Notes under the pieces: generated by a model | Databases searched by the model: none | Told to the model about the DNA's origin: nothing | What the model saw: only the letters and a program-made list of their open reading frames with translations | Part shown: one piece after another, positions 1-64,000 of the stretch | Layout: every line of letters starts with the position of its first letter | Position numbering within the stretch: the first letter of the stretch is position 1 | Source: Escherichia phage vB_EcoM_OE5505 | Sequence record: NC_054926.1 | Length of the DNA: 64,000 bases | Strand: one strand, 5' to 3' | Position numbers and translations under genes: made by a program

Positions 1-266
1 GTTGAACGGGCATCAGCAATTTTAATATTTCCATCTTCTGACTGGGAAATTTCTGCATCATCATTAACTAGAGACAGAATACCGAGAAAACCGTTCAAAT
101 CGTAAATTGCTACATCAAAATCAATAGTGTCAGAAATATTTGCTTCCGCATAAGTTGTACCATTAACTGCGCGAGTCATAATAAATTGACCTGATTTAAG
201 CATAATACCAGAGTTAATAGTAGCGAAATTTTTAAGCAGAGCAGTAGTATCTTTAGACAGTTTCAT
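1..266 (-). CDS. 45: Sliding clamp gp45, N-terminal part (gene continues beyond window start)
   Basis: Minus-strand ATG at 266..264 preceded by GAAGGAAA; translation MKLSKDTTALLKNFATINSGIMLKSGQFIMTRAVNGTTYAEAN... recognised as T4 gp45 N-terminus. Confidence 0.9.
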   Translation of the reverse strand, partial: MKLSKDTTALLKNFATINSGIMLKSGQFIMTRAVNGTTYAEANISDTIDFDVAIYDLNGFLGILSLVNDDAEISQSEDGNIKIADARS

Positions 267-321
267 GTAATTTCCTTCAATTCAAATGAGATTTAATTTT
301 ATAACTAATTAAATAAAGCAA

Positions 322-711
322 TTAACGATTAAAATCAGCTGCGATTGTTTCGGCAACAATTTGAGCAGCAACAATCAGACGTTCATCTGCATTGCCGCAA
401 TATTCATCTTCAAGGCGTTCACCACATGAAGTCATAATAAATTTAGCACCGGCGTTTAGGGATTCTGTAGTATGTTTGCGCATTAGTTCAATCCATTTAT
501 TACTTACTTCACGATCGATAGCTTCATAATACGCATGACGAGCAGGTGCAGATTTAATTTTGTTCTGAATAACTTCCATTGCGTTATCAGAAAGAGACAA
601 AACCCATGCTCGACGAATTTTATTTTGGTTTTGTGGATTTGATTCAGAACGCACGTGTTTTGGCTGAATATCTTTTACATCAACAGTATAATTCACAGTA
701 ATTTTAGTCAT
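322..711 (-). CDS. rpbA: RNA polymerase-binding protein RpbA-like (129 aa)
   Basis: 129 aa ORF between 45 and 46, position and length as recalled for T4 rpbA; ATG start. Confidence 0.6.
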
Positions 712-720
712 AATACACCT

Positions 721-909
721 TTAGTCATAATAATCAGTAACAGTCCAAGCTTCATTTCTATTGGACATTATTTTTGTATATTCTGATTTAAATGCATTCC
801 TAAGCATAGATTCAGTAACTATATGCTCTTCATTAGAAAAATTATTTCTCAGAATATATCGTTTTATTTCAGGAATAGTTAATAGATGCTGTCCAGTTGA
901 ATATTCCAT
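721..909 (-). CDS. Hypothetical small protein (62 aa), 45.2-like position
   Basis: ATG-initiated ORF tightly packed between rpbA and 46. Confidence 0.5.
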   Translation of the reverse strand: MEYSTGQHLLTIPEIKRYILRNNFSNEEHIVTESMLRNAFKSEYTKIMSNRNEAWTVTDYYD

Positions 910-964
910 GTTTTTCCTCCATAGAGATTATACTCTAATAAATTAAAGCATAATCTCTTATAAA

Positions 965-2647
965 TTAAACCATTACAGTAAATCGACCAACTTTCTTCAT
1001 TTGAAGATGCTGACCGTATTCTTGCGGGTCATGGTCTTTATGCGAAATTATAAAGACATTAGTGTTTTTCATTGAATTTATAATATTAGCTACACCTTTA
1101 ATACCTTCGGCATCAAATGACCCGTCAAACACTTCATCGAGTATTAATGTACTAATACTAACACCAGATACAATAGAAGCAATATCACGCCAAGTAAATA
1201 AAAGAGCAATATCAATTCGTGCTTTTTCACCTTCACTAAATGAAGCATAACTAAAATCTTCACGACCACGGGATTTAATTGTCTCATTAAATTCTTCATC
1301 TAATGTAAACACATAATCCGCTTCCATTATTTTAAGATAATGGTTAATCTGCTTATTAAATAATGGAATGTACTTTTTAATAATAGCACCTTTAATACCA
1401 GAATCTTTGAGCATATCAGTCAAAATTCCTCGGTGGTATTTTTCCATTACTAAATTAGTTTTTGTCTTAACAATTTTATCAAGTTCTTCTTGAAGCAGTG
1501 CTATTTCATCAGCATGGTCAATAAACTCAGAAGATGCTTTTTCTATAGCCGCTTTAACCTTTTTAGCTTTATCTACTGTCGTGATTAGAGATTGCTTTTT
1601 ATTGCGAATATCATTTGCCAACGACTGTTGGGTTTTAATATTATCTCGGTATTCATCAACAAGAACTTTTAAATTATCACGATGTGTTGAAAGCTGTTCA
1701 AACGAATGCGTACATTCAGAAACTTTATCTTTAATTTTAGAAACAACTTTATCACCGGAACTCAATTGTGACAAACAGGTTGGACATAATCCACCTTCGT
1801 GATACATATTAATGACTTTATTATACGAGTCAATTTTTGATTTAATTAAAACTGCTTCTTGACCGATTTTATTAAATGCATCAGTCGGGTCTTCATCTAA
1901 AACAATATTAACTAATCTTTCATTAGCTTCTTCTATTTCAGATTTTAGCGTTCTAGCTTCTTTTGCCAAATCATCATACATATTTTGCAGACGAGTAAGG
2001 TTGTCACCCGTTAATTTTTTCTGGCGTTCAACGTTATCATTATATATTTTAATTTGTTGGATAATACTATCTTTTTTAACATCAAGCACTTGGTTCTGCG
2101 AATTTAATTCACGTATTAGTGCTTTATTAAGCTTATCCATTTCAGCTAATGTTCCTACCTCAAGCAGGTCTTCCACAAGCTTTCTTCGTGCAGGGGTCGA
2201 CAAACCCATGAAAGGGGTATACCCTGCTGTACCAAGGACAACAATCTGCTTGAAACTGGCATATGACATTCCGATAAGCTGTTCAAATTCTGCTTGGAAA
2301 TCTTTACTGCTGGCAGATTCATTAAGACGTGTACCGTTAACGGTGATTTCGAAAACGTTTGGTTTTTGTCCTCTTTTGATATAGTACTTTTTCTCATCAT
2401 ATTCCATCCACAGTTCAACTAAAAGTTCTTTCTTATTTGTGCTGTTTATTAATTGACCTTTCTTTACATCACGAAATGGTTTGCCAAAAAGCCCAAATGT
2501 GATGGCTTCTAACATAGTAGACTTACCACCGCCATTTCGTCCAGTAATAAGAGTTTTTTGAACCTTATCTAATTGAATGTCAATAGGATTTCCACCTACT
2601 GACATTATATTTTGATACCTAACTCGGTTTAGTTTAAAATTCTTCAC
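965..2647 (-). CDS. 46: Recombination endonuclease ATPase subunit gp46 (Rad50/SbcC-like)
   Basis: 560 aa; Walker A ITGRNGGGKST; long coiled-coil middle; C-terminal ABC signature region; GTG start with AAGGAA SD 8 nt upstream. Confidence 0.93.
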   Translation of the reverse strand: MKNFKLNRVRYQNIMSVGGNPIDIQLDKVQKTLITGRNGGGKSTMLEAITFGLFGKPFRDVKKGQLINSTNKKELLVELWMEYDEKKYYIKRGQKPNVFEITVNGTRLNESASSKDFQAEFEQLIGMSYASFKQIVVLGTAGYTPFMGLSTPARRKLVEDLLEVGTLAEMDKLNKALIRELNSQNQVLDVKKDSIIQQIKIYNDNVERQKKLTGDNLTRLQNMYDDLAKEARTLKSEIEEANERLVNIVLDEDPTDAFNKIGQEAVLIKSKIDSYNKVINMYHEGGLCPTCLSQLSSGDKVVSKIKDKVSECTHSFEQLSTHRDNLKVLVDEYRDNIKTQQSLANDIRNKKQSLITTVDKAKKVKAAIEKASSEFIDHADEIALLQEELDKIVKTKTNLVMEKYHRGILTDMLKDSGIKGAIIKKYIPLFNKQINHYLKIMEADYVFTLDEEFNETIKSRGREDFSYASFSEGEKARIDIALLFTWRDIASIVSGVSISTLILDEVFDGSFDAEGIKGVANIINSMKNTNVFIISHKDHDPQEYGQHLQMKKVGRFTVMV

Positions 2648-2907
2648 AAAAGATTCCTTTTAATGTATCTTTTAGACCATTCTATCATATCATCATAATC
2701 TAAAAAGTATTCATCAAATTCAGCCATGCAAACAACACCTTGTGCTGCTTTTGATGTGATATAAATTATTCCAACATATCTAGAATCTTCTTCGGTGTAA
2801 TCAATATTTGCTATGAATTCATCATTAATGTCAAATGTCGAAAACTTCACAGTATGCATCCTTAATACAAGATACGGCCATATCTCGTAATGATTTAGGT
2901 GTGTCAT
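2644..2907 (-). CDS. Hypothetical protein (87 aa)
   Basis: ORF ending in ATGA overlap with gene 46 start region; overlaps next ORF so start uncertain. Confidence 0.45.
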   Translation of the reverse strand: MTHLNHYEIWPYLVLRMHTVKFSTFDINDEFIANIDYTEEDSRYVGIIYITSKAAQGVVCMAEFDEYFLDYDDMIEWSKRYIKRNLL

Positions 2908-3094
2908 TATCTAAAATGTTGAAGTTAAAGGATACAGCCCAGTCAGTGCAGACCGTAACCTTTTTAATACAATTATCTTCAACCTCTAGCGGTTCAAACC
3001 AATATTCAATAATTTCTTTATGCCCAATATCATCTTTTACTTCGCATTCAAAATGCTGACTCATCATAACATTTTTAAATTCATCAAAAGTCAT
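2831..3094 (-). CDS. Hypothetical protein (87 aa)
   Basis: ATG at 3094 overlapping gp47 stop (ATGA). Confidence 0.5.
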   Translation of the reverse strand: MTFDEFKNVMMSQHFECEVKDDIGHKEIIEYWFEPLEVEDNCIKKVTVCTDWAVSFNFNILDNDTPKSLRDMAVSCIKDAYCEVFDI

Positions 3095-4110
3095 TGTGTT
3101 GCCTCTACATATAGCTGATTTGCATATTGAATAAGTGCTTCACGGTCAGAATCGGTGATGTCTGGAATTGCATTAATGTATTCTTCCATCAACGTCTGAA
3201 GAGATTGAACTTCAACCTCTTCGCTGTCATCTGACTCGACAGAGTTATCAATCTTTGACACAACTCGTAATGAATGCACAACTTTCTCTAGTTCAGATTC
3301 GAACTTCGTCAGATTTTTGTCTACTTCAGTTACTATAACACGTACTGATAGATTTGTAAAATCTTTATAGTCAATTTTTCCTTTAAATGGATAATGAATT
3401 CTACGATGCCAGGTAGTATTATTTGGAATAAATTCCATTCGTTCTGTTTCTGTATCAAACATCCAGAACCCACGAGGGTCATTCTCGTCACCTGCTGTTA
3501 GTGTCCATGGTGTCCCAATATATCTGACGTTAGCAGCCTCAGAAATAGTATGGAAGTGACCAGACCACACTTCTTTATAAGTCTTAAGGAAATCAGGTTC
3601 AAGACCATGAGATTTCATTCCTTTATAAAAATAAAATCCATTCAGTTCCCAGTGACCAACACAAAAAGAAGCAGATGAAGTTTTGATATGCTCAAGAATT
3701 TCACCAGTATTTTCTTCACACATCCAAGGAATTAAATCAATTAAACATCCGTCAAAATCTACTGTAGTAGGCTTATCATATACTTTAACATTAGGATATT
3801 TAGCCAAAAGCTCAGTAGAGGCATTTGGATGCATTACATTTTTATAGTGGAGATCGTGATTTCCTACAATAGTATGTAATGTGATTCCAGCACCATCAAG
3901 CATTTGAACTATTTCACGGGCAAACTCCATAGTTTTATGCGTGATTGCTTTTCGCACATCAAAAATATCACCATATTGAATCCATACAGTAATTCCATTT
4001 TTCTTAGAATATTCTATCGCTTGTTTAATTCCATCAATTTGAATACCGCGAATCCACTCATCATCAGCTTTAACGCCTAAATGCCAATCACCTAAATTTA
4101 AAATTTTCAT
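3091..4110 (-). CDS. 47: Recombination endonuclease nuclease subunit gp47 (Mre11/SbcD-like)
   Basis: 339 aa; calcineurin-like phosphoesterase motifs GDWHLG, GDIFD, GNHDLH. Confidence 0.93.
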   Translation of the reverse strand: MKILNLGDWHLGVKADDEWIRGIQIDGIKQAIEYSKKNGITVWIQYGDIFDVRKAITHKTMEFAREIVQMLDGAGITLHTIVGNHDLHYKNVMHPNASTELLAKYPNVKVYDKPTTVDFDGCLIDLIPWMCEENTGEILEHIKTSSASFCVGHWELNGFYFYKGMKSHGLEPDFLKTYKEVWSGHFHTISEAANVRYIGTPWTLTAGDENDPRGFWMFDTETERMEFIPNNTTWHRRIHYPFKGKIDYKDFTNLSVRVIVTEVDKNLTKFESELEKVVHSLRVVSKIDNSVESDDSEEVEVQSLQTLMEEYINAIPDITDSDREALIQYANQLYVEATQ

Positions 4111-4270
4111 ATATCAAGAACCGTCATTGAAATGCAAAATAAAATTATTGAAATAAACCCATCTGGTGTGCTAAAGAAACCAATCCAGCATGCTCTAGTG
4201 AATAGATAAAATGCAAGAAAAAGTATCACATATCCAAGAAATATCATTATATCAAACTCCGTATAAAGCT

Positions 4271-4288
4271 AAAGGGCCGAAGCCCTTT
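4271..4288 (-). terminator. UUCG-tetraloop hairpin at a-gt stop (AAAGGGC-UUCG-GCCCUUU)
   Basis: Perfect inverted repeat overlapping stop codon. Confidence 0.5.
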
Positions 4289-5489
4289 ATTTTGTAATAA
4301 TGTCAAACTGTTCTTTAAAGCAGAAGCTTGAATCTTGATGCTGATACAAAAATTCATATGCTTTTTCTCGCTCACGGTCATAAAGAGCTCGGTCAGATGA
4401 CAGTTCTTTAATACGTTCAAACGTTGATTCCATATCATTTTCATCAAACCAAATGATACCGCTATCATGCGAGGTCAAAGGAGTATTATCAACACGGAAT
4501 TTTAAATTTTCGCCAGTAGATTTCCAAAATACCGGAATTGTTCCACATGCACCAAGCTCGAGATGAGTATATTCTAAAGAACGTTGCAGATATTTTTTAT
4601 CCAACTTACTCAACTGATAACCAAATCCGGATTTACTCATGCGTTCAAGCATTTCGCTATTTACATAACGGTCAAGAATTTGCGTTGGCAAATTAGGAGC
4701 AATTTTAATTTGGTCTACTTGATGAAGACGATAATACTCGTATGGAATTCCTTTTTCTTTAATAGGAATGAACGCTGGAGAACGTTCCAGACCTTCCATA
4801 ATAGTACTTAGTCCTGCAGGTTTAAGATGTTTTTCATGAAAATCAAACATCTGATAAAAACCTTTCCATGTAGTCGTACGACCAATCCAACGGTTGATAT
4901 TCATGTTAATTTCAGAAACATCTTTCCAGTAGGTTGACCGAACCTTCGCAATATCCATAGGAGGCTGAAAGTTATATACTGTCGGTGCTTCTTCAATATC
5001 ATCAAACAGAGAAACAGTTTCTGGATACCATTCTTTCATCAGAACTTTATTAAAATCACCATTATCAGAATGGCTAAAAATAACATCAGCTCGACGAACA
5101 GTTTCTTCTAATCCCAAATTTCGGCGTAAAGAAAGAGAAGAATGGTCATGCTGATAAACTACAACACGAACCGAAGGTTTAATGTTATCAATAATTTTTT
5201 TATAGTTATTAATTGTGTCTTCTTCGACTGAAGTAGCAGGAACTGAATTGATAATTAGAATATCACAATCATTTACCAGCTTAAGCGTTTTATCGTATTC
5301 TTTTGCCAATAAAACCGGAATTGAAAATGATTTATAATCATGTGCACAGTTACGAGTAAATGATTTATCTTTAGCATAAACCAAAGTTACTTCATGACCA
5401 TTTTTAATAAACCAATCACGCTGCTCAAGAGAAAATTTAGTTACACCACAACCTTCAAGACCTCGAGCCATAAAAATACATACTTTCAT
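4287..5489 (-). CDS. agt: DNA alpha-glucosyltransferase
   Basis: 400 aa; sequence MKVCIFMARGLEGCGVTKFSLEQRDWFIKNGHEVTLVYAKDKSF... nearly identical to recalled T4 a-gt. Confidence 0.93.
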   Translation of the reverse strand: MKVCIFMARGLEGCGVTKFSLEQRDWFIKNGHEVTLVYAKDKSFTRNCAHDYKSFSIPVLLAKEYDKTLKLVNDCDILIINSVPATSVEEDTINNYKKIIDNIKPSVRVVVYQHDHSSLSLRRNLGLEETVRRADVIFSHSDNGDFNKVLMKEWYPETVSLFDDIEEAPTVYNFQPPMDIAKVRSTYWKDVSEINMNINRWIGRTTTWKGFYQMFDFHEKHLKPAGLSTIMEGLERSPAFIPIKEKGIPYEYYRLHQVDQIKIAPNLPTQILDRYVNSEMLERMSKSGFGYQLSKLDKKYLQRSLEYTHLELGACGTIPVFWKSTGENLKFRVDNTPLTSHDSGIIWFDENDMESTFERIKELSSDRALYDREREKAYEFLYQHQDSSFCFKEQFDIITK

Positions 5490-5540
5490 TTAATATCCTC
5501 TTTGTTTTGGTTTATTTTACCAAAAATTTATAAAGCAATA

Positions 5541-5558
5541 TAGGAGCCGAAGCTCCTA
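5541..5558 (-). terminator. UUCG-tetraloop hairpin (UAGGAGC-UUCG-GCUCCUA)
   Basis: Inverted repeat read from sequence. Confidence 0.45.
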
Positions 5559-5729
5559 TCCACATAATACGCCATACAGAGGCTCGTTAGAACTTTTAAA
5601 TTTTATGCGCTTATATTTTATAGTTCCTTCTGCTTTAGCTTTATCATGAGACTCTTTAAAGCGTCTCATCATTTCCTCTTTAGAGGAACGAATTTTATTA
5701 TAATCTATTTCAGAAGTCTGGGTGTTCAT
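5556..5729 (-). CDS. Small hypothetical protein (57 aa), below ORF-track threshold
   Basis: ATG 5729..5727, basic protein MNTQTSEIDYNKIRSSKEEMMRRFKESHDKAK...; stop lies inside UUCG-type hairpin. Confidence 0.3.
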   Translation of the reverse strand: MNTQTSEIDYNKIRSSKEEMMRRFKESHDKAKAEGTIKYKRIKFKSSNEPLYGVLCG

Positions 5730-5732
5730 CTT

Positions 5733-5936
5733 TCACAGTTGCCACCATTTTTTGACTTGATAAGAATCAACCCACACTTTCATATTAGGGTCTGCTCTTA
5801 CAATAGGAGGATTAACTTCTTTAATTGAACTATCATGGTATTCTTTTTCAGAAATTTTCACACAAAGATGACCATTCAGAGATTCAGTAAATCCTGCATT
5901 AATTTTAAGACGCTTGAATTTTACGTGTGTAAGCAT
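5733..5936 (-). CDS. Hypothetical protein (67 aa from first ATG)
   Basis: ORF-track first codon is TTG; ATG at 5936. Confidence 0.45.
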   Translation of the reverse strand: MLTHVKFKRLKINAGFTESLNGHLCVKISEKEYHDSSIKEVNPPIVRADPNMKVWVDSYQVKKWWQL

Positions 5937-6222
5937 CAATCATATCCTCAATCTGCGATCTAGTAGTCTTCCAAAGAATACTAATGAGTTCATCGTTATA
6001 TGGCTGTTTTAGAATATCCCGACTTTTCTTGATAGCATATTCGTATTGAGCAAAATTATTGTTTTCAGCTGCAATCTGAGCGTGCTTATAAAGACGATTC
6101 AGTTCGCGTTTGTTTTTAGACAATAACTTATTTGCTTTTCTTTCTGCTTCAAGACGGTTCTTTTCTTCAATAGAAGAAATAAGCTTTTCCACTTCATCAT
6201 TAATTTCGGGTTTATCAGTCAT
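5905..6222 (-). CDS. Hypothetical basic coiled-coil protein (105 aa)
   Basis: ATG start; Lys/Glu-rich helical sequence. Confidence 0.5.
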   Translation of the reverse strand: MTDKPEINDEVEKLISSIEEKNRLEAERKANKLLSKNKRELNRLYKHAQIAAENNNFAQYEYAIKKSRDILKQPYNDELISILWKTTRSQIEDMIDAYTRKIQAS

Positions 6223-6223
6223 A

Positions 6224-6442
6224 TTATTTCTCTAATATAAAATAAAAATCATCATCTGTTAAATGATACCTGTAATTTAATTCTACACCATTAGATTTAA
6301 AAGCGGTATCATACGGATTTTCTGGATCAATATCAATGTCAAGAGCTAAAACTTCCCTGAGATACATTTTAAGTAAATAGGGAATAGCTTCAACTTCAGG
6401 TATTTCTTCCAAGAATCCGGAGAGGTTAATCGTTAGCCTCAT
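6224..6442 (-). CDS. Hypothetical protein (72 aa)
   Basis: ATG start; directly downstream of gene 55 with overlap. Confidence 0.5.
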
Positions 6443-6983
6443 ATAAAAAATCCAAACTAGGAGAATCGTCTACAACACTTTTCTTTTCAGCCCCCGGTGT
6501 TCTATAGGTTGATTCTTCGTAATGCGTCATTTTATCGTAGATGTCTTGAATAAAAGTTTCATCTACTAACGCAACCATATCGTCGTCACGACTGTCATAG
6601 ACATTGTGAACGAAGTAACTATATTTCTTTGCAACTTCCTTACGTTCTTTTTTAATACGCTGGACGAATGCATTAAAACAAGCTTGAGTTATATACGCAT
6701 GTGGGTTTTTATATTTCGTTTCATCAAAATTATGAAGCCCCTTAATAGAAGCTTCTATACCATCTGCAATCATTTCTTGTTTCCAAGACTGGGTGTATCC
6801 TGAAAAGTTGAAACGTTTAGATAAGCCTTCTGCAATAAGCATAATGGCTAATCCAATAGTATCATTTTGACGAACTACTTTATTTGGGTCTTTATTATTT
6901 GCTAATTCTGTTTTCCAATCAATAATAGCTTGTAAAAGCTCTTTATTGTTTACGTAATTATATTTAGGCTTAGTTTCTGACAT
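6426..6983 (-). CDS. 55: Late-transcription sigma factor gp55
   Basis: 185 aa from ATG at 6983 (ORF-track start is upstream GTG); [31 protein letters not shown]... matches recalled T4 gp55. Confidence 0.93.
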
Positions 6984-7061
6984 TTTCACCTCTTAGCTCA
7001 ATTCATAGATCTATTATATCATAATATTTGAAGATCTATCTTAAAGCATAGAGGATATCAG

Positions 7062-7331
7062 TTATCTAAGTAAGCAGTATGCTTGGAACACTTTCTCCAT
7101 CATCTTTTTAAATTCATGAATATCTATATAATGACTAGTTAAATCAGCATGATATAAAAAGTCTAAAAACTTTTCATGTGTGCTAACATATTCACTTTCA
7201 TTTAATTCAGAAACATGACTTTCCCAATATCCAACACCAGTCTTATTTGGGAAAAATGAAATTTTCATGTATTGGTCAACATAGAAAATGCCATAATTTT
7301 CAATAGTAATAGAAATATTAATAAATTTCAT
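7062..7331 (-). CDS. Hypothetical protein (89 aa)
   Basis: ATG start; ATGA overlap with upstream small ORF. Confidence 0.5.
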   Translation of the reverse strand: MKFINISITIENYGIFYVDQYMKISFFPNKTGVGYWESHVSELNESEYVSTHEKFLDFLYHADLTSHYIDIHEFKKMMEKVFQAYCLLR

Positions 7332-7546
7332 ACATTCATCAACTTAGCCGCTTCAAGAGCTGCATCTAGTGAATCAAATTGGTCAACATATTCAATCAAT
7401 TCGCCGTAATTGGCATATAAACCACCATTGGCTAAATTCATACTCAAGGATGAATCCGTTTCCTTCAATTTGAGTTAAACCAATGCCATTTGTATTTACT
7501 TCATATCCAGCAAGACGCAAATCGTTAATAAGAGCTTCGTTCATAA

Positions 7547-7873
7547 TTATACCTTAGTAATTTTCAGGTCTGCAAATTTTTTCTTGCGTTGATTTTTCAT
7601 GCGACGAATAGTTTTATCGGAAATTTCATGCTTTTGATAAGCTTTAGATTCTACACCAAAAGCTTTAACATCAAATTCTGACAAGATATATTGAACCAAC
7701 AATTCACGGACAGTATTGCGTCCAATCTTCTGATCATTCTGTTTCATCGTCTGATGAAGCTCTTTTTCCCATTTATCCAAAATTTGAGGAGTTACAATAT
7801 CGCCTTTTTCTAGCAAAGAAACTACTTTATCATATGCGTAAGAATTAATGACGTTTTTAATTTGAATAGTCAT
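7547..7873 (-). CDS. Hypothetical protein (108 aa)
   Basis: ATG start, basic C-terminus. Confidence 0.5.
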   Translation of the reverse strand: MTIQIKNVINSYAYDKVVSLLEKGDIVTPQILDKWEKELHQTMKQNDQKIGRNTVRELLVQYILSEFDVKAFGVESKAYQKHEISDKTIRRMKNQRKKKFADLKITKV

Positions 7874-7911
7874 TACATTATCCTCAATTACGTTAAAATT
7901 TTATTATCCAA

Positions 7912-7927
7912 AAAGGGCCGAAGCCCT
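7912..7927 (-). terminator. UUCG-tetraloop hairpin (AAGGGC-UUCG-GCCCUU)
   Basis: Inverted repeat directly after stop of 7927..8127. Confidence 0.45.
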
Positions 7928-8127
7928 TAGCTAAACTTTTTGGCACCCTTCCAGCCTTCGTACATCATTGCGGCTGATATTAATATTGCTCCTGAGCAAC
8001 TTGAATATTTGTGATTCCAAAACCAGTTTAGAAAAACTTCATCATCAATACCTTGGGCTATCATATTTTCAAAGAACTGACGACGAGCTTCGGCAATTCG
8101 CTGCGATAATTTAGATTCAGGATTCAT
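7927..8127 (-). CDS. Hypothetical protein (66 aa)
   Basis: ATG start abutting stop of upstream gene; UUCG hairpin directly after stop. Confidence 0.45.
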   Translation of the reverse strand: MNPESKLSQRIAEARRQFFENMIAQGIDDEVFLNWFWNHKYSSCSGAILISAAMMYEGWKGAKKFS

Positions 8128-8259
8128 TTAAATTTTCCAGTTACCATTTTCATCAATAAATTTAATCCAGTCATTTACTGACCACTTAGTTGTATCACCT
8201 TTTGGAGTAACATTTAAAGTGTATAACCCCTGCTTAAAAAGTATTCGTTTGATATTCAT
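8128..8259 (-). CDS. Hypothetical small protein (43 aa from SD-preceded ATG)
   Basis: ORF-track 8128..8343 begins with TTG; ATG at 8259 has GAGGAAA SD and starts just after upstream stop. Confidence 0.4.
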   Translation of the reverse strand: MNIKRILFKQGLYTLNVTPKGDTTKWSVNDWIKFIDENGNWKI

Positions 8260-8266
8260 AATTTCC

Positions 8267-8560
8267 TCAGCTGTAACGATAACACTCGTTTGATTTACGT
8301 TTAGCAACTCGTTGAGAAGTATTATAATCAAAATCATCGTCAATGTAAACTGATTTTTTCAACTTTCTTACTTCACCGCGTAATTGACGATTTAACTCAT
8401 CTTTAACTTCTGAATCAATGCCTTTCATTCTACGCCATTTATCTGAGCGAAAAATGTTTTCAACCATATCTTTATGACTTACACCGTCTGGAGCTTTACG
8501 CTTTCCAAAATAGTCATAATCACGAACTTTCAAGTCTTTACGACGATACGTTTTACCCAT
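8267..8560 (-). CDS. Hypothetical basic protein (97 aa)
   Basis: ORF-track start is GTG; ATG at 8560 with AAGGAAA SD. Confidence 0.5.
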   Translation of the reverse strand: MGKTYRRKDLKVRDYDYFGKRKAPDGVSHKDMVENIFRSDKWRRMKGIDSEVKDELNRQLRGEVRKLKKSVYIDDDFDYNTSQRVAKRKSNECYRYS

Positions 8561-8735
8561 GGAGTTTAATTTCCTTAGCAACTGAACTAAATACAGCACG
8601 GTCACAAATCATCTGTTTATGTAACTTGAGTATAATATAGCAAACTTCAAAACTATTTACATGAGTAACACGAACAGCATTACCATTAATGAGATAATAC
8701 TGTCCCTTTTTAATTTCTTTATCAACCATAACCAT
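8553..8735 (-). CDS. Hypothetical protein (60 aa)
   Basis: ORF immediately downstream of early promoter at 8765..8795. Confidence 0.35.
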   Translation of the reverse strand: MVMVDKEIKKGQYYLINGNAVRVTHVNSFEVCYIILKLHKQMICDRAVFSSVAKEIKLHG

Positions 8736-8764
8736 ATCAATTCCTCAAAGGCAATTCATATGTT

Positions 8765-8795
8765 AATAATACCACAGTTTGAGCTCGTTGTAAAC
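8765..8795 (-). promoter_or_regulatory. T4-type early promoter (GTTTAC - 18 nt - TGGTATTAT)
   Basis: Minus-strand GTTTAC and extended -10 read from sequence. Confidence 0.6.
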
Positions 8796-8875
8796 AACTT
8801 TGTGAAAATTATTTTAGGGAATGATAAGAAGGGAACGATAGCTTAGAATGGTAATATACAGAATGTGAGAAAGAA

Positions 8876-8890
8876 GGACCCAGAGGGCCC
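8876..8890 (-). terminator. Hairpin GGGCCC-UCU-GGGUCC after nrdH-like gene
   Basis: Inverted repeat followed by U-rich tract on minus strand. Confidence 0.4.
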
Positions 8891-8893
8891 GTC

Positions 8894-9217
8894 TTAGTCT
8901 TCTATGATATCTCTATCATATCCAAGTGAAATGAGAGTTTCTTTGAAATGTTTAATGTTCTTTTGTCTAGAATCATTAATGAAAATGACTGGATAACGAA
9001 TGTTAAGAGATGTGAATCCGGCGCGTTTAGCAAGAGATACAATCAGTGGACGATCATACTCAATCTTACCATTATTTGTAAGAACTTTATAGAAAGTAAA
9101 AGGAGCATTGAGCTCCTTTAGAAGTTTTGTAACTGATTGACATCCAGGACAACGACCTACTTCTTCGGGGATGCCATAGATTTCAATCTTATTCTTTAAG
9201 TTCGAGTTTTGTTCCAC
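8894..9217 (-). CDS. Glutaredoxin-like protein (NrdH-like), start codon uncertain
   Basis: KIEIYGIPEEVGRCPGCQSVTKLLKEL thioredoxin-fold CPGC motif; no in-frame ATG near fold start, candidate GTG at 9217. Confidence 0.55.
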   Translation of the reverse strand: MEQNSNLKNKIEIYGIPEEVGRCPGCQSVTKLLKELNAPFTFYKVLTNNGKIEYDRPLIVSLAKRAGFTSLNIRYPVIFINDSRQKNIKHFKETLISLGYDRDIIED

Positions 9218-9500
9218 GAGAAATAATTCCTTGATAAGCCCAGTATGGCGGGTTAACAGAATCCTCACCAGAGTTTTCTTCAGGAAAATAAACCTGGATA
9301 ACGAAGCCGGATTCATCAAAGGTGAAATAAGTAGTAGGCAGTTCACCTAACAAATCGGCACGAGCGTTGATTTCTTCGAGGTCTTGTTCACGTCCAGCCC
9401 AGAAGCTTGGGTTCAGACTACATTCATAGAAATAATAGTCATTACCGAACATATCAAAACCATTCCAACTCTCTACTACATACCGCTCAAAACTAATCAT
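9189..9500 (-). CDS. Hypothetical acidic protein (103 aa)
   Basis: ATG start; compact ORF. Confidence 0.5.
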   Translation of the reverse strand: MISFERYVVESWNGFDMFGNDYYFYECSLNPSFWAGREQDLEEINARADLLGELPTTYFTFDESGFVIQVYFPEENSGEDSVNPPYWAYQGIISRGTKLELKE

Positions 9501-9502
9501 AA

Positions 9503-9718
9503 TTAAGCCTTTTTATCAAGAACAGCATTCAGCTTGTTAGTAATTTTATCCAGACGCTCATTAAACTCACTAGAAGATAAGCCCTTTTCTGGAGAAATTA
9601 AACTAATCACGAAAAATATAGCAATAAAAGGAATAAGGAAAATAGCTCCAACTGCCATAAACAGAAAGAATGTTACAGTTGTAAGAAAATCAGCTAAACC
9701 TTTACGAAATTTATACAT
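9503..9718 (-). CDS. Small membrane protein (71 aa)
   Basis: Hydrophobic segment LTTVTFFLFMAVGAIFLIPFIAIFFVISLI. Confidence 0.5.
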   Translation of the reverse strand: MYKFRKGLADFLTTVTFFLFMAVGAIFLIPFIAIFFVISLISPEKGLSSSEFNERLDKITNKLNAVLDKKA

Positions 9719-9833
9719 ATTTTACCCTTAATTAATTAACCAAGCATTGATAAGCACTAAACTATATTGGGAATAAAATTCTGGACCAAAATGAAAAATC
9801 ATATCATTTATAGTATCCATAATGTAATTCAGT

Positions 9834-10304
9834 TTAATCATGTTTCCACACCCCATCGGTATTTGACCAAAGTCGCTGATTATCTGATCCTCGCCACAGC
9901 TTTTTAGTCGGAAGATTTTTCTCATACTTCCCATCAATAATAACATCAACATATTTAAGCATTTCTAGCTGTTTAATATCTTCAAACTTATATCCTGTCC
10001 ACAACCAAATGCTTTTATTGGGATAAAGATTTTTAATAGTTTGAACCACAGAGTGAATCACGTCTCTGTTATCAGGATAAAGAGGGTCACCTCCGGTTAT
10101 AGTTAATCCTTCTATATAATCATTATTCAAACATTCAATCAATTGTTCTAGTGTTTCACCAGTGAATGGAATACCATTTCTAGCATTCCATGTTGATTTA
10201 TTATAACACCCTTCACATTTATGCAAACAACCTGTAACGAAAAGAACGGTCCTGCAGCCAGGACCATTAACAAAATCGCAAGGATAAAATCTATCATAAT
10301 TCAT
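9834..10304 (-). CDS. nrdG: Anaerobic ribonucleotide reductase activating protein NrdG
   Basis: 156 aa; radical-SAM CX3CX2C motif GCLHKCEGCYN; ATGA overlap with nrdD. Confidence 0.9.
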   Translation of the reverse strand: MNYDRFYPCDFVNGPGCRTVLFVTGCLHKCEGCYNKSTWNARNGIPFTGETLEQLIECLNNDYIEGLTITGGDPLYPDNRDVIHSVVQTIKNLYPNKSIWLWTGYKFEDIKQLEMLKYVDVIIDGKYEKNLPTKKLWRGSDNQRLWSNTDGVWKHD

Positions 10305-12118
10305 TGGTGCTTAACCCTATGCATGATTTCTTTATTTTTGCCGAGATTAAATCCGCGTTCGTTCGGATTTCCCAAATAACCACATGTTCTTCTTATTGTG
10401 TTCATCTTTTTAGGATCAGTTTCTCCACAAATAAAACAAACAAATCCGTTTTCAGTAGGAGTCATTTCATGGGTACTTCCACATGTAAAACATTTATCTA
10501 CTGGCATATTAACACCAAAATAATCTAAATGTTGTGCAGCATAATCCCAGACAGCCTCAAGACCTTTTAGGTTATTTTTCATATCAGGAAGTTCAACATA
10601 AGAAATGTGACCACCTGTCGCAATGAAATGATATGGCGCTTCACGAGAAATTTTTTCAAACGGAGTAATATTTTCTTCTACTGAAACGTGGAAACTATTA
10701 GTGTACCAGCCTTTATCGGTAACATCTTTTACACTTCCATATTTTTCTGTATCAAGTTTACAGAAGCGATAACAAAGGTTTTCAGCAGGAGTCGAATATA
10801 AACTAAAAGCAAACCCAGTTATTTCAGCCCACTGTTTAAGACGAGCATTCATTTTAGTTAAAATTTCTTGTCCAATATCACGACCGACAAGAATATTCAA
10901 TTCATGAATACCAATGTATCCTAAAGACACTGAACTTCTACCGTTTTTAAATAACTCAATTATGTCGTCATCAGGTTTAAGACGAACCCCGAATGCACCT
11001 TCTTGGTAAAGAATAGGAGCAACAGTCGCTTTAACTCCTTTTAAGGAACTAATTCTACACATCAAAGCTTCAAAACATAAATCCATTCGCTCATTGAACA
11101 ATTCAGTAAATTTCTGTTCATTGAACTGTGTTCCAATATAAGAATCCAACGCAATACGAGGAAGATTCAGTGTTACAACACCAAGATTATTACGTCCATC
11201 AAGAATTTCATTACCGGTTGAATCTTTCCACGCACTCAAGAAACTGCGGCAACCCATTGGAGAAACAGGAATAGATGAGCCGGTGATAGCTTTATTGTTC
11301 TTAGCTGAAATAATATCAGGATACATCCTTTTGCTTGCACACTCTAGAGCAAGCTGCTTAATATCATAGTTCGGATCGTCTTTATAAAGATTAACACCTT
11401 CTTCAACGAACATAACAAGCTTAGGGAAAATAGGAGTTATCCCATCACGACCGAGACCTTTAATACGATTTTTCAGAATTGCTTTCTGAATCATTCGTTC
11501 AGTCCAGTCAGTTCCCGTACCAAATGTAATTGTTACAAAAGGAGTCTGTCCGTTTGAACTAAAGAGAGTATTTACTTCATATTCATAAGCTTGGAATGCA
11601 TCGTATACATCTTTTTCTGTTTTAGATTGAGCATAATTTAACGCATCAGCGATTTGCCATTTTTCTGCATCCTCAATATGTTTTGCATAGGTGCGTTTAA
11701 CATAAGGAGAAAGTACTTTATCTACATTCGCAAAAGTCGTTCCGCCGTATTGGTGAGAAGCAACTTGCGCAGTAATTTGTGCCATAATTGCAGTAGCAAC
11801 GCCAATTGATTTAGGAGTTTCAATCTGTGCATTACCAAGCTTAAATCCGTTTTCAAGCATTCCTTTTAAATCTACTAAACAACAATTAGTAAATGGAAGA
11901 GCAGGGGAATAATCAATATCATGGAAATGAATAATTCCGCTTTCATGCGCTTTCATAATAAAAGACGGGACCATATTTTTGGCAATGTGTTTAGACACAA
12001 TACCAGCCATAAGGTCCCGTTGAGTTGGAAAAACACGAGAATCTTTATTAGCATTCTCGTTTAAAAGGTCTTTATTAGTTTTATGAATCAATCCTTCAAT
12101 TTCTTTTTCAATTGTCAT
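10301..12118 (-). CDS. nrdD: Anaerobic ribonucleoside-triphosphate reductase NrdD (uninterrupted)
   Basis: 605 aa continuous ORF; C-terminal glycyl-radical motif RRTCGYLG and Zn-ribbon CFTCGS...CFICGE. Confidence 0.95.
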   Translation of the reverse strand: MTIEKEIEGLIHKTNKDLLNENANKDSRVFPTQRDLMAGIVSKHIAKNMVPSFIMKAHESGIIHFHDIDYSPALPFTNCCLVDLKGMLENGFKLGNAQIETPKSIGVATAIMAQITAQVASHQYGGTTFANVDKVLSPYVKRTYAKHIEDAEKWQIADALNYAQSKTEKDVYDAFQAYEYEVNTLFSSNGQTPFVTITFGTGTDWTERMIQKAILKNRIKGLGRDGITPIFPKLVMFVEEGVNLYKDDPNYDIKQLALECASKRMYPDIISAKNNKAITGSSIPVSPMGCRSFLSAWKDSTGNEILDGRNNLGVVTLNLPRIALDSYIGTQFNEQKFTELFNERMDLCFEALMCRISSLKGVKATVAPILYQEGAFGVRLKPDDDIIELFKNGRSSVSLGYIGIHELNILVGRDIGQEILTKMNARLKQWAEITGFAFSLYSTPAENLCYRFCKLDTEKYGSVKDVTDKGWYTNSFHVSVEENITPFEKISREAPYHFIATGGHISYVELPDMKNNLKGLEAVWDYAAQHLDYFGVNMPVDKCFTCGSTHEMTPTENGFVCFICGETDPKKMNTIRRTCGYLGNPNERGFNLGKNKEIMHRVKHQ

Positions 12119-12588
12119 TTTAAACTCTTTCTAAGCTGCTTCTTAAATGAAGCTATTAATTGTGTTTTGGTGTCAGATTCATTATATTCAAATCCTCTTT
12201 GAAGCATCTCAGCCATCATTTCCTCTTTTCCTAAACGAGAAAATTCCTTTGATTTATCTCCAACAAAGTTAGGGTGAATATTGTTTTGGGTGTAATCGGA
12301 TTTTAAATAAGTAAGTAAATTTTCTAACCATTCAAGATAATCAACACCTTGTCCCTTTAAGCCAGAACGATTAAATTTATGTTTCATTTGACCTTCTGCC
12401 GCATTACAGAGATTACAGAGCAATCCACGTACCTTTCCAGCTTTCGGTCCATTTAATTCATGGTCATGGTCAAGATGATTAGCTTGAACATCAGGATTTA
12501 ATTCTCGTTGGCAAATTAAGCATTTACCATTTTGTGCATTATAAAATTTTTGTTTTTCTTCTTTGTATAATTTGCCAGTCAATAACAT
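12115..12588 (-). CDS. 49: Endonuclease VII (Holliday junction resolvase) gp49
   Basis: 157 aa; CLICQRELNPDVQANHLDHDHELNGPKAGKVRGLLCNLCN motif region. Confidence 0.93.
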   Translation of the reverse strand: MLLTGKLYKEEKQKFYNAQNGKCLICQRELNPDVQANHLDHDHELNGPKAGKVRGLLCNLCNAAEGQMKHKFNRSGLKGQGVDYLEWLENLLTYLKSDYTQNNIHPNFVGDKSKEFSRLGKEEMMAEMLQRGFEYNESDTKTQLIASFKKQLRKSLK

Positions 12589-12630
12589 AATAAAACCCTT
12601 ACCTTAAATAGATAAGGGTATTTATTATTT

Positions 12631-12807
12631 TCAAGTATTGTAAAACATTCGATGCAATCGCTTATATTGCCGAATCATCTTTTTAGTAGGACGAGAATAA
12701 GTTCCTACACAAGTGGTCATATTAGGGTCTGTAGAATTTCCTTTAATAAAAAGTTTCCAAACCTTACCACCATTTAACTTTTCAGTATAAATCAATTCAG
12801 TTTTCAT
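12631..12807 (-). CDS. Small hypothetical protein (58 aa), below ORF-track threshold
   Basis: ATG at 12807 overlapping upstream stop (TAATG); MKTELIYTEKLNGGKVWKLF... Confidence 0.3.
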   Translation of the reverse strand: MKTELIYTEKLNGGKVWKLFIKGNSTDPNMTTCVGTYSRPTKKMIRQYKRLHRMFYNT

Positions 12808-13271
12808 TAAAATGCTCGGTCAGAAAAAGAAATTTGAGTTTCAAGCCATTCAATATATTCTGCCGCAGCTTGCATCAAATTTCCTTCATAACCATCGTTA
12901 TTTTCTTGCGCAGCCAATTTAGCTAATGCATATGAAATGCGTTCACCTTGAAAAGCGGCTTTAGGTTTATGAATAGCTTGATCAACTCGTTCTACAACTT
13001 CTTCAATTTCGCCATTTTCTACTGATTCAGTATTCCACAAGCACCAATACGTAATTGGCTTATCATAGATGTTAATAATCTTTCCGTCATAAAGTTCAAT
13101 TTCAATAATTCCAGTATCAGGTTCTATATCATCTTCGCATTCTTTTGCAAGTTCACGAACTTTAAAGACAGTACCTGCACTAAGTTCCGGCCAGTAATTA
13201 CACAGCCCTTTATCAGCACGATTAATTCTAAACCACTTATCTACTGTAATCATGTCCCATCTCCATATCAA
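12807..13271 (-). CDS. Hypothetical protein (154 aa)
   Basis: ATG start; acidic protein. Confidence 0.55.
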   Translation of the reverse strand: MIWRWDMITVDKWFRINRADKGLCNYWPELSAGTVFKVRELAKECEDDIEPDTGIIEIELYDGKIINIYDKPITYWCLWNTESVENGEIEEVVERVDQAIHKPKAAFQGERISYALAKLAAQENNDGYEGNLMQAAAEYIEWLETQISFSDRAF

Positions 13272-13376
13272 TTATGTCATTTATTGTAGGTTCATTATAT
13301 ACTGTTTCTTCATCAGTGTAAACCGGTTCTTCCGGCTCTGGCTCTACAGTTTCCCATCTAGCCGCCCACCAGGGTT

Positions 13377-13685
13377 TTATAGCGTAATCCATTCTCGTAT
13401 TGTCTGAGTTACTACACGTTCACGGGGTTCGACTAATTCAACAGTCGGAACTGCATAATACCAGTCAGAATGATAAGAACCTGAACGGCATTCATTTACG
13501 GAAACATGTACATTATGTTTTGGGCTAAAATAAACACATTGCCGATATTGGCATTTGCCATCTTGTACCCAGTCTTCTATTTCGATAGGTTTAAGATAAT
13601 CCGAAAAATCGAAATCATAATTTTCTGAAAATGCATCATGGTCTTCGATTATTTCGCTCAAAACTGCATCAACATCGTAAATCAT
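13377..13685 (-). CDS. Hypothetical protein (102 aa)
   Basis: ATG start. Confidence 0.5.
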   Translation of the reverse strand: MIYDVDAVLSEIIEDHDAFSENYDFDFSDYLKPIEIEDWVQDGKCQYRQCVYFSPKHNVHVSVNECRSGSYHSDWYYAVPTVELVEPRERVVTQTIREWITL

Positions 13686-13687
13686 AT

Positions 13688-13903
13688 TTACCCCAATTTA
13701 ACCATGCAATCGCCATATTTCCATTTAGAAATAGACTTTTCACCGTTAGAATAATAAACTTCGAGTTTAGCGCGGCCATTTTTAATTTGAATAACCTTTG
13801 CTGTCATCAAAGTTCCATACCCATAGTAAACTGCAACCTCATCACCCACATATACCGCGCTTCCGCGGTAGTCATGGATATAATCAGTTCCTTCAAGCAT
13901 CAT
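13688..13903 (-). CDS. Hypothetical protein (71 aa)
   Basis: ATG start, ATGA overlap with nrdC stop. Confidence 0.5.
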   Translation of the reverse strand: MMLEGTDYIHDYRGSAVYVGDEVAVYYGYGTLMTAKVIQIKNGRAKLEVYYSNGEKSISKWKYGDCMVKLG

Positions 13904-14163
13904 TTAAAGTATTCCCGCAATTGGTCAAATCCACCAATATGACTTCCATCAGGAGCAAATACCTGAGGCATCGTCAATCCGATTTGAGTATCACGACCCA
14001 GTTTAGTCAGAAGCTCAGCGATTTTCTCATCATCAAAAACACCTTTTTCCGGCATAATATTGATAAATTCAAACGGCTGTTTCTTCACAGTCAAGAGACG
14101 TTTTGCATTATCGCAATACACACATTTGTGGATGTTGCTATCATAACCATATACTTTAAACAT
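13900..14163 (-). CDS. nrdC: Thioredoxin/glutaredoxin NrdC
   Basis: 87 aa; MFKVYGYDSNIHKCVYCDNAKRLL... with CVYC active site; matches recalled T4 NrdC. Confidence 0.93.
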   Translation of the reverse strand: MFKVYGYDSNIHKCVYCDNAKRLLTVKKQPFEFINIMPEKGVFDDEKIAELLTKLGRDTQIGLTMPQVFAPDGSHIGGFDQLREYFK

Positions 14164-14164
14164 A

Positions 14165-14407
14165 TTATTCCTTAATTCCTAGTACTTGTTTAAAAATCTC
14201 GTCATAATCAAGACTTTGGCCCGTTTGTTCTTTATGTTTGTATATAATATCACTTACTTCTGATAGCATATTTTTATATGAACGAGTTAAAGCAGATTTA
14301 AGAACGCTATATCTATCAGGAAATTTACCATGTTCATTATAATAAGCTATTGCTAATTCACGGACTGCTTTTTCAGCAATCTCCATATATTCTTTACGCT
14401 TGGTCAT
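14165..14407 (-). CDS. Hypothetical protein (80 aa from ATG)
   Basis: ORF-track start is TTG; first ATG at 14407. Confidence 0.45.
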
Positions 14408-14711
14408 TTTCTTCTCTCTCAAATCGGTGTTTGCAATGACGACATTTATATTCAAGCTCTGGTTTACGCCAGTTAATCAATTGTACCTGTTCAGTACCAC
14501 ATTTTGGACAGTTCGGAACATTCTTAGAAGCTCTTTCGCGGCGTTCAACCATAACCATAATGGCATCCCAAGCAGGAGGTTTAAAGTCTAGATCGTCACA
14601 GCCATGAATCTTTCCACGCATTTCCAGATCGTCTTCTTCGCCAGCCATAATAATTTTAATTAGACTAGAATTACTTGAAGCTGCAATATCTTCTAATAAG
14701 CGCTTTTTCAT
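14394..14711 (-). CDS. Zn-ribbon protein (105 aa)
   Basis: CPKCG...CRHCKH four-cysteine motif. Confidence 0.5.
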
Positions 14712-15637
14712 TTCAATACCTCAATAGCATTACGTAAACCATTTGCTTTTGCATTAAGAGCTTTTAACAATTTAGTGTGTTCGGCAATCTGGGCTTCAAC
14801 TTCAATCAAACGAGCATTGAGATATTCGCGTTCTTCGCTCAGGTTATCAACCTTTTCTACTTTAGGTTCTTTTACAACTGGCTTATATGTATTAGGGTTC
14901 TTCAGTTTAATTAGAATGCGTGAACTGTATAACATTGAACCATTATCTTCGGTTTCGTCATACATTTCTACTACGTCCATAATTTTTAGCATCATGCGGA
15001 GTTTATAAGACAATGAACGAATAGTTTTGTTGTGCTTATTAATTTCTCTAGCGTTCATGGTGCCGAGATTACGTGAGTAATAATAAGGAACCTGGATATT
15101 AATTAATACTGATGAACCACCTGGCTTGTGTGTTACTTCATCAGCAATAACCCAGTCCTTAACATGAACTGTATTTGTACGGTCATCGCCCGCGGTAAAT
15201 AGTTTGCGAGCATGCTTAAAAAGCATATTCACTTGGTCATTGAATTGACAAGCAAATTTATCAGCAAATTTAGTTTCAGGAATGGTAGAAAACCAATCAG
15301 CCAAATGAGTCTTTTTAACATCATTAACAATAGTAAATTCAACCAAATCGGTTATAGATGTCTCAGATTTAATGAAGCTCGGCTTCATAAAGTTTTTAAT
15401 GTTCTCATGAGCTACAGTAGAAGATAACATACGAGAACGTTTAAACCATTCAAGCAAATTGCCTAACGAATGAGAATAAGCGTTTTGAGTATCTTTACAG
15501 ATATGATTTTCCTGACCAACATATTGAAGGAAATCACGAAGAATATTATTGATTACTGCTCTGTGCCCGATCTGATAATTACGGTGTTTAGTAATAAGAC
15601 TGTCAAAATAATCAATATAATGTTTACGAGTTTTCAT
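14708..15637 (-). CDS. Hypothetical protein with C-terminal coiled coil (309 aa), paralog family member
   Basis: ATG start; C-terminal heptad region [42 protein letters not shown]; MDVV motif shared with neighbour. Confidence 0.6.
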   Translation of the reverse strand: MKTRKHYIDYFDSLITKHRNYQIGHRAVINNILRDFLQYVGQENHICKDTQNAYSHSLGNLLEWFKRSRMLSSTVAHENIKNFMKPSFIKSETSITDLVEFTIVNDVKKTHLADWFSTIPETKFADKFACQFNDQVNMLFKHARKLFTAGDDRTNTVHVKDWVIADEVTHKPGGSSVLINIQVPYYYSRNLGTMNAREINKHNKTIRSLSYKLRMMLKIMDVVEMYDETEDNGSMLYSSRILIKLKNPNTYKPVVKEPKVEKVDNLSEEREYLNARLIEVEAQIAEHTKLLKALNAKANGLRNAIEVLK

Positions 15638-15689
15638 ATTCTTCTCACTTGGTTAATGGTTTATACTCCGAGCCATCCTTGGCTTTAAA

Positions 15690-16691
15690 TTACTTAATTA
15701 ACTGTAAAGCTTGTTCAAGACGATCAAGACGATTAACGGATTCTTCCCAAATCTTTTTAGCCTGCTCATATTCTTTCTGCGCTTTATTAGAAATTTCTAG
15801 AACTTCTTTATAAGCTTTTTCTAGTGCAATAACTTCTGGACGAATTTCTACTGGTTCAGGCGAATCGTCAAGACATTCCATTAGTTCCTCAAGGGTAGTT
15901 TCTTCTTTAGGAGTATTCACAATTTCATCACATTTTTGTTGGTAAATTTCTTTATCAGTCGGTGAGTACGCACACTTTACTTCACGGAGACTAACTACAA
16001 TTTTATATCCTTCCCAACCGCATATATTCTTAAAAGGATAAGTATGAATATTTTCTACTGTTTCCATACAAAGTAATGCGGTCTCTAACTGACGAGTTAT
16101 ATCGCTAGCAATTGAGAAAAATTTATTAATGTTCTTTTGATTAGCTTCTGGTGTAAAAAATTCATAATTCACAAAAATAGCTGCTTTATTTTTATCAAGC
16201 TCATATTCTTTTATGATAATCATATCAGAAGCCCAAGGATGGATTTGACGATAATCACCATAGCATAATTTAGAAGCTGATTTTAGAATTTGCTTCTTGA
16301 AAAGTCTAAAATTACTAATCCAACGACGAGTAAAAATATTCTCAGGGTCTTCTTTATTATTAAGATGATAAGAATTAACATCACCGAACCAACTGTATCC
16401 TACTACATCTTTAGTTCGTTTAATTTCTTTCCCAAATTTACCAAGAATATCTTGATTAACTAAATATGAAAGAAGACGAGAACCTTTAAAAGTTTCCTTA
16501 ATATCATCTTTATATTCGCGACTAGAAATTTTATGAACTTCATGAATAAATTTGCTTGAAGAAACAATACTTGCATCAATATTATTGAGCCATTGATTGA
16601 TAATGGAAATAACACTATTCTGACTAAACACAGGTTTAACTTTATCATTAATAACGCTATTGAATGATTTGATATATTCGTTACGAGTCAT
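15690..16691 (-). CDS. Hypothetical protein with C-terminal coiled coil (333 aa), paralog family member
   Basis: ATG at 16691 downstream of early promoter 16720..16749; shares RRWISNF.LFKKQILKSASKL motif with next gene. Confidence 0.6.
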   Translation of the reverse strand: MTRNEYIKSFNSVINDKVKPVFSQNSVISIINQWLNNIDASIVSSSKFIHEVHKISSREYKDDIKETFKGSRLLSYLVNQDILGKFGKEIKRTKDVVGYSWFGDVNSYHLNNKEDPENIFTRRWISNFRLFKKQILKSASKLCYGDYRQIHPWASDMIIIKEYELDKNKAAIFVNYEFFTPEANQKNINKFFSIASDITRQLETALLCMETVENIHTYPFKNICGWEGYKIVVSLREVKCAYSPTDKEIYQQKCDEIVNTPKEETTLEELMECLDDSPEPVEIRPEVIALEKAYKEVLEISNKAQKEYEQAKKIWEESVNRLDRLEQALQLIK

Positions 16692-16719
16692 ATTAATCTC
16701 CTCAGTAGAAAGTAAGAAC

Positions 16720-16749
16720 ATTATACCACATCCTTGTGGCAAAGTAAAC
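16720..16749 (-). promoter_or_regulatory. T4-type early promoter (GTTTAC - 18 nt - TGGTATAAT)
   Basis: Minus-strand motif upstream of ATG 16691. Confidence 0.6.
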
Positions 16750-17768
16750 TAGTTTAGTGCATTTAGTGCATTGTTCAGTTTAGAACGTTGCTTCGTAAGA
16801 TTTTTGACTTTTTCTTGAGCTTTTTCTAGCATCTTTTCAGCTTCTAGCACTTCATTAGTTGCTTTAACGAGTTCATCATCTACTGCCTTGATAGACTTCT
16901 CAATCGCATCCGCGTGCCATTTTTCAACAGGTTTAAGACTCGGATTTTCAATAGAAAGAAAATTCACTTTATTGAATTTCCATGCATCTTTATTACCTGA
17001 GCTATACATCCAAAATTTAGGATCGTTTGATGAGCAATTAGATAAATTTAAGTTATCTTGCACTTCCTGCTTTTTCTCTTGCGGGACTTCGTCCTTTCTC
17101 AAAAAATCGTATTTAAATGAAACGATCATATCAAGTTCATACGTTGTTGTATGTTCCCAATTTCGCTCAAAATGAGGTAAAATCTTAGACTGAACCGCGG
17201 CAACTACATCCATATACTTAAATGCTTCTGTCAACTGTGATTTAAGGCATTCACAAATTGAAAGAGAATTTTTTGTATTAGGTTTAAAGCTAATTCGTGC
17301 AGTTCTGTTATTTTCTTTTAATGGTCTTACTTCCATCTGAAGAGTATAACCATCAAATTTCAGATTCTTTAAGTTAATATCAGAACCTTTTAATCGACTA
17401 GCCGTCGACAAAATTTGCTTTAATTGTTTACGGAATAGAGCAATAAATCTCCATTCAAGACGGTAATGATTTGGATTAAAAAATCCTGTTGATAAATCAA
17501 CCTTACTCTGACCAACGCCTTGAACAAATAGAGGATTTTTATAATCAATAGTTTTACAGAAATCGGTGAGCTGTTCGCGAGCAGTCATTTGCGTAATATA
17601 TCCAGCTTTATCAAAATGTCGCAGCCATTCACTGCTATTCATATACTTAAAGTGAATGGAACTATTAACTCTATCAGGGTCTAAATTATTTTGGCACAAA
17701 AATGTCATAACATCACGAGTATAGCTGGCATTACGAACCATATCTTCAATTTGAGAACGAGTTTTCAT
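16749..17768 (-). CDS. Hypothetical protein with C-terminal coiled coil (339 aa), paralog family member
   Basis: ATG start; RLEWRFIALFRKQLKQILSTASRL motif; C-terminal coiled coil. Confidence 0.6.
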   Translation of the reverse strand: MKTRSQIEDMVRNASYTRDVMTFLCQNNLDPDRVNSSIHFKYMNSSEWLRHFDKAGYITQMTAREQLTDFCKTIDYKNPLFVQGVGQSKVDLSTGFFNPNHYRLEWRFIALFRKQLKQILSTASRLKGSDINLKNLKFDGYTLQMEVRPLKENNRTARISFKPNTKNSLSICECLKSQLTEAFKYMDVVAAVQSKILPHFERNWEHTTTYELDMIVSFKYDFLRKDEVPQEKKQEVQDNLNLSNCSSNDPKFWMYSSGNKDAWKFNKVNFLSIENPSLKPVEKWHADAIEKSIKAVDDELVKATNEVLEAEKMLEKAQEKVKNLTKQRSKLNNALNALN

Positions 17769-17776
17769 GGTGTTCC

Positions 17777-18664
17777 TTAAGATTTAAGTAAATCGACAAT
17801 TTTAATTAACTTTTCACGCTCAGATTTAGCTTTACTACTCAGTCCAGATAGTCTGAAAATTTCATCATCATATTGTTGAATAGAAATATTCAGCTCTTCA
17901 ATCTGTTTATTAAAATAATCAATTTGTTCAGAATGTTTTTCGTTACTACGAACTGGTACAGGTTTTGTAGGCAATTTAGTTGAACTGGATTCATCCGGGC
18001 GATAAATTAAAATACAATTTGAACCAATCGGGCATTTAGCACCAGACACATATTCTAGTGTTCCAGCTTCTTTTAAAACTTCAAAAGCTAAACAGAGATG
18101 ATGACCCATATTGACATAATCTGTAGAGTGAGCTCTGATATAATAATCATCTCCACGAGTACTAAATTTAAAGCATTTAAGGTCTTCTGTATTATTAGTT
18201 TTAAAAATCATTTGTTTATCTAGACCTTTAGCTAATCGAGCACCTAATGCTAATAATCGTCGTTGATTTTCCCATAAATCCGCAATCATTTGATCGAATG
18301 ACAATTTCGGCATTAGTCGACCATAAAGGTCATATCCTTTATTATAATTGCGAAGAATTTCACTCGCGTTAATACGAGACAACGCTCCAATTTTATTAAG
18401 GGCTTTCATGATGCGATTAGATAAACTCATTCCAGACCCGTTTGTTCGCTGTAAATGTTTTTCTAATCCAAATCCAATATCAACTTTAAATTTATCTAAA
18501 ATTTTGGCATGAACATCTCTGTCAATAACATTCAAATCCAAAGTTGGGTTAAATCTATGAAAAAATTTATCTGGCTCTCCACGACGAAGTACAGTCCATT
18601 CATTTAATTTTTTATTAACTAAAGATTTAATTACTGCGTTGATATTATTAATTACTACTGACAT
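17777..18664 (-). CDS. Hypothetical protein with C-terminal coiled coil (295 aa from ATG)
   Basis: ORF-track start is TTG; ATG at 18664 with GAGGAAA SD; C-terminal coiled coil. Confidence 0.55.
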   Translation of the reverse strand: MSVVINNINAVIKSLVNKKLNEWTVLRRGEPDKFFHRFNPTLDLNVIDRDVHAKILDKFKVDIGFGLEKHLQRTNGSGMSLSNRIMKALNKIGALSRINASEILRNYNKGYDLYGRLMPKLSFDQMIADLWENQRRLLALGARLAKGLDKQMIFKTNNTEDLKCFKFSTRGDDYYIRAHSTDYVNMGHHLCLAFEVLKEAGTLEYVSGAKCPIGSNCILIYRPDESSSTKLPTKPVPVRSNEKHSEQIDYFNKQIEELNISIQQYDDEIFRLSGLSSKAKSEREKLIKIVDLLKS

Positions 18665-18675
18665 ATTTTCCTCAC

Positions 18676-19080
18676 TCAATTTTCAATTTTACTAAATACA
18701 CAGAATATGATGGAAAGGACTATATAAGCACCGCATACAGATTGAACTAATACCATTCCAAAGAACCAAACAATATTATCAAACAATGTCTGTTTTACGT
18801 CGAAAGGACGTAAACTTACAGTAATATTATCACCTTTTTCTATTGATGAATACATCTCTGGTGAAATATATTCACTAAATCTATAACCGTCTTTGAGTTC
18901 ATATACGGCAATAAACGATAAACTAGACCCCTTTCCTTGAGTTCCTGTAAGGGTATTAACTACAGTAACATCATAATCTTTATAATGCATATAATCATTA
19001 ATTGCGTAATAACCATATGCAATTACTATACATAAACAACATATCAATAAATTCAATCTTTTAATTATCAACTGTTTCAT
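18676..19080 (-). CDS. Membrane protein (134 aa, two predicted TM segments)
   Basis: N-terminal LLICCLCIVIAYGYYAI and C-terminal FFGMVLVQSVCGAYIVLSIIFCVF hydrophobic segments; middle-type promoter upstream. Confidence 0.55.
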   Translation of the reverse strand: MKQLIIKRLNLLICCLCIVIAYGYYAINDYMHYKDYDVTVVNTLTGTQGKGSSLSFIAVYELKDGYRFSEYISPEMYSSIEKGDNITVSLRPFDVKQTLFDNIVWFFGMVLVQSVCGAYIVLSIIFCVFSKIEN

Positions 19081-19109
19081 AATAATCTCAATTAAAAGGG
19101 CTTAGAACC

Positions 19110-19134
19110 ATTATACCATCCTTGGTATAAAGCG
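19110..19134 (-). promoter_or_regulatory. Candidate MotA-dependent middle promoter (CGCTTTA box, 12 nt, TGGTATAAT)
   Basis: MotA-box-like GCTTTA positioned about -30 relative to TATAAT; upstream of membrane protein gene. Confidence 0.4.
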
Positions 19135-19135
19135 G

Positions 19136-19663
19136 TTATGCGAGTACCGTCTTTAACCGTTCTTCAAACTTCCGAAGAGTATTTTGGCGTTCAGCTCTTT
19201 GCTTTTTGTAAGTTTCAATACGCTCTGAAATGAGAGTGTATCGTTCATTTACTGATTCTTTCATAAAATCAGGAATTTCACGAGAAGCTTTAATCTCATC
19301 AAATTTATCAATAACAGCTTGCTCTTCAGCAATTAAGTTATCATACATCAAAATATCTTTCTTGATGAACTCAATATCTTCTTGAGTTACACGAGATAAT
19401 TTAGATGCTTTATCCTTTTTGTACTGTTCGTTAGTATCACGAGACCAGTGTAATGTACGATTTTTATTCGTATTCTTGTAAATTTCTACAATACCAATCT
19501 CATCGATAATAACGATCCAATTCCAACGAGATTTGTAAATTTGTCCTCCGTCAACCGTGATTTCACCTCCGATTGAGATGTCATTAAAGAACTTGCTTTG
19601 TGCTTCTGATTTAAATTTACCATCGTTGTAATTTACCAAGTTGAAAATATCTTTAGCGTTCAT
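19136..19663 (-). CDS. Hypothetical protein (175 aa from ATG)
   Basis: ATG at 19663 with GGAGG SD; ORF-track N-terminal extension is promoter read-through. Confidence 0.55.
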   Translation of the reverse strand: MNAKDIFNLVNYNDGKFKSEAQSKFFNDISIGGEITVDGGQIYKSRWNWIVIIDEIGIVEIYKNTNKNRTLHWSRDTNEQYKKDKASKLSRVTQEDIEFIKKDILMYDNLIAEEQAVIDKFDEIKASREIPDFMKESVNERYTLISERIETYKKQRAERQNTLRKFEERLKTVLA

Positions 19664-19691
19664 TTTCTGTTCCTCCGTAGTTGATAGTTGT

Positions 19692-19721
19692 ATAGTACCA
19701 CAGAGGAACGGTCTTGTAAAC
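19692..19721 (-). promoter_or_regulatory. Early promoter with conserved TGGTACTATACAACTATCAAC module (copy A)
   Basis: GTTTAC - 18 nt - TACTAT followed by conserved leader; one of four copies. Confidence 0.6.
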
Positions 19722-19723
19722 AA

Positions 19724-20026
19724 CTAAAAGAAACTTCTTTCACAATTTTTTCCACTGAACCACGCGCTCACTGCTTTCTTAGTCTCAGGAGCAGTGTTAT
19801 CCATAAACCATTCAAAGGCAGCCTTTTTATGATTCTGGAGGGCTTCTCGGGCTTTAATCTGCTCACGGTCTATTAACACTAACATATGAGCCTTTCTTGT
19901 CACCAGGGGCTTCTTATGATTTTTTGAATACTCCCAATCATTTGTCCATCGCATCGTTGTTGCGAACTGAAATACAGCTTCTTTAATTTTAGTTTCGTAA
20001 ATTTCACGAGCCTTTGAGTATAACAT
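19724..20026 (-). CDS. Hypothetical protein (100 aa)
   Basis: ATG at 20026 with GGAGG SD. Confidence 0.45.
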   Translation of the reverse strand: MLYSKAREIYETKIKEAVFQFATTMRWTNDWEYSKNHKKPLVTRKAHMLVLIDREQIKAREALQNHKKAAFEWFMDNTAPETKKAVSAWFSGKNCERSFF

Positions 20027-20127
20027 CACTACCTCCATTTACCAGTTTAATTCTAGTCATCTTTTTGATGGCAGTCCATATAATCTATTTCTGAACTGTC
20101 TTTTTGTCATAGAAGGCCTCTCATGAA

Positions 20128-21096
20128 TTATTTCAGAAGAGTAACCTCAGCGATTTCTTCCCAACCGTTTTTGTCGGTCATAATAAAGTCAGCAAGATAA
20201 AGTGCAGTACGCAGTGAAACATTGCGTAAACGATTAACATTGACTTTCATCCATGATAATGCTTTATAAGTTTCTTCATCAGAAAGACCGCGTTTTTGCA
20301 TCATGTCAGTTGAAAGAATAACATCTTCAACCCTGACCATAATTTCTTCATTAGTGTGAACACCCAAATCTAAATAAACTGAGCGGGACACTAATGCTTG
20401 TAAATGTGGAGCAAGTTTAGTACCACGATCTAATTCGCGGTCAATATCAACGTTTGTGATAAAAACAATCGTTCCTTTAAATTCAAACTCACGCTCAATG
20501 CCTTTTTCTTCTAAGTAAGAAGATGCGGTGCTCCAGCAGACTTTACGGGTCTCTCCGGTGTCCAGAGCAGCTTTCAGAAGATTAAGAATGTCCATATCAG
20601 AGAAAACATCCACATCATCAATCAAAAGGACAGAATTCTCTTCACGATTATTCCAAAGCTGTTCATAAAGACCGATACCAGAGATTTTACCATTAATGCT
20701 TTTATATTCAATGTATCCAATATCATTTGCTTTATTTAAAGCTTTATCTAAAGAATACGTTTTACCAATACCTGCCGCACCAGAGATAATTAATGAACGA
20801 ATGTTTCCGTTAATAATACCATTCGTCATCATTCCCATAACATTAAATCTTTTATTAATGCGGGTTTTCATATCTTCATACGATTCTTTAACTTCTTCAA
20901 CTTTTACACCATCATATGAAATGTCTGATTTGTAAACCCAAACACCGCGACGTTTACCGTCAATTTCAACAAAAACTTTACCATCTCCTTGTGCATCTAC
21001 CGGAGCATTATCTGGGAACCATTCGCCTAAGAGCTCAAAAGTTCCAGAGATTTCTTTACCGAAGTAGATACCCTTATTGATAGTTACAGTTTTCAT
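20128..21096 (-). CDS. P-loop NTPase (AAA-like), 322 aa
   Basis: Walker A GAAGIGKTYS, Walker B VLLIDDVD; ATG at 21096 with GGAG SD downstream of promoter 21131..21160. Confidence 0.6.
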   Translation of the reverse strand: MKTVTINKGIYFGKEISGTFELLGEWFPDNAPVDAQGDGKVFVEIDGKRRGVWVYKSDISYDGVKVEEVKESYEDMKTRINKRFNVMGMMTNGIINGNIRSLIISGAAGIGKTYSLDKALNKANDIGYIEYKSINGKISGIGLYEQLWNNREENSVLLIDDVDVFSDMDILNLLKAALDTGETRKVCWSTASSYLEEKGIEREFEFKGTIVFITNVDIDRELDRGTKLAPHLQALVSRSVYLDLGVHTNEEIMVRVEDVILSTDMMQKRGLSDEETYKALSWMKVNVNRLRNVSLRTALYLADFIMTDKNGWEEIAEVTLLK

Positions 21097-21130
21097 TTTA
21101 TTCTCCAAATCCGTATCAGTTGATAGTTGT

Positions 21131-21160
21131 ATAGTACCATAAAGCTTTATGCTTGTAAAC
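21131..21160 (-). promoter_or_regulatory. Early promoter with conserved module (copy B)
   Basis: Same -10/leader module as copy A. Confidence 0.6.
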
Positions 21161-21190
21161 AGTTTTGTGAAAAATTTTTGAAATAAAAAA

Positions 21191-21210
21191 AGGGAGCCCG
21201 AAGGCTCCCT
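21191..21210 (-). terminator. Rho-independent terminator (AGGGAGCC-UUCG-GGCUCCCU + U7)
   Basis: 8-bp GC-rich stem, UUCG loop, followed by TTTTTTTATTT on minus strand. Confidence 0.7.
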
Positions 21211-21211
21211 A

Positions 21212-22225
21212 TCATTTATAATAACTTCGGTGGTTTTCAAGATAGACCTTCTCAAGGAAGTCATCCCAGAAACTCATGTCTACTGTTTTAGGCATACCAT
21301 TCTTAGAAGCTTCAGTAGATGCTGCTTCTACTTGATCGACCACATCTTCCAAAAACTCTTGAACTGTTTTAAATGGATGTTTACCCAACTTCACGTCGAG
21401 AATAAATGGAGCATCTTGGAGTGGATAAATCAAGTCGCCAGTTTTGTAAATTTCCAATAGTTGAAGTCCACCACGACAAGCATGACTTAGTGCTTTCCAA
21501 TCAATACCTTCATTAGCTTCGGCCTTACGAGCACGTTCACCATATTCAGCATCTAATTTGTTCAGTGACTGCTTAAGCTCAATAAGAGAAAGCGTTGTCT
21601 GATATTTACGACCCAGCACTGTATAGAACGTTTGTGGACCTGTTTTCTCATGATTATGGAACACCCATTCACAGAATTCGTTTTCTGGAAGACGATGCTT
21701 AATATCTTCAACTTTAGTACGACGCTGCTTAATGGAACCGTCTTCTTGGTAATCAACCCATTGCTCAGGGATTTGATTAACTACTTTCAATACATCACGT
21801 AATGCAGCCAAACGAGAACCCTTGACGCCGTATTTAGAAGCTTGCTTGCGGACATATCCTAAATAGGATTTCATGTTAGTCGTATAAAAACGAGAACGGT
21901 TGTCTTGAATAAACTTCCACACATCAGGCAAATCAGATTTAACCACTAGTTCAGGTGGAGTGTGAAGCATATCCAATGCTACAGTTTCACCATCTGCTGC
22001 TAATTTAAAGAAATATTTAAGACTGTATAGTTCATGGTCAATATCATCTTTAGTGTTTTTAGATGATGTGTTGTTAGTGTTTTTACTCATGTGCTCTTTG
22101 ACATTTCCGATAAGAATATCACGAGCAGGAGGAACAAAAATTTCTTTAAAATCTACATCAGATTCTGGGGTAGAAGTTCCATAAAGATGACTACCAAAAT
22201 AGCTTTTCATTACTGTTTTCATCAT
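21212..22225 (-). CDS. Nucleotidyltransferase-fold protein (337 aa)
   Basis: N-terminal motif FGSHLYGTSTPESDVDF (GS-x10-DxD) typical of Pol-beta-like nucleotidyltransferases. Confidence 0.6.
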   Translation of the reverse strand: MMKTVMKSYFGSHLYGTSTPESDVDFKEIFVPPARDILIGNVKEHMSKNTNNTSSKNTKDDIDHELYSLKYFFKLAADGETVALDMLHTPPELVVKSDLPDVWKFIQDNRSRFYTTNMKSYLGYVRKQASKYGVKGSRLAALRDVLKVVNQIPEQWVDYQEDGSIKQRRTKVEDIKHRLPENEFCEWVFHNHEKTGPQTFYTVLGRKYQTTLSLIELKQSLNKLDAEYGERARKAEANEGIDWKALSHACRGGLQLLEIYKTGDLIYPLQDAPFILDVKLGKHPFKTVQEFLEDVVDQVEAASTEASKNGMPKTVDMSFWDDFLEKVYLENHRSYYK

Positions 22226-22692
22226 TCAGCCTTATATTCAATAACAGGACATACTTTAGCTTTACGAGCTTTTAAAAATTCAACGATAATCGATTTCTTG
22301 GGTTGAATAGGAGGTAAACCTTTATACGCCCTATCAATATTTTCTATGTGTAAAGCATAATCCTTTTTCCATTTATAATCTTTATAATCTTTATATTTTT
22401 CATGCAAATGCGCAGGAATAACAAATGAACCGATAATAAGTAAAACAACCAAAAGCGCAAGTATAAATGCTGATGGAAGAAGAGTCCATAAACTACCGAA
22501 AATAAGCCAACGTTGTAGGCTTTCTGCACAAATAATTGTTAGACCTGCGAGTATAGTACATCCGAAAAAAGAAACGAAAAATGTAGGGATAACAATAGAC
22601 CAAAAGTATGCACACAGTGTCTTAGGTCGTTTCCATTCGTCGTTAAACAGTTTGAATAATTTATAGTGCCAAGAGTTTTCATTAATAATCAT
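22222..22692 (-). CDS. Membrane protein (156 aa)
   Basis: Multiple hydrophobic segments; ATGA overlap with upstream gene. Confidence 0.55.
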   Translation of the reverse strand: MIINENSWHYKLFKLFNDEWKRPKTLCAYFWSIVIPTFFVSFFGCTILAGLTIICAESLQRWLIFGSLWTLLPSAFILALLVVLLIIGSFVIPAHLHEKYKDYKDYKWKKDYALHIENIDRAYKGLPPIQPKKSIIVEFLKARKAKVCPVIEYKAE

Positions 22693-22694
22693 AA

Positions 22695-23216
22695 TTATCC
22701 TTTCATTGAAGGTGTAACAGTTGTTAAATACTTAATCATAGCTTCAGCTTCTGATTTTGATAATGAAATTTCTTCATTGTTTTGACGAATAGAAATAAAA
22801 TCCGGATGACGGTCACCACCAGCTTTTAAAACACACATATAAGTATCAGCTTCGCCTTCAATATTTGAAATGATTGAAGCAGTTCCACATGAATGCGGTT
22901 TTTGATAAATCAATACAGCTTTTCTTCCACCATTTGACTGTTCATAGGCTTTTAATACATCAAGCAAATCAGTTCTTTTATCAATAGCTAAGATGTTATT
23001 TTCATCTTCAATATTAAATCCTTCGGATACTTCATAAAGAGTTACCCATAAATCACCGATGTCAATAACAGCATTTACTTTTCCACGGCTTTCAAGAGTA
23101 TGACAAATTTTCTTGATTTCGTCATAACTCATTTTAATAATATCATCTCCTTGACTAAGGAAGATGTCATTTTTAAATTCAACACGAATTAAACCACTTC
23201 CACTTGAAATAAACAT
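22695..23216 (-). CDS. Hypothetical protein (173 aa), paralogous to next gene
   Basis: Shares GFNIE and C-terminal YL..V.P.M motifs with 23223..23756. Confidence 0.5.
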   Translation of the reverse strand: MFISSGSGLIRVEFKNDIFLSQGDDIIKMSYDEIKKICHTLESRGKVNAVIDIGDLWVTLYEVSEGFNIEDENNILAIDKRTDLLDVLKAYEQSNGGRKAVLIYQKPHSCGTASIISNIEGEADTYMCVLKAGGDRHPDFISIRQNNEEISLSKSEAEAMIKYLTTVTPSMKG

Positions 23217-23222
23217 ATTTCC

Positions 23223-23756
23223 TCACTTTGAAATCATAATTGGAATGACAGAATCAAGATAAGTCTTTAGCGCAATAGCTTCGTCTTTGGTAAATGTGAC
23301 AATATGTGCTCGAAAATCGTCAATTTGACGAATAGATACTACATCTCCCTCTTCATAGCATTTTGACACATTTAAAATAGTTTCATCATTCTGATTGCAA
23401 GCGTTAGTAATAATAGCATTGCAATTTTTAAACCATTTTAAACTGTGTTTTCTTTCATTAGAATAATAAAAATATTTAATCTTATCTATAAAACTATCCC
23501 AATGGATAACTGATAAGCATATTGACTCGCTTTCAATATTAAATCCTGGGCATGAAGAATAAAAATGAATTTTATGCTCATCATTAATGCTTACAATTTT
23601 ATCAGTATAAGGATTTTCAATTTGGGTTAAATGAATGATTTCACTAGGCGTAAAATATAGCATATCGTCTTCTTGTGTCAAACGATACATATTATTTACT
23701 TTTTCTATAGCCAATTCACCAAAAAGTGAACTAACTTCTAATACTAATCGTTTCAT
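23223..23756 (-). CDS. Hypothetical protein (177 aa from ATG)
   Basis: ORF-track start GTG; ATG at 23756 with AAGGA SD. Confidence 0.5.
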   Translation of the reverse strand: MKRLVLEVSSLFGELAIEKVNNMYRLTQEDDMLYFTPSEIIHLTQIENPYTDKIVSINDEHKIHFYSSCPGFNIESESICLSVIHWDSFIDKIKYFYYSNERKHSLKWFKNCNAIITNACNQNDETILNVSKCYEEGDVVSIRQIDDFRAHIVTFTKDEAIALKTYLDSVIPIMISK

Positions 23757-23757
23757 A

Positions 23758-24024
23758 TTAATCCTTTTTATTGGCACGAATTTGTTCTAAAATTTTAGAG
23801 TATTCCTTTGTATCAGATTTACGTACAATCGATACACTATACGGCATACTATCGGTGTCTTTTATAAAGCGTTCCAAATGACACTCTAATAAAATTTCTG
23901 GATTATAAATCGTGTACATCAAATTACCTGTTGCTCCACGATATTGACAGATTTCTACTGATTGAACACCATTCCATAATTTTGTTAAGACCAAATCACC
24001 TACTTCTAATTTAGGAAAGCCCAT
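23758..24024 (-). CDS. Hypothetical protein (88 aa from ATG)
   Basis: ORF-track start TTG; ATG at 24024. Confidence 0.45.
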   Translation of the reverse strand: MGFPKLEVGDLVLTKLWNGVQSVEICQYRGATGNLMYTIYNPEILLECHLERFIKDTDSMPYSVSIVRKSDTKEYSKILEQIRANKKD

Positions 24025-24025
24025 G

Positions 24026-24211
24026 TTATTCACCAATTAAAGTTTCAATATAAGAATCAAGATTTACTTTAGCTTCTTCCATAAGAGTTTTGTATTTAAT
24101 CTTGTTAGCATGTCCGGAGAAAGCTGATTCATCAATAACTGTTGATGTATGAACAGCTCTACTATACGTCTCAATTAATTCTCTTAATTTAAAAGCCTGC
24201 TCACTTGTCAT
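24026..24211 (-). CDS. Hypothetical protein (61 aa)
   Basis: ATG start. Confidence 0.4.
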   Translation of the reverse strand: MTSEQAFKLRELIETYSRAVHTSTVIDESAFSGHANKIKYKTLMEEAKVNLDSYIETLIGE

Positions 24212-24343
24212 TACATACTCCTTTGAATCATATCAATAATATTGTTCACCAGATTATAGGTAAACATTGGGTAATTATATTGAATCATCACATATATAAC
24301 AAACAAAACTTTCATTCTCTTCTCCTTGACAGTTGACAAGATT

Positions 24344-24373
24344 ACTATACCATAACCTTGCCAACTTGTAAAC
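24344..24373 (-). promoter_or_regulatory. T4-type early promoter (GTTTAC - 18 nt - TGGTATAGT)
   Basis: Minus-strand motif in 24.2-24.4 kb intergenic region. Confidence 0.55.
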
Positions 24374-24375
24374 CG

Positions 24376-24549
24376 TTAAATGTTGTTTTCAATAAAATTC
24401 TGAAGCTTTGTGTGAGCATCAACCATGATTTTCATTTCTTCTTTGGCGAAAGCTGTACCTCTTTCCCGAGAAGAACACTCATAGTCAGAAACTGCATTAG
24501 CATATTCTTCAATTAGCTTCATTAAAAACATCTGCTTTTCAGTTTTCAT
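24376..24549 (-). CDS. Small hypothetical protein (57 aa), below threshold
   Basis: ATG at 24549 overlapping upstream stop. Confidence 0.3.
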   Translation of the reverse strand: MKTEKQMFLMKLIEEYANAVSDYECSSRERGTAFAKEEMKIMVDAHTKLQNFIENNI

Positions 24550-24733
24550 TATTCCACCTAATCATTTCAAGATATTGAACTAACTTAGCTTTAGATTTAT
24601 CCAAATCCTTTTTAGCTGCTTCTATACCATCGTATGAATATCCTTCACAATGCTCAACTGCTAATTGATATGAATCTATTTCAATATCACGTGCTAATTT
24701 AATGATTTTTTCAAACTGTTCGCGTGTTAGCAT
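24539..24733 (-). CDS. Hypothetical protein (64 aa)
   Basis: ATG start. Confidence 0.4.
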   Translation of the reverse strand: MLTREQFEKIIKLARDIEIDSYQLAVEHCEGYSYDGIEAAKKDLDKSKAKLVQYLEMIRWNNEN

Positions 24734-24735
24734 AC

Positions 24736-24939
24736 TTACACTCTCGTATTATGATCGATAATTTCATCAAGAAACATATCTAACGCTTCTATAGCATTAT
24801 CCACTTTAGTTTCAAAGTCTTTAATGCCTTTATTCGAAATACCCGATGAATACCAAGCAAAGTCAATCAGCTCTTCATCTGCTTTACGAATTAAAGCTAC
24901 CAATTCCTTAATTTTATCTGCTTGTTCAATTCTAGTCAT
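24736..24939 (-). CDS. Hypothetical protein (67 aa from ATG)
   Basis: ATG at 24939. Confidence 0.4.
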   Translation of the reverse strand: MTRIEQADKIKELVALIRKADEELIDFAWYSSGISNKGIKDFETKVDNAIEALDMFLDEIIDHNTRV

Positions 24940-25127
24940 TATTCCACCACATATGAAAGAGAGAATATTGCACACGCCATATGAGTTGCAGCTTCATCAC
25001 ACATATCATAACGTTTCTTAAGAAGTTCTACAAGTTCTTCACTAGTAACTTCATCCATGTCGACGAAAAAATCACCATTAATGATGACGTAGATATTTCC
25101 TTCTTGATTAAGTGCTTCAATTTTCAT
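24939..25127 (-). CDS. Hypothetical acidic protein (62 aa from ATG)
   Basis: ATG at 25127 with GAGGAG SD; upstream ORF-track extension is promoter read-through. Confidence 0.4.
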
Positions 25128-25155
25128 GATGTTCTCCTCTTTATTCGATGGTTGT

Positions 25156-25185
25156 ATAGTACCACAGCTCAAACGGAAAGTAAAC
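25156..25185 (-). promoter_or_regulatory. Early promoter with conserved module (copy C, slightly diverged)
   Basis: GTTTAC - 18 nt - TGGTACTATACAACCATC. Confidence 0.55.
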
Positions 25186-25200
25186 CGGTAAAATGAAAAA

Positions 25201-25218
25201 AGTCTCCCGAAGGAGACT
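25201..25218 (-). terminator. Rho-independent terminator (AGUCUCC-UUCG-GGAGACU + U5)
   Basis: Stem-loop followed by TTTTTCATTT on minus strand. Confidence 0.65.
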
Positions 25219-25222
25219 AATG

Positions 25223-25609
25223 TTATTCGAGGGAAAGAAGATATTTACTCTGGTAAAACATCCCAGTAATATCATCTATCGTGCTTTGAATGGCTGGAGG
25301 CATTTCTTTATAAATGCTGTTAGATTGGTCTAGTATGCGATCAATCATTTTAATTGTGTCGGTAGGAAGTTTACTGGCATCTGGAATAGAAGGCGTGTAT
25401 TTTCTACCAGAATACCCCAAATATTGCTCACCAAATTTATCAATCAAATCTGGCAACTCAGAGAAAATAAAATCGTATGCTTTGTGTCTAGCATAACTTT
25501 TAGTTTCAAAATGCGCAGAATGAAAATAAGCTTGTGCAGCCATTAATAAACCTAAGTATTCATCTGCCTTTGAAGGTTTTCCACTTTGTGAAAAGTCGCT
25601 GAATTTCAT
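25223..25609 (-). CDS. Hypothetical protein (128 aa), rI-adjacent
   Basis: ATG start, ATGA overlap with rI stop; UUCG terminator hairpin after stop. Confidence 0.55.
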
Positions 25610-25899
25610 TCAGTCTCCAATTTAATGTTCATAATTCTAGCGTATGATTGTGCCATCTCCGCGCCTCGCTCTATACATTCAAAATCGGAAGAGCACGGGT
25701 CATTTTTATAAGTCGTTCGCATAAAACTATAGAACTGTTCAGATGATTCTACGCTTTTGTTTTCAAAAAGCATATAAACGTGTCTAATACCAGATTCCAT
25801 AAATTTATCAAAATGAGGATCGACATTCGCTTCAATTGGTGGAGATAAAGCAAACGCTAATCCTAGCATGGCAAATAGTTCCGTTGCTTTTAAGGCCAT
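25606..25899 (-). CDS. rI: Lysis inhibition regulator rI
   Basis: 97 aa; N-terminal signal-anchor MALKATELFAMLGLAFALSPPIEA; sequence matches recalled T4 rI. Confidence 0.85.
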   Translation of the reverse strand: MALKATELFAMLGLAFALSPPIEANVDPHFDKFMESGIRHVYMLFENKSVESSEQFYSFMRTTYKNDPCSSDFECIERGAEMAQSYARIMNIKLETE

Positions 25900-25911
25900 A
25901 AAGGCCTCCTA

Positions 25912-26124
25912 TCATTTTTGTCCTGTATTTACTTTATGCCGATGCACGGCCTTAACTTTATCAAGGTATTTTTCAAAATTTCGCAATCTAGTATAGTCTG
26001 CCGGAGATTGGTTGAGTGATACTTCTCGACGCAAAGCTGAAATGATATTTCCAACTTCCCTACGAATTTCATCTAATTGAAGAACAGTAAGATTGCGAAG
26101 TTGCTTTTCAGTTAATTGTAGCAT
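25912..26124 (-). CDS. Hypothetical protein (70 aa)
   Basis: ATG start between tk and rI. Confidence 0.5.
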
Positions 26125-26166
26125 ATATACCCCTTTAGTTAGATAAACCTATTTATAACTTTTGCA

Positions 26167-26748
26167 CTAACCGAGCTTTTTAGTTAATTCATTCCAATGT
26201 TTTCTACACAAAGAAACATAAATTTCATCACCAATACAGATTTGATTACCTTCTTTAACTGGTGTTCCATCTTCCGTTAATCGAGCTGTCATAATCGCTT
26301 TTTTACCGCAATGACAAACCGCCTTTAGTTCAATAAGTTTATCTGCAATCGCTAAAAGTTCTTTAGAACCTTCAAACAATTTTCCAGCGAAATCAGTCCT
26401 TAATCCATAAGCCATAACAGGAACATTATATGTATCAACAATTCGACTTAATTGATGCACCTGTTCAGTTTTTAAAAACTGGGCTTCATCTACAAATACG
26501 CAATGAATATCTTTTTGTGCTTCAGCCCATTTATAGAACTCGAAAATATCCATATCATCTGTAATAATATTCGCTTCCTGTTTAATTCCAATGCGAGAAA
26601 CAACTTCACAGACAGAATCGCGAGTATCAATAGCGGGTTTAAGAACTAATACACTCATTCCACGTTCTTTATAATTATGTGCGGCAGTCAAAAGAGAAGC
26701 AGATTTTCCAGCATTCATTGCTGCATAAGTAAAAATTAAACTCGCCAT
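26167..26748 (-). CDS. tk: Thymidine kinase
   Basis: 193 aa; P-loop AAMNAGKSASLL; C-terminal Zn motif CHCGKKA...CRKHW; matches recalled T4 Tk. Confidence 0.95.
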   Translation of the reverse strand: MASLIFTYAAMNAGKSASLLTAAHNYKERGMSVLVLKPAIDTRDSVCEVVSRIGIKQEANIITDDMDIFEFYKWAEAQKDIHCVFVDEAQFLKTEQVHQLSRIVDTYNVPVMAYGLRTDFAGKLFEGSKELLAIADKLIELKAVCHCGKKAIMTARLTEDGTPVKEGNQICIGDEIYVSLCRKHWNELTKKLG

Positions 26749-26757
26749 ATCACCTTC

Positions 26758-26943
26758 TTAAAGCGTATTCACATAAGCTATTAATTCGTTTTCTTTCTTA
26801 TCAAACCGATCAGCAAATTCTTCTTGCTGATCGGGAGATAGCGGGCCGTATTCATCATAAAAGGTGTTTGCTTCTGTATGCTCATCTAGAAGTTCATGGA
26901 TAAGCTCAAACAATTTATCTTTTTGTTCTTTACTCAGACTCAT
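26758..26943 (-). CDS. Hypothetical acidic protein (61 aa)
   Basis: ATG start. Confidence 0.45.
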   Translation of the reverse strand: MSLSKEQKDKLFELIHELLDEHTEANTFYDEYGPLSPDQQEEFADRFDKKENELIAYVNTL

Positions 26944-27113
26944 ATATTAATTTCCAGGAGTTTTAAAATAATTCGCTTTTGCTTAAATATTTCCATAGTT
27001 AAATGACCAGTATCTTTTTGACCGATTCCAATGGCAAAACCTTTATTGACAGCGAGTTCAATTAAATTATCAAGCTCACGTAACACTTCATACTGTAACT
27101 CAAAACTATTCAT
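26940..27113 (-). CDS. Small hypothetical protein (57 aa), below threshold
   Basis: ATG at 27113; stop overlaps next start (ATGA). Confidence 0.3.
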   Translation of the reverse strand: MNSFELQYEVLRELDNLIELAVNKGFAIGIGQKDTGHLTMEIFKQKRIILKLLEINI

Positions 27114-27322
27114 TTCGGTTTACCTTCTTTAACGAAATCAGGATAAGGATAAAATCCTGAATAAAATCCTTCACCTTTATGATTGATGCATCCTTTATTA
27201 GAACAATAGCACCAATAATCGAAATCACAAGCCATTTCATCATTACATAAAGCAAAAACAACTGGCCATTCACACTTTTCGCAGTGGGCATTTTTAAGAA
27301 TACTAGTTTGGCTCATAACCAT
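27110..27322 (-). CDS. Cysteine-rich small protein (70 aa from ATG)
   Basis: 10 Cys incl. CEKCEW, CYCSNKGC; ORF-track start TTG. Confidence 0.4.
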   Translation of the reverse strand: MVMSQTSILKNAHCEKCEWPVVFALCNDEMACDFDYWCYCSNKGCINHKGEGFYSGFYPYPDFVKEGKPK

Positions 27323-27525
27323 GTAACCTTTAAACAATATTCTTCTACATGTTGTTTACGACCTTTCCTATCAATAAAGGTATATTCAACGAATGTTCCA
27401 ATATAGTCTTTATCTACATCATGTGGACTATTAATTGGGCATTTAGTACGGCAAATGCGTTCCCATTGACGAATAATTTCCACTTTGTTTTTAGGATCAA
27501 ACGGATGCGGGTAATGTACTTTCAT
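27313..27525 (-). CDS. Hypothetical protein (70 aa)
   Basis: ATG start; Cys/His-containing. Confidence 0.4.
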   Translation of the reverse strand: MKVHYPHPFDPKNKVEIIRQWERICRTKCPINSPHDVDKDYIGTFVEYTFIDRKGRKQHVEEYCLKVTWL

Positions 27526-27976
27526 AATCCACCACTATTAAATCAATATCAGGAGTAAACATGTCGATTAATTTAGAAACCTTATCCCAATCGCCGCCAG
27601 CAATACCGCAACCTATGCGTGGAATGTAAATTACTGGTTTAAACAAAAGGGTTTCTGCCTGTAGATTTAATTCTATCATGCAGTTTACTAAAGCACCATA
27701 ATCAAGATTAGGACCCGGTTCGTATTGTGTATACAGGTTATAGCATATACCAAATCCCGTAGGACTATGTTTAAAAACAATAGACATATCGCCTAATTTA
27801 TCACGAGAACCGTACTCGGTAGTGGTTTTATCTATTTCTAAAATTTTGGGATAGGCTCTTGCTAATTGACCCGCTACGCCAGAGCCCATTGTGTGGAAGC
27901 AATTGCACCCGTGCGCAATAATATTACCTTGAAGAAATAGGGCGACAATATCGCCCTTGATATATTTTACAATCAT
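27497..27976 (-). CDS. Macro-domain-like protein (putative ADP-ribose binding/processing), 159 aa
   Basis: Motifs GDIVALF...AHGCNCFHTMGSGVAGQLA and IYIPRIGCGIAGGDW resemble the two conserved macro-domain glycine-rich loops. Confidence 0.5.
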   Translation of the reverse strand: MIVKYIKGDIVALFLQGNIIAHGCNCFHTMGSGVAGQLARAYPKILEIDKTTTEYGSRDKLGDMSIVFKHSPTGFGICYNLYTQYEPGPNLDYGALVNCMIELNLQAETLLFKPVIYIPRIGCGIAGGDWDKVSKLIDMFTPDIDLIVVDYESTLPASV

Positions 27977-28314
27977 CTAGTACTCAATCCTCGATTATAA
28001 GAATCTACTAAACGGTCAACCATTGAATGACAAGCGGCTTTATCTTTCTCCTCCGCAACTGAACATTCTAAGGTATTCCACTTTTTAGCATATCGTTTTA
28101 ACAATGTATCATTTTTGTATCTGCTTGATTTATCTCTTTCTCCGTCTTTATATGCATATATTAATTTCTGCGCAAATTCAGCTTGGCATGCTTTATTTTT
28201 CCCGCAATAATCCGCTGCAGTACGGTTTACATACTCTCTAATTTCAGTATATGATGTATCTGCTAACACAGAAAATGAAATTAATCCTATACATAAAACC
28301 AAAATTTTAGTCAT
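27973..28314 (-). CDS. Secreted/periplasmic protein (113 aa)
   Basis: N-terminal signal peptide MTKILVLCIGLISFSVLA; 4 Cys in mature part. Confidence 0.5.
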   Translation of the reverse strand: MTKILVLCIGLISFSVLADTSYTEIREYVNRTAADYCGKNKACQAEFAQKLIYAYKDGERDKSSRYKNDTLLKRYAKKWNTLECSVAEEKDKAACHSMVDRLVDSYNRGLSTR

Positions 28315-28852
28315 TTACTATTTCCAAAAGTTTATTATTTTTAAGGTAATTAGCCTTTTCTAGGACTTCAGAAGCATATTTAGAACCTGCTTTAACATTC
28401 CATCCCGAATTATAAGATGATATTGCTTTTCTTATATCACCCTTATGTATATTTAACCAATAAGAAAGTTCAATGTACGCCCAGGAAGCTGAATTGGACC
28501 GTTTATTCAACATTCTTTTTATTTCAGCATCGGTCATATTATAACCAAGTTCCTTGACTCTCGCTCGCATAGTAGGCAAATAATTTTGGAACATTCCATA
28601 GGCATGATGCTTTGGTTTAGATTTTAAATTAACTCCGGCAGAGCTTTCTTGCCACAAAATAGCAGCCATTATATGACCTAATCCGCTCTTATGGATGTTT
28701 TTGTGTGTTTTATATTTTCCATCCTTAGAAAATTGTTCCCCGAATTGATACGCGTAACGCATGTTATCGAGTTGGACATTACTGAAAGTATGCTCGGAGC
28801 TATGTGCCATCATTGAAATGGCCAATAGACCAGCGAGTAGTGCTTTTCTCAT
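28307..28852 (-). CDS. Secreted lytic transglycosylase-like protein (SLT domain), 181 aa
   Basis: Signal peptide MRKALLAGLLAISMMAHS; SLT-type motif MAAILWQESSAG...YGMFQ. Confidence 0.6.
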   Translation of the reverse strand: MRKALLAGLLAISMMAHSSEHTFSNVQLDNMRYAYQFGEQFSKDGKYKTHKNIHKSGLGHIMAAILWQESSAGVNLKSKPKHHAYGMFQNYLPTMRARVKELGYNMTDAEIKRMLNKRSNSASWAYIELSYWLNIHKGDIRKAISSYNSGWNVKAGSKYASEVLEKANYLKNNKLLEIVND

Positions 28853-28859
28853 GCTTACC

Positions 28860-29321
28860 TCATTGAGTTTTAATTACTGCTTTAGAAGCCTTTCCTGGTA
28901 AACGACGACTATTGATAATTGCCATCCTGCATTGAAGCGACGGGTCTTTGAACTTCGCATTAGGTTTACAAACTGTAAATCCAAGCCAAAGATTTCCATC
29001 TGTGATTTCTAAACGTCCAGGACGGTATTCAACCCCATCAATAAAATCCTCATCAATGTCAGGACGCGGAGGCATACTCAGGAATTCATTAACTTCTAAA
29101 ACATGGTCTTTTATTTTGTGGAATAATTCAAAAACATATGTCTCATCAATCTCCCGTTGAATTGCACGATCAAGAAGATGTTGAGAATATTTTAGATGAA
29201 ACGATGAGACCCCTGCTGCTTTTGATGCCTCACGAATCTCATTGTTAATTTGACGAAACTCCGACTCAAAGTGACGACGAAGCTTATTTCGACGGATAAA
29301 AACTTCTGTATTGATAGTCAT
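28860..29321 (-). CDS. regB: Endoribonuclease RegB
   Basis: 153 aa; MTINTEVFIRRNKLRRHFESEFRQINNEIREA... matches recalled T4 RegB; early promoter directly upstream. Confidence 0.85.
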   Translation of the reverse strand: MTINTEVFIRRNKLRRHFESEFRQINNEIREASKAAGVSSFHLKYSQHLLDRAIQREIDETYVFELFHKIKDHVLEVNEFLSMPPRPDIDEDFIDGVEYRPGRLEITDGNLWLGFTVCKPNAKFKDPSLQCRMAIINSRRLPGKASKAVIKTQ

Positions 29322-29348
29322 GTTATTCTCCTCTTAACTGATAGAAAA

Positions 29349-29378
29349 ATTATACCACAGTCAAGAGGAAAAGTAAAC
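29349..29378 (-). promoter_or_regulatory. T4-type early promoter upstream of regB (GTTTAC - 18 nt - TGGTATAAT)
   Basis: Minus-strand consensus match. Confidence 0.65.
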
Positions 29379-29380
29379 AG

Positions 29381-29659
29381 TTATTCTTTAAATCTAATCA
29401 ATTTATTCATAGACTTTGAAACTTCTGCACGAACCTCATGTAGATTTTTGAGCTGTTCAAGACGCTGCGTATAGTAAGCAATTTCATCTTCTTCGAGACA
29501 GTCCTGTGAATCTTCTTTAAGATACCGTGCATAGTCCTGGAAAGCGTTACGGACTACTTCCTGGAAGTCATCAAGACTTTGAATTTTCTTAGGAGCAGCA
29601 GACACACGACGAGGGGCAGTATAATACTCATAACCAAACCCTGCGCTTAATTGAGCCAT
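29381..29659 (-). CDS. Hypothetical protein (92 aa from ATG)
   Basis: ORF-track start GTG; ATG at 29659 with GAGGAAA SD. Confidence 0.45.
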
Positions 29660-29925
29660 TAGTATTTTTCCTCTGGTTGGAACACAGCACGACAAGCCCA
29701 CATACTGGCTTCTTTGAGTTTCGTTTTAGCAATAGCTAACTGATCGAGGCTTTCAGCATAATTCTTCGCGAGTTCAAAGTCTTCGCAATCGTCCCACGCT
29801 TCCCAGAATTCATCATATAAAGCATCAAAGATAAGTCCTAAACGAACTTCAGCGTCTTTAATAGCATTTACTTTACCGATTTTTTCGTCGGTATGTGGTT
29901 TATAACCCTTAATATCTTCAATCAT
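29659..29925 (-). CDS. Hypothetical acidic protein (88 aa from ATG)
   Basis: ORF-track start TTG; ATG at 29925 with GAGGAAG SD. Confidence 0.45.
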
Positions 29926-30139
29926 ATTTGACTTCCTCACCAGTGCATAAATCGTATTCAACTAAACGAATAGGTTCATGAATGCCATATCCCTGAACAG
30001 AAATTTCTGTCGTAGGATAAATTCCATCAATATCACCCATATTCCAGGCTTCATTAAATTGCTGTTCGCCTGAATTACTAAACCACTCGGCGAAAGCATT
30101 TAGCACATCTTCAGAACCTTCAATAATTATCTTTGCCAT
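29918..30139 (-). CDS. Hypothetical acidic protein (73 aa)
   Basis: ATG start. Confidence 0.45.
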   Translation of the reverse strand: MAKIIIEGSEDVLNAFAEWFSNSGEQQFNEAWNMGDIDGIYPTTEISVQGYGIHEPIRLVEYDLCTGEEVKYD

Positions 30140-30501
30140 TACAAACTCTCGGTAAAGGTACGAGCGATAACGTCGCGCTGCTGTTCCGGAGTCAGAGAGT
30201 TAAAGCGAACTGCATAACCGGATACACGGATGGTCAGCTGCGGATATTTTTCCGGATGCTTAACTGCATCTTCCAGAGTTTCACGACGCAGAACGTTAAC
30301 GTTCAGGTGTTGACCACCTTCAATTTTAACTGTAGGCTGTTGCTCAATTTCAATTTCACGGGCATGCAAACCATAGAAAATTTCTGGGTCTACAAAAGAG
30401 TCCTCTTTAAAGGTTTTAGAAACGATAATTCGTGCTTGAATACCATCTTCAAAATAAATAGTGCCTTTGTGTGTGCCTTCAAGAATTTGATATGCTTTCA
30501 T
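30139..30501 (-). CDS. Autonomous glycyl-radical cofactor (GrcA/YfiD-like)
   Basis: C-terminal ~50 aa [59 protein letters not shown] essentially identical to E. coli GrcA; glycyl radical motif RVSGY; a T4 homolog (Y06I) is known. Confidence 0.9.
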
Positions 30502-30508
30502 ATAAACC

Positions 30509-30889
30509 TCAATTAGAAAATAAATTTATCCAAGATTGTTCTTTAATTAAAAACGGCTCAGAATCATATGCCATTAAACTTTGCGTAATTAATCCTTTAA
30601 AAGGTCCATCAATAAATTCCATGGTAAAATACGGAATTTTATTCATTAATCTTGCATTAGGAGCAGTGCACAAAACTCTGCATCCTTTGAATACACCTTT
30701 TTGTAATTTGTATTGCTTGGGATAAAATTCGCTCAAAATGTTATTATTTGCTAAAATTTCAAAATGATTCACCAATTTATTTTTAATAGTTTTTGGCGAA
30801 AAATAAAGATATTCGAAAAGCTGAGTGTCTGTCATCATTGCATTCCGATTACGAAAAACTGTGGACGAGTAATACCACCAATGCAACAT
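30509..30889 (-). CDS. Hypothetical protein (126 aa)
   Basis: ATG start. Confidence 0.45.
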
Positions 30890-31422
30890 TTACTATTGCA
30901 GCAGTGTTGCACAGTTTCAATATGAATATCGTAAATTTTATCCATATCAGGAGATTTAACAGGCTCATCAATTATATACAAAATTCGTGAAAGCGATAAA
31001 CCTCTGAACTTGCTTCCTTTATTACCAATAAAACTGCGCACAGAATCAGTAAATAAACGAAAACGTATATCATCATTAGAATAACGCGAAAATTCCTTTT
31101 TAATGTTATTTGCAGAAATTTTAGCGTAAGCTGAAGTATTAGAAAGAACAATAACTGTTCCGCCATCATACAACCAATTAGCAGCGAAGTTAGTCACAGC
31201 AATTGATTTACCGGATTGACGTCCACCATCTAGTCGAAGTGTGCAATACTGTTTAAGTAAGTCTTCAAATGGTGGGATATAATCGTTTTTACAAATTTCT
31301 TCTACTCTAGCATCAGAATGGTGTGTAAAAGCATTCATCAGGGATAGATAAGGACCAGTTAAAAATGTTCTCATTTTATTCTCTCTAAATTTGGGCCATT
31401 CCATGGCGCATGAATTGTCCAT
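30835..31422 (-). CDS. P-loop protein (195 aa), unknown function
   Basis: Walker A-like GGRQSGKS; ATG start. Confidence 0.5.
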   Translation of the reverse strand: MDNSCAMEWPKFRENKMRTFLTGPYLSLMNAFTHHSDARVEEICKNDYIPPFEDLLKQYCTLRLDGGRQSGKSIAVTNFAANWLYDGGTVIVLSNTSAYAKISANNIKKEFSRYSNDDIRFRLFTDSVRSFIGNKGSKFRGLSLSRILYIIDEPVKSPDMDKIYDIHIETVQHCCNSKCCIGGITRPQFFVIGMQ

Positions 31423-31527
31423 TTCTGTATTTACCCATTACCGCACTCAGGCTCGACCTTATTACAGGTTGGCGGGAATCCCTCATAGAATCATGAGGTC
31501 CAGTTTGTTCCCATATTTCTTATTTGC

Positions 31528-32001
31528 TTATTTGAACGATTTAACGTACTGAATAGAACCTTTACTATTTACAAAGGCAATTTTACCATTTTTATTATAC
31601 ATTGTAGCAGTACGTTGATAGCCATAAGTTTGTTTACCAGATTGATAACCAACTAATGCAAAATTATCTTCACCCATTTTATTCTGTTTAGCGCGAATGC
31701 GTTCATGACCATGTGCCATAAGAACCTTAGCATCACCAGTTGCAATGGATCGACGAGTTTTTTCATCTTCAACTGTATTAACAAAGTCGTCAAATGAATC
31801 AAATTTAGCATGAGATTTATTATACAGTTTTCCATCTACTGCATAATTATATCCCTGTACATCCATCTCAACTTCTGTACCATCATCCAATACAGCAGTA
31901 ATTTTTTGACCTTTTTTAAATTTCAAAAGATCAGTAAAAGATTCAGCAATAATTTGAGAATTAATAGCTGCTTCAGTGATAAATTCTTGATATGTTTTCA
32001 T
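31528..32001 (-). CDS. Internal (capsid-targeted) protein, ipIII-position (157 aa)
   Basis: N-terminal capsid targeting sequence MKTYQEFITEA; located immediately upstream of e as ipIII is in T4; early promoter 32056..32085. Confidence 0.7.
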   Translation of the reverse strand: MKTYQEFITEAAINSQIIAESFTDLLKFKKGQKITAVLDDGTEVEMDVQGYNYAVDGKLYNKSHAKFDSFDDFVNTVEDEKTRRSIATGDAKVLMAHGHERIRAKQNKMGEDNFALVGYQSGKQTYGYQRTATMYNKNGKIAFVNSKGSIQYVKSFK

Positions 32002-32055
32002 ATGTTTCCTTTAAATATTTTAATTAGTAATTTGTCTCTTCAAGCAACTGTGAAT

Positions 32056-32085
32056 ATACTATCACAATTCTAGGAGAAAGTAAAC
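32056..32085 (-). promoter_or_regulatory. Early promoter upstream of internal protein gene (GTTTAC - 18 nt - TAGTAT)
   Basis: Minus-strand motif. Confidence 0.5.
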
Positions 32086-32089
32086 AACT

Positions 32090-33058
<969 letters not shown>

Positions 33059-33077
<19 letters not shown>

Positions 33078-33547
33078 TCAGTGATAAAGTTATTTAAATT
33101 TTGAGTATATTTCTTTTCATCAAAAATCTTTTGTTGTCTGCGTAGCCGCCATGGCATTTCAATGAACGTGTACCATATCCCAGATAATATTGATGCTGTA
33201 AAAATATTAACAAGTATGGTTAAAAGAATCCAATCTCCTATTCTGTCCATTGGATTTTTTATAAAAAAGTAAAATACGAATGATGACACAGGAAGACTAA
33301 TGATATACCACAGAAGAGCCTTCTTATCTGTGAACCAATCAGCATTCGTTAACTTAGCGCGACCGTTTTGAATACATACGAACTTATCATCTGTTACAGT
33401 AAATGGCTTAGCTGCTTGATATCCCATTCTAAACTCCCTAATCAACAAATTTTTCATATCTTCGGAACAACCATTCCAGTCAACTCTATCAACTGAAATG
33501 CCATCATCCCCATCATCTAAATCATACCAGCGAGTTTTTAAAATCAT
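33059..33547 (-). CDS. Membrane protein (162 aa)
   Basis: Two hydrophobic helices (LLWYIISLPVSSFVFYFFI, WILLTILVNIFTASILSGIWY). Confidence 0.5.
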
Positions 33548-33906
33548 TTAATTTTCCTACAATCACTCACAAACTCTTCCATTGATTCTTTTTCAATATA
33601 AGACATATAGCTATTATATTCCTTTAATTGTATTTTGTAATCCTTTTTTCTTTGCCAATTTATTTTAAAATTATCATAATGAAAATATAACATGGTACCA
33701 AAGAATGAAAATAATGAAATCGCTATAGTAAAACGAAGTTCACTCCAAACCTCTGTTATAATTACTGTGCCGTCGATATTTAAAATAAAACAGTCAATTA
33801 ACAATCCAATAAGACTACCCGCAAGAGCTGTAAATACTGATACAGCAAGAATTAATAGTGCCTCAGGAAACGAATATTTGACTTTATTTAGTTTTGGCTT
33901 TTGCAT
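33544..33906 (-). CDS. Membrane protein (120 aa)
   Basis: Two hydrophobic helices; ATGA overlap. Confidence 0.5.
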   Translation of the reverse strand: MQKPKLNKVKYSFPEALLILAVSVFTALAGSLIGLLIDCFILNIDGTVIITEVWSELRFTIAISLFSFFGTMLYFHYDNFKINWQRKKDYKIQLKEYNSYMSYIEKESMEEFVSDCRKIK

Positions 33907-34280
33907 CGTGATTCCTTAACAAATTTCATAATTTCATCAAATTCATACATATCTAGCTTAAGCTGGTGTTCCTTTTTAATCTTTTTACACTGAGCTTTCC
34001 AATCACGTACACGTTTACGATAATGTCTTCCTTGATACCAGTATCCTACCCAATTTACGGGTACTAATAAAAGTGGAACTATTAATGGAAGAATTAGCAT
34101 TAACACAAGTATTTCGCCAGAATCAATATCAGTCATAACATCTAAAACACCTCCAATAATCAATAGAATTACAAATGATATGAGTATAACAGGACCTATT
34201 AACACATCAGTAGAAATTATCTGACGCTTTGGTTCATACTTCACAGGTTTACTTGGAAGGTATAGTGATGGTTTTGACAT
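33888..34280 (-). CDS. Membrane protein (130 aa from ATG)
   Basis: ORF-track start TTG; ATG at 34280 with AAGGAA SD; two TM helices. Confidence 0.5.
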   Translation of the reverse strand: MSKPSLYLPSKPVKYEPKRQIISTDVLIGPVILISFVILLIIGGVLDVMTDIDSGEILVLMLILPLIVPLLLVPVNWVGYWYQGRHYRKRVRDWKAQCKKIKKEHQLKLDMYEFDEIMKFVKESRCKSQN

Positions 34281-34857
34281 ATTCTCTACATTCCTTAACA
34301 AATTTTTCTAGTAATAAATCACTTTCAAAATTGGGATTTTCTACAAATTTATCAAAAAGATCATCAACAATATTCAAGATATTTCTTTTACTAAGAATAC
34401 GTTTATTTTCATGCTTCGTTTCAGAATCAACTATAAGAGTAAAGAAATATTTCTTTCCCTGAAATTTTACTGTAGTATCAATATAGAATAAATTTGACTT
34501 TTGTAAATTACGTTTAAACCATGCGTCACTTAAACTATAAACACCGAGATAATCAAAATCGTCGTTTAAATAACAAACCGTCCATTCAGGAGAAATGAAA
34601 TCAGTAAATTCAACATCAAAATCACACGTCAATGAATGAATTGATTCAATACTGTTAATGAGTATTCCAGGACGTATTAAAGACTTTTTACCTCTAGAAA
34701 ATCTTCCGGAAAGGCTTTCATCAGTTTCATATGAAGACCCCCAATAGTAATTACGTCCTTCTGCCATGCGTTTAAGAGCATTTAGTAATTGGTCTGGAAC
34801 ATCAACCTGTCTTTGAAACTCTTCAAACATTGAATTGAAATCACTTTGCATTTTCAT
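34249..34857 (-). CDS. Hypothetical protein (202 aa)
   Basis: ATG start. Confidence 0.5.
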   Translation of the reverse strand: MKMQSDFNSMFEEFQRQVDVPDQLLNALKRMAEGRNYYWGSSYETDESLSGRFSRGKKSLIRPGILINSIESIHSLTCDFDVEFTDFISPEWTVCYLNDDFDYLGVYSLSDAWFKRNLQKSNLFYIDTTVKFQGKKYFFTLIVDSETKHENKRILSKRNILNIVDDLFDKFVENPNFESDLLLEKFVKECREYVKTITIPSK

Positions 34858-34877
34858 TCCTATTTACTCCAAGTAAT

Positions 34878-34894
34878 AGGGGCCCGAAGCCCCT
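34878..34894 (-). terminator. UUCG-tetraloop hairpin (AGGGGC-UUCGG-GCCCCU)
   Basis: Inverted repeat after stop of 34900..35493. Confidence 0.45.
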
Positions 34895-34899
34895 TATCA

Positions 34900-35493
34900 T
34901 TATTTCAGAGAATTAATATATTCCTGAACATCGGCAGAGGTAGTTTCAACCCCAGAAATATTACCATTAAAGGTTTCAACTCGAGCAAGAGTATCTTCAA
35001 TATCAACCTTAGTCAGTGCTGCAATTTCAACTACATCATCAGCAGTACTAATTCCAAGGGCATTCGCTGCACGAGTTTCACGGATATATTCCAATTTAAC
35101 CGCAAGTTCTTGACGAGCATCATCTAACTCAACTACTTTCTTGGCGATTTCAATTCGCATTTCAGCATAACCGTCAGCCTTAGTAGTCAACTGCTCAGCT
35201 GTTCGACGATATAGTAAACCGAGTTTAGCATGCATTGTTACATCTTGGCCTTCGGAAAGAAGTTTACGAATTTCACGCTCTTTTGATTCGGCCTGTCGAT
35301 TCTTTTCGATAACAAGTTCACGAATACGTTTTTCTTCGTTAATAGATTTAACAGAAGCAGTTTTTAGATCTTTAATTTTATCAAGTAGTTTTGCTGCTGC
35401 AGCAGTATACTGTTCTTCGACAGATAGATTTTTAGCCATAGCAGAACCAAGTTTAGTGCGAATAAACTCAACAATTTTCTTCAGTGTGTTCAT
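34900..35493 (-). CDS. Coiled-coil protein, PspA/IM30-like (speculative), 197 aa
   Basis: Long helical heptad-rich sequence reminiscent of PspA family; early promoter 35565..35594; UUCG hairpin after stop. Confidence 0.45.
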
Positions 35494-35564
35494 AGTATTT
35501 CCTTAGGTTAATTGAGATTTAAAATCCGTAGGAGTATAATACTCTATCGTCAAATTATAGGCTC

Positions 35565-35594
35565 ATAATATCTCAATCATGAGCCTGCGTAAAC
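35565..35594 (-). promoter_or_regulatory. Early promoter (GTTTAC - 18 nt - TATTAT)
   Basis: Minus-strand motif; spacer contains inverted repeat GCTCAT...ATGAGC. Confidence 0.5.
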
Positions 35595-35858
35595 TTATTT
35601 CATATTATTGAAATATTCTTCTGCGATTTCGTCGTTATCATGGTAAACTTTAGAAGACAGTTTAACATAACCTTCTGCTGTGAACATATTAATCACAACT
35701 TTTACAGTATACCACTGACCGTCTTCATTACCCATTACTGCGTAAGTTTCAAACATCGGATGATCAGGACCGATAACTTTAATATCATTCACTGTACGAC
35801 CGAAATCTTCTGAAACGCATTTCATAAAGAAGTTGAACAGTTCGCCGTAATTATCCAT
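35595..35858 (-). CDS. Hypothetical protein (87 aa from ATG)
   Basis: ATG at 35858 with GGAG SD; ORF-track N-terminal extension is promoter read-through. Confidence 0.5.
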   Translation of the reverse strand: MDNYGELFNFFMKCVSEDFGRTVNDIKVIGPDHPMFETYAVMGNEDGQWYTVKVVINMFTAEGYVKLSSKVYHDNDEIAEEYFNNMK

Positions 35859-35901
35859 TTCATTCTCCAAGTTGTTTTCTGTATCAGTAGTTGATAGTTG
35901 T

Positions 35902-35931
35902 ATAGTACCATGGAAGAACAGAGATGTAAAC
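35902..35931 (-). promoter_or_regulatory. Early promoter with conserved module (copy D)
   Basis: GTTTAC - 18 nt - TGGTACTATACAACTATCAAC. Confidence 0.6.
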
Positions 35932-36060
35932 AGTTTTGTGAAAAAATTTTTAGGGAATTCTAGGGCAGGGATGGGCAATTAAAGGATAGGATAATATATT
36001 ATAAAGGGTATAAACTAAATGATGCCTAGAGAGGTCCAGAAAGGCCTAGATACCAAAAAG

Positions 36061-36079
36061 CCCTATCATTTAGATAGGG
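36061..36079 (-). terminator. Rho-independent terminator (CCCUAUC-UAAAU-GAUAGGG + U5)
   Basis: 7-bp stem followed by CTTTTTGG on minus strand. Confidence 0.55.
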
Positions 36080-36087
36080 ATTTAAAA

Positions 36088-36650
36088 TTATTTACCTAGT
36101 TTACTTATTATAGCTTCTGCAGCAGCTTTTAGCTTAGATGCAGTGTTAATACGATTTTTAATTTCAGTATACGCATCGCCAAGAACATCAAGGCTATCAG
36201 AATAAACACTTACACTATTGCGTTCGCTATTTGAAATAGAACCTTTAGTTTTGCGGTCAAAATCGGTGTACACGTCTTGAAGATCGCGGGCTGCCTTCTT
36301 TGCATCATCCAATGCATCAAGAGCTTTATTCAAAGCATTAACGTATTTTTAGTGTCGAACATATTCTTAGAAATTTTAACAGGTGCGCGTTCAGGAGTAG
36401 CTAACACAGATTTAGGAACCTGAGCGCCAGATGCCAATTTCTTAGAAATTTTGAAAAATGCTTTATTGAATTTATTTTCTTGACTCATTGTAAAAGAACT
36501 ATTATCGATGTTGTACATTTCAATAGCTTTAGCTTTCCACTTAAGAAAATCGCCGCGGTCTTTTGGGTCCAATTGGAAGAATACTTTAGTAAGATCTGCT
36601 TCAGATGGTAATTTTGCTGCTTCGGTTAAAAATTCGGCATAGGTTTTCAT
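36088..36650 (-). pseudogene. Internal-protein-like gene with capsid-targeting leader, apparently split by a frameshift at an A5 run (ORFs 36330..36650 and 36088..36333)
   Basis: N-terminal part starts MKTYAEFLTEAAK (ATG 36650); downstream ORF has no ATG (TTG only); adding one A at 36336..36340 fuses both into a ~186 aa protein. Confidence 0.45.
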
Positions 36651-36745
36651 TTAAAATCCTTGAAATAATTTATCGGTTGGTTATTAATTATTTATTACTT
36701 TGTTACTATCCGTAACAGCGTTATCCGAGTGATTCAAACTAAAAA

Positions 36746-36767
36746 GCCCCAACCTTTCGGTCGGGGC
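36746..36767 (-). terminator. Rho-independent terminator (GCCCCGACC-GAAA-GGUUGGGGC + U5), copy 1
   Basis: 9-bp stem with GAAA loop then TTTTT; identical to copy at 37304..37325. Confidence 0.7.
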
Positions 36768-36775
36768 TAAGAATG

Positions 36776-37250
36776 TCATTTGATTTGTTTAGCAGACCAA
36801 ATGCGGTCTTTAATAATTTTTTGGATGTCTTCAACATACTCAAGAGAGTGAACATGTGGATTATCTTTGAAACTATAAGCACGGGCTAACTTTTGGCCTT
36901 CGGTTTTGATTACTAAAAGCTCTTTAAGGATAGCTTCATATTTAGCGATAATTCCTTTAACGATATTTTTTTCTTGTGCCGCTTTAGGATCTGCTTTAGG
37001 AGCAGGTTTACCCGAAGCCTTTGCAAAAGCAGCGCCAGTAGCAACTAAACTTTTCCAGGCCATACTAACTGCATTTCCCGTAAATCCTTCCGCTTTCATG
37101 TCGCGTGCAAACTGGAATCGCGATTCATCAGAAGCATCTTTATAGGAATAATTTACCCGCGGCAATGGCAGCTTTTGCAACAGCTTGAATTTCGGTGCTA
37201 GATGCTTCATTTAACACCGCTTCATTTAAAAATTGAGTATATGATTTCAT
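36776..37250 (-). pseudogene. Internal-protein-like gene with capsid-targeting leader, apparently frameshifted (N-terminal 36 aa ORF 37140..37250 plus 36776..37210 in another frame)
   Basis: ATG 37250 with AGGAAA SD and late promoter TATAAATA; MKSYTQFLNEAVLNEAS...; removing 1 nt near 37145..37162 gives ~157 aa continuous protein. Confidence 0.4.
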
Positions 37251-37288
37251 CTTATTTCCTGTTTTAATTTGTAGATTTAATATACTAA

Positions 37289-37296
37289 TATTTATA
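37289..37296 (-). promoter_or_regulatory. Late promoter TATAAATA upstream of internal-protein-like gene
   Basis: Exact TATAAATA on minus strand directly after terminator hairpin. Confidence 0.6.
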
Positions 37297-37303
37297 CCAA
37301 AAA

Positions 37304-37325
37304 GCCCCAACCTTTCGGTCGGGGC
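37304..37325 (-). terminator. Rho-independent terminator (GCCCCGACC-GAAA-GGUUGGGGC + U5), copy 2
   Basis: Identical hairpin, followed by TTTTTGG and late promoter. Confidence 0.7.
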
Positions 37326-37334
37326 TAAGCCTTG

Positions 37335-37620
37335 CGGCAACCTTGTCGGGGTTCCACCTGCTAAGGCAAGTGTTTGTACGAAACGCCGGGATTCGAACCC
37401 GGTTATTAAGTAGTTGACGCTACTCAATATTTTTAAAAGGCCATATCTCGACCATATCCGAACGTTCCGTCAAAAACGCTACTCGGCTTACGGCAAAGAT
37501 ATTTCCTCGAATCGATAATTCGGTGCGCCGTTTCTGCTGTGATAGTAAAGAGCCAGAACACAGTAAAACTGTGGGAGGAAACTATACTCCAGGGAACATC
37601 AGTCCGACGACTTACCGGTA
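37335..37620 (-). ncRNA. Putative small stable RNA region (tRNA-like element; possibly analogous to T4 RNA C/D)
   Basis: No protein-coding ORF; contains tRNA T-arm-like CCGGGTTCGAATCCCGG but no canonical cloverleaf; flanked by tRNA cluster and strong terminator 37304..37325. Confidence 0.3.
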
Positions 37621-37633
37621 GCGACCCGGTTTC

Positions 37634-37984
37634 TTAATATTCTTTTAAAGAATCAATATATTCACGGCGTTTACGCCACAAATCAATTGCTTCATACGCG
37701 GATTCAGCATTTCGAATTAGCCGGCATTTATGTAAAGACTTATGATTTTGATATTGTGTAGATAACGGAATTGTATCTAAAAGGTCTTTACGATCAAAAT
37801 ATTCGTAACCATCTAAACCAAATGAACGATTTTTGAGAAATTGCCAATGACCATATTCGTTTTCGACATAAACATAATCTGCATGCTGATAAAGCAAATT
37901 AATTACACGTTCAGAAATAACAGTATCATTATGATTAAAATAGAATGTTAAATCATGAACTACTAAATAAACATTACCTTTCAT
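37634..37984 (-). CDS. Hypothetical protein (116 aa) immediately downstream of tRNA-Arg
   Basis: ATG 37984 with GAGGAAA SD. Confidence 0.5.
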   Translation of the reverse strand: MKGNVYLVVHDLTFYFNHNDTVISERVINLLYQHADYVYVENEYGHWQFLKNRSFGLDGYEYFDRKDLLDTIPLSTQYQNHKSLHKCRLIRNAESAYEAIDLWRKRREYIDSLKEY

Positions 37985-38002
37985 ATTTTCCTCACTTATA
38001 AT

Positions 38003-38078
38003 TGGTCGAGGCAGTAGGGATCGAACCTACGACCTAGGACTTAGAAGGTCCTTGCTCTTCCTTCTGAGCTATGCCCCG
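38003..38078 (-). tRNA. tRNA-Arg (anticodon UCU), CCA encoded
   Basis: Manual cloverleaf: acceptor CGGGGCA/TGCCTCG, anticodon stem AGGAC/GTCCT, loop CTTCTAA, T-loop GGTTCGATCC. Confidence 0.85.
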
Positions 38079-38082
38079 TAAT

Positions 38083-38158
38083 TGGGGTGACCGATGGGAG
38101 TCGAACCCATGACTACGAGAATCACAATCTCGAGTTCTACCAACTGAACTACGGCCAC
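38083..38158 (-). tRNA. tRNA-His (anticodon GUG), CCA encoded
   Basis: Acceptor GTGGCCG/CGGTCAC, anticodon stem CGAGA/TCTCG loop TTGTGAT, discriminator C73, T-loop GGTTCGACTCC. Confidence 0.8.
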
Positions 38159-38272
38159 ATTAATACCTACTCCAACAATCAAGATGTCTTCACACGAAAT
38201 TAAGAGAAGAGTGATCAGTTCAACCCCTATAATCGCGTCAAGTAGATATTAATGTGACAGTTGTCACAAATT

Positions 38273-38347
38273 TGGCGGACGTGATAGGATTCGAACCTAT
38301 AACCAATCGCTTAACAGGCGATCGCTCTGCCATTGAGCTACACATCC
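38273..38347 (-). tRNA. tRNA-Asn (anticodon GUU), CCA encoded
   Basis: Acceptor GGATGTG/CACGTCC, anticodon stem ATCGC/GCGAT loop CTGTTAA, T-loop GGTTCGAATCC. Confidence 0.8.
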
Positions 38348-38351
38348 AAAT

Positions 38352-38438
38352 TGGTGGGGAGTGGTGGAGTCGAACCACCCGAGTCGCAATGACAATGGAT
38401 TTACAGTCCACACCGCTACCTCTACGGGATAACTCCCC
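38352..38438 (-). tRNA. tRNA-Tyr (anticodon GUA), long variable arm, CCA encoded
   Basis: Anticodon loop CTGTAAA; long extra arm; T-loop GGTTCGACTCC; acceptor GGGGAGT/ACTCCCC. Confidence 0.8.
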
Positions 38439-38447
38439 AAATTAATT

Positions 38448-38522
38448 TGGTGGCCCTGGGTGGAATTGAACCACCATCTGGCGATTATGAGTCGCTTGCT
38501 TGAACCTTCCAGCTACAGGGCC
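38448..38522 (-). tRNA. tRNA with CAU anticodon (elongator Met or Ile2), CCA encoded
   Basis: Acceptor GGCCCTG/CAGGGCC fully paired; anticodon loop CTCATAA; T-arm GGTGG TTCAATT CCACC. Confidence 0.75.
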
Positions 38523-38531
38523 AAATTTTTC

Positions 38532-39014
38532 TTATTTTATGTAATATTTATTTAAAAACTTTCTAGCTTGAGTATGGCTAACATTTATAGCGTTTGCATA
38601 ATTTTTAATAAAACCTCGTTCATCCATATTAAAATTTTCTAATATTTTTAATCGTCTAATTATCTCATCTTGGCTTAAGGTACTTGCATTATTTTTAGAA
38701 ATTTTTTCTAAAGACTGCACTGAGTGTTTTCGACCATTAAAATTAAAATTTTTAGGTTTTGGAGGAAATCTATCATTTAGTCTCGCATCTTTTGTATTTT
38801 GATTATTAGTTGCGCAATATATGTTATTTAATGAGTATGGTCCTTTATCACCAAAACGACACATACAGTATTCATGACCCTTTCTTCCACGCTTATCATA
38901 ATTTCCTGTTGATTTCCACCAATTTAACCACTCATCAAAAGTTAAATTCCATTCAATGTTTCTACGTATAGCAGAATTCCGCTGAGAAATATATTTTGCA
39001 TAATCTTCTTTCAT
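38532..39014 (-). CDS. Putative homing endonuclease-like protein with C-terminal HTH (160 aa)
   Basis: Inserted between tRNA genes; Cys/His-rich core GHEYCMCRFGDKGPYSLNNIYCATNN; C-terminal AINVSHTQARKFL resembles HTH of neighbouring HNH protein. Confidence 0.45.
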   Translation of the reverse strand: MKEDYAKYISQRNSAIRRNIEWNLTFDEWLNWWKSTGNYDKRGRKGHEYCMCRFGDKGPYSLNNIYCATNNQNTKDARLNDRFPPKPKNFNFNGRKHSVQSLEKISKNNASTLSQDEIIRRLKILENFNMDERGFIKNYANAINVSHTQARKFLNKYYIK

Positions 39015-39061
39015 CACAAATTTCTCTACTTATTACATGCACTAAGCTAAATCAGCAAAAC

Positions 39062-39151
39062 TGGCGGAGGCGATAGGATTTGAACCTATGAGTCGCCGGA
39101 GCGACTGCCGGTTTTCAAGACCGGTGCATTAAACCACTCTGCCACGCCTCC
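39062..39151 (-). tRNA. tRNA-Ser (anticodon UGA), long variable arm, CCA encoded
   Basis: Acceptor GGAGGCG/CGCCTCC, anticodon stem CCGGT/ACCGG loop CTTGAAA, long extra arm, T-loop GGTTCAAATCC. Confidence 0.85.
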
Positions 39152-39153
39152 AG

Positions 39154-39227
39154 TCTCCATACAAGGATTTGAACCTTGGACCTCCTGATCCCAAATCAGG
39201 CGCTCTACCAAACTGAGCTACACGGAG
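39154..39227 (-). tRNA. tRNA-Pro (anticodon UGG), CCA not encoded
   Basis: Anticodon stem CCTGA/TCAGG loop TTTGGGA; T-loop GGTTCAAATCC; 3' end directly abuts tRNA-Ser. Confidence 0.8.
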
Positions 39228-39237
39228 TAAATTAAAT

Positions 39238-39311
<74 letters not shown>

Positions 39312-39316
39312 AAATT

Positions 39317-39403
39317 TGGTGCGAGAAGTGGGACTCGAACCCACAAGGAAATCATTCCGCAGCATTTTAAGTGCTGTGCCTTTACCAATTTGACCATTCT
39401 CGC
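39317..39403 (-). tRNA. tRNA-Leu (anticodon UAA), long variable arm, CCA encoded
   Basis: Acceptor GCGAGAA/TTCTCGC, anticodon stem CAGCA/TGCTG loop CTTAAAA, T-loop GGTTCGAGTCC. Confidence 0.85.
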
Positions 39404-39409
39404 GCTATA

Positions 39410-40018
39410 TTATTTATTACGTGAAAAAGACTGTTCTATCAATTCTGGACACTTTCGTTCTATCCATTTTCTAGCTTTTTGTGGGCTTATACCTATTATT
39501 TTAGCAGCTTTACTAACCCATCCAAATTTAAAATAATCGATTTTAACTAATTCTTCGTAAATTTCATCAGTTAAAATCTTTTCATTAATATTTACCAGTA
39601 AATGATATAATTTATTATCATTAGCAATTTTAATGAATCTTTTATAGTTTCCGCCTTTACTTAAACCTAATGAAGTAATTGCAGATGATATAGTAGCCGA
39701 ATTTAATAGTGCGTTTAAAATTTCTTCATCACTAACATTATAACGCTTTCTATTATTTTTAATATTTTTACCAGCAAAAGTATCAGTTTGCGAATGGCAA
39801 TTTGGACATAATAATCTTAAATTTGATTTAAGATGATTTTTGTTATTTCCATCAATATGGTCTAATTGTAGAACAATATGCTTATTTTGCCATTTTGAAA
39901 TTTTACAAATTGCACACTCATATGGAAAAATATTTTCTTTTATTATTTTGTCTTTTAGCTTTCCTGTACTAAAATTTGGATGTTTTCCTTCAAAAATTTC
40001 AGCTAATTTAGTATCCAT
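39410..40018 (-). mobile_element. HNH homing endonuclease gene (202 aa from ATG) adjacent to tRNA-Leu
   Basis: Classic HNH motif LQLDHIDGNNKNHLKSNLRLLCPNCH; C-terminal HTH AAKIIGISPQKARKWIER; ORF-track start is TTG, ATG at 40018. Confidence 0.75.
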
Positions 40019-40128
40019 AATATGATTCCCAATTATTAACAAAGGCTCTTAAGCAAGAACCCTTGATGATAGAGGGTATTAATCAGTGCGATATGAGTTA
40101 ATAATAACAAATAATTCTTAAAGCATAT

Positions 40129-40416
40129 TTACCATTTATAATAATACATATTTACGATGCATTCAAGACCCAAAGGATTCTTGAAAATATCATATTCAAG
40201 AGGACCTTTTTCTGTTTCAATAAAGAAATCAAAATTTACTGTATTAAATTTACGTTCTTCCTTCACTAATTTAACTTGAGAAGATGAACGGTCAATGTAA
40301 ACCTTTTCAACTTCAAAACATGTTAAAATGCCATAATCATCAATCAAAGCTTTAGCCGCGTCTTGATCATATTTATATCCATTTTCAATGGATGATACTT
40401 TCGCATAAAGAATCAT
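40129..40416 (-). CDS. Hypothetical protein (95 aa)
   Basis: ATG start. Confidence 0.45.
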   Translation of the reverse strand: MILYAKVSSIENGYKYDQDAAKALIDDYGILTCFEVEKVYIDRSSSQVKLVKEERKFNTVNFDFFIETEKGPLEYDIFKNPLGLECIVNMYYYKW

Positions 40417-40418
40417 TA

Positions 40419-40817
40419 TCAGCCTTCATCAACAATAGTGTGAGTATTAGCATTTACGATTTGCCACCAATCAAAGCGATTAGAATCCATCGGTTTGTTT
40501 TCATTTTCTTTGATAATGTCACGGAGTTCATCTTCAGAGAATGCTTTAGCAATTAAATCGGTATACCCACCACGGGGATAATAATTATCACCTGCAAACA
40601 AAAGGAAATTTACCTTCCCGGAAGCAACATATGCTTCCTTAGGATACTTGTTTCCTGCGTGGTCAACCACTTCAATATAACGGTAAGGAATATCGGTTCT
40701 TTCAACCCATTGCCATGCCGCCGCAGGGGAATCGAAAGCATCTACACCTAAACGATTATCTTCATCTTTAGACGGATTATTTTCGTAATCCGCATATACA
40801 TAATATTCAACGTTCAT
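40419..40817 (-). CDS. Hypothetical acidic protein (132 aa)
   Basis: ATG start; abuts next gene. Confidence 0.5.
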   Translation of the reverse strand: MNVEYYVYADYENNPSKDEDNRLGVDAFDSPAAAWQWVERTDIPYRYIEVVDHAGNKYPKEAYVASGKVNFLLFAGDNYYPRGGYTDLIAKAFSEDELRDIIKENENKPMDSNRFDWWQIVNANTHTIVDEG

Positions 40818-41002
40818 TATTCACCTTTAGAAATTTTATCCATAACAATAGCAATTAAACCAATTAAAAATGCTACTACAAGTGAAAACACATTTTCTGC
40901 TGTAGTCAATAATCCACATATAAATCCAACAAACATTGAAAAACTAAAAGCGGAAGCAGAAATTGCAATAGCAACATTTCGAATTAATTCACAACGTTTC
41001 AT
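40817..41002 (-). CDS. Small membrane protein (61 aa)
   Basis: Two hydrophobic segments; ATG start; early promoter 41031..41060. Confidence 0.45.
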   Translation of the reverse strand: MKRCELIRNVAIAISASAFSFSMFVGFICGLLTTAENVFSLVVAFLIGLIAIVMDKISKGE

Positions 41003-41021
41003 TTTATTCTCCTCAGTAGTA

Positions 41022-41060
41022 GATAGGGTAATAGTATCACTACCCTATCTAAAAGTAAAC
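41022..41060 (-). promoter_or_regulatory. Early promoter with -10 box enclosed by inverted repeat GATAGGGTA/TACCCTATC
   Basis: GTTTAC - 18 nt - TACTAT; 9-bp arms flank the -10 hexamer. Confidence 0.55.
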
Positions 41061-41294
41061 TTATTTTTTACGAAAAATTGATTTATTTTCTGCTGCCCAT
41101 TTTTCAATAACTGCAGCAGGACCAGTAACAACAATTTTATCACCGTAATCTTCTGCGGCGAGTTGACCGAAATTATCTAATGCATCACGAAGAACTCCAT
41201 GAGGCATTTCACCCATTTTATCTTTCTTGCCAGTGTAAATAAACTCAACTTTTACATCAGCAGTTTCAGCAATAAATTCTTGGTAAGTTTTCAT
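41061..41294 (-). CDS. Internal protein I-like (capsid-targeted), 77 aa from MKTYQEFIAE
   Basis: Canonical capsid targeting sequence MKTYQEFIAE at ATG 41294; early promoter 41329..41358. Confidence 0.7.
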   Translation of the reverse strand: MKTYQEFIAETADVKVEFIYTGKKDKMGEMPHGVLRDALDNFGQLAAEDYGDKIVVTGPAAVIEKWAAENKSIFRKK

Positions 41295-41320
41295 TTTGAT
41301 TTCCATTTGGTTTTGTTTTG

Positions 41321-41358
41321 ATAGGGTAATAGTATCACAACTAAAACCCTATGTAAAC
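41321..41358 (-). promoter_or_regulatory. Early promoter with inverted repeat ATAGGGT/ACCCTAT around -10
   Basis: Same architecture, longer loop. Confidence 0.5.
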
Positions 41359-41370
41359 AACTTTGTGAAA

Positions 41371-41628
41371 TTATTTTAAATCTTCTAATCGTTTCTTCAT
41401 CTTAGAACCATTTTTAGCAATTTCTCCTGCATCGGAGCATAATGCTAAAAGTGCTTTAACTTTAGTTTGGTCTCCTTTAAAAGATGAAGGATCGACCGCA
41501 GCAGCAAGTTCTTTAATACGAGAGAAAAGACGCTCAGCTTCAGCTAAAGCCATTCCAAGCTTTACTTCCATACCGTGGGAAGATTCAGTGATAGTAGTTT
41601 TTGTAGCAAACTCTTTGAAAGTTTTCAT
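41371..41628 (-). CDS. Internal-protein-like small protein (85 aa)
   Basis: N-terminus MKTFKEFATK resembles capsid targeting sequence; early promoter 41660..41689. Confidence 0.55.
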   Translation of the reverse strand: MKTFKEFATKTTITESSHGMEVKLGMALAEAERLFSRIKELAAAVDPSSFKGDQTKVKALLALCSDAGEIAKNGSKMKKRLEDLK

Positions 41629-41650
41629 TTTTATTTTCCTAATTAATTTT

Positions 41651-41689
41651 GATGAGGTAATAGTATCACTACCTCATCAGTATGTAAAC
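41651..41689 (-). promoter_or_regulatory. Early promoter with -10 box enclosed by inverted repeat GATGAGGTA/TACCTCATC
   Basis: Covarying arms relative to 41022..41049 copy. Confidence 0.55.
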
Positions 41690-41701
41690 AACTTTGTGAA
41701 A

Positions 41702-42386
<685 letters not shown>

Positions 42387-42387
<1 letters not shown>

Positions 42388-43112
42388 TATAGTACCTTTA
42401 GTGTATTTTTAATTTTAGAAAAAAGTTCTTCAAGAGAACCATCGTTTGTAATTACTAAATCGCCATCACGAATTGGCAATCCAGCTTCTGTAATATGTGT
42501 ATCATTGGATTTTTGACCAGGACGAACTACATGAATTACTGTAGCACCCATCGCCCTAGCCGCATCCATTTCATGATCTTGACGGGTATCAGGAACGATA
42601 TAATAATCATAACCTGAGTTAAATTTATCAAGATAATCTAAAGCAAATAATTTTACCCAGTACATGCGGTCGAAGTTATTAACAATCAAATCCGTACCTA
42701 GGGCTTGCATCAGACGACGGACTGACCATTGATCTTCAATATTATTTATAACGTCAATAATCTTGTTAAATGCTACGGAATTAACTGATTCTTGTCCTTC
42801 GTCATCAAAAACAAACACACCTTTAATTGGGCTTTTACCATTAAGATAGCAAAATGCTTGTTCCATAATCGTGATTACTTCTAATTTAGTTAGATTTAAA
42901 TTAGTCTCACGATCATAGTCAATTCCTTCAAACTCTTTACGAGTTAAGCAAGGATAGTCGGTATTTGCAGCAAATACTCCCCATGCATAAGCCAATGCAT
43001 CCTTAATAGGACCAGCAAGTTGGTATTTAACTGCAGAATAATTGCTCATGATAAAATCAGCAGTAGTATCTTTTCCACTACGCTTTACACCGCTTAAAAA
43101 GATTAGTTTCAT
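42387..43112 (-). CDS. 1: Deoxynucleoside monophosphate kinase gp1
   Basis: 241 aa; P-loop FLSGVKRSGKDT; matches recalled T4 gp1. Confidence 0.95.
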
Positions 43113-43161
43113 ATGTTTCTCCTCAAATTTAGTTAAGATTATAACACATGAAACTGAAGCA

Positions 43162-43692
43162 TTAAACTTCCGCTATAATTTTTCCATCTTTTTCTACTTG
43201 AAAATACGTATAAGGAATCGTTGCTGTACATACTAAAGCCGGGTCTGAATCTTCTGTGTAGCTAAATTCTACTTCAGATAGGTCAGAAACCCAAGGCTTA
43301 TAAAAATTTATTGACATCACGATTTCAGTTTTGCTATTATCTAAAATGTAAAGCGTAATGTATTCAGGACCTGTTTTTTGGGCAGTATTTTCGCCTGTAA
43401 GATAGTTACTAGTTCCTAGCATCCATTCATACATTCCTATCCACGACTTAAGCTCTTCGTCAACTATAAATCTCACGATGAGTGGATCGTATTCAAATGT
43501 AACTCCTGGACGTTGTGCTCTGCCTAGTCCAAACGGCCCAGTCACGGTATCAGTAACAGGTATCCTAATTCCTGGAATAGGAACTGACTGAGCATTTAAA
43601 GTAAAAGCAGATGTAGTATTACTATGTGGTATTGATACTACAAAGTTAGTTGTATTTGCTTGGTTAAAAATTTGTTGCAGTGCTTGCGACAT
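43162..43692 (-). CDS. 3: Tail sheath stabilizer/tail completion protein gp3
   Basis: 176 aa from ATG at 43692 with GAGGAA SD (ORF-track start further upstream); position between 1 and 2. Confidence 0.85.
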   Translation of the reverse strand: MSQALQQIFNQANTTNFVVSIPHSNTTSAFTLNAQSVPIPGIRIPVTDTVTGPFGLGRAQRPGVTFEYDPLIVRFIVDEELKSWIGMYEWMLGTSNYLTGENTAQKTGPEYITLYILDNSKTEIVMSINFYKPWVSDLSEVEFSYTEDSDPALVCTATIPYTYFQVEKDGKIIAEV

Positions 43693-43798
43693 ATATTCCT
43701 CATAATGCTTTATAAATGTTGGTGGTATAATGGGTCTAAGTCCCTTCCATTCAATTCCAATTAGAACAAACAATAGAAAAGAATGGAAGATAATAGAA

Positions 43799-44623
43799 TT
43801 AGATATTTGACCAGACTTTGTTTGCAGAGAAACGTTTTCCTTTTGAAACGAACTGCTGAAGTGGCATTAACACAACGTTCGCCCAGTCTTTCGGGGCGAT
43901 TTCAACAAGGCTACCCATAATATTACCGGGGATATATGCCTTAATCATTTGGTCTGCACCCCTAAATCCTTTCACTTGACTCCAATCAATTTTTAATTTC
44001 GTTTTATTAGTAATAGTAGGTGTATTTGAATATTGCTTTAAAAGCTCTTCTAGAAATTGCTGACGAGCTTTAGGTGGAATATAGTGCAAGTTTAATCCAT
44101 ACATTAAATTATGCTTACCTAAACCAAGGTAAATTATTAAAGGAAATTTATCCCAGTAAGGAAGAGTTTCCTTGTGTTTAGCATCATAAGCAAAAGCATA
44201 TATTCGTCCCGGCTGCGGGCGAACAACTTTATGTCCTTTTACTTGCTTAATAGTTTCAGCAAACCACTTTCTGGTTTTATTATTAATTGCTGCACCTTCA
44301 TTACGAATTTTATCACGCAATGTTTGTCTGAATGAATTTATCATAAGCAGTTGTCTTTCTTGCTTATTGAGTTTATTCATTGGTTTTGATTCAAGCTTTT
44401 GAATCTTTTCAGCCGTTTTAATTCCTGAAGCATATTTTGACATTGCTGAAGTAAACGTAGAGTATTTGATTCCTCTTTCTTCAGCAAATTGCTTTCCTGT
44501 CATTCCTTTTGCTTTGGCCTTTTTATATTCAAGACCTATCTGAATCCATTTCTTTTCGTTTAATGATTGCTTAACCTTTGGAACTTGGGGAGTGCTTTCA
44601 TTAATTATTTGAAAAATAGCCAT
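43799..44623 (-). CDS. 2: DNA end protector protein gp2
   Basis: 274 aa, basic; ATG overlapping gp4 stop. Confidence 0.85.
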
Positions 44624-45075
44624 TATGCCCCCTTAAAGCCAAGAGCTCGTAATCCATCTTCTGTTAAAATTCTAAATTTTATTCCACGCTTTTCAGCTAA
44701 AGATTGTGCTGCTTTCCATTTGTCGGTGTTAACAGACCAGGTATAAATTTCATTCATAAATCTTTTCTTCGCTGCGGTTGTTAGATGCGCCGGTTTAACT
44801 GGTGGTTGTGTTTCTTTTTTAGGTTTTATTTCAATAAAAAATTCTTGTCCAGAAGAATCTTTCATCCAAATATCCATGAAGTATCTACGTTTTTTCCCTT
44901 CTGCATTACAAAAATAAGGAATTACTGCTGTTTCACTACCCCATGCAATAATTTCTGGATTTTTATCTAACCATTCAAAAAAGAATTTTTCCCAATTTGA
45001 TCTATACGTAATTTTTTTAGGGTCACCTCTATACTTTGATATATTTTTAGGAACCCATTTTCCAGAATATGCCAT
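44623..45075 (-). CDS. 4: Head completion protein gp4
   Basis: 150 aa; last minus-strand gene before divergent late promoters. Confidence 0.85.
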
Positions 45076-45086
45076 TGGATTCTCCT

Positions 45087-45094
45087 TATAAATA
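45087..45094 (+). promoter_or_regulatory. Late promoter TATAAATA for gene 53 operon
   Basis: Exact TATAAATA 29 nt upstream of gene 53 ATG. Confidence 0.65.
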
Positions 45095-45102
45095 GATAAT
45101 AT

Positions 45103-45110
45103 ATTTATAA
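45103..45110 (-). promoter_or_regulatory. Divergent late promoter TATAAATA for gene 4-2-3 direction
   Basis: Exact TATAAATA on minus strand 28 nt upstream of gene 4 ATG. Confidence 0.6.
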
Positions 45111-45122
45111 ACAGGAGGGCCC

Positions 45123-45713
45123 ATGCTCTTTACATTTTTTGATCCGATTGAATATGCGGCCAAAACGGTGAATAAAAACGCGCCGACTATTCCTATGACA
45201 GATATTTTTAGAAACTATAAAGACTATTTTAAACGCGCTCTTGCGGGATACCGCTTACGTACTTATTATATCAAAGGTTCACCACGCCCGGAAGAATTAG
45301 CAAATACTATATATGGAAATCCACAGTTGTATTGGGTTTTATTGATGTGTAATGATAATTATGACCCGTATTATGGATGGATTACTTCACAAGAAGCAGC
45401 TTATCAAGCATCTATACAAAAATACAAAAATGTAGGTGGAGACCAAATAGTATATCATGTGAATGAGAACGGTGAAAAATTTTATAATTTAATATCATAC
45501 GATGATAATCCATATGTTTGGTATGATAAAGGTGATAAAGCTAGAAAATATCCTCAATATGAAGGAGCACTTGCTGCTGTTAATACGTATGAAGATGCTG
45601 TTCTTGAAAATGAAAAACTTCGTCAAATAAAAATAATAGCAAAATCAGACATTAATTCATTTATGAACGACCTTATACGTATAATGGAGAAATCTTATGG
45701 AAATGATAAGTAA
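45123..45713 (+). CDS. 53: Baseplate wedge protein gp53
   Basis: 196 aa; late promoter TATAAATA at 45087..45094. Confidence 0.9.
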   Translation: MLFTFFDPIEYAAKTVNKNAPTIPMTDIFRNYKDYFKRALAGYRLRTYYIKGSPRPEELANTIYGNPQLYWVLLMCNDNYDPYYGWITSQEAAYQASIQKYKNVGGDQIVYHVNENGEKFYNLISYDDNPYVWYDKGDKARKYPQYEGALAAVNTYEDAVLENEKLRQIKIIAKSDINSFMNDLIRIMEKSYGNDK

Positions 45714-47424
45714 TAACCTTAATTGGTTTGTTGGTGTTGTTGAAGATAGAATGGACCCATTAAAATTAGGTCGTGTTCGTGTTCGTGTGGTTGGTCTGCA
45801 TCCACCTCAAAGAGCACAAGGCGATGTAATGGGTATTCCAACTGAAAAATTACCATGGATGTCAGTTATTCAACCTATAACTTCTGCAGCAATGTCTGGA
45901 ATTGGAGGTTCTGTTACTGGACCGGTAGAAGGAACTAGAGTTTATGGTCATTTTTTAGACAAATGGAAAACTAACGGAATTGTCCTTGGCACGTATGGTG
46001 GAATAGTTCGCGAAAAACCGAATAGACTTGAAGGATTTTCTGACCCAACTGGGCAATATCCTAGACGTTTAGGAAATGATACTAATGTATTAAACCAAGG
46101 CGGAGAAGTAGGATATGATTCGTCTTCTAACATTATCCAAGATAGTAACTTAGACACTGCAATAAATCCCGATGATAGACCACTATCAGAGATTCCAACC
46201 GATGATAATCCAAATATGTCAATGGCTGAAATGCTTCGCCGTGATGAAGGATTAAGATTAAAAGTTTATTGGGATACCGAAGGATATCCGACAATTGGTA
46301 TTGGTCATCTTATCATGAAGCAGCCAGTTCGTGATATGGCTCAAATTAATAAAGTTTTATCAAAACAAGTTGGTCGTGAAATTACTGGAAACCCAGGTTC
46401 TATTACGATGGAAGAGGCGACGACTTTATTTGAACGTGATTTGGCTGATATGCAACGGGACATTAAATCACATTCTAAAGTAGGACCAGTCTGGCAAGCT
46501 GTCAACCGTTCTCGTCAAATGGCGTTAGAAAATATGGCATTTCAGATGGGTGTTGGTGGTGTAGCTAAATTTAACACAATGTTAACTGCTATGTTAGCCG
46601 GAGATTGGGAAAAAGCATATAAAGCCGGTCGTGATTCATTGTGGTATCAACAAACAAAAGGCCGTGCATCCCGTGTTACCATGATTATTCTTACGGGAAA
46701 TTTAGAATCATATGGCGTTGAAGTGAAAACCCCAGCTAGGTCTCTATCAGCAATGGCTGCTACTGTAGCTAAATCTTCTGACCCTGCTGACCCTCCTATT
46801 CCAAATGACTCGAGAATTTTATTCAAAGAACCAGTTTCTTCATATAAAGGTGAATATCCTTATGTGCATACAATGGAAACTGAAAGTGGACATATTCAGG
46901 AATTTGATGATACCCCTGGGCAAGAACGATACAGATTAGTTCATCCAACTGGAACTTATGAAGAAGTATCACCGTCAGGAAGAAGAACAAGAAAAACTGT
47001 TGATAATTTGTATGATATAACCAACGCTGATGGTAATTTTTTGGTAGCCGGTGATAAAAAGACTAACGTCGGTGGATCAGAAATTTATTACAACATGGAT
47101 AATCGTCTTCACCAGATAGATGGAAGCAATACAATATTTGTACGTGGCGACGAAACGAAAACTGTTGAAGGCAATGGAACTATCCTAGTTAAAGGTAATG
47201 TTACTATTGTAGTTGAAGGTAATGCTGACATTACAGTTAAAGGAGATGCTACCACTTTAGTTGAAGGAAATCAAACTAACACAGTAAATGGAAATCTTTC
47301 TTGGAAAGTTGCTGGGACAGTTGATTGGGACGTTGGTGGTGATTGGACAGAAAAAATGGCATCTATGAGTTCTATTTCATCTGGTCAATACACAATTGAT
47401 GGATCGAGGATTGACATTGGCTAA
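45697..47424 (+). CDS. 5: Baseplate hub/cell-puncturing protein gp5 with lysozyme domain
   Basis: 575 aa; N-terminal OB region MEMISNNLNWFVGVVEDRMDP; lysozyme domain EGLRLKVYWDTEGYPTIGIGHLI; C-terminal beta-helix repeats VEGNGTILVKGNVTIVVEGNADITVKGDA. Confidence 0.95.
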   Translation: MEMISNNLNWFVGVVEDRMDPLKLGRVRVRVVGLHPPQRAQGDVMGIPTEKLPWMSVIQPITSAAMSGIGGSVTGPVEGTRVYGHFLDKWKTNGIVLGTYGGIVREKPNRLEGFSDPTGQYPRRLGNDTNVLNQGGEVGYDSSSNIIQDSNLDTAINPDDRPLSEIPTDDNPNMSMAEMLRRDEGLRLKVYWDTEGYPTIGIGHLIMKQPVRDMAQINKVLSKQVGREITGNPGSITMEEATTLFERDLADMQRDIKSHSKVGPVWQAVNRSRQMALENMAFQMGVGGVAKFNTMLTAMLAGDWEKAYKAGRDSLWYQQTKGRASRVTMIILTGNLESYGVEVKTPARSLSAMAATVAKSSDPADPPIPNDSRILFKEPVSSYKGEYPYVHTMETESGHIQEFDDTPGQERYRLVHPTGTYEEVSPSGRRTRKTVDNLYDITNADGNFLVAGDKKTNVGGSEIYYNMDNRLHQIDGSNTIFVRGDETKTVEGNGTILVKGNVTIVVEGNADITVKGDATTLVEGNQTNTVNGNLSWKVAGTVDWDVGGDWTEKMASMSSISSGQYTIDGSRIDIG

Positions 47425-47953
47425 TATACTTCCAATGAGCGCTGATTTAGGAGAATCCATGGAAGGTTCTTCTATCGACGTCACCTTTACCGCTCAATTA
47501 GAAACAGGTGAAACGTTAGTATCTATAAATATAACTAGTTACGAAGAAACTCCTGGGGTTTTAGTAGAAGAAAATCGCTTATACGGAACATATGAATCTG
47601 TGTTTGGATTTGGAAATGACGCGTTGAAATATCGTTTAGGCGATGAATTTAAAACTGCTGCTTCATGGGAAGAACTTCCTACTGATTCTGATACTCAGTT
47701 GTATTTATGGAAAGCTCCTCAAAACCTCCAGAAGACATTCACTTACGAAGTAACATTAATATATGACTACCAAGAACAAAGTGAATCTGGAGGTTCTGGC
47801 AGTAATTCTAGGTCATCTTCTGATACTACTGAACCGACAGATCCTCCTGCTCCAGTAAGAAAAACTCTCGTTAAAAATTATACTAAAACTATAGTTGGAA
47901 ATTGGAGTCGTTGGGCTAATAAATTAAGAAGCTATGTGTATGAGAGGTCATAG
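47396..47953 (+). CDS. Hypothetical protein (gene 5.1-like position), 185 aa
   Basis: ORF between 5 and 5.4; start codon uncertain. Confidence 0.6.
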   Translation: MMDRGLTLANILPMSADLGESMEGSSIDVTFTAQLETGETLVSINITSYEETPGVLVEENRLYGTYESVFGFGNDALKYRLGDEFKTAASWEELPTDSDTQLYLWKAPQNLQKTFTYEVTLIYDYQEQSESGGSGSNSRSSSDTTEPTDPPAPVRKTLVKNYTKTIVGNWSRWANKLRSYVYERS

Positions 47954-48247
47954 ATGTCAGGATTAAGTTATGATAAGTGTGTTACTGCCGGCCATGAAGC
48001 ATGGTCTCCAACAGTTGTGAATGCTACACAAAGTAAAGTATTCACTGGAGGAATTGCTGTTCTCGTAGCAGGTGATCCAATTACAGAACATACAGAAATT
48101 AAAAAGCCATATGAAACACATGGCGGAGTGACACAACCTAGAACTTCTAAGGTATATGTCACTGGAAAGAAAGCGGTTCAAATGGCTGATCCAATATCAT
48201 GCGGTGATACTGTGGCTCAGGCATCATCTAAAGTATTCATTAAATAG
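47954..48247 (+). CDS. 5.4: PAAR-like spike tip protein gp5.4
   Basis: 97 aa; position after 5; Gly/Val-rich PAAR-like sequence. Confidence 0.7.
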
Positions 48248-48255
48248 GATTTAAA

Positions 48256-50238
48256 ATGGCAAATACCCCTGTAAATTATCAATTAACAAGAACAGCAAAT
48301 GCTATTCCCGAGATATTCGTCGGGGGTACATTTGCTGAAATAAAACAAAACCTCATTGAATGGCTTAATGGCCAAAATGAATTTTTGGATTATGATTTTG
48401 AAGGCTCAAGATTAAACGTTCTGTGCGACCTTTTGGCTTATAATACGCTGTACATTCAACAGTTTGGTAATGCTGCTGTGTATGAAAGCTTTATGCGTAC
48501 TGCTAACTTACGAAGTTCAGTTGTTCAAGCTGCACAAGATAACGGATATTTACCTACTTCAAAATCCGCTGCGCAGACCGAAATTATGTTAACATGCACC
48601 GACGCATTGAATAGGAATTACATTACTATTCCTCGCGGAACTCGCTTTTTAGCATATGCAAAAGATACTTCTGTTAATCCATATAACTTCGTTTCTACCG
48701 AAGACGTTATTGCTATTCGTGATAAAAATAACCAATATTTTCCGCGTTTAAAATTGGCCCAGGGACGTATAGTAAGAACTGAAATCATTTATGATAAATT
48801 AACACCTATTATCATTTATGATAAAAATATTGATAGAAACCAGGTTAAATTATACGTTGATGGAGCAGAATGGATTAACTGGACAAGAAAGTCAATGGTT
48901 CATGCTGGTTCTACATCGACAATTTACTACATGCGTGAAACTATTGATGGAAATACTGAATTCTATTTTGGTGAAGGTGAAATTTCTGTTAATGCTTCTG
49001 AAGGAGCTTTGACCGCTAATTATATCGGAGGTCTTAAACCTACTCAGAACTCTACGATTGTTATTGAGTACATCAGTACTAATGGTGCTGACGCGAACGG
49101 AGCAGTCGGATTTTCATACGCAGATACATTAACAAATATAACTGTCATCAATATTAATGAAAATCCAAACGATGACCCAGATTTTGTTGGGGCAGATGGC
49201 GGCGGTGATCCAGAAGATATTGAGCGTATCCGCGAATTGGGTACTATTAAACGCGAAACCCAGCAACGCTGCGTAACTGCGACTGACTATGATACATTCG
49301 TTTCAGAGAGATTTGGTTCTATTATTCAAGCAGTTCAGACTTTCACTGATTCTACTAAACCTGGTTATGCATTTATTGCTGCTAAACCTAAATCAGGTCT
49401 GTATTTAACTACTGTACAGCGTGAAGATATTAAAAATTATCTCAAAGACTATAATTTAGCTCCTATTACGCCATCAATTATTTCTCCTAATTATCTTTTT
49501 ATTAAGACTAATTTAAAAGTCACATATGCTTTAAATAAGCTGCAAGAATCCGAACAGTGGCTCGAAGGTCAAATAATTGATAAAATTGATCGTTATTATA
49601 CCGAAGACGTAGAAATTTTTAATTCATCTTTCGCTAAATCTAAGATGTTGACATATGTAGATGATGCAGATCATTCTATCATTGGCTCATCAGCGACAAT
49701 TCAAATTGTTCGTGAAGTACAAAACTTCTATAAAACGCCTGAAGCAGGTATTAAATACAATAATCAAATAAAAGATCGTTCTATGGAATCTAATACGTTT
49801 TCATTTAATTCTGGACGAAAGGTTGTAAATCCTGATACTGGTTTAGAAGAAGATGTATTATATGACGTTCGCATAGTATCAACAGACCGAGATTCTAAAG
49901 GAATTGGTAAAGTTATTATTGGTCCATTTGCTTCTGGCGATGTTACAGAAAATGAAAACATTCAGCCATATACAGGCAACGATTTTAACAAATTAGCAAA
50001 TTCTGATGGACGCGACAAATACTATGTTATCGGTGAAATAAATTATCCAGCTGATGTGATTTATTGGAATATCGCTAAAATTAATTTAACATCTGAAAAA
50101 TTTGAAGTTCAGACCATCGAATTATATTCTGACCCAACCGATGATGTTATCTTTACTCGCGACGGTTCACTGATTGTATTTGAAAATGACTTACGTCCAC
50201 AATACTTAACTATCGATTTGGAGCCTATATCACAATGA
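48256..50238 (+). CDS. 6: Baseplate wedge protein gp6
   Basis: 660 aa; synteny 5-6-7-8. Confidence 0.9.
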   Translation: MANTPVNYQLTRTANAIPEIFVGGTFAEIKQNLIEWLNGQNEFLDYDFEGSRLNVLCDLLAYNTLYIQQFGNAAVYESFMRTANLRSSVVQAAQDNGYLPTSKSAAQTEIMLTCTDALNRNYITIPRGTRFLAYAKDTSVNPYNFVSTEDVIAIRDKNNQYFPRLKLAQGRIVRTEIIYDKLTPIIIYDKNIDRNQVKLYVDGAEWINWTRKSMVHAGSTSTIYYMRETIDGNTEFYFGEGEISVNASEGALTANYIGGLKPTQNSTIVIEYISTNGADANGAVGFSYADTLTNITVININENPNDDPDFVGADGGGDPEDIERIRELGTIKRETQQRCVTATDYDTFVSERFGSIIQAVQTFTDSTKPGYAFIAAKPKSGLYLTTVQREDIKNYLKDYNLAPITPSIISPNYLFIKTNLKVTYALNKLQESEQWLEGQIIDKIDRYYTEDVEIFNSSFAKSKMLTYVDDADHSIIGSSATIQIVREVQNFYKTPEAGIKYNNQIKDRSMESNTFSFNSGRKVVNPDTGLEEDVLYDVRIVSTDRDSKGIGKVIIGPFASGDVTENENIQPYTGNDFNKLANSDGRDKYYVIGEINYPADVIYWNIAKINLTSEKFEVQTIELYSDPTDDVIFTRDGSLIVFENDLRPQYLTIDLEPISQ

Positions 50239-53200
50239 CAGTAAAAGCACCTTCAGTCACTAGTCTCAGAATTTCCAAGTTATCCGCAAATCAGGTGCAA
50301 GTACGCTGGGATGACGTTGGTGCTAATTTCTACTATTTTGTAGAAATCGCTGAGACAAAAACGAACTCGGGGGAAAATCTCCCGAGTAATCAATACAGAT
50401 GGATTAACTTAGGATATACTGCAAATAACAGCTTCTTTTTTGATGATGCTGACCCATTGACATCATACATTATCAGAGTAGCTACAGCTGCGCAAGATTT
50501 TGAGCAGTCTGAATGGATTTATACCGAAGAGTTTGAAACTTTTGCTACAAATGCTTATACATTTCAAAACATGATTGAAATGCAATTAGCCAATAAATTC
50601 ATTCAGGAAAAATTTACTCTTAATAATTCTGATTATGTTAATTTTAACAATGACACTATAATGGCTGCATTGATGAATGAATCATTTCAATTCAGCCCAT
50701 CGTATGTTGATGTTTCATCAATAAGTAATTTTATTATTGGTGAAAATGAGTATCATGAAATACAAGGTTCTATTCAGCAAGTATGTAAGGATATTAACCG
50801 AGTTTATTTGATGGAATCAGAAGGAATTCTATATCTTTTTGAGCGCTATCAACCTGTAGTTAAAGTATCCAATGATAAAGGACAAACCTGGAAAGCCGTA
50901 AAGCTCTTCAATGACCGTGTAGGATATCCTTTATCTAAGACAGTATATTACCAATCTGCGAACACAACATACGTTCTAGGATACGACAAGATTTTCTATG
51001 GCCGTAAATCGACTGACGTTAGATGGTCAGCAGATGATGTCAGATTCAGTTCGCAGGATATAACATTTGCTAAACTTGGCGACCAGTTACATTTAGGATT
51101 TGATGTAGAAATCTTTGGTACTTATGCGACTTTACCAGCGAATGTATATCGTATAGCTGAAGCCATTACTTGTACGGATGATTATATCTATGTTGTTGCC
51201 AGAGATAAAGTTAGATATATAAAAACGAGCAATGCACCTATAGATTCTGATCCATTATCTCCAACATATTCGGAAAGGCTATTTGAACCTGATACAATGA
51301 CTATAACTGGAAATCCTAAAGCAGTATGCTATAAAATGGATTCTATTGGTGATAAAGTTTTTGCTCTTATTATCGGTGAAGTTGAAACATTAAATGCTAA
51401 TCCTAGAACATCAAAAATAATTGATTCTGCTGATAAAGGAATATATGTTTTAAATCATGGCACGAAAACATGGAAAAGAGTTTTTGGCAACACTGAAGAA
51501 GAAAGAAGACGTATTCAACCCGGATATGCAAATATGTCAACTGATGGTAAATTAGTTTCTCTGTCTTCGAGTAATTTTAAATTTTTAAGTGATAACATTG
51601 TTAATGACCCTGAAACTGTGGTGAAATATCAGTTAATCGGTGCTGTTAAATATGAATTTCCACGTGAATGGTTAGCTGATAAGCATTATCATATGATGGC
51701 ATTTATAGCAGATGAAAAATCTGATTGGGAAACTTTTACGCCTCAGCCGATGAAATACTATGCAGAACCATTCTTTAACTGGTCTAAAAAATCTAACACA
51801 CGCTGTTGGATAAACAACTCTGACAGAGCTGTAGTAGTTTATGCTGATTTAAAATATACCAAAGTTATTGAAAATTTTCCAGAAACATCGCCAGATAGAT
51901 TAGTTCATGAATACTGGGATGATGGTGATTGTACGATAGTAATGCCAAATGTTAAATTCACGGGATTTAAAAAATATGCGTCTGGGATGCTTTTTTATAA
52001 ATCTTCTGGTGAAATAATTTCTTATTATGATTTTAACTATCGTGTGAGAGATACAGTAGAAATTATTTGGAAGCCGACTGGAGTATTTTTAAAAGCATTT
52101 TTACAAAACCAAGAGCATGAGACTCCTTGGTCGCCAGAAGAAGAGCATGGATTAGCTGACCCTGATTTAAGACCATTAATTGGCACAATGATGCCTGATT
52201 CTTATTTGTTGCAGGATTCGAATTTTGAGGCATTTTGTGAAGCATATATTCAATATCTTTCTGACGGATACGGAACTCAGTATAATAATTTACGAAATTT
52301 AATTCGTAATCAGTATCCACGAGAAGAGCATGCGTGGGAATATTTGTGGTCAGAGATATATAAAAGAAACATTTATTTAAATGCTGACAAACGTGATGCT
52401 GTTGCAAGATTTTTTGAATCACGTAGTTATGATTTTTATTCTACTAAAGGAATTGAAGCATCATACAAATTTCTTTTTAAAGTTCTTTATAATGAAGAAG
52501 TTGAAATTGAAATTGAATCTGGGGCTGGTACTGAATATGACATAATCGTTCAATCTGATTCTTTGACTGAAGATTTAGTAGGACAAACGATTTATACAGC
52601 CACAGGAAGATGTAATGTTACTTATATAGAAAGAAGTTATTCTAATGGTAAATTGCAATGGACCGTAACTATTCATAATCTTTTGGGAAGATTAATTGCT
52701 GGTCAAGAAGTTAAAGCAGAAAGACTCCCTAGTTTTGAAGGCGAAATTATTCGTGGAGTTAAAGGAAAGGATTTGCTTCAAAACAATATAGACTATATTA
52801 ATAGAAGTAGATCATACTATGTAATGAAAATTAAATCCAATTTACCTTCTTCCCGCTGGAAATCTGACGTTATTCGTTTTGTTCATCCAGTAGGGTTTGG
52901 ATTTATAGCAATTACCCTTTTAACGATGTTTATTAATGTTGGTTTAACTCTTAAACATACAGAGACTATAATTAATAAATACAAAAACTATAAATGGGAT
53001 TCTGGATTGCCTACTGAATATGCTGATAGAGTAGCTAAATTAACTCCAACCGGTGAAATTGAGTATGATTCAGTAACAGGCGAAGCAATTTATGAGCCTG
53101 GCCCAATGGCTGGTGTAGAATATCCTCTTCCTGATGACTATAATGCTGAAAATAATAATTCAATATTTCAAGGTCAATTGCCGTCTGAACGACGTAAATT

Positions 53201-53333
53201 AATGAGTCCCCTATTTGATGCTTCTGGAACAACATTTGCGCAATTTAGGGATTTAGTTAATAAACGTCTAAAAGATAATATAGGAAATCCAAGAGACCCT
53301 GAAAATCCAACACAGGTTAAAATAGATGAATGA
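50235..53333 (+). CDS. 7: Baseplate wedge protein gp7
   Basis: 1032 aa; ATGA overlap with gene 6. Confidence 0.9.
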   Translation: MTVKAPSVTSLRISKLSANQVQVRWDDVGANFYYFVEIAETKTNSGENLPSNQYRWINLGYTANNSFFFDDADPLTSYIIRVATAAQDFEQSEWIYTEEFETFATNAYTFQNMIEMQLANKFIQEKFTLNNSDYVNFNNDTIMAALMNESFQFSPSYVDVSSISNFIIGENEYHEIQGSIQQVCKDINRVYLMESEGILYLFERYQPVVKVSNDKGQTWKAVKLFNDRVGYPLSKTVYYQSANTTYVLGYDKIFYGRKSTDVRWSADDVRFSSQDITFAKLGDQLHLGFDVEIFGTYATLPANVYRIAEAITCTDDYIYVVARDKVRYIKTSNAPIDSDPLSPTYSERLFEPDTMTITGNPKAVCYKMDSIGDKVFALIIGEVETLNANPRTSKIIDSADKGIYVLNHGTKTWKRVFGNTEEERRRIQPGYANMSTDGKLVSLSSSNFKFLSDNIVNDPETVVKYQLIGAVKYEFPREWLADKHYHMMAFIADEKSDWETFTPQPMKYYAEPFFNWSKKSNTRCWINNSDRAVVVYADLKYTKVIENFPETSPDRLVHEYWDDGDCTIVMPNVKFTGFKKYASGMLFYKSSGEIISYYDFNYRVRDTVEIIWKPTGVFLKAFLQNQEHETPWSPEEEHGLADPDLRPLIGTMMPDSYLLQDSNFEAFCEAYIQYLSDGYGTQYNNLRNLIRNQYPREEHAWEYLWSEIYKRNIYLNADKRDAVARFFESRSYDFYSTKGIEASYKFLFKVLYNEEVEIEIESGAGTEYDIIVQSDSLTEDLVGQTIYTATGRCNVTYIERSYSNGKLQWTVTIHNLLGRLIAGQEVKAERLPSFEGEIIRGVKGKDLLQNNIDYINRSRSYYVMKIKSNLPSSRWKSDVIRFVHPVGFGFIAITLLTMFINVGLTLKHTETIINKYKNYKWDSGLPTEYADRVAKLTPTGEIEYDSVTGEAIYEPGPMAGVEYPLPDDYNAENNNSIFQGQLPSERRKLMSPLFDASGTTFAQFRDLVNKRLKDNIGNPRDPENPTQVKIDE

Positions 53334-54330
53334 TTCAAGTGTTATCTATCGTGCGATAGTTACTTCAAAATTTAGAACAGAAAAAATGCTGAATTTTTAT
53401 AATTCAATTGGAAGTGGTCCGGATAAAAACACTATCTTTATCACATTTGGAAGATCAGAACCGTGGTCATCAAATGAAAATAAGGTGGGCTTTGCCCCAC
53501 CTTATCCAACCGATTCTGTATTAGGCGTAACTGACATGTGGACGCATATGATGGGAACAGTAAAAGTTCTTCCATCAATGCTTGATGCTGTTATTCCTCG
53601 CAGAGATTGGGGAGATACTAGATATCCGGATCCATACACATTTAGAATTAACGATATTGTAGTGTGTAACTCAGCTCCTTACAACGCTACTGAATCAGGC
53701 GCAGGCTGGTTAGTATATCGTTGTTTAGATGTTCCTGATACCGGAATGTGTTCAATAGCATCTTTAACTAATAAGGATGAATGCCTCAAATTAGGCGGAA
53801 AATGGACTCCTTCTGTTAGGTCAATGACTCCTCCTGAAGGTCGAGGAGATGCGGAAGGAACAATCGAACCTGGAGACGGATATGTTTGGGAATATCTTTT
53901 TGAGATTCCGCCCGATGTATCTATAAATAGATGCACAAATGAATATATCGTAGTTCCTTGGCCTGAGGAATTAAAAGAAGACCCAACTAGATGGGGGTAT
54001 GAAGATAATCTCACTTGGCAACAAGATGATTTTGGATTAATTTACCGGGTTAAGGCAAATACTATCCGTTTTAAAGCATATTTAGATTCAGTTTACTTTC
54101 CTGATGCTGCATTGCCAGGAAATAAAGGATTTAGACAAATATCAATAATCACAAATCCTCTTGAAGCTAAAGCTCATCCAAATGACCCAAATGTTAAAGC
54201 TGAAAAGGATTATTATGATCCAGAAGATTTAATGAGGCATTCGGGCGAAATGATTTATATGGAAAATAGGCCACCTATTATCATGGCAATGGATCAGACA
54301 GAAGAAATCAATATTCTGTTTACATTTTAA
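53326..54330 (+). CDS. 8: Baseplate wedge protein gp8
   Basis: 334 aa; overlap with gene 7; terminator hairpin after stop. Confidence 0.9.
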   Translation: MNDSSVIYRAIVTSKFRTEKMLNFYNSIGSGPDKNTIFITFGRSEPWSSNENKVGFAPPYPTDSVLGVTDMWTHMMGTVKVLPSMLDAVIPRRDWGDTRYPDPYTFRINDIVVCNSAPYNATESGAGWLVYRCLDVPDTGMCSIASLTNKDECLKLGGKWTPSVRSMTPPEGRGDAEGTIEPGDGYVWEYLFEIPPDVSINRCTNEYIVVPWPEELKEDPTRWGYEDNLTWQQDDFGLIYRVKANTIRFKAYLDSVYFPDAALPGNKGFRQISIITNPLEAKAHPNDPNVKAEKDYYDPEDLMRHSGEMIYMENRPPIIMAMDQTEEINILFTF

Positions 54331-54335
54331 ATTAA

Positions 54336-54353
54336 GGGAGCCCATGGGCTCCC
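54336..54353 (+). terminator. Rho-independent terminator after gene 8 (GGGAGCCC-AU-GGGCUCCC + U5)
   Basis: Perfect palindrome followed by TTTTTCTTT. Confidence 0.7.
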
Positions 54354-54361
54354 TTTTTCTT

Positions 54362-54369
54362 TATAAATA
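54362..54369 (+). promoter_or_regulatory. Late promoter TATAAATA for gene 9
   Basis: Exact TATAAATA between terminator hairpin and gene 9 ATG. Confidence 0.65.
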
Positions 54370-54393
54370 CTATAAACTCATAAGGAAACCGCT

Positions 54394-55260
54394 ATGTTCA
54401 TTCAAGAACCAAAGAAATTGATTGATACCGGCGAAATTGGTAACGCTTCTACTGGTGATATCTTATTCGACGGTGGTAATAAAATTAATAGTGATTTTAA
54501 CGCAATTTATAATGCGTTTGGCGATCAGCGTAAAATGGCAGTAGCAAATGGCACTGGAGCAGATGGTCAAATTATCCATGCTACTGGATATTATCAAAAG
54601 CACTCTATCGCGGAGTACGCAACTCCAGTGAAAGTTGGCACTAGACATGATATTGATACCTCTACTGTAGGTGTTAAAGTTATTATTGAAAGAGGAGAAC
54701 TTGGCGATTGTGTTGAATTCATTAACTCTAATGGATCAATATCAGTTACTAATCCTTTAACGATTCAGGCTATTGATTCAATTAAAGGCGTTTCAGGTAA
54801 TTTAGTAGTAACTAGTCCATATAGTAAAGTTACTTTACGTTGTATTTCATCTGATAATTCTACGTCGGTTTGGAATTATTCTATTGAAAGTATGTTTGGT
54901 CAAAAGGAATCACCGGCCGAAGGTACATGGAATATTTCTACATCTGGGTCAGTTGACATTCCATTGTTTCATCGTACTGAATATAACATGGCTAAATTGT
55001 TAGTTACATGCCAATCAGTAGATGGAAGAAAAATTAAAACGGCAGAAATAAATATTCTTGTAGATACTGTTAATTCAGCGGTCATTTCTTCTGAATATGC
55101 TGTCATGCGGGTTGGAAATGAAACAGAAGAAGACGAAATCGCTAATATTGCATTTAGTATTAAAGAAAATTATGTAACGGCAACTATAAGTTCTTCAACT
55201 GTCGGTATGAGAGCAGCAGTTAAAGTTATCGCTACGCAGAAAATCGGGGTGGCTCAATAA
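54394..55260 (+). CDS. 9: Baseplate protein gp9 (long tail fiber attachment)
   Basis: 288 aa; late promoter TATAAATA at 54362..54369. Confidence 0.9.
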   Translation: MFIQEPKKLIDTGEIGNASTGDILFDGGNKINSDFNAIYNAFGDQRKMAVANGTGADGQIIHATGYYQKHSIAEYATPVKVGTRHDIDTSTVGVKVIIERGELGDCVEFINSNGSISVTNPLTIQAIDSIKGVSGNLVVTSPYSKVTLRCISSDNSTSVWNYSIESMFGQKESPAEGTWNISTSGSVDIPLFHRTEYNMAKLLVTCQSVDGRKIKTAEINILVDTVNSAVISSEYAVMRVGNETEEDEIANIAFSIKENYVTATISSSTVGMRAAVKVIATQKIGVAQ

Positions 55261-57065
55261 TGAAACAAAATATTAATATCGGTAATGTTGTTGATGATGG
55301 TACCGGTGACTACCTGCGTAAAGGTGGTATAAAAATAAATGAAAACTTTGATGAACTTTATTATGAACTTGGCGATGGAGATGTTCCATATTCAGCCGGT
55401 GCCTGGAAAACTTATAATGCTTCATCCGGTCAAACATTAAAAGCTAAGTGGGGAAAATCATACGCTATTAATACCTCTTCTGGAAGAGTAACTTTACAAC
55501 TTCCTAAAGGAACTGTTAATGATTATAATAAAGTAATTAGAGCTAGGGATGTATTTGCAACATGGAACATTAATCCAGTTACTTTAGTAGCTGCTTCTGG
55601 GGATACAATTAAAGGGTCGTCATCGTCAGTTGAAATTAATATTCAATTTAGTGATTTAGAGCTCGTTTATTGTGCTCCAGGACGTTGGGAATATGTCAAA
55701 AACAAACAAATTGACAAAATTATTAGTTCAGATATTAGTAATGTAGCACGTAAAGAATTTTTAGTCGAAGTTCAAGGACAAACAGACTTTTTAGATGTTT
55801 TCCGCGGAACTAGCTATAATGTTAATAACATCCGAGTAAAACACCGTGGTAATGAATTATATTACGGCGATGTATTTAGTGAAAACAGTGACTTTGGCTC
55901 TCCTGGGGAAAATGAAGGAGAATTGATTCCTCTTGATGGATTTAATATTAGGTTAAGACAGCCTTGTAATATTGGTGACACTGTTCAAATTGAAACATTT
56001 ATGGATGGTATATCACAATGGAGAAGTTCATATACAAGACGCCAAATAAAAGTATTAGATTCAAAATTAACGTCAAAAACTTCTTTAGAAGGAAGTATTT
56101 ACGTTACTGATTTATCAACAATGAAATCAATTCCATTCTCTGCATTTGGATTAATTCCTGGAGAACCTATTAATCCTAATTCTCTTGAAGTTCGTTTTAA
56201 TGGAATTTTACAACAACAAGCTGGAACAGCAGGATATCCTCTGTTTTTGTGTGAAGGTGCTAACTCAGATACGCAAGCAGGATGTATATCTCTTGGTGGT
56301 GAATGGAAAGAATCTAACACAGATTATTCTATAGAATATGAAGATGGAAAACCTGTCAGTCTTTTATTTGATAGAAAATTTGAATCAGGTGATATAATCG
56401 TTATAACATGGTTTAATAATGATTTAGGAACTCTTTTAGAAAAAGATGACATTATTGAATTAACTGATGACCGTTATGTTAGTAAAGGATCATCTACTGA
56501 AGTTACTGGGGATGTAGCCTTAACAGATTTTGATAAAATCGGTTGGCCAAATGTTGAAAAAGTTGATTCTTATACTAGAACGTATAATTCAATATCATCT
56601 ATTTTCGATAGCATTTATCCTGTAGGTTCAATTTATGAAAATGCTATAAACCCAAATAATCCGGTGACTTATATGGGGTTTGGTTCGTGGAAATTATTTG
56701 GTAAAGGACAAGTTTTAGTAGGATGGAATGATGATGTTACAGATCCAAACTTTGCATTAAACAATAATGATTTAGATTCTAGCGGAAATCCTTCACACAC
56801 TGCCGGTGGAACAGTTGGAACAACGTCAGTAACGCTTGAAAATGCAAATCTTCCTGCGACTAAAACTGACGAAAGAGTTTTAATTGAAGATGAAAATGGA
56901 TCAGTTATTATTGGAGGTTGTCAATATGACCCAGATGAAACTGGTCCTATATATACAAAATATCGTGAAGACTATGCAACAACAAACTCTTCACATACTC
57001 CTCCTACTAATATTAGTAATATTCAACCGTCTATTACTGTATACCGTTGGATAAGGATTGCATAA
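55260..57065 (+). CDS. 10: Baseplate wedge/short tail fiber attachment protein gp10
   Basis: 601 aa; synteny. Confidence 0.9.
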
Positions 57066-57724
57066 TGAGTTTACTTAATAATAAAGCGGGAGTTATTTCC
57101 CGCTTAGCGGATTTTCTTGGTTTTAGAACTAAGAAAAATGATATTTCGATTATGAATAATCAGCCAGTAGGCGCTGTAACAATTTCACAAATATCAAAAG
57201 GTTTTTATGATTCAAATGTAGAATCTGCTATCAATGACGTTAGAAATATGGCAGAGCAACCGGTTGGAGCTGTATTAGTTAATATAAGCGGCGTATCTCC
57301 TACTGGCGTGCAACAAACCGACTATTGGTCATTTGAAGGAACTGTTACTGATACTTCAGTCAAATCAGGTGACCCAGTTATTGTTAACATGTTTGGTATT
57401 CCAGTTAAAGCTACTAATGGAATGACTTCAATTGAATTTACTAGTGCCGTTAGAATAGCTCTACAGGAAATGGTTGTAAAATTTATTGCAATTGATTCAT
57501 TTGAAGACCATCCTACCATAGGAAATAAAATACAAGTTAAGTATTTAGATAACCAAGAACATATCTTAGAACAATACTCTGATAAAGGAATTACTTTCAA
57601 ACAGGAAATAATTTCTCCTTCTAAACCTGGGTATGGAACTTGGCAATTATTAGGTGCGCAAACTGTTACGCTAGATAGTCACACACAACCTACAGTATTT
57701 TATTATTTTGAGAGAGTAGCATGA
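57065..57724 (+). CDS. 11: Baseplate wedge protein gp11
   Basis: 219 aa from ATG at 57065 overlapping gp10 stop (TAATG). Confidence 0.9.
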
Positions 57725-59271
57725 GTAACAATACATATCAGCACGTATCAAATGAATCAAAATATGTTAAATTCGATCCTACTGGATCGAATTTTCCTGG
57801 CACTGTTACGACAGTACAGTCTGCATTATCAAAAATAAGTAATATCGGCGTAAATGGTATTCCTGATGCAACTATGGAAGTTAAAGGAATAGCAATGATT
57901 GCGTCAGAGCAAGAGGTTTTAGATGGAACTAATAATTCTAAAATCGTTACACCAGCTACATTAGCAACAAGATTATTGTATCCAAATGCTACTGAAACTA
58001 AATATGGTTTAACGCGTTATTCAACAAATGAAGAAACATTAAAAGGCTCAGATAATAATTCATCAATAACACCACAAAAACTGAAATACCACACTGACGA
58101 TGTGTTCAAAAATAGATATTCGTCTGAGTCATCAAACGGGGTTATTAAAATATCATCTACACCTGCAGCTTTGGCTGGAGTTGATGATACTACTGCGATG
58201 ACTCCGCTAAAAACCCAAAAACTTGCAATAAAATTAATTTCGCAAATAGCTCCTTCAGAAGACACTGCAACAGAATCGGTGAGAGGAGTAGTTCAATTAT
58301 CTACTGTTGCACAAATTCGTCAAGGAACTCTCCGCGAAGGATATGCAATTTCCCCGTATACCTTTATGAATTCTGTTGCAACACATGAATATAAGGGTGT
58401 TATACGCCTAGGAACGCAGACTGAAATTAATAATAATTTGGGTGGTGTTGCAGTAACAGGTGAAACACTAAATGGTCGAGGAGCTACCGGTTCTATGCGT
58501 GGAGTAGTTAAATTAACGACGCAAGCCGGTATTGCCCCTGAAGGTGATAGCTCTGGAGCATTAGCATGGAACGCAGATGTAATTAATACTCGTGGTGGAC
58601 AAACTATTAATGGTTCTTTAAATTTAGACCATCTTACAGCAAATGGAATTTGGTCACGCGGTGGAATGTGGAAAAATGGCGATCAACCTGTTGCCACTGA
58701 AAGATATGCGTCCGAACGAGTTCCGGTTGGAACTATTATGATGTTTGCGGGTGATTCAGCACCTCCAGGTTGGATTATGTGTCATGGTGGAACCGTGTCA
58801 GGTGACCAATTTCCTGATTATAGAAACGTAGTTGGAACAAGATTTGGTGGCGATTGGAATAATCCTGGCGTTCCTGATATGCGGGGTCTTTTCGTCAGAG
58901 GAGCTGGCACAGGCGGTCATATTTTAAATCAACGAGGACAAGATGGTTATGGAAAGGATAGACTTGGCGTAGGATGTGACGGAATGCATGTTGGTGGTGT
59001 TCAAGCACAACAAATGTCATACCATAAACACGCCGGTGGTTGGGGGGAATATAACAGAAGTGAAGGCCCATTTGGCGCGTCTGTTTATCAAGGATATCTT
59101 GGAACTAAAAAATATGCCGACTGGGATAATGCTTCATACTTCACTAATGATGGATTTGAATTAGGCGGACCGAGAGATGCCCTTGGTACACTTAATCGTG
59201 AAGGATTAATTGGTTATGAAACTAGACCATGGAATATATCATTAAACTATATTATTAAAGTTCATTACTAA
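57721..59271 (+). CDS. 12: Short tail fiber protein gp12
   Basis: 516 aa; repetitive fibrous N-terminal region and globular C-terminal receptor-binding domain. Confidence 0.9.
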
Positions 59272-59280
59272 GGATTACAA

Positions 59281-60738
59281 ATGATTGAATTAAAAGATTT
59301 ACCTTTTGTTGATAGCGTTCCTGATGAAGGTCAGGAACGTATTTCATGGATTAAAAATGGTGAAGAAATATTAGGAGCTAGTACTAAGTATGGAAATGAT
59401 GGATCAATGAATAGACCTATTGTTTCCGTGTTTAAAAATGTCGAAGTTCTTGATGAAAATGTGGGAATTCTTAAAACTGCCATTGAAACATCGCAGAAAG
59501 ATATTAAAACAATTCAAGGAGTTTTAGATGTATCAGGAGATATAGAAGTACTAGCACAGATCAGTGTTAATAAAAATGACATATCAAATTTAAAGACACT
59601 TACTAATGAACACACTGATATATTAACTGGAACTAATAATACAGTTGACAAAATTATTGCTGATATAGGTCCATTTAATGATGAAGAAAACTCTGTTTAT
59701 AGAACAATTAGAAATGATTTATTGTGGATTAAACAAGAACTAGGGCAATATTCTGGCCAAGACATTAACGGTCTTCCTGTTGTTGGTAATGCTAGCACAG
59801 GAATGAAATATAGAATAATAACAAATAGTACATTATTATCTTCACAAGGCATTCGTTTAAGTGAATTAGAAAATAAATTTACTGAATCTGACGTAGGATC
59901 ATTGACGGTTGAAGTTGGTAAATTACGCGATGAACTTGGTAATAAACCAGTAGATTTTGGACCAAATATTTATAATAGATTAAACACTATAGATGATAAA
60001 CAAACTTTAATAAATTCTGATATAGCAGAAATTAAATCTTCTATTGGATACCCAGAAAATGTTTCTATAATAACAGAAATTAATAATAACAAAAGTAGCA
60101 TTGAATCTATTAATAATGAATTAAATCAGAGTGAAGGTGTTAAACAGCGCTTAACGGCTATTGAAACTTCTATAGGTTCAGATGATATTCCTTCTAGTAT
60201 TAAAGGAAAAATTAAAAATCACACAACTTCTATTGAGTCTTTAAACGGAATTGTTGGTGAAAACACTTCGTCTGGTTTAAGAGCGAATGTTTCGTGGTTA
60301 AATCAAATTGTTGGAACTGACTCCAGCGGAGGACAACCGTCTCCTTCTGGATCTCTATTAAATAAAGTTTCAGTGCTTGAAGGAGAAGTTTCAGTTTTAA
60401 ACAATAATGTTCAAAATATACAAGTTGAAATAGGAAATAATAGAACAGGAATTAAAGGTCAAGTTATTGAACTTACTTCACTTATAAATGGAAATAATCC
60501 TGACGGATCAACTGTTGAAGAACGAGGATTAACTAATTCTATAAAAACGAATGAAACTAACATTGCGGCAGTCACGCATGAAGTAAATACAGCTAAAGAC
60601 AATATATCCTCTTTACAGAGCAGCGTTCAAGCTCTACAAGAAGCGGGTTATATTCCTGAAGCTCCAAAAGATGGCCAAGCTTACGTTCGTAAAGACGGCG
60701 AATGGGTACTACTTTCTACCTTTTTATCACCAGCATAA
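59281..60738 (+). CDS. wac: Fibritin (whisker antigen control) wac
   Basis: 485 aa coiled-coil with C-terminal foldon [27 protein letters not shown]. Confidence 0.93.
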
Positions 60739-60741
60739 CAT

Positions 60742-60757
60742 GGGGCCGCAAGGCCCC
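60742..60757 (+). terminator. Stable hairpin after wac (GGGGCC-GCAA-GGCCCC)
   Basis: GNRA-loop hairpin; no U-tract so may be a stability element rather than terminator. Confidence 0.4.
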
Positions 60758-60769
60758 AAAGGATTTTAA

Positions 60770-62471
<1,702 letters not shown>

Positions 62472-62512
62472 TAAATATTATAAACTAATTAAAGCCCAGA
62501 TTAGGAGAAATC

Positions 62513-64000
<1,488 letters not shown>

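Follow-up and report, generated by a model that had tools for sequence, protein, structure and literature searches.

Four adjacent T4-type early genes, nrdC.3 to nrdC.6, as putative ancient paralogues and candidate inhibitors of host immunity

Four consecutive early genes of Escherichia phage vB_EcoM_OE5505, nrdC.3 to nrdC.6, appear to form a single superfamily of ancient, strongly diverged paralogues, as judged from profile comparisons and predicted structures, the case for nrdC.6 being mainly structural. We put at about 60% the probability that their four products oligomerise and inhibit host immunity by non-enzymatic means, a reading that is founded on genetics for nrdC.5 and extended by inference to the other three. 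T4 is the best-studied lytic phage, and about half of its genes have no assigned function.

We analysed a window of 64,000 nucleotides from this phage (NC_054926.1). ORF calling in the interval 14708-18679 returned the four consecutive minus-strand genes of 295-339 residues that the initial annotation had described (309, 333, 339 and 295 aa, in the order of Table 1), and these correspond exactly to gp091-094 of vB_EcoM_OE5505. Their order and sizes agree with the T4 annotation of nrdC.3-nrdC.6, and the amino-acid identities to the T4 proteins are 61%, 91%, 91% and 97%, respectively. In a DNA search, the 3972-base four-gene region matched 655 phage records, of which 461 cover at least 80% of it. 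By identity and synteny, the genes are orthologues of the T4-type early genes nrdC.3-nrdC.6, and the suspicion that they are conserved T4-type genes and no new insertion is borne out. The mechanical ORF of nrdC.4 begins at a TTG at 16742; we adopted the ATG at 16691, which is used in T4 and is preceded by GAGGAG. For nrdC.6, translation from a TTG at 18679 would give 300 residues, and from the ATG 295.

Full-length profile matches were obtained with phrog_1435 for both nrdC.3 (E 2.5e-116) and nrdC.4 (E 7e-166), and with phrog_2257 for nrdC.6 (E 8.3e-153); database homologues of nrdC.3 carry PF26897 and those of nrdC.6 carry PF26899. The product of nrdC.5, which sits between nrdC.4 and nrdC.6 in the position orthologous to that in T4, matched Pfam PF23882 (DUF7235) over residues 1-339, scoring 415.2 bits where the cutoff is 30. 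T4 NrdC.3, NrdC.4 and NrdC.6, the direct orthologues of the window genes in conserved order, are uncharacterised early ORFs. The window allele of nrdC.3 is divergent, being 75% identical to the allele of the Mosigvirus PhAPEC2 as compared with 61% to T4 NrdC.3. The roughly 9% of residues that distinguish the window nrdC.5 from T4 NrdC.5 are clustered in the N-terminal helices and in the low-confidence linker, and nrdC.6 is full length in the window, whereas the T4 reference nrdC.6 is frameshifted.

Table 1. Genes, early promoters and C-terminal helices of the nrdC.3-nrdC.6 array (positions in the window; a/d occupancy is the hydrophobic fraction at heptad positions a and d versus elsewhere)
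Feature	Position	Strand	Detail
nrdC.3 orthologue	14708..15637	(-)	309 aa ORF
nrdC.3 C-terminal heptad helix, aa 268-309	14711..14836	(-)	a/d occupancy 0.83 vs 0.33 elsewhere, p = 0.021
nrdC.4 orthologue	15690..16691	(-)	333 aa from the T4 ATG start
nrdC.4 C-terminal heptad helix, aa 285-333	15693..15839	(-)	a/d occupancy 0.86 vs 0.26, p = 0.0015
T4-type early promoter upstream of nrdC.4	16720..16749	(-)	aGTTTAC-N13-TGTGGTATAAT
nrdC.5 orthologue (DUF7235)	16749..17768	(-)	339 aa ORF
nrdC.5 C-terminal long helix, aa 281-339	16752..16928	(-)	a/d occupancy 0.94 vs 0.20, p = 0.0005
nrdC.6 orthologue	17777..18664	(-)	295 aa from ATG
nrdC.6 C-terminal helices, aa 242-295	17780..17941	(-)	a/d occupancy 0.80 vs 0.18, p = 0.0005
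T4-type early promoter upstream of nrdC.8, nrdC.7, nrdC.6, nrdC.5	19692..19722	(-)	GTTTAC-N13-TGTGGTACTAT

The four genes had been proposed to be paralogous on the basis of internal motifs common to at least three of them. Plain BLASTP among the four proteins detected a single pair, nrdC.3 and nrdC.4 (24% identity over 273 aa, E 3e-6), so that profile comparisons were needed. With the last 60 residues removed, hhalign related nrdC.3 to nrdC.4 with a probability of 98.4% (E 8e-15) and nrdC.4 to nrdC.5 with 91.6% (E 8e-7); nrdC.3 and nrdC.4 together matched nrdC.5 with 86.6% when the coil was removed. Significant similarity is thus present outside the coil, and the motifs fall into register in all the profile comparisons. 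For nrdC.6 against the pooled family, the truncated profiles gave a borderline result (70%, E 4e-5) and the full-length profiles 90.6% (E 1.3e-6), the aligned nrdC.6 residues, 82-144, lying in the globular domain.

We considered the possibility that nrdC.6 is unrelated and came to resemble the others by converging on the combination of a small alpha/beta fold and a C-terminal coiled coil, in which case the array would consist of three relatives and one neighbour. Such an interpretation would fit the finding that, without the coil, nrdC.6 reached only 0.3-11%, not significant, against each single family, and that it is devoid of the N-terminal M(K)TR motif. The family is, furthermore, small, with 23 significant matches of its profile among 1.84 billion representatives, and nrdC.6 was missing from these. 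Yet, the pooled profile aligned with its globular domain, and the same two motifs were paired in three independent comparisons. A family HMM built without nrdC.6 and run on 281 ORFs of seven loci recovered the known members and, as its sole additional matches, three nrdC.6 proteins (E 8e-6 to 5e-3), with nothing further up to E 10. The predicted structures point in the same direction: the order of secondary-structure elements in nrdC.6 matches that of the nrdC.5 model, the latter retrieved the nrdC.6 protein of JS10 directly in a Foldseek search of BFVD (E 3.4e-4), and six BFVD targets (Cronus, Mineola, Acj61, PM2, Merlin and CBH8) were hit by both models at E <= 1.4e-3. We therefore regard convergence as quite unlikely and retain nrdC.6, mainly on structural grounds, as a probable member of the superfamily.

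The searched databases file phrog_1435/PF26897, phrog_2257/PF26899 and DUF7235 apart, whereas the present evidence joins all three. The genes themselves were already known, but their union into one superfamily may be undescribed. Identity between paralogues is 17-24%, and a recent duplication was rejected, as the four genes are without DNA-level repeats and display only short chance matches. HMMs of the family and of nrdC.6 found no further paralogue among the ORFs of the window. As a fifth member, nrdC.8 was discarded because its coiled-coil tail alone resembles the family (0.5-0.7% probability) and the family HMM did not match it.

Each protein had also been described as ending in a heptad-rich segment of about 40 residues. 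When compared with shuffles of the same tail segments, the periodicity was stronger than expected in all four tails (p values in Table 1). The heptad register is unbroken in each, with hydrophobic residues at 80-94% of a/d positions versus 18-33% elsewhere. AlphaFold2 models of the two proteins that were modelled, nrdC.5 (pLDDT 76.7) and nrdC.6 (pLDDT 77.5), agree with the predicted layout of an N-terminal globular domain and a C-terminal helix: in both, a globular alpha/beta domain is followed by a low-confidence linker and then by a long C-terminal helix. In nrdC.5, these correspond to residues 1-225, 227-275 and 281-338, the last forming a single helix with a pLDDT of about 90; in nrdC.6, the C-terminal helices span residues 242-271 and 277-294. 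The order common to both models is alpha-alpha, alpha-alpha, beta-beta, alpha, beta-beta, a low-confidence stretch and the long helix. Family-wide conservation is limited to hydrophobic core positions, the N-terminal T-R and the tail; F70, V189, L331, A334, T3 and R4 are the columns that never or hardly vary. No relative emerged when the PDB was searched by sequence and by profile, the weak matches being limited to coiled-coil peptides aligned with the tail. The heptad helix most likely drives self-association, though it could pack on a partner protein instead.

Hundreds of GenBank records call these genes 'thioredoxin', which would make their products thioredoxin-like or accessory factors of nucleotide metabolism. 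Apart from these labels and the position beside nrdC, nrdD and nrdG, nothing speaks for this identity. The label echoes the locus names nrdC.x, which record map position only. No thioredoxin or redox family was matched in Pfam or NCBIfam, a CxxC motif is present in none of the four sequences, and neither the predicted fold nor the best structural matches are thioredoxin-like. A thioredoxin or glutaredoxin identity was therefore rejected at the level of sequence and fold and retains a negligible probability; the analysis corrects the label carried by nrdC.3-6 genes in many GenBank records. More generally, scans of Pfam, NCBIfam and PADLOC assigned none of the four proteins to an enzyme family or to any other family of known function. 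The only PADLOC match was a weak one between the coiled-coil region of nrdC.4 (residues 258-331) and BrxC (E 0.005); PADLOC says little on anti-defence proteins because it models the defence proteins of the host.

The functional evidence comes from T4. When T4 nrdC.5 is supplied from a plasmid, a T4 deletion mutant regains the ability to infect Dsr1-carrying cells (Srikant, Guegler and Laub, eLife 2022, PMC9391042). Dsr1 is a SIR2-domain, NAD+-depleting defence, and T4 nrdC.5 is sufficient to overcome it (PMC9391042). These data are genetic and concern the T4 allele, which is 91% identical to that of the window. Since nrdC.5 disarms Dsr1, its relatives nrdC.3, nrdC.4 and nrdC.6 are good candidate immune blockers. 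The proposal of the initial annotation that the array is an anti-defence module is thus upheld for nrdC.5 by experiment on the T4 allele (PMC9391042), and for the other three we infer a similar role from their homology, the early promoters, their dispensability and their elevated divergence. Homology is no guarantee of like function in proteins so diverged. A functional analogue is DSAD1, a phage protein that inhibits DSR2, also a SIR2-domain NAD+-depleting defence, and is not described as an enzyme (PMC10973363). Its phage group and the defence protein concerned both differ from those of nrdC.5, and no relationship between the two is claimed.

Both putative early promoters were found in a promoter scan, the one upstream of nrdC.4 with 10 of 12 matches and a TG extension, and both are annotated as early promoters in phage ASO78A, which was the nearest match in the DNA search and shares 98.8% identity across the four-gene region. 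A viable genome-reduced T4 had lost the nrdC.1-6 block, indicating that these genes are dispensable on laboratory hosts (PMC9825161). The family is confined to T4-like phages (Straboviridae and allied), always in the nrdC region; its copy number ranges from one to four according to genus, and alleles have been swapped between genera. P0056 was rejected as evidence that paralogues recombine homologously, since its nrdC.5::nrdC.3 junction joins non-equivalent positions with short microhomology. In 11 Tequatrovirus genomes, dN/dS was 0.29 for nrdC.3, 0.24 for nrdC.4 and 0.17 for nrdC.5 versus 0.03-0.09 for nrdC.8-11, and it exceeded 1 in no gene. The most variable member in these genomes was nrdC.3, with a mean amino-acid identity of 78%, while nrdC.6 is conserved (97% identity; dN/dS 0.08 in the same genomes) a pattern unlike that of an arms-race gene.

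These observations bear on a second possibility, namely that nrdC.5 alone serves counter-defence and that the other three act in host takeover, in superinfection exclusion or in the control of phage or host macromolecules, the common scaffold being an oligomeric binding platform. Paralogues at 17-24% identity often differ in target and role, nrdC.6 is under far stronger constraint than nrdC.3-5, and our literature search on nrdC.3, nrdC.4 and nrdC.6 returned only incidental mentions. Against it, all four genes are dispensable on laboratory strains, and genus-dependent copy number with swapped alleles is a pattern usually seen in accessory host-range genes rather than in core takeover functions. 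We consider a division of roles of this kind rather unlikely, though it is the alternative to which we give most weight.

If all four proteins are indeed inhibitors of immunity, their early synthesis would place each of them in the cell ahead of late phage proteins that could trigger immunity. Each would then bind and neutralise one anti-phage immune protein of the host, presumably by direct contact; target choice would depend on the variable globular domain, and oligomerisation and avidity would come from the coiled coil. The role of nrdC.5 in counter-defence was a chance discovery from an evolution experiment. If they belong to the same family, nrdC.3, nrdC.4 and nrdC.6 offer three ready candidates against other E. 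coli immune systems, to which may be added their relatives in T4-like phages of Klebsiella, Acinetobacter, Erwinia, Serratia and Aeromonas. With its unchanging scaffold and tail and its variable domain, the family amounts to a natural experiment that may reveal how one design is retargeted, and such retargeting bears on host-range prediction for therapeutic T4-like phages.

A more specific version of this mechanism is an early decoy radiation. A fold taken from a conserved virion neck protein of the tail terminator or tail completion type would have been fused to an oligomerising coil, and each paralogue or allele tuned to occupy the sensor of a different pattern-recognition immune protein of the host before the late structural proteins appear, with nrdC.5 and Dsr1 as the first example; nrdC.3, nrdC.4 and nrdC.6 would then neutralise yet other immune systems. 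We hold this to be speculative and improbable. Lambda gpU, SPP1 gp17-like and DUF3168 tail proteins share 2-13% sequence identity with the nrdC proteins, and RNA polymerase alpha/Rpb11 dimerisation domains and de novo alpha/beta proteins score equally high, so that the fold is generic. Unlike tail terminator and completion proteins, the nrdC proteins have early promoters, are dispensable and possess a linker, a coiled coil and additional helices at the N-terminus. They were rejected as tail terminator or tail completion proteins, with neither membership of these sequence families nor a virion role being found.

The packaged and injected internal proteins of T4, defined here by an N-terminal MKTYQEFIxE with an (L/I)-x-E cleavage site, were also considered and rejected, as the MKT of nrdC.3 and nrdC.5 stops short of the capsid-targeting sequence. 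Of note, MKT also begins nrdC.10 and nrdC.11, and capsid-targeting sequences occur elsewhere in the window.

The window region belongs to a Tequatrovirus, a T4-like coliphage. A DNA search with the 3972-base four-gene region matched 655 phage records (best 98.8%), and all four proteins were matched exactly by gp091-094 of Escherichia phage vB_EcoM_OE5505. Comparison with the T4 reference annotation indicated that the order nrdC.1 to nrdC.11 is kept on the minus strand between nrdC and nrdC.11, with 61-97% identity to T4 for nrdC.3 to nrdC.6 and 97-100% for the genes flanking them. The four are thus conserved T4-type genes, as the initial annotation had guessed; the array is real and was well interpreted. 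Since they are known T4 ORFs, one with a published counter-defence role, they do not represent a new kind of system. The label 'thioredoxin', widespread on nrdC.1 to nrdC.11 (window 14165-22225) in hundreds of GenBank records, apparently propagated from the names of the loci; this identity was rejected for nrdC.3 to nrdC.6, which all lack both a thioredoxin domain and a CxxC motif. T4 homing endonuclease gene mobD (22226-23225 compared with T4) was not matched by tblastn anywhere in the window; nor was T4 gene 49.3, at whose expected place lies an ORF for a DUF7205 protein.

Features of the nrdC region and other elements in the window (mean amino acid identity and dN/dS over 11 genomes)
Feature	Position	Strand	Length (aa)	Identity to T4	Mean aa identity	dN/dS	Remark
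DUF7205 ORF	13688-13903		71
nrdC	13900-14163
nrdC.2 + nrdC.3	14394-15637
nrdC.3	14708-15637	minus	309	61%	78%	0.29
nrdC.4	15690-16691	minus	333	91%	89%	0.24
nrdC.5	16749-17768	minus	339	91%	93%	0.17
nrdC.6	17777-18664	minus	295	97%	97%	0.08
nrdC.8 to nrdC.11		minus			98-99.6%	0.03-0.09
nrdC.8	19136-19663	minus	175
nrdC.10	20128-21096	minus
nrdC.11	21212-22225	minus
Predicted T4-type early promoter	16749-16720	minus					just upstream of nrdC.4; consensus match
Predicted T4-type early promoter	19722-19692	minus					upstream of nrdC.8-nrdC.5; consensus match
Probable internal-protein ORF	31528-32001	minus					MKTYQEFITE
Probable internal-protein ORF	36330-36650	minus					MKTYAEFLTE
Probable internal-protein ORF	41061-41294	minus					MKTYQEFIAE
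Probable internal-protein ORF	41371-41628	minus					MKTFKEFATK

BLASTP detected a single pair among the four proteins, nrdC.3 and nrdC.4 (24% over 273 aa), which PHROGs already unites in phrog_1435; nrdC.5 (phrog_2351, Pfam DUF7235) and nrdC.6 (phrog_2257) are filed apart. Family alignments were built from database homologues and the orthologous loci of Gaprivervirus, Dhakavirus and Mosigvirus, and the last 60 residues were cut before hhalign, excluding any contribution of the coiled coil. Under these conditions, nrdC.3 matched nrdC.4 at 98.4% (E 8e-15), nrdC.4 matched nrdC.5 at 91.6% (E 8e-7, 139 columns), and nrdC.3 and nrdC.4 together matched nrdC.5 at 86.6%. The profile alignment suggested by the initial annotation was therefore significant outside the coil for these three, and the internal motifs quoted there (W/F..F......L..A.RL and L...L..MDVV) stayed in register in every comparison. 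We consider it nearly certain (about 0.95) that nrdC.3, nrdC.4 and nrdC.5 share ancestry. No DNA-level repeats were found among the four genes, which argues for old duplications. A 90%-identity cluster look-up placed nrdC.4 with nrdC.5 despite <20% identity, probably a bookkeeping artefact.

By sequence, nrdC.6 is the weak link of the family. With the coil removed, it scored 0.3-11% against the single families and 70% (E 4e-5) once these were pooled; full-length profiles gave 90.6% (E 1.3e-6) and placed nrdC.6 82-144 on nrdC.5 45-126, in the globular domain. A family HMM built without nrdC.6 was run on seven loci (every ORF of 80 aa or more, 281 in total); up to E 10, its only matches beyond the known members were three nrdC.6 proteins (E 8e-6, 3e-3 and 5e-3). 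The AlphaFold2 models of nrdC.5 and nrdC.6 have a common order of elements (alpha-alpha, alpha-alpha, beta-beta, alpha, beta-beta, a low-confidence stretch and a long helix). Using Foldseek on BFVD, the nrdC.5 model matched JS10 nrdC.6 (E 3.4e-4, probability 1.0), and the two models shared matches to uncharacterised proteins of 300-370 aa from phages Cronus, Mineola, Acj61, PM2, Merlin and CBH8. The HMM matches, element order and Foldseek links tie nrdC.6 to the family, whose ancestry it likely shares, although the single-family profiles do not place it there. We propose to unite phrog_1435/PF26897, DUF7235 (phrog_2351) and phrog_2257/PF26899 in a single superfamily confined to T4-like phages; this union of families that the searched databases keep apart, with its architecture, is what the present work adds.

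The heptad-rich C-terminal segments first noticed from the sequence are present in all four proteins. In the nrdC.3-nrdC.6 tails, 83, 86, 94 and 80% of a/d positions are hydrophobic, compared with 18-33% at others, in a single unbroken register, and periodicity exceeded that obtained when each segment was shuffled (p = 0.021, 0.0015, 0.0005 and 0.0005). At the C-terminus the register is identical in nrdC.3, nrdC.4 and nrdC.5, and the family has a common tail ending, L..A(L/I)..LK. The nrdC.5 model (28-sequence alignment, mean pLDDT 76.7) comprises a confident globular part (1-225), a very low confidence stretch (227-275) and one helix (281-338); in that of nrdC.6 (pLDDT 77.5), the globular part is followed by a low-confidence stretch (227-241) and two helices (242-271 and 277-294). 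The predicted globular fold is a generic two-layer alpha/beta sandwich. No family member has an experimental structure in the PDB copy searched, where the family profile matched only coiled-coil peptides, weakly and via the tail. A tie between the fold and virion neck proteins is no more than a lead, on which an improbable 'decoy' reading is based. A heptad helix likewise forms the C-terminus of nrdC.8 (p = 0.005), which shows no similarity to the family by profile; its homologue may be a 175-aa protein of Klebsiella phage KPV15 that the nrdC.5 model matched weakly (Foldseek).

A profile of nrdC.3, nrdC.4 and nrdC.5 had only 23 matches at E <= 1e-3 in 1.84 billion representative proteins, the full-length ones all alike (285-342 aa, same tail). 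Two of the new subfamilies were located by tblastn in T4-like phages of Klebsiella, Enterobacter and Edwardsiella, and Foldseek matches added phages of Acinetobacter, Erwinia, Pectobacterium, Serratia, Citrobacter and Aeromonas. Members lie in the nrdC region in every locus fetched: four in Tequatrovirus, three each in Gaprivervirus and Dhakavirus (nrdC.4-like, nrdC.5-like, nrdC.6), three in Mosigvirus (nrdC.3, an nrdC.5-like gene, nrdC.6) and at least one detected in each of Marfavirus and Jiaodavirus. The array also rearranges naturally, as seen in three database proteins: P0056 is a deletion chimera, nrdC.5(146-272)::nrdC.3(129-309), joined at FNKVN/FNDQVN microhomology; P0093 (Shigella phage Sf25) is an nrdC.6 in which 83 aa are duplicated internally in tandem; and P0210 carries the nrdC.5 coiled coil behind an unrelated ~120-aa N-terminus. 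In the T4 reference NC_000866, nrdC.6 (12067-12894 of the T4 stretch compared; window about 17870) has a 1-nt deletion (GAGCTG-ATATT versus GAGCTGAATATT), which reflects either a mutation in the strain or an error in sequencing the reference; the frameshift leaves 275 aa lacking the coiled coil, the intact tail still being encoded in the shifted frame, while nrdC.6 has 295-296 aa in T4T and other phages.

For divergence, the window and T4 were compared with nine further Tequatrovirus genomes (11 in all). Across nrdC.2 and nrdC.3, dS was 0.48-0.58 compared with about 0.1-0.25 in neighbouring genes, and the window nrdC.3 is 75% identical to a Mosigvirus allele and 61% to that of T4; together these suggest old allelic lineages swapped between genera by recombination. 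Relative to neighbours, constraint is relaxed or diversifying; dN/dS gave no gene-wide positive selection in these genomes. Unlike nrdC.3-5, nrdC.10 and nrdC.11 are highly conserved (dN/dS 0.03-0.09); matches of the former to P-loop AAA/STAND-like NTPase families all fall below threshold (AAA_14, 23.5 bits versus a cutoff of 27; nSTAND3), and the latter matches the RlaP-type nucleotidyltransferase family (PF10127).

A T4 clone with compensatory deletions, evolved on toxIN cells, failed to plate on ECOR17 but regained plating once dsr1 was deleted from that strain; cloned dsr1 protected MG1655 against it, and plasmid-expressed T4 nrdC.5 restored infection (Srikant, Guegler and Laub, eLife 2022, PMC9391042). 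Dsr1 carries a SIR2 domain and is believed to deplete NAD+, and its sensor, common to Avs7, is reported to be triggered by a phage major capsid protein (2026 paper, PMC13581612). The anti-defence module first proposed thus has genetic support, obtained by others, for the T4 allele of nrdC.5, whereas host immune proteins are presumed targets for nrdC.3, nrdC.4 and nrdC.6, which become testable anti-defence candidates. Our literature search found no paper on the NrdC.5 mechanism and only incidental mentions of the other three. Invariant or near-invariant superfamily positions are core hydrophobics (F70, V189), N-terminal T3-R4 and tail L331 and A334, and no enzyme family matched in Pfam, NCBIfam or PADLOC; this fits binding proteins rather than catalysts.

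Both predicted promoters match the T4 early consensus (GTTTAC, 13 bases, TGTGGTAtaAT) and carry a T4 early promoter annotation in the record that came closest by DNA search, phage ASO78A (98.8% over the four-gene region). In T4 genome reduction, the nrdC.1-6 block was among large fragments lost from viable phage (PMC9825161). The genetic sufficiency of T4 nrdC.5 was demonstrated by others; the present analysis shows how the genes are related, their architecture, the sequences of the early promoters and the divergence. We favour a model in which the proteins would be produced early, the globular domain would bind a host immune protein (for nrdC.5, presumably Dsr1 directly), the coiled coil would oligomerise the inhibitor, and the target would be neutralised ahead of the late structural proteins. 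Elsewhere in the window, four ORFs open with the capsid-targeting sequence of T4 internal proteins or with a variant (N-termini in the table) and are probably internal-protein genes of this phage; ipIII, a T4 internal-protein gene, is also a counter-defence gene in T4.

Follow-up and report, generated by a model that had tools for sequence, protein, structure and literature searches.

Four dispersed sites in Escherichia phage vB_EcoM_OE5505 as probable members of a T-even early-promoter cassette family

The window analyzed (64,000 nt of Escherichia phage vB_EcoM_OE5505, NC_054926.1) comes from a T4-like phage genome (Tequatrovirus) and matches T4 positions 32.3-96.9 kb at 86-98% identity. The 21-mer TGGTACTATACAACTATCAAC is present on the minus strand in three exact copies, and a fourth copy (25144-25164, minus strand) reads TGGTACTATACAACCATCGAA, with 3 mismatches; the number of matches to TGGTACTATACAACTATCAAC expected by chance was 0 (100 shuffles). 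The copies lie in the early promoters of the orthologs of T4 nrdC.8, nrdC.10, mobD.5 and e.8, referred to below as sites 1 to 4 (Table 1). The exact blocks of sites 1 and 2 form direct repeats that lie 1,439 bp from each other. An earlier note on this DNA had described a near-identical module at four dispersed sites, in intervals that correspond exactly to GTTTAC-N18-TACTAT on the minus strand. The dispersed repeat was borne out as three exact copies and one near copy, near-identity holding for sites 1, 2 and 4 and failing at site 3, which is clearly diverged.

The downstream genes encode proteins of 175, 322, 62 and 87 aa, as had been reported, and the P-loop attributed to the 322-aa protein is present as a Walker-A motif. 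These genes had been called unrelated, and no relatedness was found when the four proteins were compared. No credible family match was found for the 175-, 62- and 87-aa proteins, and the 322-aa NrdC.10 ortholog returned AAA matches below threshold only. The nrdC.8 promoter (T4 ortholog at 53943/53922) is without an upstream terminator, the stop codon of nrdC.9 abutting its -35, and is followed by a leader of 22 nt from +1 to the ATG with the Shine-Dalgarno sequence GGAGG. Upstream of the nrdC.10 promoter lies an intrinsic-terminator hairpin AGGGAGCCTTCGGGCTCCCT with a T-run (21210-21191), continued toward the -35 by the A/T-rich, UP-like tract TTTCAAAAATTTTTCACAAAACT. The mobD.5 promoter retains TGGTACTATACAAC unchanged and then reads CATCGAA. 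The hairpin upstream of the e.8 promoter borders a 1.2-kb stretch (36079-37294) for which T4 has no counterpart.

Table 1. Promoters, genes and associated elements at the four sites (positions in the window)
Feature	Position	Strand	Details
nrdC.8 ortholog early promoter	19680..19721	-	-35 GTTTAC 19721-19716
nrdC.8 promoter, extended -10/-10 TGGTACTAT	19700-19692	-	exact block 19700-19680
nrdC.8 promoter, predicted +1	19685	-	
nrdC.8 ortholog, 175 aa	19136..19663	-	synteny with T4 nrdC.8
nrdC.10 ortholog early promoter	21119..21160	-	-35 21160-21155, -10 21136-21131
nrdC.10 promoter, predicted +1	21124	-	exact block 21139-21119
Terminator hairpin and UP region before nrdC.10 promoter	21161..21210	-	
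nrdC.10 ortholog, 322 aa	20128..21096	-	Walker-A GAAGIGKT
mobD.5 ortholog early promoter, diverged member	25144..25185	-	-35 25185-25180, -10 25161-25156
mobD.5 promoter, predicted +1	25149	-	
Terminator hairpin AGTCTCCTTCGGGAGACT and T-run	25201..25218	-	directly upstream of mobD.5 promoter
mobD.5 ortholog, 62 aa	24939..25127	-	
e.8 ortholog early promoter	35890..35955	-	-35 35931-35926, -10 35907-35902
e.8 promoter, UP-like tract AAAAATTTTTTCACAAAACT and predicted +1	+1 at 35895	-	exact block 35910-35890
e.8 ortholog, 87 aa	35595..35858	-	37-nt leader with TTGGAGAATGAAATG
Hairpin and T-run	36061..36079	-	~130 nt upstream of e.8 promoter

The -35 GTTTAC is exact at all four sites and is followed at equal spacing by the extended -10 and -10 sequence TGGTACTAT; in the T4 catalogue, 36 of 38 early promoters have an extended -10 and TAnnnT at the same distance from the -35. 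With TACTAT taken as the -10, the start site is predicted, by transfer from T4, to be the A of ATCAAC. The promoter features of the deposited T4 annotation X75802 end at this A, and the imm.1 promoter unit starts at the same base (T4 map position 27,044; PMC6024815). On this assignment the block TGGTACTATACAACTATCAAC would span -16 to +6, comprising the extended -10 TGn, the -10 hexamer, the discriminator and the start site, and only its last 6 nt would enter the transcript. Positions +1 to +7 are common to sites 1, 2 and 4, and the earlier proposal that the first ~15 transcribed nucleotides are common thus shrinks to 6-7 nt. The spacers had been said to differ, which did not hold as stated: over the 14 nt compared, the spacers of sites 1 and 4 are 57% identical, and spacer types recur in T4. 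The likeness of sites 2 and 4 reaches beyond the block originally described, to a common upstream sequence AAAATTTTT(T)CACAAAACT and a common leader pattern, ...CTGATAC.G...TTGGAGAAT.AAATG; the A/T-rich tract upstream of the -35 is weaker at sites 1 and 3 than this sequence at sites 2 and 4. A scan with a generic sigma-70 consensus returned 82 sites against 75 expected and was not discriminating in this AT-rich DNA.

T4 carries six exact copies of the 21-mer genome-wide, at the same three loci and at imm.1, motA and ndd.6, and diverged copies at frd.3, mobD.5, denV, cef, ndd.4 and trna.4. The 110-nt e.8 cassette matched 4097 places in 550 phage records, typically 7-9 per genome. When the 21-mer with ACAAC was sought in JS98-type genomes none was found; these genomes carry TAYTATAGACCTATCAA, a version with AGACC, at 12-13 sites.

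The cassettes are mosaics, sharing UP, spacer, core or leader segments with one another. In T4, the nrdC.10 and frd.3 promoters agree at every base between the terminator T-run and +3 inclusive (spacer 14/14) and diverge thereafter; imm.1 shares its leader (0.96) but not its spacer (0.29) with ndd.6, and its spacer (1.00) but not its core with ndd.4. Cassettes also change beside unchanged genes: NrdC.10 proteins that are 99-100% identical have three different cassettes upstream (L027/L029, L030, L028), and NrdC.8 is 100% identical in L078 but its promoter core is altered to TATTATTACCC. At the three shared loci, paralogous promoters are more alike than orthologous promoters of different genera, both in the core (0.92 vs 0.80) and in the spacer (0.62 vs 0.35). 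Indels relative to T4 (the e.7 indel and the 1.2-kb insertion) are bounded at cassette edges. The mosaic sharing between non-orthologous promoters, the swaps beside nearly identical proteins and the excess of paralog over ortholog identity all favor the earlier suggestion that promoter cassettes have spread by recombination. Because different cassettes occupy one locus and JS98-type phages carry AGACC, the comparison indicates that recombination and concerted evolution have operated in addition to the constraint set by RNA polymerase; in principle, selection for an optimum particular to each lineage could produce the same pattern as concerted evolution.

The four sites are thus probably members of a dispersed T-even early-promoter cassette family, kept alike by polymerase constraint together with exchange. 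Each cassette would provide a strong promoter recognized by the sigma-70 RNA polymerase of the host. A terminator hairpin and an A/T-rich UP-like tract often lie upstream of it, and downstream comes a short leader, predicted to be unstructured, that carries a GGAG-type ribosome-binding site. If T4 is a guide to timing in this phage, the cassettes would fire immediately after infection, each serving the gene that opens a small early transcription unit. Comparison shows the positions of polymerase contact (TGn, TA...T, A at -6 and TATCAA near +1) to be conserved in most early promoters and across genera. Exchange between cassettes, presumably by homologous recombination or short-patch gene conversion, probably homogenizes the C of TACTAT, the CAAC at -5 to -2 and some of the spacer, UP-tract and leader sequence within a lineage.

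The earlier note had itself named the observation that would count against a special family, namely that the block is the general early-promoter consensus, and this is true of much of it but not of the CAAC at -5 to -2. The comparison was made against 29 non-family T4 early promoters, taken from a catalogue that was defined by pattern rather than by experiment, since GenBank record AF158101 is without promoter features, and in which a few entries may be wrong. In this set the block base was found at frequencies of 0.83 for T-15, 0.90 for G-14, 1.00 for T-12, A-11 and T-7, 0.62 for A-6, 0.69 for T-1 and 0.62 for A+1 and A+5, and of only 0.21 for C-10 and 0.03 for C-5. The general consensus accordingly takes in TGn, TAnnnT, the A at -6 and, around the start site, TATCAA, and the C of TACTAT and CAAC at -5 to -2 are specific to the family. 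That the block carries the majority base of the non-family promoters at about two thirds of its positions, and that the TATCAA start motif is kept in distant genera, fits a reading in which there is no family and selection has converged at every position. This reading is improbable given the rarity of C-5 and C-10 in other T4 early promoters, the discreteness of the exact copies (the six in T4 score 12/12 at -6 to +6, above a continuum of 2-10), the mosaic sharing of unconstrained spacers, UP tracts and leaders, and the occurrence of AGACC instead in JS98-type phages, which infect the same host.

The last of these observations also bears on the possibility, raised in the earlier note, of a co-regulated subset. 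A separately regulated early sub-class that includes motA, recognized either by a phage factor or by polymerase that Alt/ModA has modified and showing distinct kinetics or shut-off as a result, would account for 21 nt being invariant in six T4 copies, and some T4 early promoters respond to Alt and others do not, the mechanism of early shut-off being unknown (PMC2988021). It is nevertheless highly unlikely: the bases at -5 to -2 vary between genera with a common host, in a sister phage the same gene can be preceded by a different cassette, no candidate for a binding factor emerged, and published T4 time courses (RNA-seq and proteome data, of a resolution too low to tell subsets apart) place these genes in the early class, as they do neighbors on other early promoters. 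A more specific version, also decidedly doubtful, would make the core from -16 to +6 the mark of a distinct immediate-early sub-class including motA, its discriminator and initial transcribed sequence giving a specific response to Alt/ModA-modified polymerase or to early shut-off, and the ACAAC (T4-like) and AGACC (JS98-like) versions having co-evolved in their genera. The suggestion that the shared sequence acts in the RNA, a common 5' end setting processing or stability through a 5' hairpin or an RNase site, is extremely unlikely. All four leaders (22-37 nt, ending in a GGAG-type Shine-Dalgarno sequence and ATG) begin with AUC, and their Shine-Dalgarno regions carry the motif targeted by RegB, GGAG; however, GGAG is also present in five non-family leaders of the window, the transcribed part of the block is only 6-7 nt, and the family leaders differ beyond +7 and are predicted to be no more structured than shuffled controls (z -0.3 to +1.7). 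A candidate 5' hairpin AUCA...UGAU was rejected: its energy was marginal, sites 1-3 lack it, and it did not outperform shuffled controls.

Set against known systems, the family of cassettes is ordinary for T4-like phages and has already been described, as T4 early promoters and as PeSLs. The window sites are direct orthologs of T4 early promoters, a class that includes those of motA, imm.1 (Pe26.4), nrdC.8, nrdC.10 and e.8, and agree with their T4 counterparts in locus, -35 GTTTAC, TGn, -10, start site and 21-mer. Nothing essential differs: a few bases are substituted in spacer, UP tract and leader, and at site 3 a single base of the block is not that of T4. T4 early promoters consist of UP, -35, TGn and -10 elements with additional consensus regions (PMC2988021), and the classical consensus statements rest on that work and PMC1524935. 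PeSL cassettes and their recombination have been described in RB49/phi1 and T4/PST (Arbiol 2010, Comeau 2014; PMC2839356, PMC4122927), those of T4/PST being reported with TTTACW..N17..TAYWAT; their crossovers have been placed in the interval from the -10 to the ATG, and recombination between copies, which in PeSLs produces mini-circles, shuffles ORFs. Like PeSLs, the window family combines an AT-rich tract, an early promoter, a Shine-Dalgarno sequence and ATG, in part with a terminator stem-loop, and has many dispersed copies in variable regions. The hairpin and T-run lie directly upstream only at sites 2 and 3, being ~130 nt upstream at site 4 and missing at site 1, which therefore falls short of the complete PeSL layout. 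Inverted repeats flanking the -10 in other early promoters were considered as a new feature and set aside, PeSL subclasses with stem-loops overlapping the -10 having already been described.

Beyond annotation the significance is small, these being orthologs of long-known T4 early promoters, and the results fit the published view that promoter/terminator cassettes drive early genes and serve, in variable regions, as hot spots of recombination. A single modest point is added, a clear genus-specific homogenization of the promoter core (ACAAC vs AGACC), stressed here and not spelled out in the PeSL papers, which separates bases required by the polymerase from those merely travelling with the cassette. 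The block can be used as a precise marker of early transcription units in Tequatrovirus genomes. It also produces false N-terminal extensions in ORF calls; the spurious GTIQLST extensions pointed out in the earlier note are real, at 19, 55, 14 and 39 aa, the one at site 3 reading GTIQPSN instead. The internal-protein (IP) loci of T-even phages are flanked by conserved promoter elements (Repoila 1994, as cited in PMC2839356), with T4-type early promoters and AT-rich stem-loops bracketing variable small genes in the account given there. IP-type promoters are present in the window at 41060, 41358 and 41689; in promoters of this type an inverted repeat surrounds the -10 and the core is of the TACCC type, whereas the family described here has the ACAAC block.

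The 21-mer TGGTACTATACAACTATCAAC (the block) lies exactly at the early promoters of the nrdC.8, nrdC.10 and e.8 orthologs (sites 1, 2 and 4) and with three mismatches at that of the mobD.5 ortholog (site 3); no copies were expected by chance (100 dinucleotide-preserving shuffles). The four-site repeat described in an earlier note is real, its intervals corresponding exactly to GTTTAC-N18-TACTAT. The proteins encoded downstream (175, 322, 62 and 87 aa, sites 1-4) are unrelated, as the note held: no family was credibly matched by the 175-, 62- and 87-aa proteins, and the 322-aa protein carries a Walker-A motif, with AAA matches below threshold only. The false ORF-track extensions containing GTIQLST are also present, reading GTIQPSN at site 3.

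Positions of features in the window and, where indicated, their T4 counterparts
Feature	Position	Strand or source
Early promoters, sites 1, 2, 3, 4	19692-19721, 21131-21160, 25156-25185, 35902-35931	minus
Block, exact (sites 1, 2, 4)	19680-19700, 21119-21139, 35890-35910	minus
Block, diverged (site 3)	25144-25164	minus
-10-flanking inverted repeats	41031-41060, 41329-41358, 41660-41689, 35565-35594, 32056-32085, 24344-24373	minus
Replacement of e.7 and following promoter	35509-35556 (T4 69921-70321)	
Stretch upstream of e.8 cassette	36079-37294	
Identical terminators of 1.2-kb region	36745-36768, 37303-37326	minus
Homing-endonuclease gap regions	22226-23198, 10304/10284, 11580/11583, 37634-39041	window-T4 alignment

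The window belongs to a Tequatrovirus. Over a 7-kb segment many T4-like phages match it at 97-98% identity, and its full length corresponds to T4 32.3-96.9 kb (86-98% identity), interrupted by scattered indels. Alignment gaps suggest that the window lacks, or has replaced, several of T4's homing-endonuclease regions (mobC, I-TevII, and the mobD and segB areas). The T4 orthologs of the four genes are nrdC.8, nrdC.10, mobD.5 and e.8; the exact 21-mer precedes all but mobD.5, which has a diverged copy, so the block is inherited and not special to vB_EcoM_OE5505. The genome-wide motif search proposed in the note found six exact copies in T4 (imm.1, nrdC.8, nrdC.10, e.8, motA and ndd.6) and diverged copies at frd.3 (2 mismatches), cef and denV (3), mobD.5 and ndd.4 (4) and trna.4 (5).

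T4 record X75802 (ndd.6 and ndd.4 promoters) annotates TACTAT as the -10 signal and ends the promoter feature on the A of ATCAAC. The same A is T4 map unit 27,044, where a primer-extension/RNA-seq paper (PMC6024815) places the start of the imm.1 promoter (Pe26.4) unit. The block therefore spans -16 to +6, and only ATCAAC is transcribed, not the first ~15 nucleotides as had been claimed. Positions +1 to +7 are common to sites 1, 2 and 4; between sites 2 and 4 the similarity continues further into the leader, broken by a 3-nt indel.

Early promoters were catalogued by pattern (38 in T4, 15 in the window); 29 of those in T4 are not members of the block family. The possibility that the block is simply the general early consensus holds at most positions: among these 29, the block base has a frequency of 1.00 at T-12, A-11 and T-7, 0.83 at T-15 and A-8, 0.90 at G-14, 0.62 at A-6, A+1 and A+5, 0.69 at T-1 and 0.59 at T+2, with -4 to -2 unremarkable. 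It fails at C-10 (0.21) and C-5 (0.03). Over -6 to +6 the six exact T4 copies match at 12/12, two promoters at 10, four at 8 and the others along a continuum of 2-7, and only three of the window's 15 early promoters carry the exact block. From these frequencies, scores and counts, the block combines a core rich in consensus bases with a few bases specific to the family. Consensus regions beyond UP, -35, TGn and -10 have been described for T4 early promoters (PMC2988021; PMC1524935).

A separate regulatory role for the exact core is unlikely, and no result of the analysis points to one. A shared RNase or stability determinant might be sought in GGAG, the RegB motif, found in each of the four leaders, but the window has it in five non-family leaders too; the leaders are predicted to be unstructured (0 to -4.7 kcal/mol, z -0.3 to +1.7 against shuffles), and the short transcribed part of the block likewise argues against this reading. 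A candidate AUCA/UGAU 5' hairpin was marginal, absent from sites 1-3, and rejected. As for a co-regulated subset, a T4 time course in the literature assigns nrdC.8, nrdC.10, e.8, imm.1 and motA to the early class in RNA and protein and mobD.5 in RNA, but gives neighbours behind other early promoters the same class; at its resolution no subset is set apart.

Spread of promoter cassettes by recombination, also suggested in the note, is supported by mosaic segments, by differing cassettes beside near-identical proteins and by paralogs more alike than orthologs. When 13 window and T4 cassettes are aligned, shared segments recur in differing combinations. The nrdC.10 and frd.3 cassettes agree at every base from the terminator's T-run to +3, a stretch taking in the UP tract, spacer (14/14) and core, and differ beyond it; motA has the same upstream tract as frd.3 but another spacer, imm.1 and ndd.4 share the spacer with different cores, imm.1 and ndd.6 the leader and first codons and not the spacer, and nrdC.8 and ndd.4 the leader. 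The spacers, described as different in the note, fall into recurring types across T4. The polymerase does not read spacers base-specifically, so identical spacers at non-orthologous promoters point to copying, not convergence. The imm.1 (T4 27080) and ndd.6 (T4 167086) cassettes have their first four codons in common (ATGAAAATCGCT, M-K-I-A) before otherwise different small membrane proteins; cassette exchange can therefore reach into the coding start.

NrdC.10 proteins of 99-100% identity lie behind three cassettes: the block family (loci L027 and L029), a type reading GGGTA...TACTAT...TACCC (L030) and one with TATAGT and an inverted repeat of its own (L028). At another locus (L078) NrdC.8 is 100% identical and the core is TATTATTACCC, with flanks unchanged. 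JS98 (recognised by a 100% match) and its relatives have TA(C/T)TAT-AGACC-TATCAA at nrdC.8, e.8 and most nrdC.10 loci, where the spacer is shorter by one base; GGACC stands in place of AGACC in some nrdC.10 orthologs of this group. TAYTATAGACCTATCAA occurs 12-13 times per JS98-type genome. The ACAAC 21-mer was not found in the JS98-type genomes searched, and has 3-6 copies in near-complete Tequatrovirus-type contigs. For the three loci that both groups have, identity among paralogs of one genome exceeds that of orthologs between the groups (0.92 versus 0.80 in the core, 0.62 versus 0.35 in the spacer), a pattern that points to concerted evolution. The bases that both groups keep (TGn, TAYTAT, TATCAA) are likely functional, and those that differ (-5 to -2, spacer) likely hitch-hiking. 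A 110-nt e.8 cassette query matched 4097 places in 550 phage records, typically 7-9 per genome, essentially all in T-even phages of enterobacteria.

The block sites are a family of T-even early-promoter cassettes, real but ordinary. Their near-identity probably comes from constraint by the polymerase together with copying by recombination from one dispersed site to another. Both processes have been described before, and the promoters here are orthologous to known T4 promoters; the one small novelty is a homogenised core specific to each genus, ACAAC versus AGACC.

The region is enriched in terminator-like sites (22 observed vs 9.0 +/- 3.4). An intrinsic-terminator hairpin and T-run directly precede the UP tract at sites 2 and 3, and at site 4 a hairpin is about 130 nt upstream; site 1 has no upstream terminator hairpin, since its -35 is touched by the nrdC.9 stop codon. 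Apart from site 1, these terminators and the indel edges fit the published anatomy and behaviour of promoter-early stem-loop (PeSL) cassettes, for which crossovers have been mapped from the -10 to the ATG; PeSLs are also on record for the T4/PST pair (PMC2839356, PMC4122927). In the window about 46 nt stand in place of T4 e.7 and the promoter after it; one breakpoint follows closely on the start region of the upstream promoter, and the other immediately precedes the e.6 Shine-Dalgarno. Directly upstream of the e.8 cassette, 1.2 kb without T4 counterpart holds small ORFs and a near-identical pair of terminator hairpins (AGCCCCGACCGAAAGGTTGGGGCT plus T-run) at a distance of 558 bp; it resembles two inserted gene modules in tandem. 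Distant nrdC.10 orthologs (L055-L059, 61-68% identity) have, about 60 nt before the gene, a hairpin followed by a T-run, with the -35 GTTTAC in or beside the loop (for example AAAAGGACT GTTTACTTAGC AGTCCTTTT), so terminator and promoter are superimposed.

Most non-family early promoters have an inverted repeat with arms either side of the -10 hexamer (spacer arm vs -6 to +14 arm), the arm sequences varying between promoters. Perfect repeats of 6 bp or more occur in 16 of the 29 non-family T4 promoters, against 7% when partners are mismatched (P about 2e-11); in the block family they reach only 3-4 bp. Stem-loops that overlap the -10 are already known from PeSL subclasses (PMC2839356). In two ortholog comparisons these repeats contain sense-strand G-T, a hint that read-through transcripts may form a hairpin at the RNA level.

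Follow-up and report, generated by a model that had tools for sequence, protein, structure and literature searches.

The region at positions 27497-28852 of the window, by which we mean the whole 64,000-nucleotide stretch of Escherichia phage vB_EcoM_OE5505 (NC_054926.1) that was analysed, belongs to a Tequatrovirus (T4-type phage) and forms the vs.1-vs-tk.4 part of its early transcription unit from regB to tk, an assignment that we hold with strong confidence for the identity of the three genes and for their general roles. The locus is ordinary except that Vs, annotated as a valyl-tRNA synthetase (ValRS) modifier, looks like an exported periplasmic protein. On balance, we favour a Vs that is exported, for the most part at least, and that adopts a four-helix bundle stapled by disulfides; Vs would then probably act in the compartment of Vs.1, the predicted murein-cleaving enzyme encoded next to it.

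Between positions 26000 and 30000, the nucleotide sequence is 98-99% identical to many Tequatrovirus genomes, and T4 gene names are given in LR746311.1. The encoded proteins are close to those of T4 (Vs.1, 99.4% identity; Vs, 96.5%; RegB, 99.3%; Tk, 99.0%), Tk.4 being at 56.6%. The genes tk.4, vs and vs.1 are known, long-catalogued T4 genes that occur in hundreds to thousands of phage records. As a gene find the locus is therefore of minor importance, and the role of the macrodomain against DarTG2 was already published in 2025.

The three open reading frames given in a preliminary description of this DNA are present with the lengths it reported, all on the minus strand, and they overlap (Table 1): vs.1 and vs share 8 nt, vs and tk.4 share 4 nt, and the 3' end of tk.4 is overlapped by tk.3 over 29 nt. 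Translation of vs.1, vs and tk.4 may be coupled through these overlaps of start and stop codons. That description had placed the two signal-peptide genes downstream of the macrodomain gene; the order is the reverse, since transcription runs from regB through vs.1 and vs to tk.4 and puts both of them upstream. A consensus scan located a sigma-70-like site upstream of regB that agrees with the consensus at 10 of 12 positions; although it is a consensus match only, it is likely to be the early promoter of a predicted regB-vs.1-vs-tk.4 transcript, on which vs.1, vs and tk.4 would be co-transcribed. No terminators were found between these genes in the same scan region. In T4, vs.1, vs and tk.4 fall into the class 'early RNA, middle protein' (PMC9697503 supplement), meaning that all three T4 proteins were detected (PMC9697503).

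Table 1. Positions in the window of the genes and sequence elements of the regB-tk.3 region
Feature	Position	Strand	Description
tk.3 (DUF7202)	27313-27525	-	next gene downstream; Pfam DUF7202 5.1e-37; named tk.3 in LR746311.1
divergent tk.4 segment	27492-27911	-	allelic replacement relative to T4
tk.4	27497-27976	-	159 aa ORF; adfM-type, stand-alone macrodomain
vs	27973-28314	-	113 aa ORF; annotated valyl-tRNA synthetase modifier
Vs signal peptide	28261-28314 (aa 1-18)	-	cleavage between VLA and DTS (rule-based)
vs.1	28307-28852	-	181 aa ORF; secreted SLT/GH23 murein-cleaving enzyme (predicted)
Vs.1 signal peptide	28799-28852 (aa 1-18)	-	cleavage between AHS and SEH (rule-based)
regB	28860-29321	-	first gene of the run; site-specific endoribonuclease; Pfam REGB_T4 1.4e-68
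sigma-70-like promoter	29349-29377	-	upstream of regB; TTTACT-17-TATAAT with TG extension

Both Vs and Vs.1 begin with a candidate Sec type I signal peptide. According to the rule-based analysis, the n-regions are short and basic (MTK in Vs, MRK in Vs.1) and are followed by an uncharged hydrophobic core of 15 residues in Vs and 13 in Vs.1, in keeping with h-regions of 10-15 residues, with small residues at -3/-1 directly after the core. The absence of cleavage sites had been named in the preliminary description as grounds for abandoning the idea of secretion; a rule-based site was found in each protein, and the predicted mature N-termini are DTSYTEIR for Vs and SEHTFSNVQLDNMR for Vs.1. Assignment of both signal peptides rests on these rules and on conservation among homologues, which extends to the character of the segment and not to its sequence. 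The pattern is more than a chance feature: among all 109 non-overlapping ORFs of the window, a crude screen found its textbook form in these two adjacent genes only. A lipoprotein signal was considered and rejected for both, as neither has a lipobox Cys.

Vs matched phrog_1256 (7.5e-40). When it was compared with T4 Vs (UniProt P13310), which is encoded at the same locus, every difference, namely a two-residue indel and substitutions, fell inside the signal peptide, and the mature part was 100% identical. The same pattern extends from T4 to RB43 and S16: the N-terminus varies freely in sequence with its signal-peptide character kept, and the mature part is conserved. Predicted cleavage would convert a precursor of 12.95 kDa into a mature protein of 95 aa and 11.0 kDa. 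Close homologues all have Cys37, Cys43, Cys84 and Cys95, distant ones retain them, and the AF2 model shows four helices (pLDDT 74.6). The cysteine spacing varies (C-x5/6/10-C and C-x8/10-C), unlike that of metal knuckles. In principle, the four cysteines could nevertheless bind metal instead of forming disulfides. The preliminary description of a secreted Cys-containing protein was hence borne out with respect to the signal peptide and the conserved cysteines, but it missed that the protein is Vs, annotated with a cytoplasmic role. This published role of T4 Vs is in contrast with the exported look of its sequence.

For Vs.1, the earlier view of an SLT/GH23-type protein with a signal peptide was upheld. 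It matched Pfam SLT (PF01464) at residues 61-154 with an E-value of 4.8e-5 and 23.4 bits, a narrow margin above the cut-off of 21.3, and phrog_600 at 5.6e-69. The motifs E69-S70, G86-M-F-Q89 and S146-Y-N-S-G150 are those of the SLT/GH23 family 1, with the catalytic Glu69 encoded at 28646-28648, and residues E69, G86, F88, Q89, Y147, N148 and G150 do not vary among 31 homologues. The motifs are kept in the Cba120, KhF3, RB43 and phiAS4 homologues as well, and the signal peptide together with the motifs in homologues of Aeromonas and RB43-type phages, Ackermannviridae and Felixounavirus. A PDB sequence search with Vs.1 gave no match, and its placement is by Pfam and fold comparison only. In Foldseek, the AF2 model (pLDDT 88.2) retrieved MltD, a GH23 chitinase, Slt, LtgA and the phi6 lysin as top PDB matches; the top 23 were all lytic transglycosylases or GH23 chitinase, with probabilities of 0.69-1.0 (at least 0.98 for the top 20) and modest TM values of about 0.4-0.55 and E-values of about 1e-2 to 0.4. 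We are confident, on the strength of this model, that Vs.1 has a lysozyme-like alpha-helical, lytic-transglycosylase-like fold.

Vs.1 resembles the family 1 lytic transglycosylases (Slt70 of E. coli, Slt and MltD of P. aeruginosa, LtgA of Neisseria) in its fold, its predicted periplasmic location, the catalytic Glu-Ser and the G-x-x-Q and (A/S)-Y-N-x-G motifs. Unlike these enzymes, it is phage-encoded, made early and reduced to one minimal domain (about 160 aa), without the superhelical, LysM or lipid anchor parts. The searchable literature reports neither a function nor muralytic activity for vs.1. We think it quite likely that Vs.1 is both exported and active: it would be made with a cleavable Sec signal peptide, reach the periplasm and there cut murein glycan strands, Glu69 serving as the sole catalytic acid as in SLT-family lytic transglycosylases. 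Its fold, motifs and signal peptide were obtained in silico, and its enzyme activity and biological role are predicted from them. We also considered a SAR (signal-anchor-release) endolysin like P1 Lyz, which is less likely because the hydrophobic core spans no more than about 13 residues and every homologue has a good -3/-1 site after it.

A possible relationship between Vs and Vs.1 emerges from published T4 Tn-seq data, in which the insertion counts of both genes were about 10-fold below those of neighbouring genes. In M9 medium, vs had a log2FC of -2.19 (adjusted p 0) and vs.1 a log2FC of -0.87 (p 0.0055, adjusted p 0.155), and tk.4 was unchanged. The low counts in vs.1 could partly reflect polarity on vs. 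Vs has every hallmark of export and a fitness phenotype in common with the neighbouring secreted murein enzyme. Spackle of T4 is a small protein with a signal peptide, mostly helical and with disulfides, which acts as a periplasmic inhibitor of the gp5 lysozyme; by analogy, and as a lead, this description also fits a possible Vs-Vs.1 relationship. Sequence and fold similarity between Spackle and Vs was sought and none was detected. Our fullest proposal is a tentative one and is as yet unlikely to be right in all its parts: Vs, which has borne its cytoplasmic ValRS annotation for forty years, may be a Sec-exported, disulfide-stapled periplasmic protein that works with the translationally coupled Vs.1, for instance by regulating or inhibiting it, as Spackle does with the gp5 lysozyme; the association with ValRS would be secondary, a post-lysis artefact or the result of a mis-assigned ORF; and the vs/vs.1 pair would form a murein-remodelling module that matters for yield in poor media. 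For superinfection exclusion, which had been suggested as a function of the two secreted proteins, no specific support was found.

Profile and sequence matches identify the third product, Tk.4, as a true macrodomain, in agreement with the preliminary description, and place it in the TARG1/DarG/Poa1p branch. It matched Pfam Macro (PF01661; E-value 1.3e-7, 32 bits against a cut-off of 22) over positions 2-117 of the 118 in the profile, and both of the glycine-rich loops quoted earlier are present (M30-G31-S32-G33-V34-A35 and G122-C123-G124-I125-A126-G127-G128), with G33, A35, G122 and G124 invariant or nearly so across 118 family sequences. Sequence matches in the PDB comprised BT1257 (3.7e-10), Poa1p, SCO6735, the DarG macrodomain (4.9e-5) and TARG1, and the DarG profiles of NCBIfam and PADLOC were the best family matches in both libraries, at about 1e-6 and over the macrodomain part only. 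The closest solved sequences, yeast Poa1p, BT1257 and SCO6735, share the H-x-C-N and PRIGCG(I/L)AGG motifs with Tk.4, but they come from cells, act on small molecules or proteins and are not known to take part in phage defence. Databases label the Tk.4 family 'phosphatase' or A1pp, and in Vibrio phages related macro genes adjoin a ribose-phosphate pyrophosphokinase gene, an NAD-salvage context. Tk.4 belongs to phrog_335 (1.2e-71), as does T4 Tk.4/AdfM; homology and the conserved position between vs and tk.3 place the two in one orthologue group, and they are of about equal length and share the invariant residues H22, N25, N80, Y82, T83, Q84 and W130.

Tk.4 shares the ALC1-like fold class and the ADP-ribose loops with the DarG macrodomains of M. 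tuberculosis (5M3I) and T. aquaticus (5M31/5M3E) and with human TARG1. Assessment of its catalytic residues, which had been recommended at the outset, gave a divided answer once the DarG sequences and their numbering had been verified. Asn25 aligns with DarG N22, a position at which all 118 family members have Asn, so that the asparagine of a DarG/TARG1-type site is in place, whereas the lysine (DarG K80, TARG1 K84) is replaced by Gln84 (codon 27725-27727), again in all 118 members. Because this lysine is an invariant Gln and the position of TARG1 D125 is Ala in the family, DarG-like chemistry cannot be assumed for Tk.4. Identification of Tk.4 as a DarG was rejected: against NCBIfam NF048014 it scored 27.7 bits (cut-off 250) with only positions 2-142 of 338 matched and the catalytic Lys absent, and at 159 aa in total it lacks the C-terminal DarT-binding domain.

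In T4, tk.4 was named AdfM (anti-DarT factor, macrodomain) in 2025, since its deletion sensitises the phage to DarTG2, a defence that modifies DNA by ADP-ribosylation of thymidines. When a T4 transposon library was exposed to DarTG2, no gene other than tk.4 gave a significant hit, and sensitivity was seen again after clean deletion of tk.4 (bioRxiv 10.1101/2025.11.20.689424). The earlier suggestion that the macrodomain could reverse ADP-ribosylation agrees with this work on the T4 orthologue. A different stand-alone phage macrodomain, the 'AdfM' gp104 of PhiKZ, from the nucleus-forming phages, also protects against DarTG2 and strips DarT2-made ADP-ribose off ssDNA in vitro (Cell Rep 2026, PMC13309987); unlike the T4-type family with its Gln at the Lys position, this hydrolase keeps the DarG-type N23/K78. 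We regard it as likely that Tk.4 removes DarT2-made ADP-ribose from phage DNA. In the cytoplasm, it would bind the ADP-ribose put on phage DNA by the host toxin DarT2 and hydrolyse it off, which would allow replication to go on. The evidence for the anti-DarTG2 role is genetic for the T4 allele; for the allele of the window, 57% identical, the role is predicted, as is hydrolysis for both. The nucleotide identity to T4 is 42-77% in the divergent segment (Table 1) as compared with 95-100% in vs, vs.1 and regB; the flanks are 96-100% identical, and 43% of the Tk.4 residues are not those of the tested T4 allele, as a result of this replaced segment.

The exported, disulfide-stapled form of Vs has to be weighed against a purely cytoplasmic, ValRS-binding Vs, which we rate as the lesser but still appreciable possibility. 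The N-terminus would then be no working export signal, perhaps a membrane tether or a part of the fold, the cysteines would bind metal or stay reduced, and the adjacency of vs.1 would be coincidental. Classical work of the 1970s and 1980s reportedly assigned to the vs product a factor of about 10 kDa which binds ValRS in the cytoplasm and stabilises it, with effects seen in vivo in valS(ts) hosts; this argues for a cytoplasmic pool of Vs. That mass is, however, nearer to that of mature Vs than to that of the precursor, which would imply that the factor was cleaved and hence exported. The ValRS-modifying assignment is repeated in PMC8076793 and in the HIDEN-SEQ preprint, and the nutrient-dependent phenotype of a vs deletion in M9 medium (HIDEN-SEQ preprint) fits a translation-related role. 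In the bundle, the H1-H2 and H3-H4 loops would lie at the same end, and the four Cys could form one metal site; the variable cysteine spacing speaks against this. Also against a cytoplasmic Vs are the presence of all three parts of a Sec signal peptide in an N-terminus that varies in sequence yet not in character, the insolubility of N-terminally His-tagged T4 Vs (PMC8076793), and the fitness pattern of vs.1 mutants, which is the same as that of vs.

Less probable are the competing accounts of the two other proteins. Vs.1 might be an SLT-like protein whose catalysis is irrelevant or which only binds murein, or it might help lysis as an accessory enzyme at the end of infection, with no wall remodelling during infection. 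T4 vs.1 is non-essential, T4 encodes lysozyme E (its endolysin) and the gp5 lysozyme besides, and the Pfam and Foldseek scores of Vs.1 are modest. We nevertheless consider this account improbable, as neither the catalytic Glu nor any of the family motifs varies over about 40-99% identity and three phage families, which argues for retained enzyme activity; moreover, vs.1 yields an early transcript and a middle-period protein, not a late one with the lysis genes, and insertions in it carry a measurable fitness cost. We are similarly sceptical that Tk.4 is a macrodomain directed at small molecules or proteins, and not a DNA de-ADP-ribosylase, in which case protection from DarTG2 would be indirect. 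It might then act as an ADP-ribose-1''-phosphate phosphatase like yeast Poa1p, as an O-acetyl-ADP-ribose deacetylase, or as an eraser of protein/RNA ADP-ribosylation by T4 Alt, ModA and ModB. Its best sequence matches are indeed BT1257 and Poa1p and not DarG, and the replaced Lys and Asp residues, the database labels and the Vibrio phage gene neighbourhood point the same way. However, the unique position of tk.4 in the DarTG2 screen, with which the clean deletion agrees, the DarG profiles as best family matches and the retained N22 equivalent are in favour of removal of ADP-ribose from DNA.

If T4-type AdfM is really a DNA de-ADP-ribosylase, its chemistry differs, since it is without the lysine needed by DarG and TARG1. 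The tk.4 gene is a sharply bounded hot spot of allelic replacement between near-identical flanks, the signature expected of an arms-race counter-defence gene, and this pattern suggests that differing alleles may match differing DarT2 variants. As for Vs, its export, if true, could explain why a purpose of 'ValRS modification' was never found.

The three minus-strand ORFs were found in the ORF listing where the preliminary description had placed them, and its observation as a whole proved correct. The interpretation attached to it was right in outline and wrong on gene order. In a Tequatrovirus record that uses T4 names (LR746311.1), transcription runs regB, vs.1, vs, tk.4, tk.3 ... tk, rI.1, rI; hence the two signal-peptide genes lie upstream of the macrodomain gene, and "downstream" is true of plus-strand coordinates only. 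Neighboring frames overlap by 4 nt (vs/tk.4) and 8 nt (vs.1/vs), regB is preceded by a promoter-like site, and a scan of the gene run found no terminator between regB, vs.1, vs and tk.4. The T4 counterparts of the three genes give early RNA and their proteins are seen in the middle period (PMC9697503 supplement).

The window is AT-rich (G+C ~35%), with minus-strand genes as far as ~44 kb, and the 4 kb around vs.1-vs-tk.4 shares 98-99% identity with many Tequatrovirus genomes. The GC skew turns from negative to positive at ~44000-46000, which fits the coding-strand switch from the early/middle block to plus-strand genes. Between tk and tk.3 the gene content is unlike that of T4: tk.1 has no counterpart, tk.2 leaves a weak 68% match only, and RB32-type small ORFs fill the interval.

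Features of the locus, of the wider window and of related phages
Feature	Position	Strand	Remarks
vs.1	28307-28852	-	181 aa, ORF listing
vs	27973-28314	-	113 aa, ORF listing
tk.4	27497-27976	-	159 aa, ORF listing
Low-identity 60-nt bin	28212-28271		82% nucleotide identity with T4
Hairpin (AGGGCGATATTGTCGCCCT) and T-rich tract	27939-27957	both	G+C-rich, 7-8 bp; tk.4 codons 7-13
Divergent segment inside tk.4	27492-27911	-	42-77% nucleotide identity with T4
75 aa phage zinc-binding domain protein	27110-27337	-	PF23895, among RB32-type small ORFs
Interval between tk and tk.3	26749-27312	-	Gene content unlike T4
Small ORF	9503-9718	-	Strongly hydrophobic N-terminal segment
Small ORF	18676-19080	-	Strongly hydrophobic N-terminal segment
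Small ORF	40817-41002	-	Strongly hydrophobic N-terminal segment
S16 gp67.1	L002 (Salmonella phage S16) 2366-2767		Signal-peptide-like N-terminus
phiAS4 ORF175	L003 (Aeromonas phage phiAS4) 2563-3003		Lipoprotein-like MKKSIAAVLALSIYGC start
RB43 ORF150	L004 (RB43) 3077-3400		107 aa, unannotated
Vs.1 homologue, FelixO1-like phage	L006 (KhF3) 1501-2049		Straight after rIIA-rIIB, behind terminator

The macro domain proposed for the 159 aa protein was borne out, with Pfam Macro matching above its cut-off across the whole domain and PHROG 335 at 1.2e-71. Solved relatives are BT1257 (3.7e-10), yeast Poa1p, Streptomyces SCO6735, the DarG macrodomain (4.9e-5) and TARG1. DarG profiles were the only notable matches in NCBIfam and PADLOC, covering the macrodomain portion only and scoring far under the membership cut-off. 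When DarG sequences from the PDB search and TARG1 were aligned to Tk.4 and 117 family members, DarG N22 corresponded to Tk.4 N25 and the DarG K80/TARG1 K84 position to Gln84, both invariant (118/118), while the TARG1 D125 position was occupied by Ala126. Of the TARG1 sequence used, the C-terminal part was confirmed with tools; the DarG mapping is independent of TARG1. Judged from these alignments, Tk.4 is a macrodomain of the DarG/TARG1 branch and very probably has the same biological role. Its active site is not of the DarG type, and its chemistry may differ.

In T4, tk.4 was the sole transposon hit under DarTG2, a result confirmed by clean deletion; the authors named the gene adfM and proposed enzymatic removal of ADP-ribose from DNA (bioRxiv 10.1101/2025.11.20.689424). 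PhiKZ gp104 was separately named AdfM in a 2026 paper; unlike Tk.4, it retains the DarG-type N23/K78 pair, and it strips DarT2-made ADP-ribose off ssDNA in vitro (PMC13309987). FelixO1-like phage genomes also encode a Tk.4-like macrodomain, at another place than their Vs.1 homologue.

Comparison with T4 (NC_000866) revealed protein identities of 99.4% for Vs.1, 99.3% for RegB, 99.0% for Tk and 96.5% for Vs, against only 56.6% for Tk.4. Nucleotide identity was 95-100% across regB, vs.1 and vs, save for one bin over an indel in the Vs signal peptide. It fell within tk.4 and recovered in tk.3; tk.4, an anti-defence gene, has thus been swapped for another allele, a clean allelic replacement relative to T4. 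The allele occurs at >=90% identity in 311 phage records (tblastn), and the T4-type allele, ~58% identical to it, in many other Tequatroviruses; at least two tk.4 allele classes circulate in Tequatrovirus. A hairpin followed by a T-rich tract sits within the conserved 5' end of tk.4, directly ahead of the divergent segment. It may act in translation or RNA stability, may mark a recombination boundary, or may have arisen by chance.

Vs matches PHROG 1256, "valyl tRNA synthetase modifier", at 7.5e-40. Its N-terminus (MTK, 15 hydrophobic residues, then VLA/DTS) is a predicted signal peptide, leaving a mature protein of 11.0 kDa; all differences from T4 fall within the first 18-20 residues, and mature Vs is therefore identical in the two phages. 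Of 109 window ORFs, none but Vs and Vs.1 has the textbook pattern of a signal peptide. Three further small ORFs have hydrophobic N-termini more like membrane anchors than like signal peptides that are cleaved off. The Vs family is tiny (a word search gave 6 clusters, and a profile search 8 representatives out of 1.84 billion), with more distant members found in S16 and RB43 by reading adjoining ORFs. Every member retains four cysteines, whose spacing varies, and an N-terminus that is hydrophobic but variable in sequence. The model of Vs comprises four helices, and its cysteine pairs fall on the turns from H1 to H2 and from H3 to H4. Searches of Pfam, PDB sequences and folds returned no informative relative. 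The picture from sequence and model is that of a putative periplasmic, disulfide-bonded protein, at odds with the annotated cytoplasmic role.

Binding of the Vs factor to ValRS is reported second-hand in PMC8076793 and bioRxiv 10.1101/2025.11.20.689424; the former also describes N-terminally His-tagged T4 Vs as insoluble, and the latter describes impaired plaques of a vs deletion in M9 glucose. RB43 ORF150 is a distant Vs relative carrying a signal peptide, four Cys, QLDAAY..GE and a LVDEYNAGI C-terminus; it was missed by the HMMER searches, so the family is wider than they suggest. An 80 aa ENA metagenome protein (P0006), identical to Vs in its C-terminal half and unrelated in its N-terminal half, probably results from a frameshift or chimera in gene calling; the Vs profile was built without it.

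Vs.1 matches Pfam SLT barely over the cut-off, a marginal match reported earlier (Nolan et al., 2006), and PHROG 600 at 5.6e-69. A comparison of 31 homologues, the most distant at 41% identity, places E69 (S70 comes next), G86, F88, Q89, Y147, N148 and G150 among the invariant residues. They correspond to the motifs E-S, G-x-x-Q and (A/S)-Y-N-x-G known from lytic transglycosylases of family 1; E128 is the sole other invariant acidic residue. AlphaFold models Vs.1 with confidence (pLDDT 88.2) everywhere but in an N-terminal helix, where confidence is low, and the best PDB fold matches of this model are MltD, a GH23 chitinase, Slt, LtgA and the phi6 lysin. A signal peptide is predicted (MRK, 13 uncharged residues, AHS/SEH). 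Vs.1 has homologues in 2012 phage records, those of Aeromonas and RB43-type Straboviridae, Ackermannviridae and Felixounavirus among them, and all five that were read (S16, a Gelderlandvirus; phiAS4; RB43; Cba120; KhF3, a Felixounavirus) retain signal peptide and motifs. Other T4-like phages encode extra exported-looking proteins between vs.1 and the macro gene, a locus that seems to gather envelope proteins.

T4 Tn-seq data (bioRxiv 10.1101/2025.11.20.689424, Ext. Data Table 6, sheets S3, S4 and S8) put the mean insertion counts of vs and vs.1 in LB at 26.6 and 22.6, next to 178.6 for regB, 289.6 for tk.4, 652 for vs.3 and 767 for tk.3. Even in LB, vs and vs.1 lie ~10-fold under all neighboring non-essential genes. 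In M9, vs fell to 5.0 (log2FC -2.19, adjusted p 0), vs.1 trended to 11.9 (log2FC -0.87, p 0.0055, adjusted p 0.155) and tk.4 was unchanged. Two further control sets repeat this pattern. The paper's discussion covers vs alone. Polarity of vs.1 insertions on vs may contribute to the vs.1 phenotype, although the authors argue that polar effects were not widespread. The shared insertion pattern, together with the overlapping frames and the shared predicted compartment, suggests a joint function of vs and vs.1.

All three are known T4 genes and the macrodomain role was recently published. The remaining interest lies in a T4-type AdfM family that lacks the catalytic lysine, in the allelic replacement of tk.4, and in the export signature of Vs, for which there is no explanation yet, along with a possible Vs-Vs.1 partnership.

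Follow-up and report, generated by a model that had tools for sequence, protein, structure and literature searches.

Single-base frameshifts in two adjacent internal-protein-like genes of Escherichia phage vB_EcoM_OE5505 and recurrent breakage of their locus in Tequatrovirus genomes

Two adjacent genes of Escherichia phage vB_EcoM_OE5505, both resembling the genes of phage internal proteins (Ips), are each interrupted by a single-nucleotide frameshift. The initial annotation of this DNA left three readings side by side: genuine pseudogenisation, sequencing error and translational frameshifting. The locus therefore raises the question of whether the breaks belong to the phage itself, to the deposited sequence or to the way in which the genes are expressed.

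OE5505 is a Tequatrovirus with a genome of 168,756 bp (accession MK373785) and was isolated from surface water in Braunschweig. The analysis covered a window of 64,000 nucleotides (sequence record NC_054926.1), that is, the whole stretch of this DNA under study, and all coordinates are counted from its first letter. The phage collection used for comparison was searched without the record of OE5505 itself; the best 24-kb match to the window in this collection is 98.7% identical.

Organization of the locus

The two genes, referred to here as A and B, are found on the minus strand, a short way downstream of a tRNA cluster (38003-39403) and of an rnaC-like RNA gene. They are inserted between this RNA gene and the homologue of e.8. 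According to the T4 annotation, phage T4 carries no gene between rnaC and e.8, and the locus is consequently absent from T4. The features of the locus, from upstream to downstream, are the following.

37377..37515 (approximate), minus strand: rnaC-like small stable RNA gene, directly upstream of the locus, near-identical to T4 rnaC in an alignment of the rnaD/rnaC region
37298..37329, minus strand: terminator hairpin, copy 1 (stem-loop 37326-37303), within a direct repeat of ~32 bp; annotated as a terminator in phages DalCa and fPS-90
37289..37296, minus strand: exact match to the late-promoter consensus TATAAATA, upstream of gene A; the homologous site of fPS-90 is annotated as 'predicted late promoter'
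37140..37250, minus strand: 5' fragment of gene A, 36 codons plus stop, which encodes the signal MKSYTQFLNE↓A for capsid targeting and matches the intact orthologue of 157 aa at 100% identity over residues 1-33
37150..37151, minus strand: frameshifting insertion in gene A, TT against a single T in relatives
36776..37149, minus strand: 3' part of gene A, orthologue residues 34-157 plus stop, in the +1 frame
36966..36972, minus strand: poly-A tract of gene A, A7, in frame in OE5505 and most relatives, reading GAA AAA AAT
36740..36771, minus strand: terminator hairpin, copy 2 (stem-loop 36768-36745), identical to copy 1 and second arm of the direct repeat bounding gene A
36330..36650, minus strand: 5' fragment of gene B, 106 codons plus stop, which encodes the signal MKTYAEFLTE↓A for capsid targeting and matches the intact orthologue of 187 aa at 100% identity over residues 1-101
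36346..36350, minus strand: A5 tract with the frameshifting deletion in gene B, at Lys-Lys codons 101-102; A6 in intact relatives
36088..36345, minus strand: 3' part of gene B, orthologue residues 102-187 plus stop, out of frame; annotated as an 81-aa ORF with a TTG start, 36088-36333
36061..36079, minus strand: third terminator hairpin, differing from copies 1 and 2, which closes the locus

The rnaC-like RNA matched no Rfam family.

In gene A, the ORFs are as described in the initial annotation: the gene that starts at 37250 ends after 36 aa and continues out of frame within 36776..37210. In the source genome the 3' part is annotated as a 144-aa ORF that begins at an out-of-frame ATG at 37210. 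The extra T at 37150/37151 (AAATTATT in OE5505, AAATATT in relatives) falls in codon 34, inside the range 37145..37162 in which the removal of one nucleotide had been expected to restore the gene. Repair of this indel gives a protein of 157 aa, both halves of which are 100% identical to the protein of relatives. Since the 36-aa product would keep only about 26 residues once the signal is removed, the gene A allele of OE5505 is effectively null.

The gene that starts at 36650 ends, as first reported, after 106 aa, and the ORF at 36088..36333 (81 aa, TTG start, no ATG) continues it in another frame. The addition of one A to an A5 run does fuse the two ORFs; however, this run lies at 36346-36350 and not at 36336-36340, where the sequence is TAATG, and the fused protein has 187 aa instead of the predicted length of about 186 aa. 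Both halves of the repaired protein are 100% identical to that of relatives. The claim that both genes are broken at homopolymers was borne out for gene B (A6 to A5) but not for gene A, in which a single T has become TT outside any homopolymer.

The AlphaFold model of the intact gene B protein is of low confidence (pLDDT 59, pTM 0.30) and, for this reason, was used for coarse layout only. The N-terminal part of the model is helical, residues ~76-98 follow as a disordered linker, and from residue 100 two long helices form a C-terminal hairpin. On this predicted layout, the truncated product would retain everything up to and including the linker, with the signal and the helical N-terminal part, and would lack the whole C-terminal part.

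The repeated terminator hairpin, AGCCCCGACCGAAAGGTTGGGGCT, is found at 37326-37303 and 36768-36745, so that an identical copy precedes each gene, in agreement with the initial annotation. The duplicated cassette proposed on this basis holds for the ~32-bp terminator and the 11-aa signal, but not for the proteins as a whole, as pairwise comparison of A and B shows likeness confined to the 11-residue signal at the N-terminus. Upstream of gene B, the sequence AATAAATA at 36696-36689 matches the late-promoter consensus at 7/8 positions, and the expression of this gene may depend on read-through.

The comparison with orthologues of related phages, already suggested at the outset, was carried out for the whole locus. 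Its 1601 nt match 722 phage records, and the 27 top records listed are 99.9% identical over the full length. With respect to these 27 records, OE5505 shows two one-base indels and zero substitutions over the 1601 nt. A base-by-base alignment of the locus was made to DalCa, fPS-90 and UAB_60. At each of the two sites, the relatives listed have one uninterrupted annotated CDS, of 157 aa for gene A and of 187 aa for gene B. The 81-, 106- and 144-aa 'hypothetical proteins' of OE5505 are thus pieces of two Ip-class genes, and the annotation of the three ORFs should mark them as disrupted, or be corrected if the reads disagree.

Proposed membership of the internal-protein class

The proteins encoded by genes A and B begin with the signals MKSYTQFLNE↓A and MKTYAEFLTE↓A, respectively, and the corresponding sequence of T4 IpII and IpIII is MKTYQEFIAE↓A. 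Such an N-terminus is confined to four ORFs of the 64 kb: A, B, 41061-41294 and 31528-32001, the last two of which match PHROGs annotated as 'internal virion protein'. For both A and B, the full-length protein matches PHROG 2280 ('unknown function'), and a Pfam search of the two gave no match above the cut-offs. Protein homology searches recovered close Tequatrovirus relatives only, in 10 clusters, nine of them at 88-98% identity.

It has been described that each of the T4 proteins Ip1, Ip2 and Ip3 has a single GmrSD-type (type IV) restriction enzyme as its specific target of inhibition, and that the signal is the only known mark of ten or more additional Ips (Silas et al. 2025, PMC12373910). 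A and B share with the T-even Ips, including T4 Ip1-3, the signal MK(T/S)Y..F(I/L).E↓A and a putative late-gene context. Like other T-even Ips, they are small and dispensable, and close relatives differ in whether they carry them: 194 records match the gene A site and 139 the gene B site, and contig L013 is devoid of gene A. Several Ips per genome are usual in this class, as with the four signal-bearing ORFs of the OE5505 window, and A and B are also placed, as T-even Ips are, in a variable region near the tRNA/rnaC cluster. Furthermore, viable isolates carry truncated gene A alleles.

In contrast with T4 Ip1-3, A and B show no similarity past the signal (in the alignment to Ip1/Ip2/Ip3, nothing is conserved after about residue 11), are assigned to a different PHROG (2280, versus 4363, 7857 and 5341 for T4 Ip1-3) and occupy a locus that is empty in T4. 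Moreover, the OE5505 copies are both truncated. Because the signal, the promoter and the dispensability agree, genes A and B fit, at the sequence level, the class of T-even Ip accessory genes. The 'internal-protein-like' label of the initial annotation is hence supported by the capsid-targeting N-terminus together with the context, which includes the late promoter of gene A.

According to the proposed mechanism, the intact A (157 aa) and B (187 aa) proteins of relatives would be produced late in infection. The 11-residue N-terminal capsid-targeting sequence would bring them into the prohead, and the prohead protease would cleave them after ...F-L-x-E. Packaged alongside the DNA, the proteins would then enter the next host by injection. 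There, in analogy to T4 Ip1-3, they would probably disarm one host-defence variant, e.g., a GmrSD-type restriction enzyme. Packaging, injection and the anti-defence role are all assigned to A and B by this analogy, and the presumed anti-defence function follows from the findings of Silas et al. 2025 on the T4 Ips.

Distribution of the broken alleles

The two OE5505 alleles were searched for with 71-nt queries centred on each indel. In the phage collection, perfect matches to the gene A TT allele were 0 out of 194 matching records, and those to the gene B A5 allele 0 out of 139; every record listed is intact at the site concerned. The same 71-nt method, applied to the two nearest intergenic indels of OE5505, gave perfect matches in 36 and 19 other phage records. 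This result indicates that the query method works and that these neighbouring indels are ordinary polymorphisms.

In IMG/VR, exact-pattern scanning recovered neither of the two OE5505 alleles, and the intact alleles, used as positive controls, gave two matches each. The exact pattern of the gene A TT allele was found in none of the JGI metagenomes, and that of the gene B A5 allele in none of the GTDB genomes. At the protein level, the exact 106-aa and 144-aa products occur in OE5505 only, among ~15 billion proteins, and a contig look-up for the 106-aa gene B product returned no other contig. Within the collections searched, the one-base indels in A and B are private to the OE5505 genome.

The breakage of the locus as such is not restricted to this phage. 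The 81-aa C-terminal fragment of gene B is present on other contigs, and the other fragments are not. A split gene B was found in eight places from eight samples, comprising metagenome re-assemblies of the ENA, a Logan run and an E. coli assembly. All eight contigs (8/8) split gene B at the same tract as OE5505, seven with A7, on two SNP backgrounds, and one with A10, giving products of 104/105 aa and 81 aa. The initial annotation had considered that related phages might carry two separately conserved ORFs at these sites; the splits in the eight contigs, however, differ in tract (A7, A10), and these differing lengths point to recurrent breakage and not to a conserved two-ORF design.

Gene A is also affected at its own poly-A tract. 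The tract is A8 in contigs L011 and L012 and in isolates ph0021 and PsgM02F, which leads to a 97-aa product, and the same truncated gene A product of 97 aa is also annotated in phages G28 and T4_ev240. In fPS-65 the tract is A9 and the product has 112 aa. In one haplotype, the tract carries a synonymous G interruption (AGAAAAA) and is thereby stabilised. In contig L013, gene A is absent exactly between the two identical terminators, and gene B is at A7.

Both genes are inactivated together in the OE5505 window, L011, L012 and L013. The association between the loss of A and the loss of B is to be taken as a lead and not as a result, because the sampling was biased towards broken gene B. In an unbiased survey of tract length, the JGI metagenomes yielded two contigs, both A6, and the GTDB genomes yielded 0, numbers too small for allele frequencies. 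Among the matches listed for isolates, no exact match to the A7 haplotype of gene B was found; an A7 allele combined with a SNP may still occur among the records below the listing. The A8/A9 alleles of gene A were found in isolates, in each case together with an additional SNP or base.

Counted by distinct alleles, the locus shows seven or more inactivating events that are independent of one another: the A5, A7 and A10 alleles of gene B, the A8 and A9 alleles of gene A, the T insertion and the repeat-bounded deletion. This two-gene locus is among the most breakable spots in Tequatrovirus genomes.

Mobile regulatory cassettes reportedly mediate modular shuffling in T4-type genomes. The locus resembles such systems in that short repeats flank an accessory gene and match the absence of gene A in L013. 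It differs from them in that the repeat is here a terminator of ~32 bp and not a promoter/stem-loop cassette. The gene A difference of L013 may be either an insertion or a deletion.

Origin of the frameshifts

A split-ORF test was used to place the two breaks within the window as a whole. Approximately 240 ORFs (at least 60 aa from the first Met) of two relatives covering the window were mapped back to the 64 kb. Full-length mapping was observed for 237 ORFs, and three were split between frames, namely gene A, gene B and a 71-aa gene at 7331-7544 with an extra base at 7419. No large gene is broken in the 64 kb among the tested ORFs of the two relatives. The 7419 allele is absent from 497 isolate records, and it was found base for base in a Logan contig of run SRR31313013; this contig derives from another phage, with 97.3% identity over 3.15 kb. 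Its presence in an independent contig indicates that at least one of the three OE5505 frameshifts is a real, inherited allele. With three ORF-breaking indels in the window, the chance that two of them fall within ~800 nt of each other is ~0.02-0.08, which is mildly unlikely or weakly significant. Approximately 36% of the window consists of essential genes, and the chance that all three indels miss them is ~0.26. The clustering statistics do not separate error from real mutation.

On balance, the OE5505 indels are probably, though with a good deal of room for doubt, genuine loss-of-function alleles of two dispensable Ip-class genes, and we infer that they lie in the phage DNA and not only in the assembly. 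Loss is favoured over error because the sister frameshift at 7419 was independently verified, because both indels fall in adjacent dispensable genes of one class, and because breaks in these very genes recur in other phages, for gene B at the tract that is affected in OE5505. The competing explanation, by which the real genes are intact (157 and 187 aa) and the deposited consensus contains two residual sequencing or assembly errors, is doubtful, yet it keeps a substantial share of the probability. Both alleles are singletons in every collection searched, two indels without substitutions against 27 near-identical records have the look of residual consensus errors, and the gene B indel is a one-base homopolymer contraction. 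Indels of this kind could persist if the consensus of glucosyl-hmC DNA were built from PacBio data only; the source paper used PacBio RSII/HGAP3 or Illumina MiSeq/SPAdes depending on the phage and leaves the platform of OE5505 unstated. The coverage of 74x argues against errors, as do the gene A change, which from T to TT is no homopolymer miscall, and the neighbouring indels, which are shared natural polymorphisms. Furthermore, the third ORF-breaking indel is confirmed by independent reads from a different phage and no large gene is broken among those tested, while random mistakes would have to strike two adjacent genes of the same class that are independently breaking in nature.

That the full-length proteins are still made, be it through transcriptional slippage or through a programmed ribosomal shift of +1 in gene A and of -1 or +2 in gene B, is barely credible. 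The gene B site is an A-run decoded by tRNA-Lys and, as such, shift-prone; as read from the sequence, a rare +2 slip from one AAA to another would bring translation back into frame at the cost of one Lys. Nothing suggests that this slip is a programmed event. Tracts of A8-A10, as found in other genomes, could permit some slippage of RNA polymerase, but A5 is much too short for transcriptional slippage. The two-frame layout is not conserved, since the listed relatives have one continuous ORF and perfect matches were 0 in the 194 and 139 records. The sites ACT AAA AAT ACG and GGT AAA TTA TTC contain neither an X XXY YYZ heptamer nor a shifty stop, and the gene A site, AAA TTA TTC, has no shift-prone stop or rare codon. 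In addition, the predicted folding of the 83 nt that begin at each shift site is no more stable than that of shuffled sequences (z = -0.9 and -0.7). Programmed frameshifting was rejected on the grounds that split conservation, slippery motif and downstream RNA structure are all lacking, and the translational frameshifting option of the initial annotation fell with it. It is also very unlikely that the fragments, chiefly the 106-aa and 81-aa parts of gene B, are expressed and used separately as functional split genes. A split gene B does occur in the eight other contigs, and the low-confidence model (pLDDT 59) places the break where the disordered linker gives way to the C-terminal helical hairpin, so that the N-terminal fragment of gene B could fold and still be packaged. 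However, the tracts vary (A5, A7, A10) and give different junction peptides, as expected of repeated accidents. The 81-aa ORF has a TTG start and no Shine-Dalgarno sequence or targeting signal, and the 36-aa product of gene A amounts to little beyond the cleaved signal.

If the loss is genuine, gene A of OE5505 would have gained a T at codon 34, and gene B would have lost an A from the A6 at codons 101-102. The gene B indel probably arose by replication slippage at the A-run. Such losses would be tolerated because proteins of this kind are dispensable on hosts without the matching defence.

A-runs are the classical hot spots of spontaneous frameshifts in T4, as known from the rII genes, and are explained by the slipped-mispairing model of Streisinger. 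The present locus is similar in the gain or loss of one base in an A6/A7 run of a dispensable T-even gene, and in the variation of tract length (A5/6/7/10 in gene B and A7/8/9 in gene A). It differs from the rII hot spots in two respects: the variation is natural, in wild and isolate genomes rather than laboratory mutants, and the gene A break of OE5505 lies off the run.

The finding in OE5505 is one of ordinary gene decay or sequencing error, and the recurrent tract-based decay of the Ip-like pair is a modestly interesting side result. A family lost as often as PHROG 2280 would be a good candidate for a narrow-spectrum anti-defence factor, by analogy with known Ips, and could serve as a candidate host-range marker in therapeutic T4-like phages.

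It could further be proposed that the poly-A tracts of A and B act as on/off switches, forming a bet-hedging contingency locus in a virulent phage, although this is rather improbable. If it were true, slippage of the phage polymerase would keep variants with and without the proteins in every lysate, and the proteins would be kept when the host defence is present and shed when they are sensed or useless. The joint loss of A and B (OE5505, L011/L012, L013) would then mean that the two proteins act, or are sensed, together. As in known contingency loci, the length of a coding homopolymer differs between genomes and toggles the frame, in genes that face host defences. Unlike in those loci, the tracts are just 6-7 nt long, a length expected from AAA Lys codons at 35% GC. 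The 64-kb window contains 53 A6/T6 runs and four A7/T7 runs, one of which is the tract of gene A.

Broken alleles and tract lengths in genes A and B

In a comparison with the phage collection, every broken allele of gene B (187 aa in relatives) retrieved with an A7 or A10 tract (loci L011–L018, eight contigs from eight samples) lay on a metagenome, Logan or bacterial-assembly contig. The exact 73-nt A7 haplotype was present in none of the 158 isolate records matching the site, and the tract was A6 in 30 of the 30 matches listed from these records, a contrast between contigs and isolates that may lack meaning because sampling is biased. In phages ph0021 and PsgM02F, as well as in several protein clusters, gene B is annotated with 188 rather than 187 aa. 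The linker of these versions holds an extra Leu (...KQVLPKS...), and the A-tract is unaffected.

Gene A has a poly-A tract of its own, which was compared with L011, L012, L020, L021 (ph0021) and L022 (PsgM02F):

36966-36972, A7 tract within gene A

The 64-kb window holds just four A/T runs of 7 nt, this tract among them. Several other phages and metagenome contigs have A8 or A9 instead, so that their protein ends early, at 97 or 112 aa, and in one haplotype the run is broken up by a synonymous G.

Gene A is absent from locus L013 (GCA_021543435.1, contig DAFNHL010000111.1). In comparison with window positions 36740-37329, the absence coincides precisely with the stretch between the two identical ~32-bp terminators, and this presence/absence difference, which may reflect either a deletion or an insertion, is bounded by a direct repeat.

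Other genes predicted to encode internal proteins

Two further ORFs bear the capsid-targeting signal, and both are intact:

31528-32001 (-), 157-aa ORF, PHROG 3155 'internal virion protein'
41061-41294 (-), 77-aa ORF, PHROG 8111 'internal virion protein'

Since both match 'internal virion protein' PHROGs, the window is predicted to hold four genes of the T-even internal protein class, two of them broken.

A third one-base frameshift

A third one-base frameshift of the window lies in another gene:

7331-7544 (-), 71-aa gene, Pfam DUF5495 (contig look-up), indel at 7419

At this position GGTGGTTATATG is changed to GGTGGTTTATATG, breaking the gene into 50-aa and 46-aa pieces. The allele was not found in any of 497 isolate records. 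It was matched identically in Logan contig SRR31313013_53, which derives from a different T-even phage, and the frameshift is therefore a real inherited allele.

RNA genes and the tRNA cluster

Three features lie upstream of gene A:

37377-37515 (-), RNA gene near-identical to T4 rnaC
37634-37984 (-), 116-aa ORF in the place of T4 rnaD
38532-39017 (-), 161-aa ORF with GTG start, between tRNA-Met and tRNA-Ser in the tRNA cluster

The rnaC-like gene matched no Rfam family. While rnaD directly follows tRNA-Arg in T4, the window phage has the 116-aa ORF there, and the rnaD part of T4 aligns poorly to the window. The position of the 161-aa ORF is occupied by tRNA-Thr in some relatives, and T4 carries the homing endonuclease segB near the matching position; this ORF may be a mobile insert of the endonuclease type.
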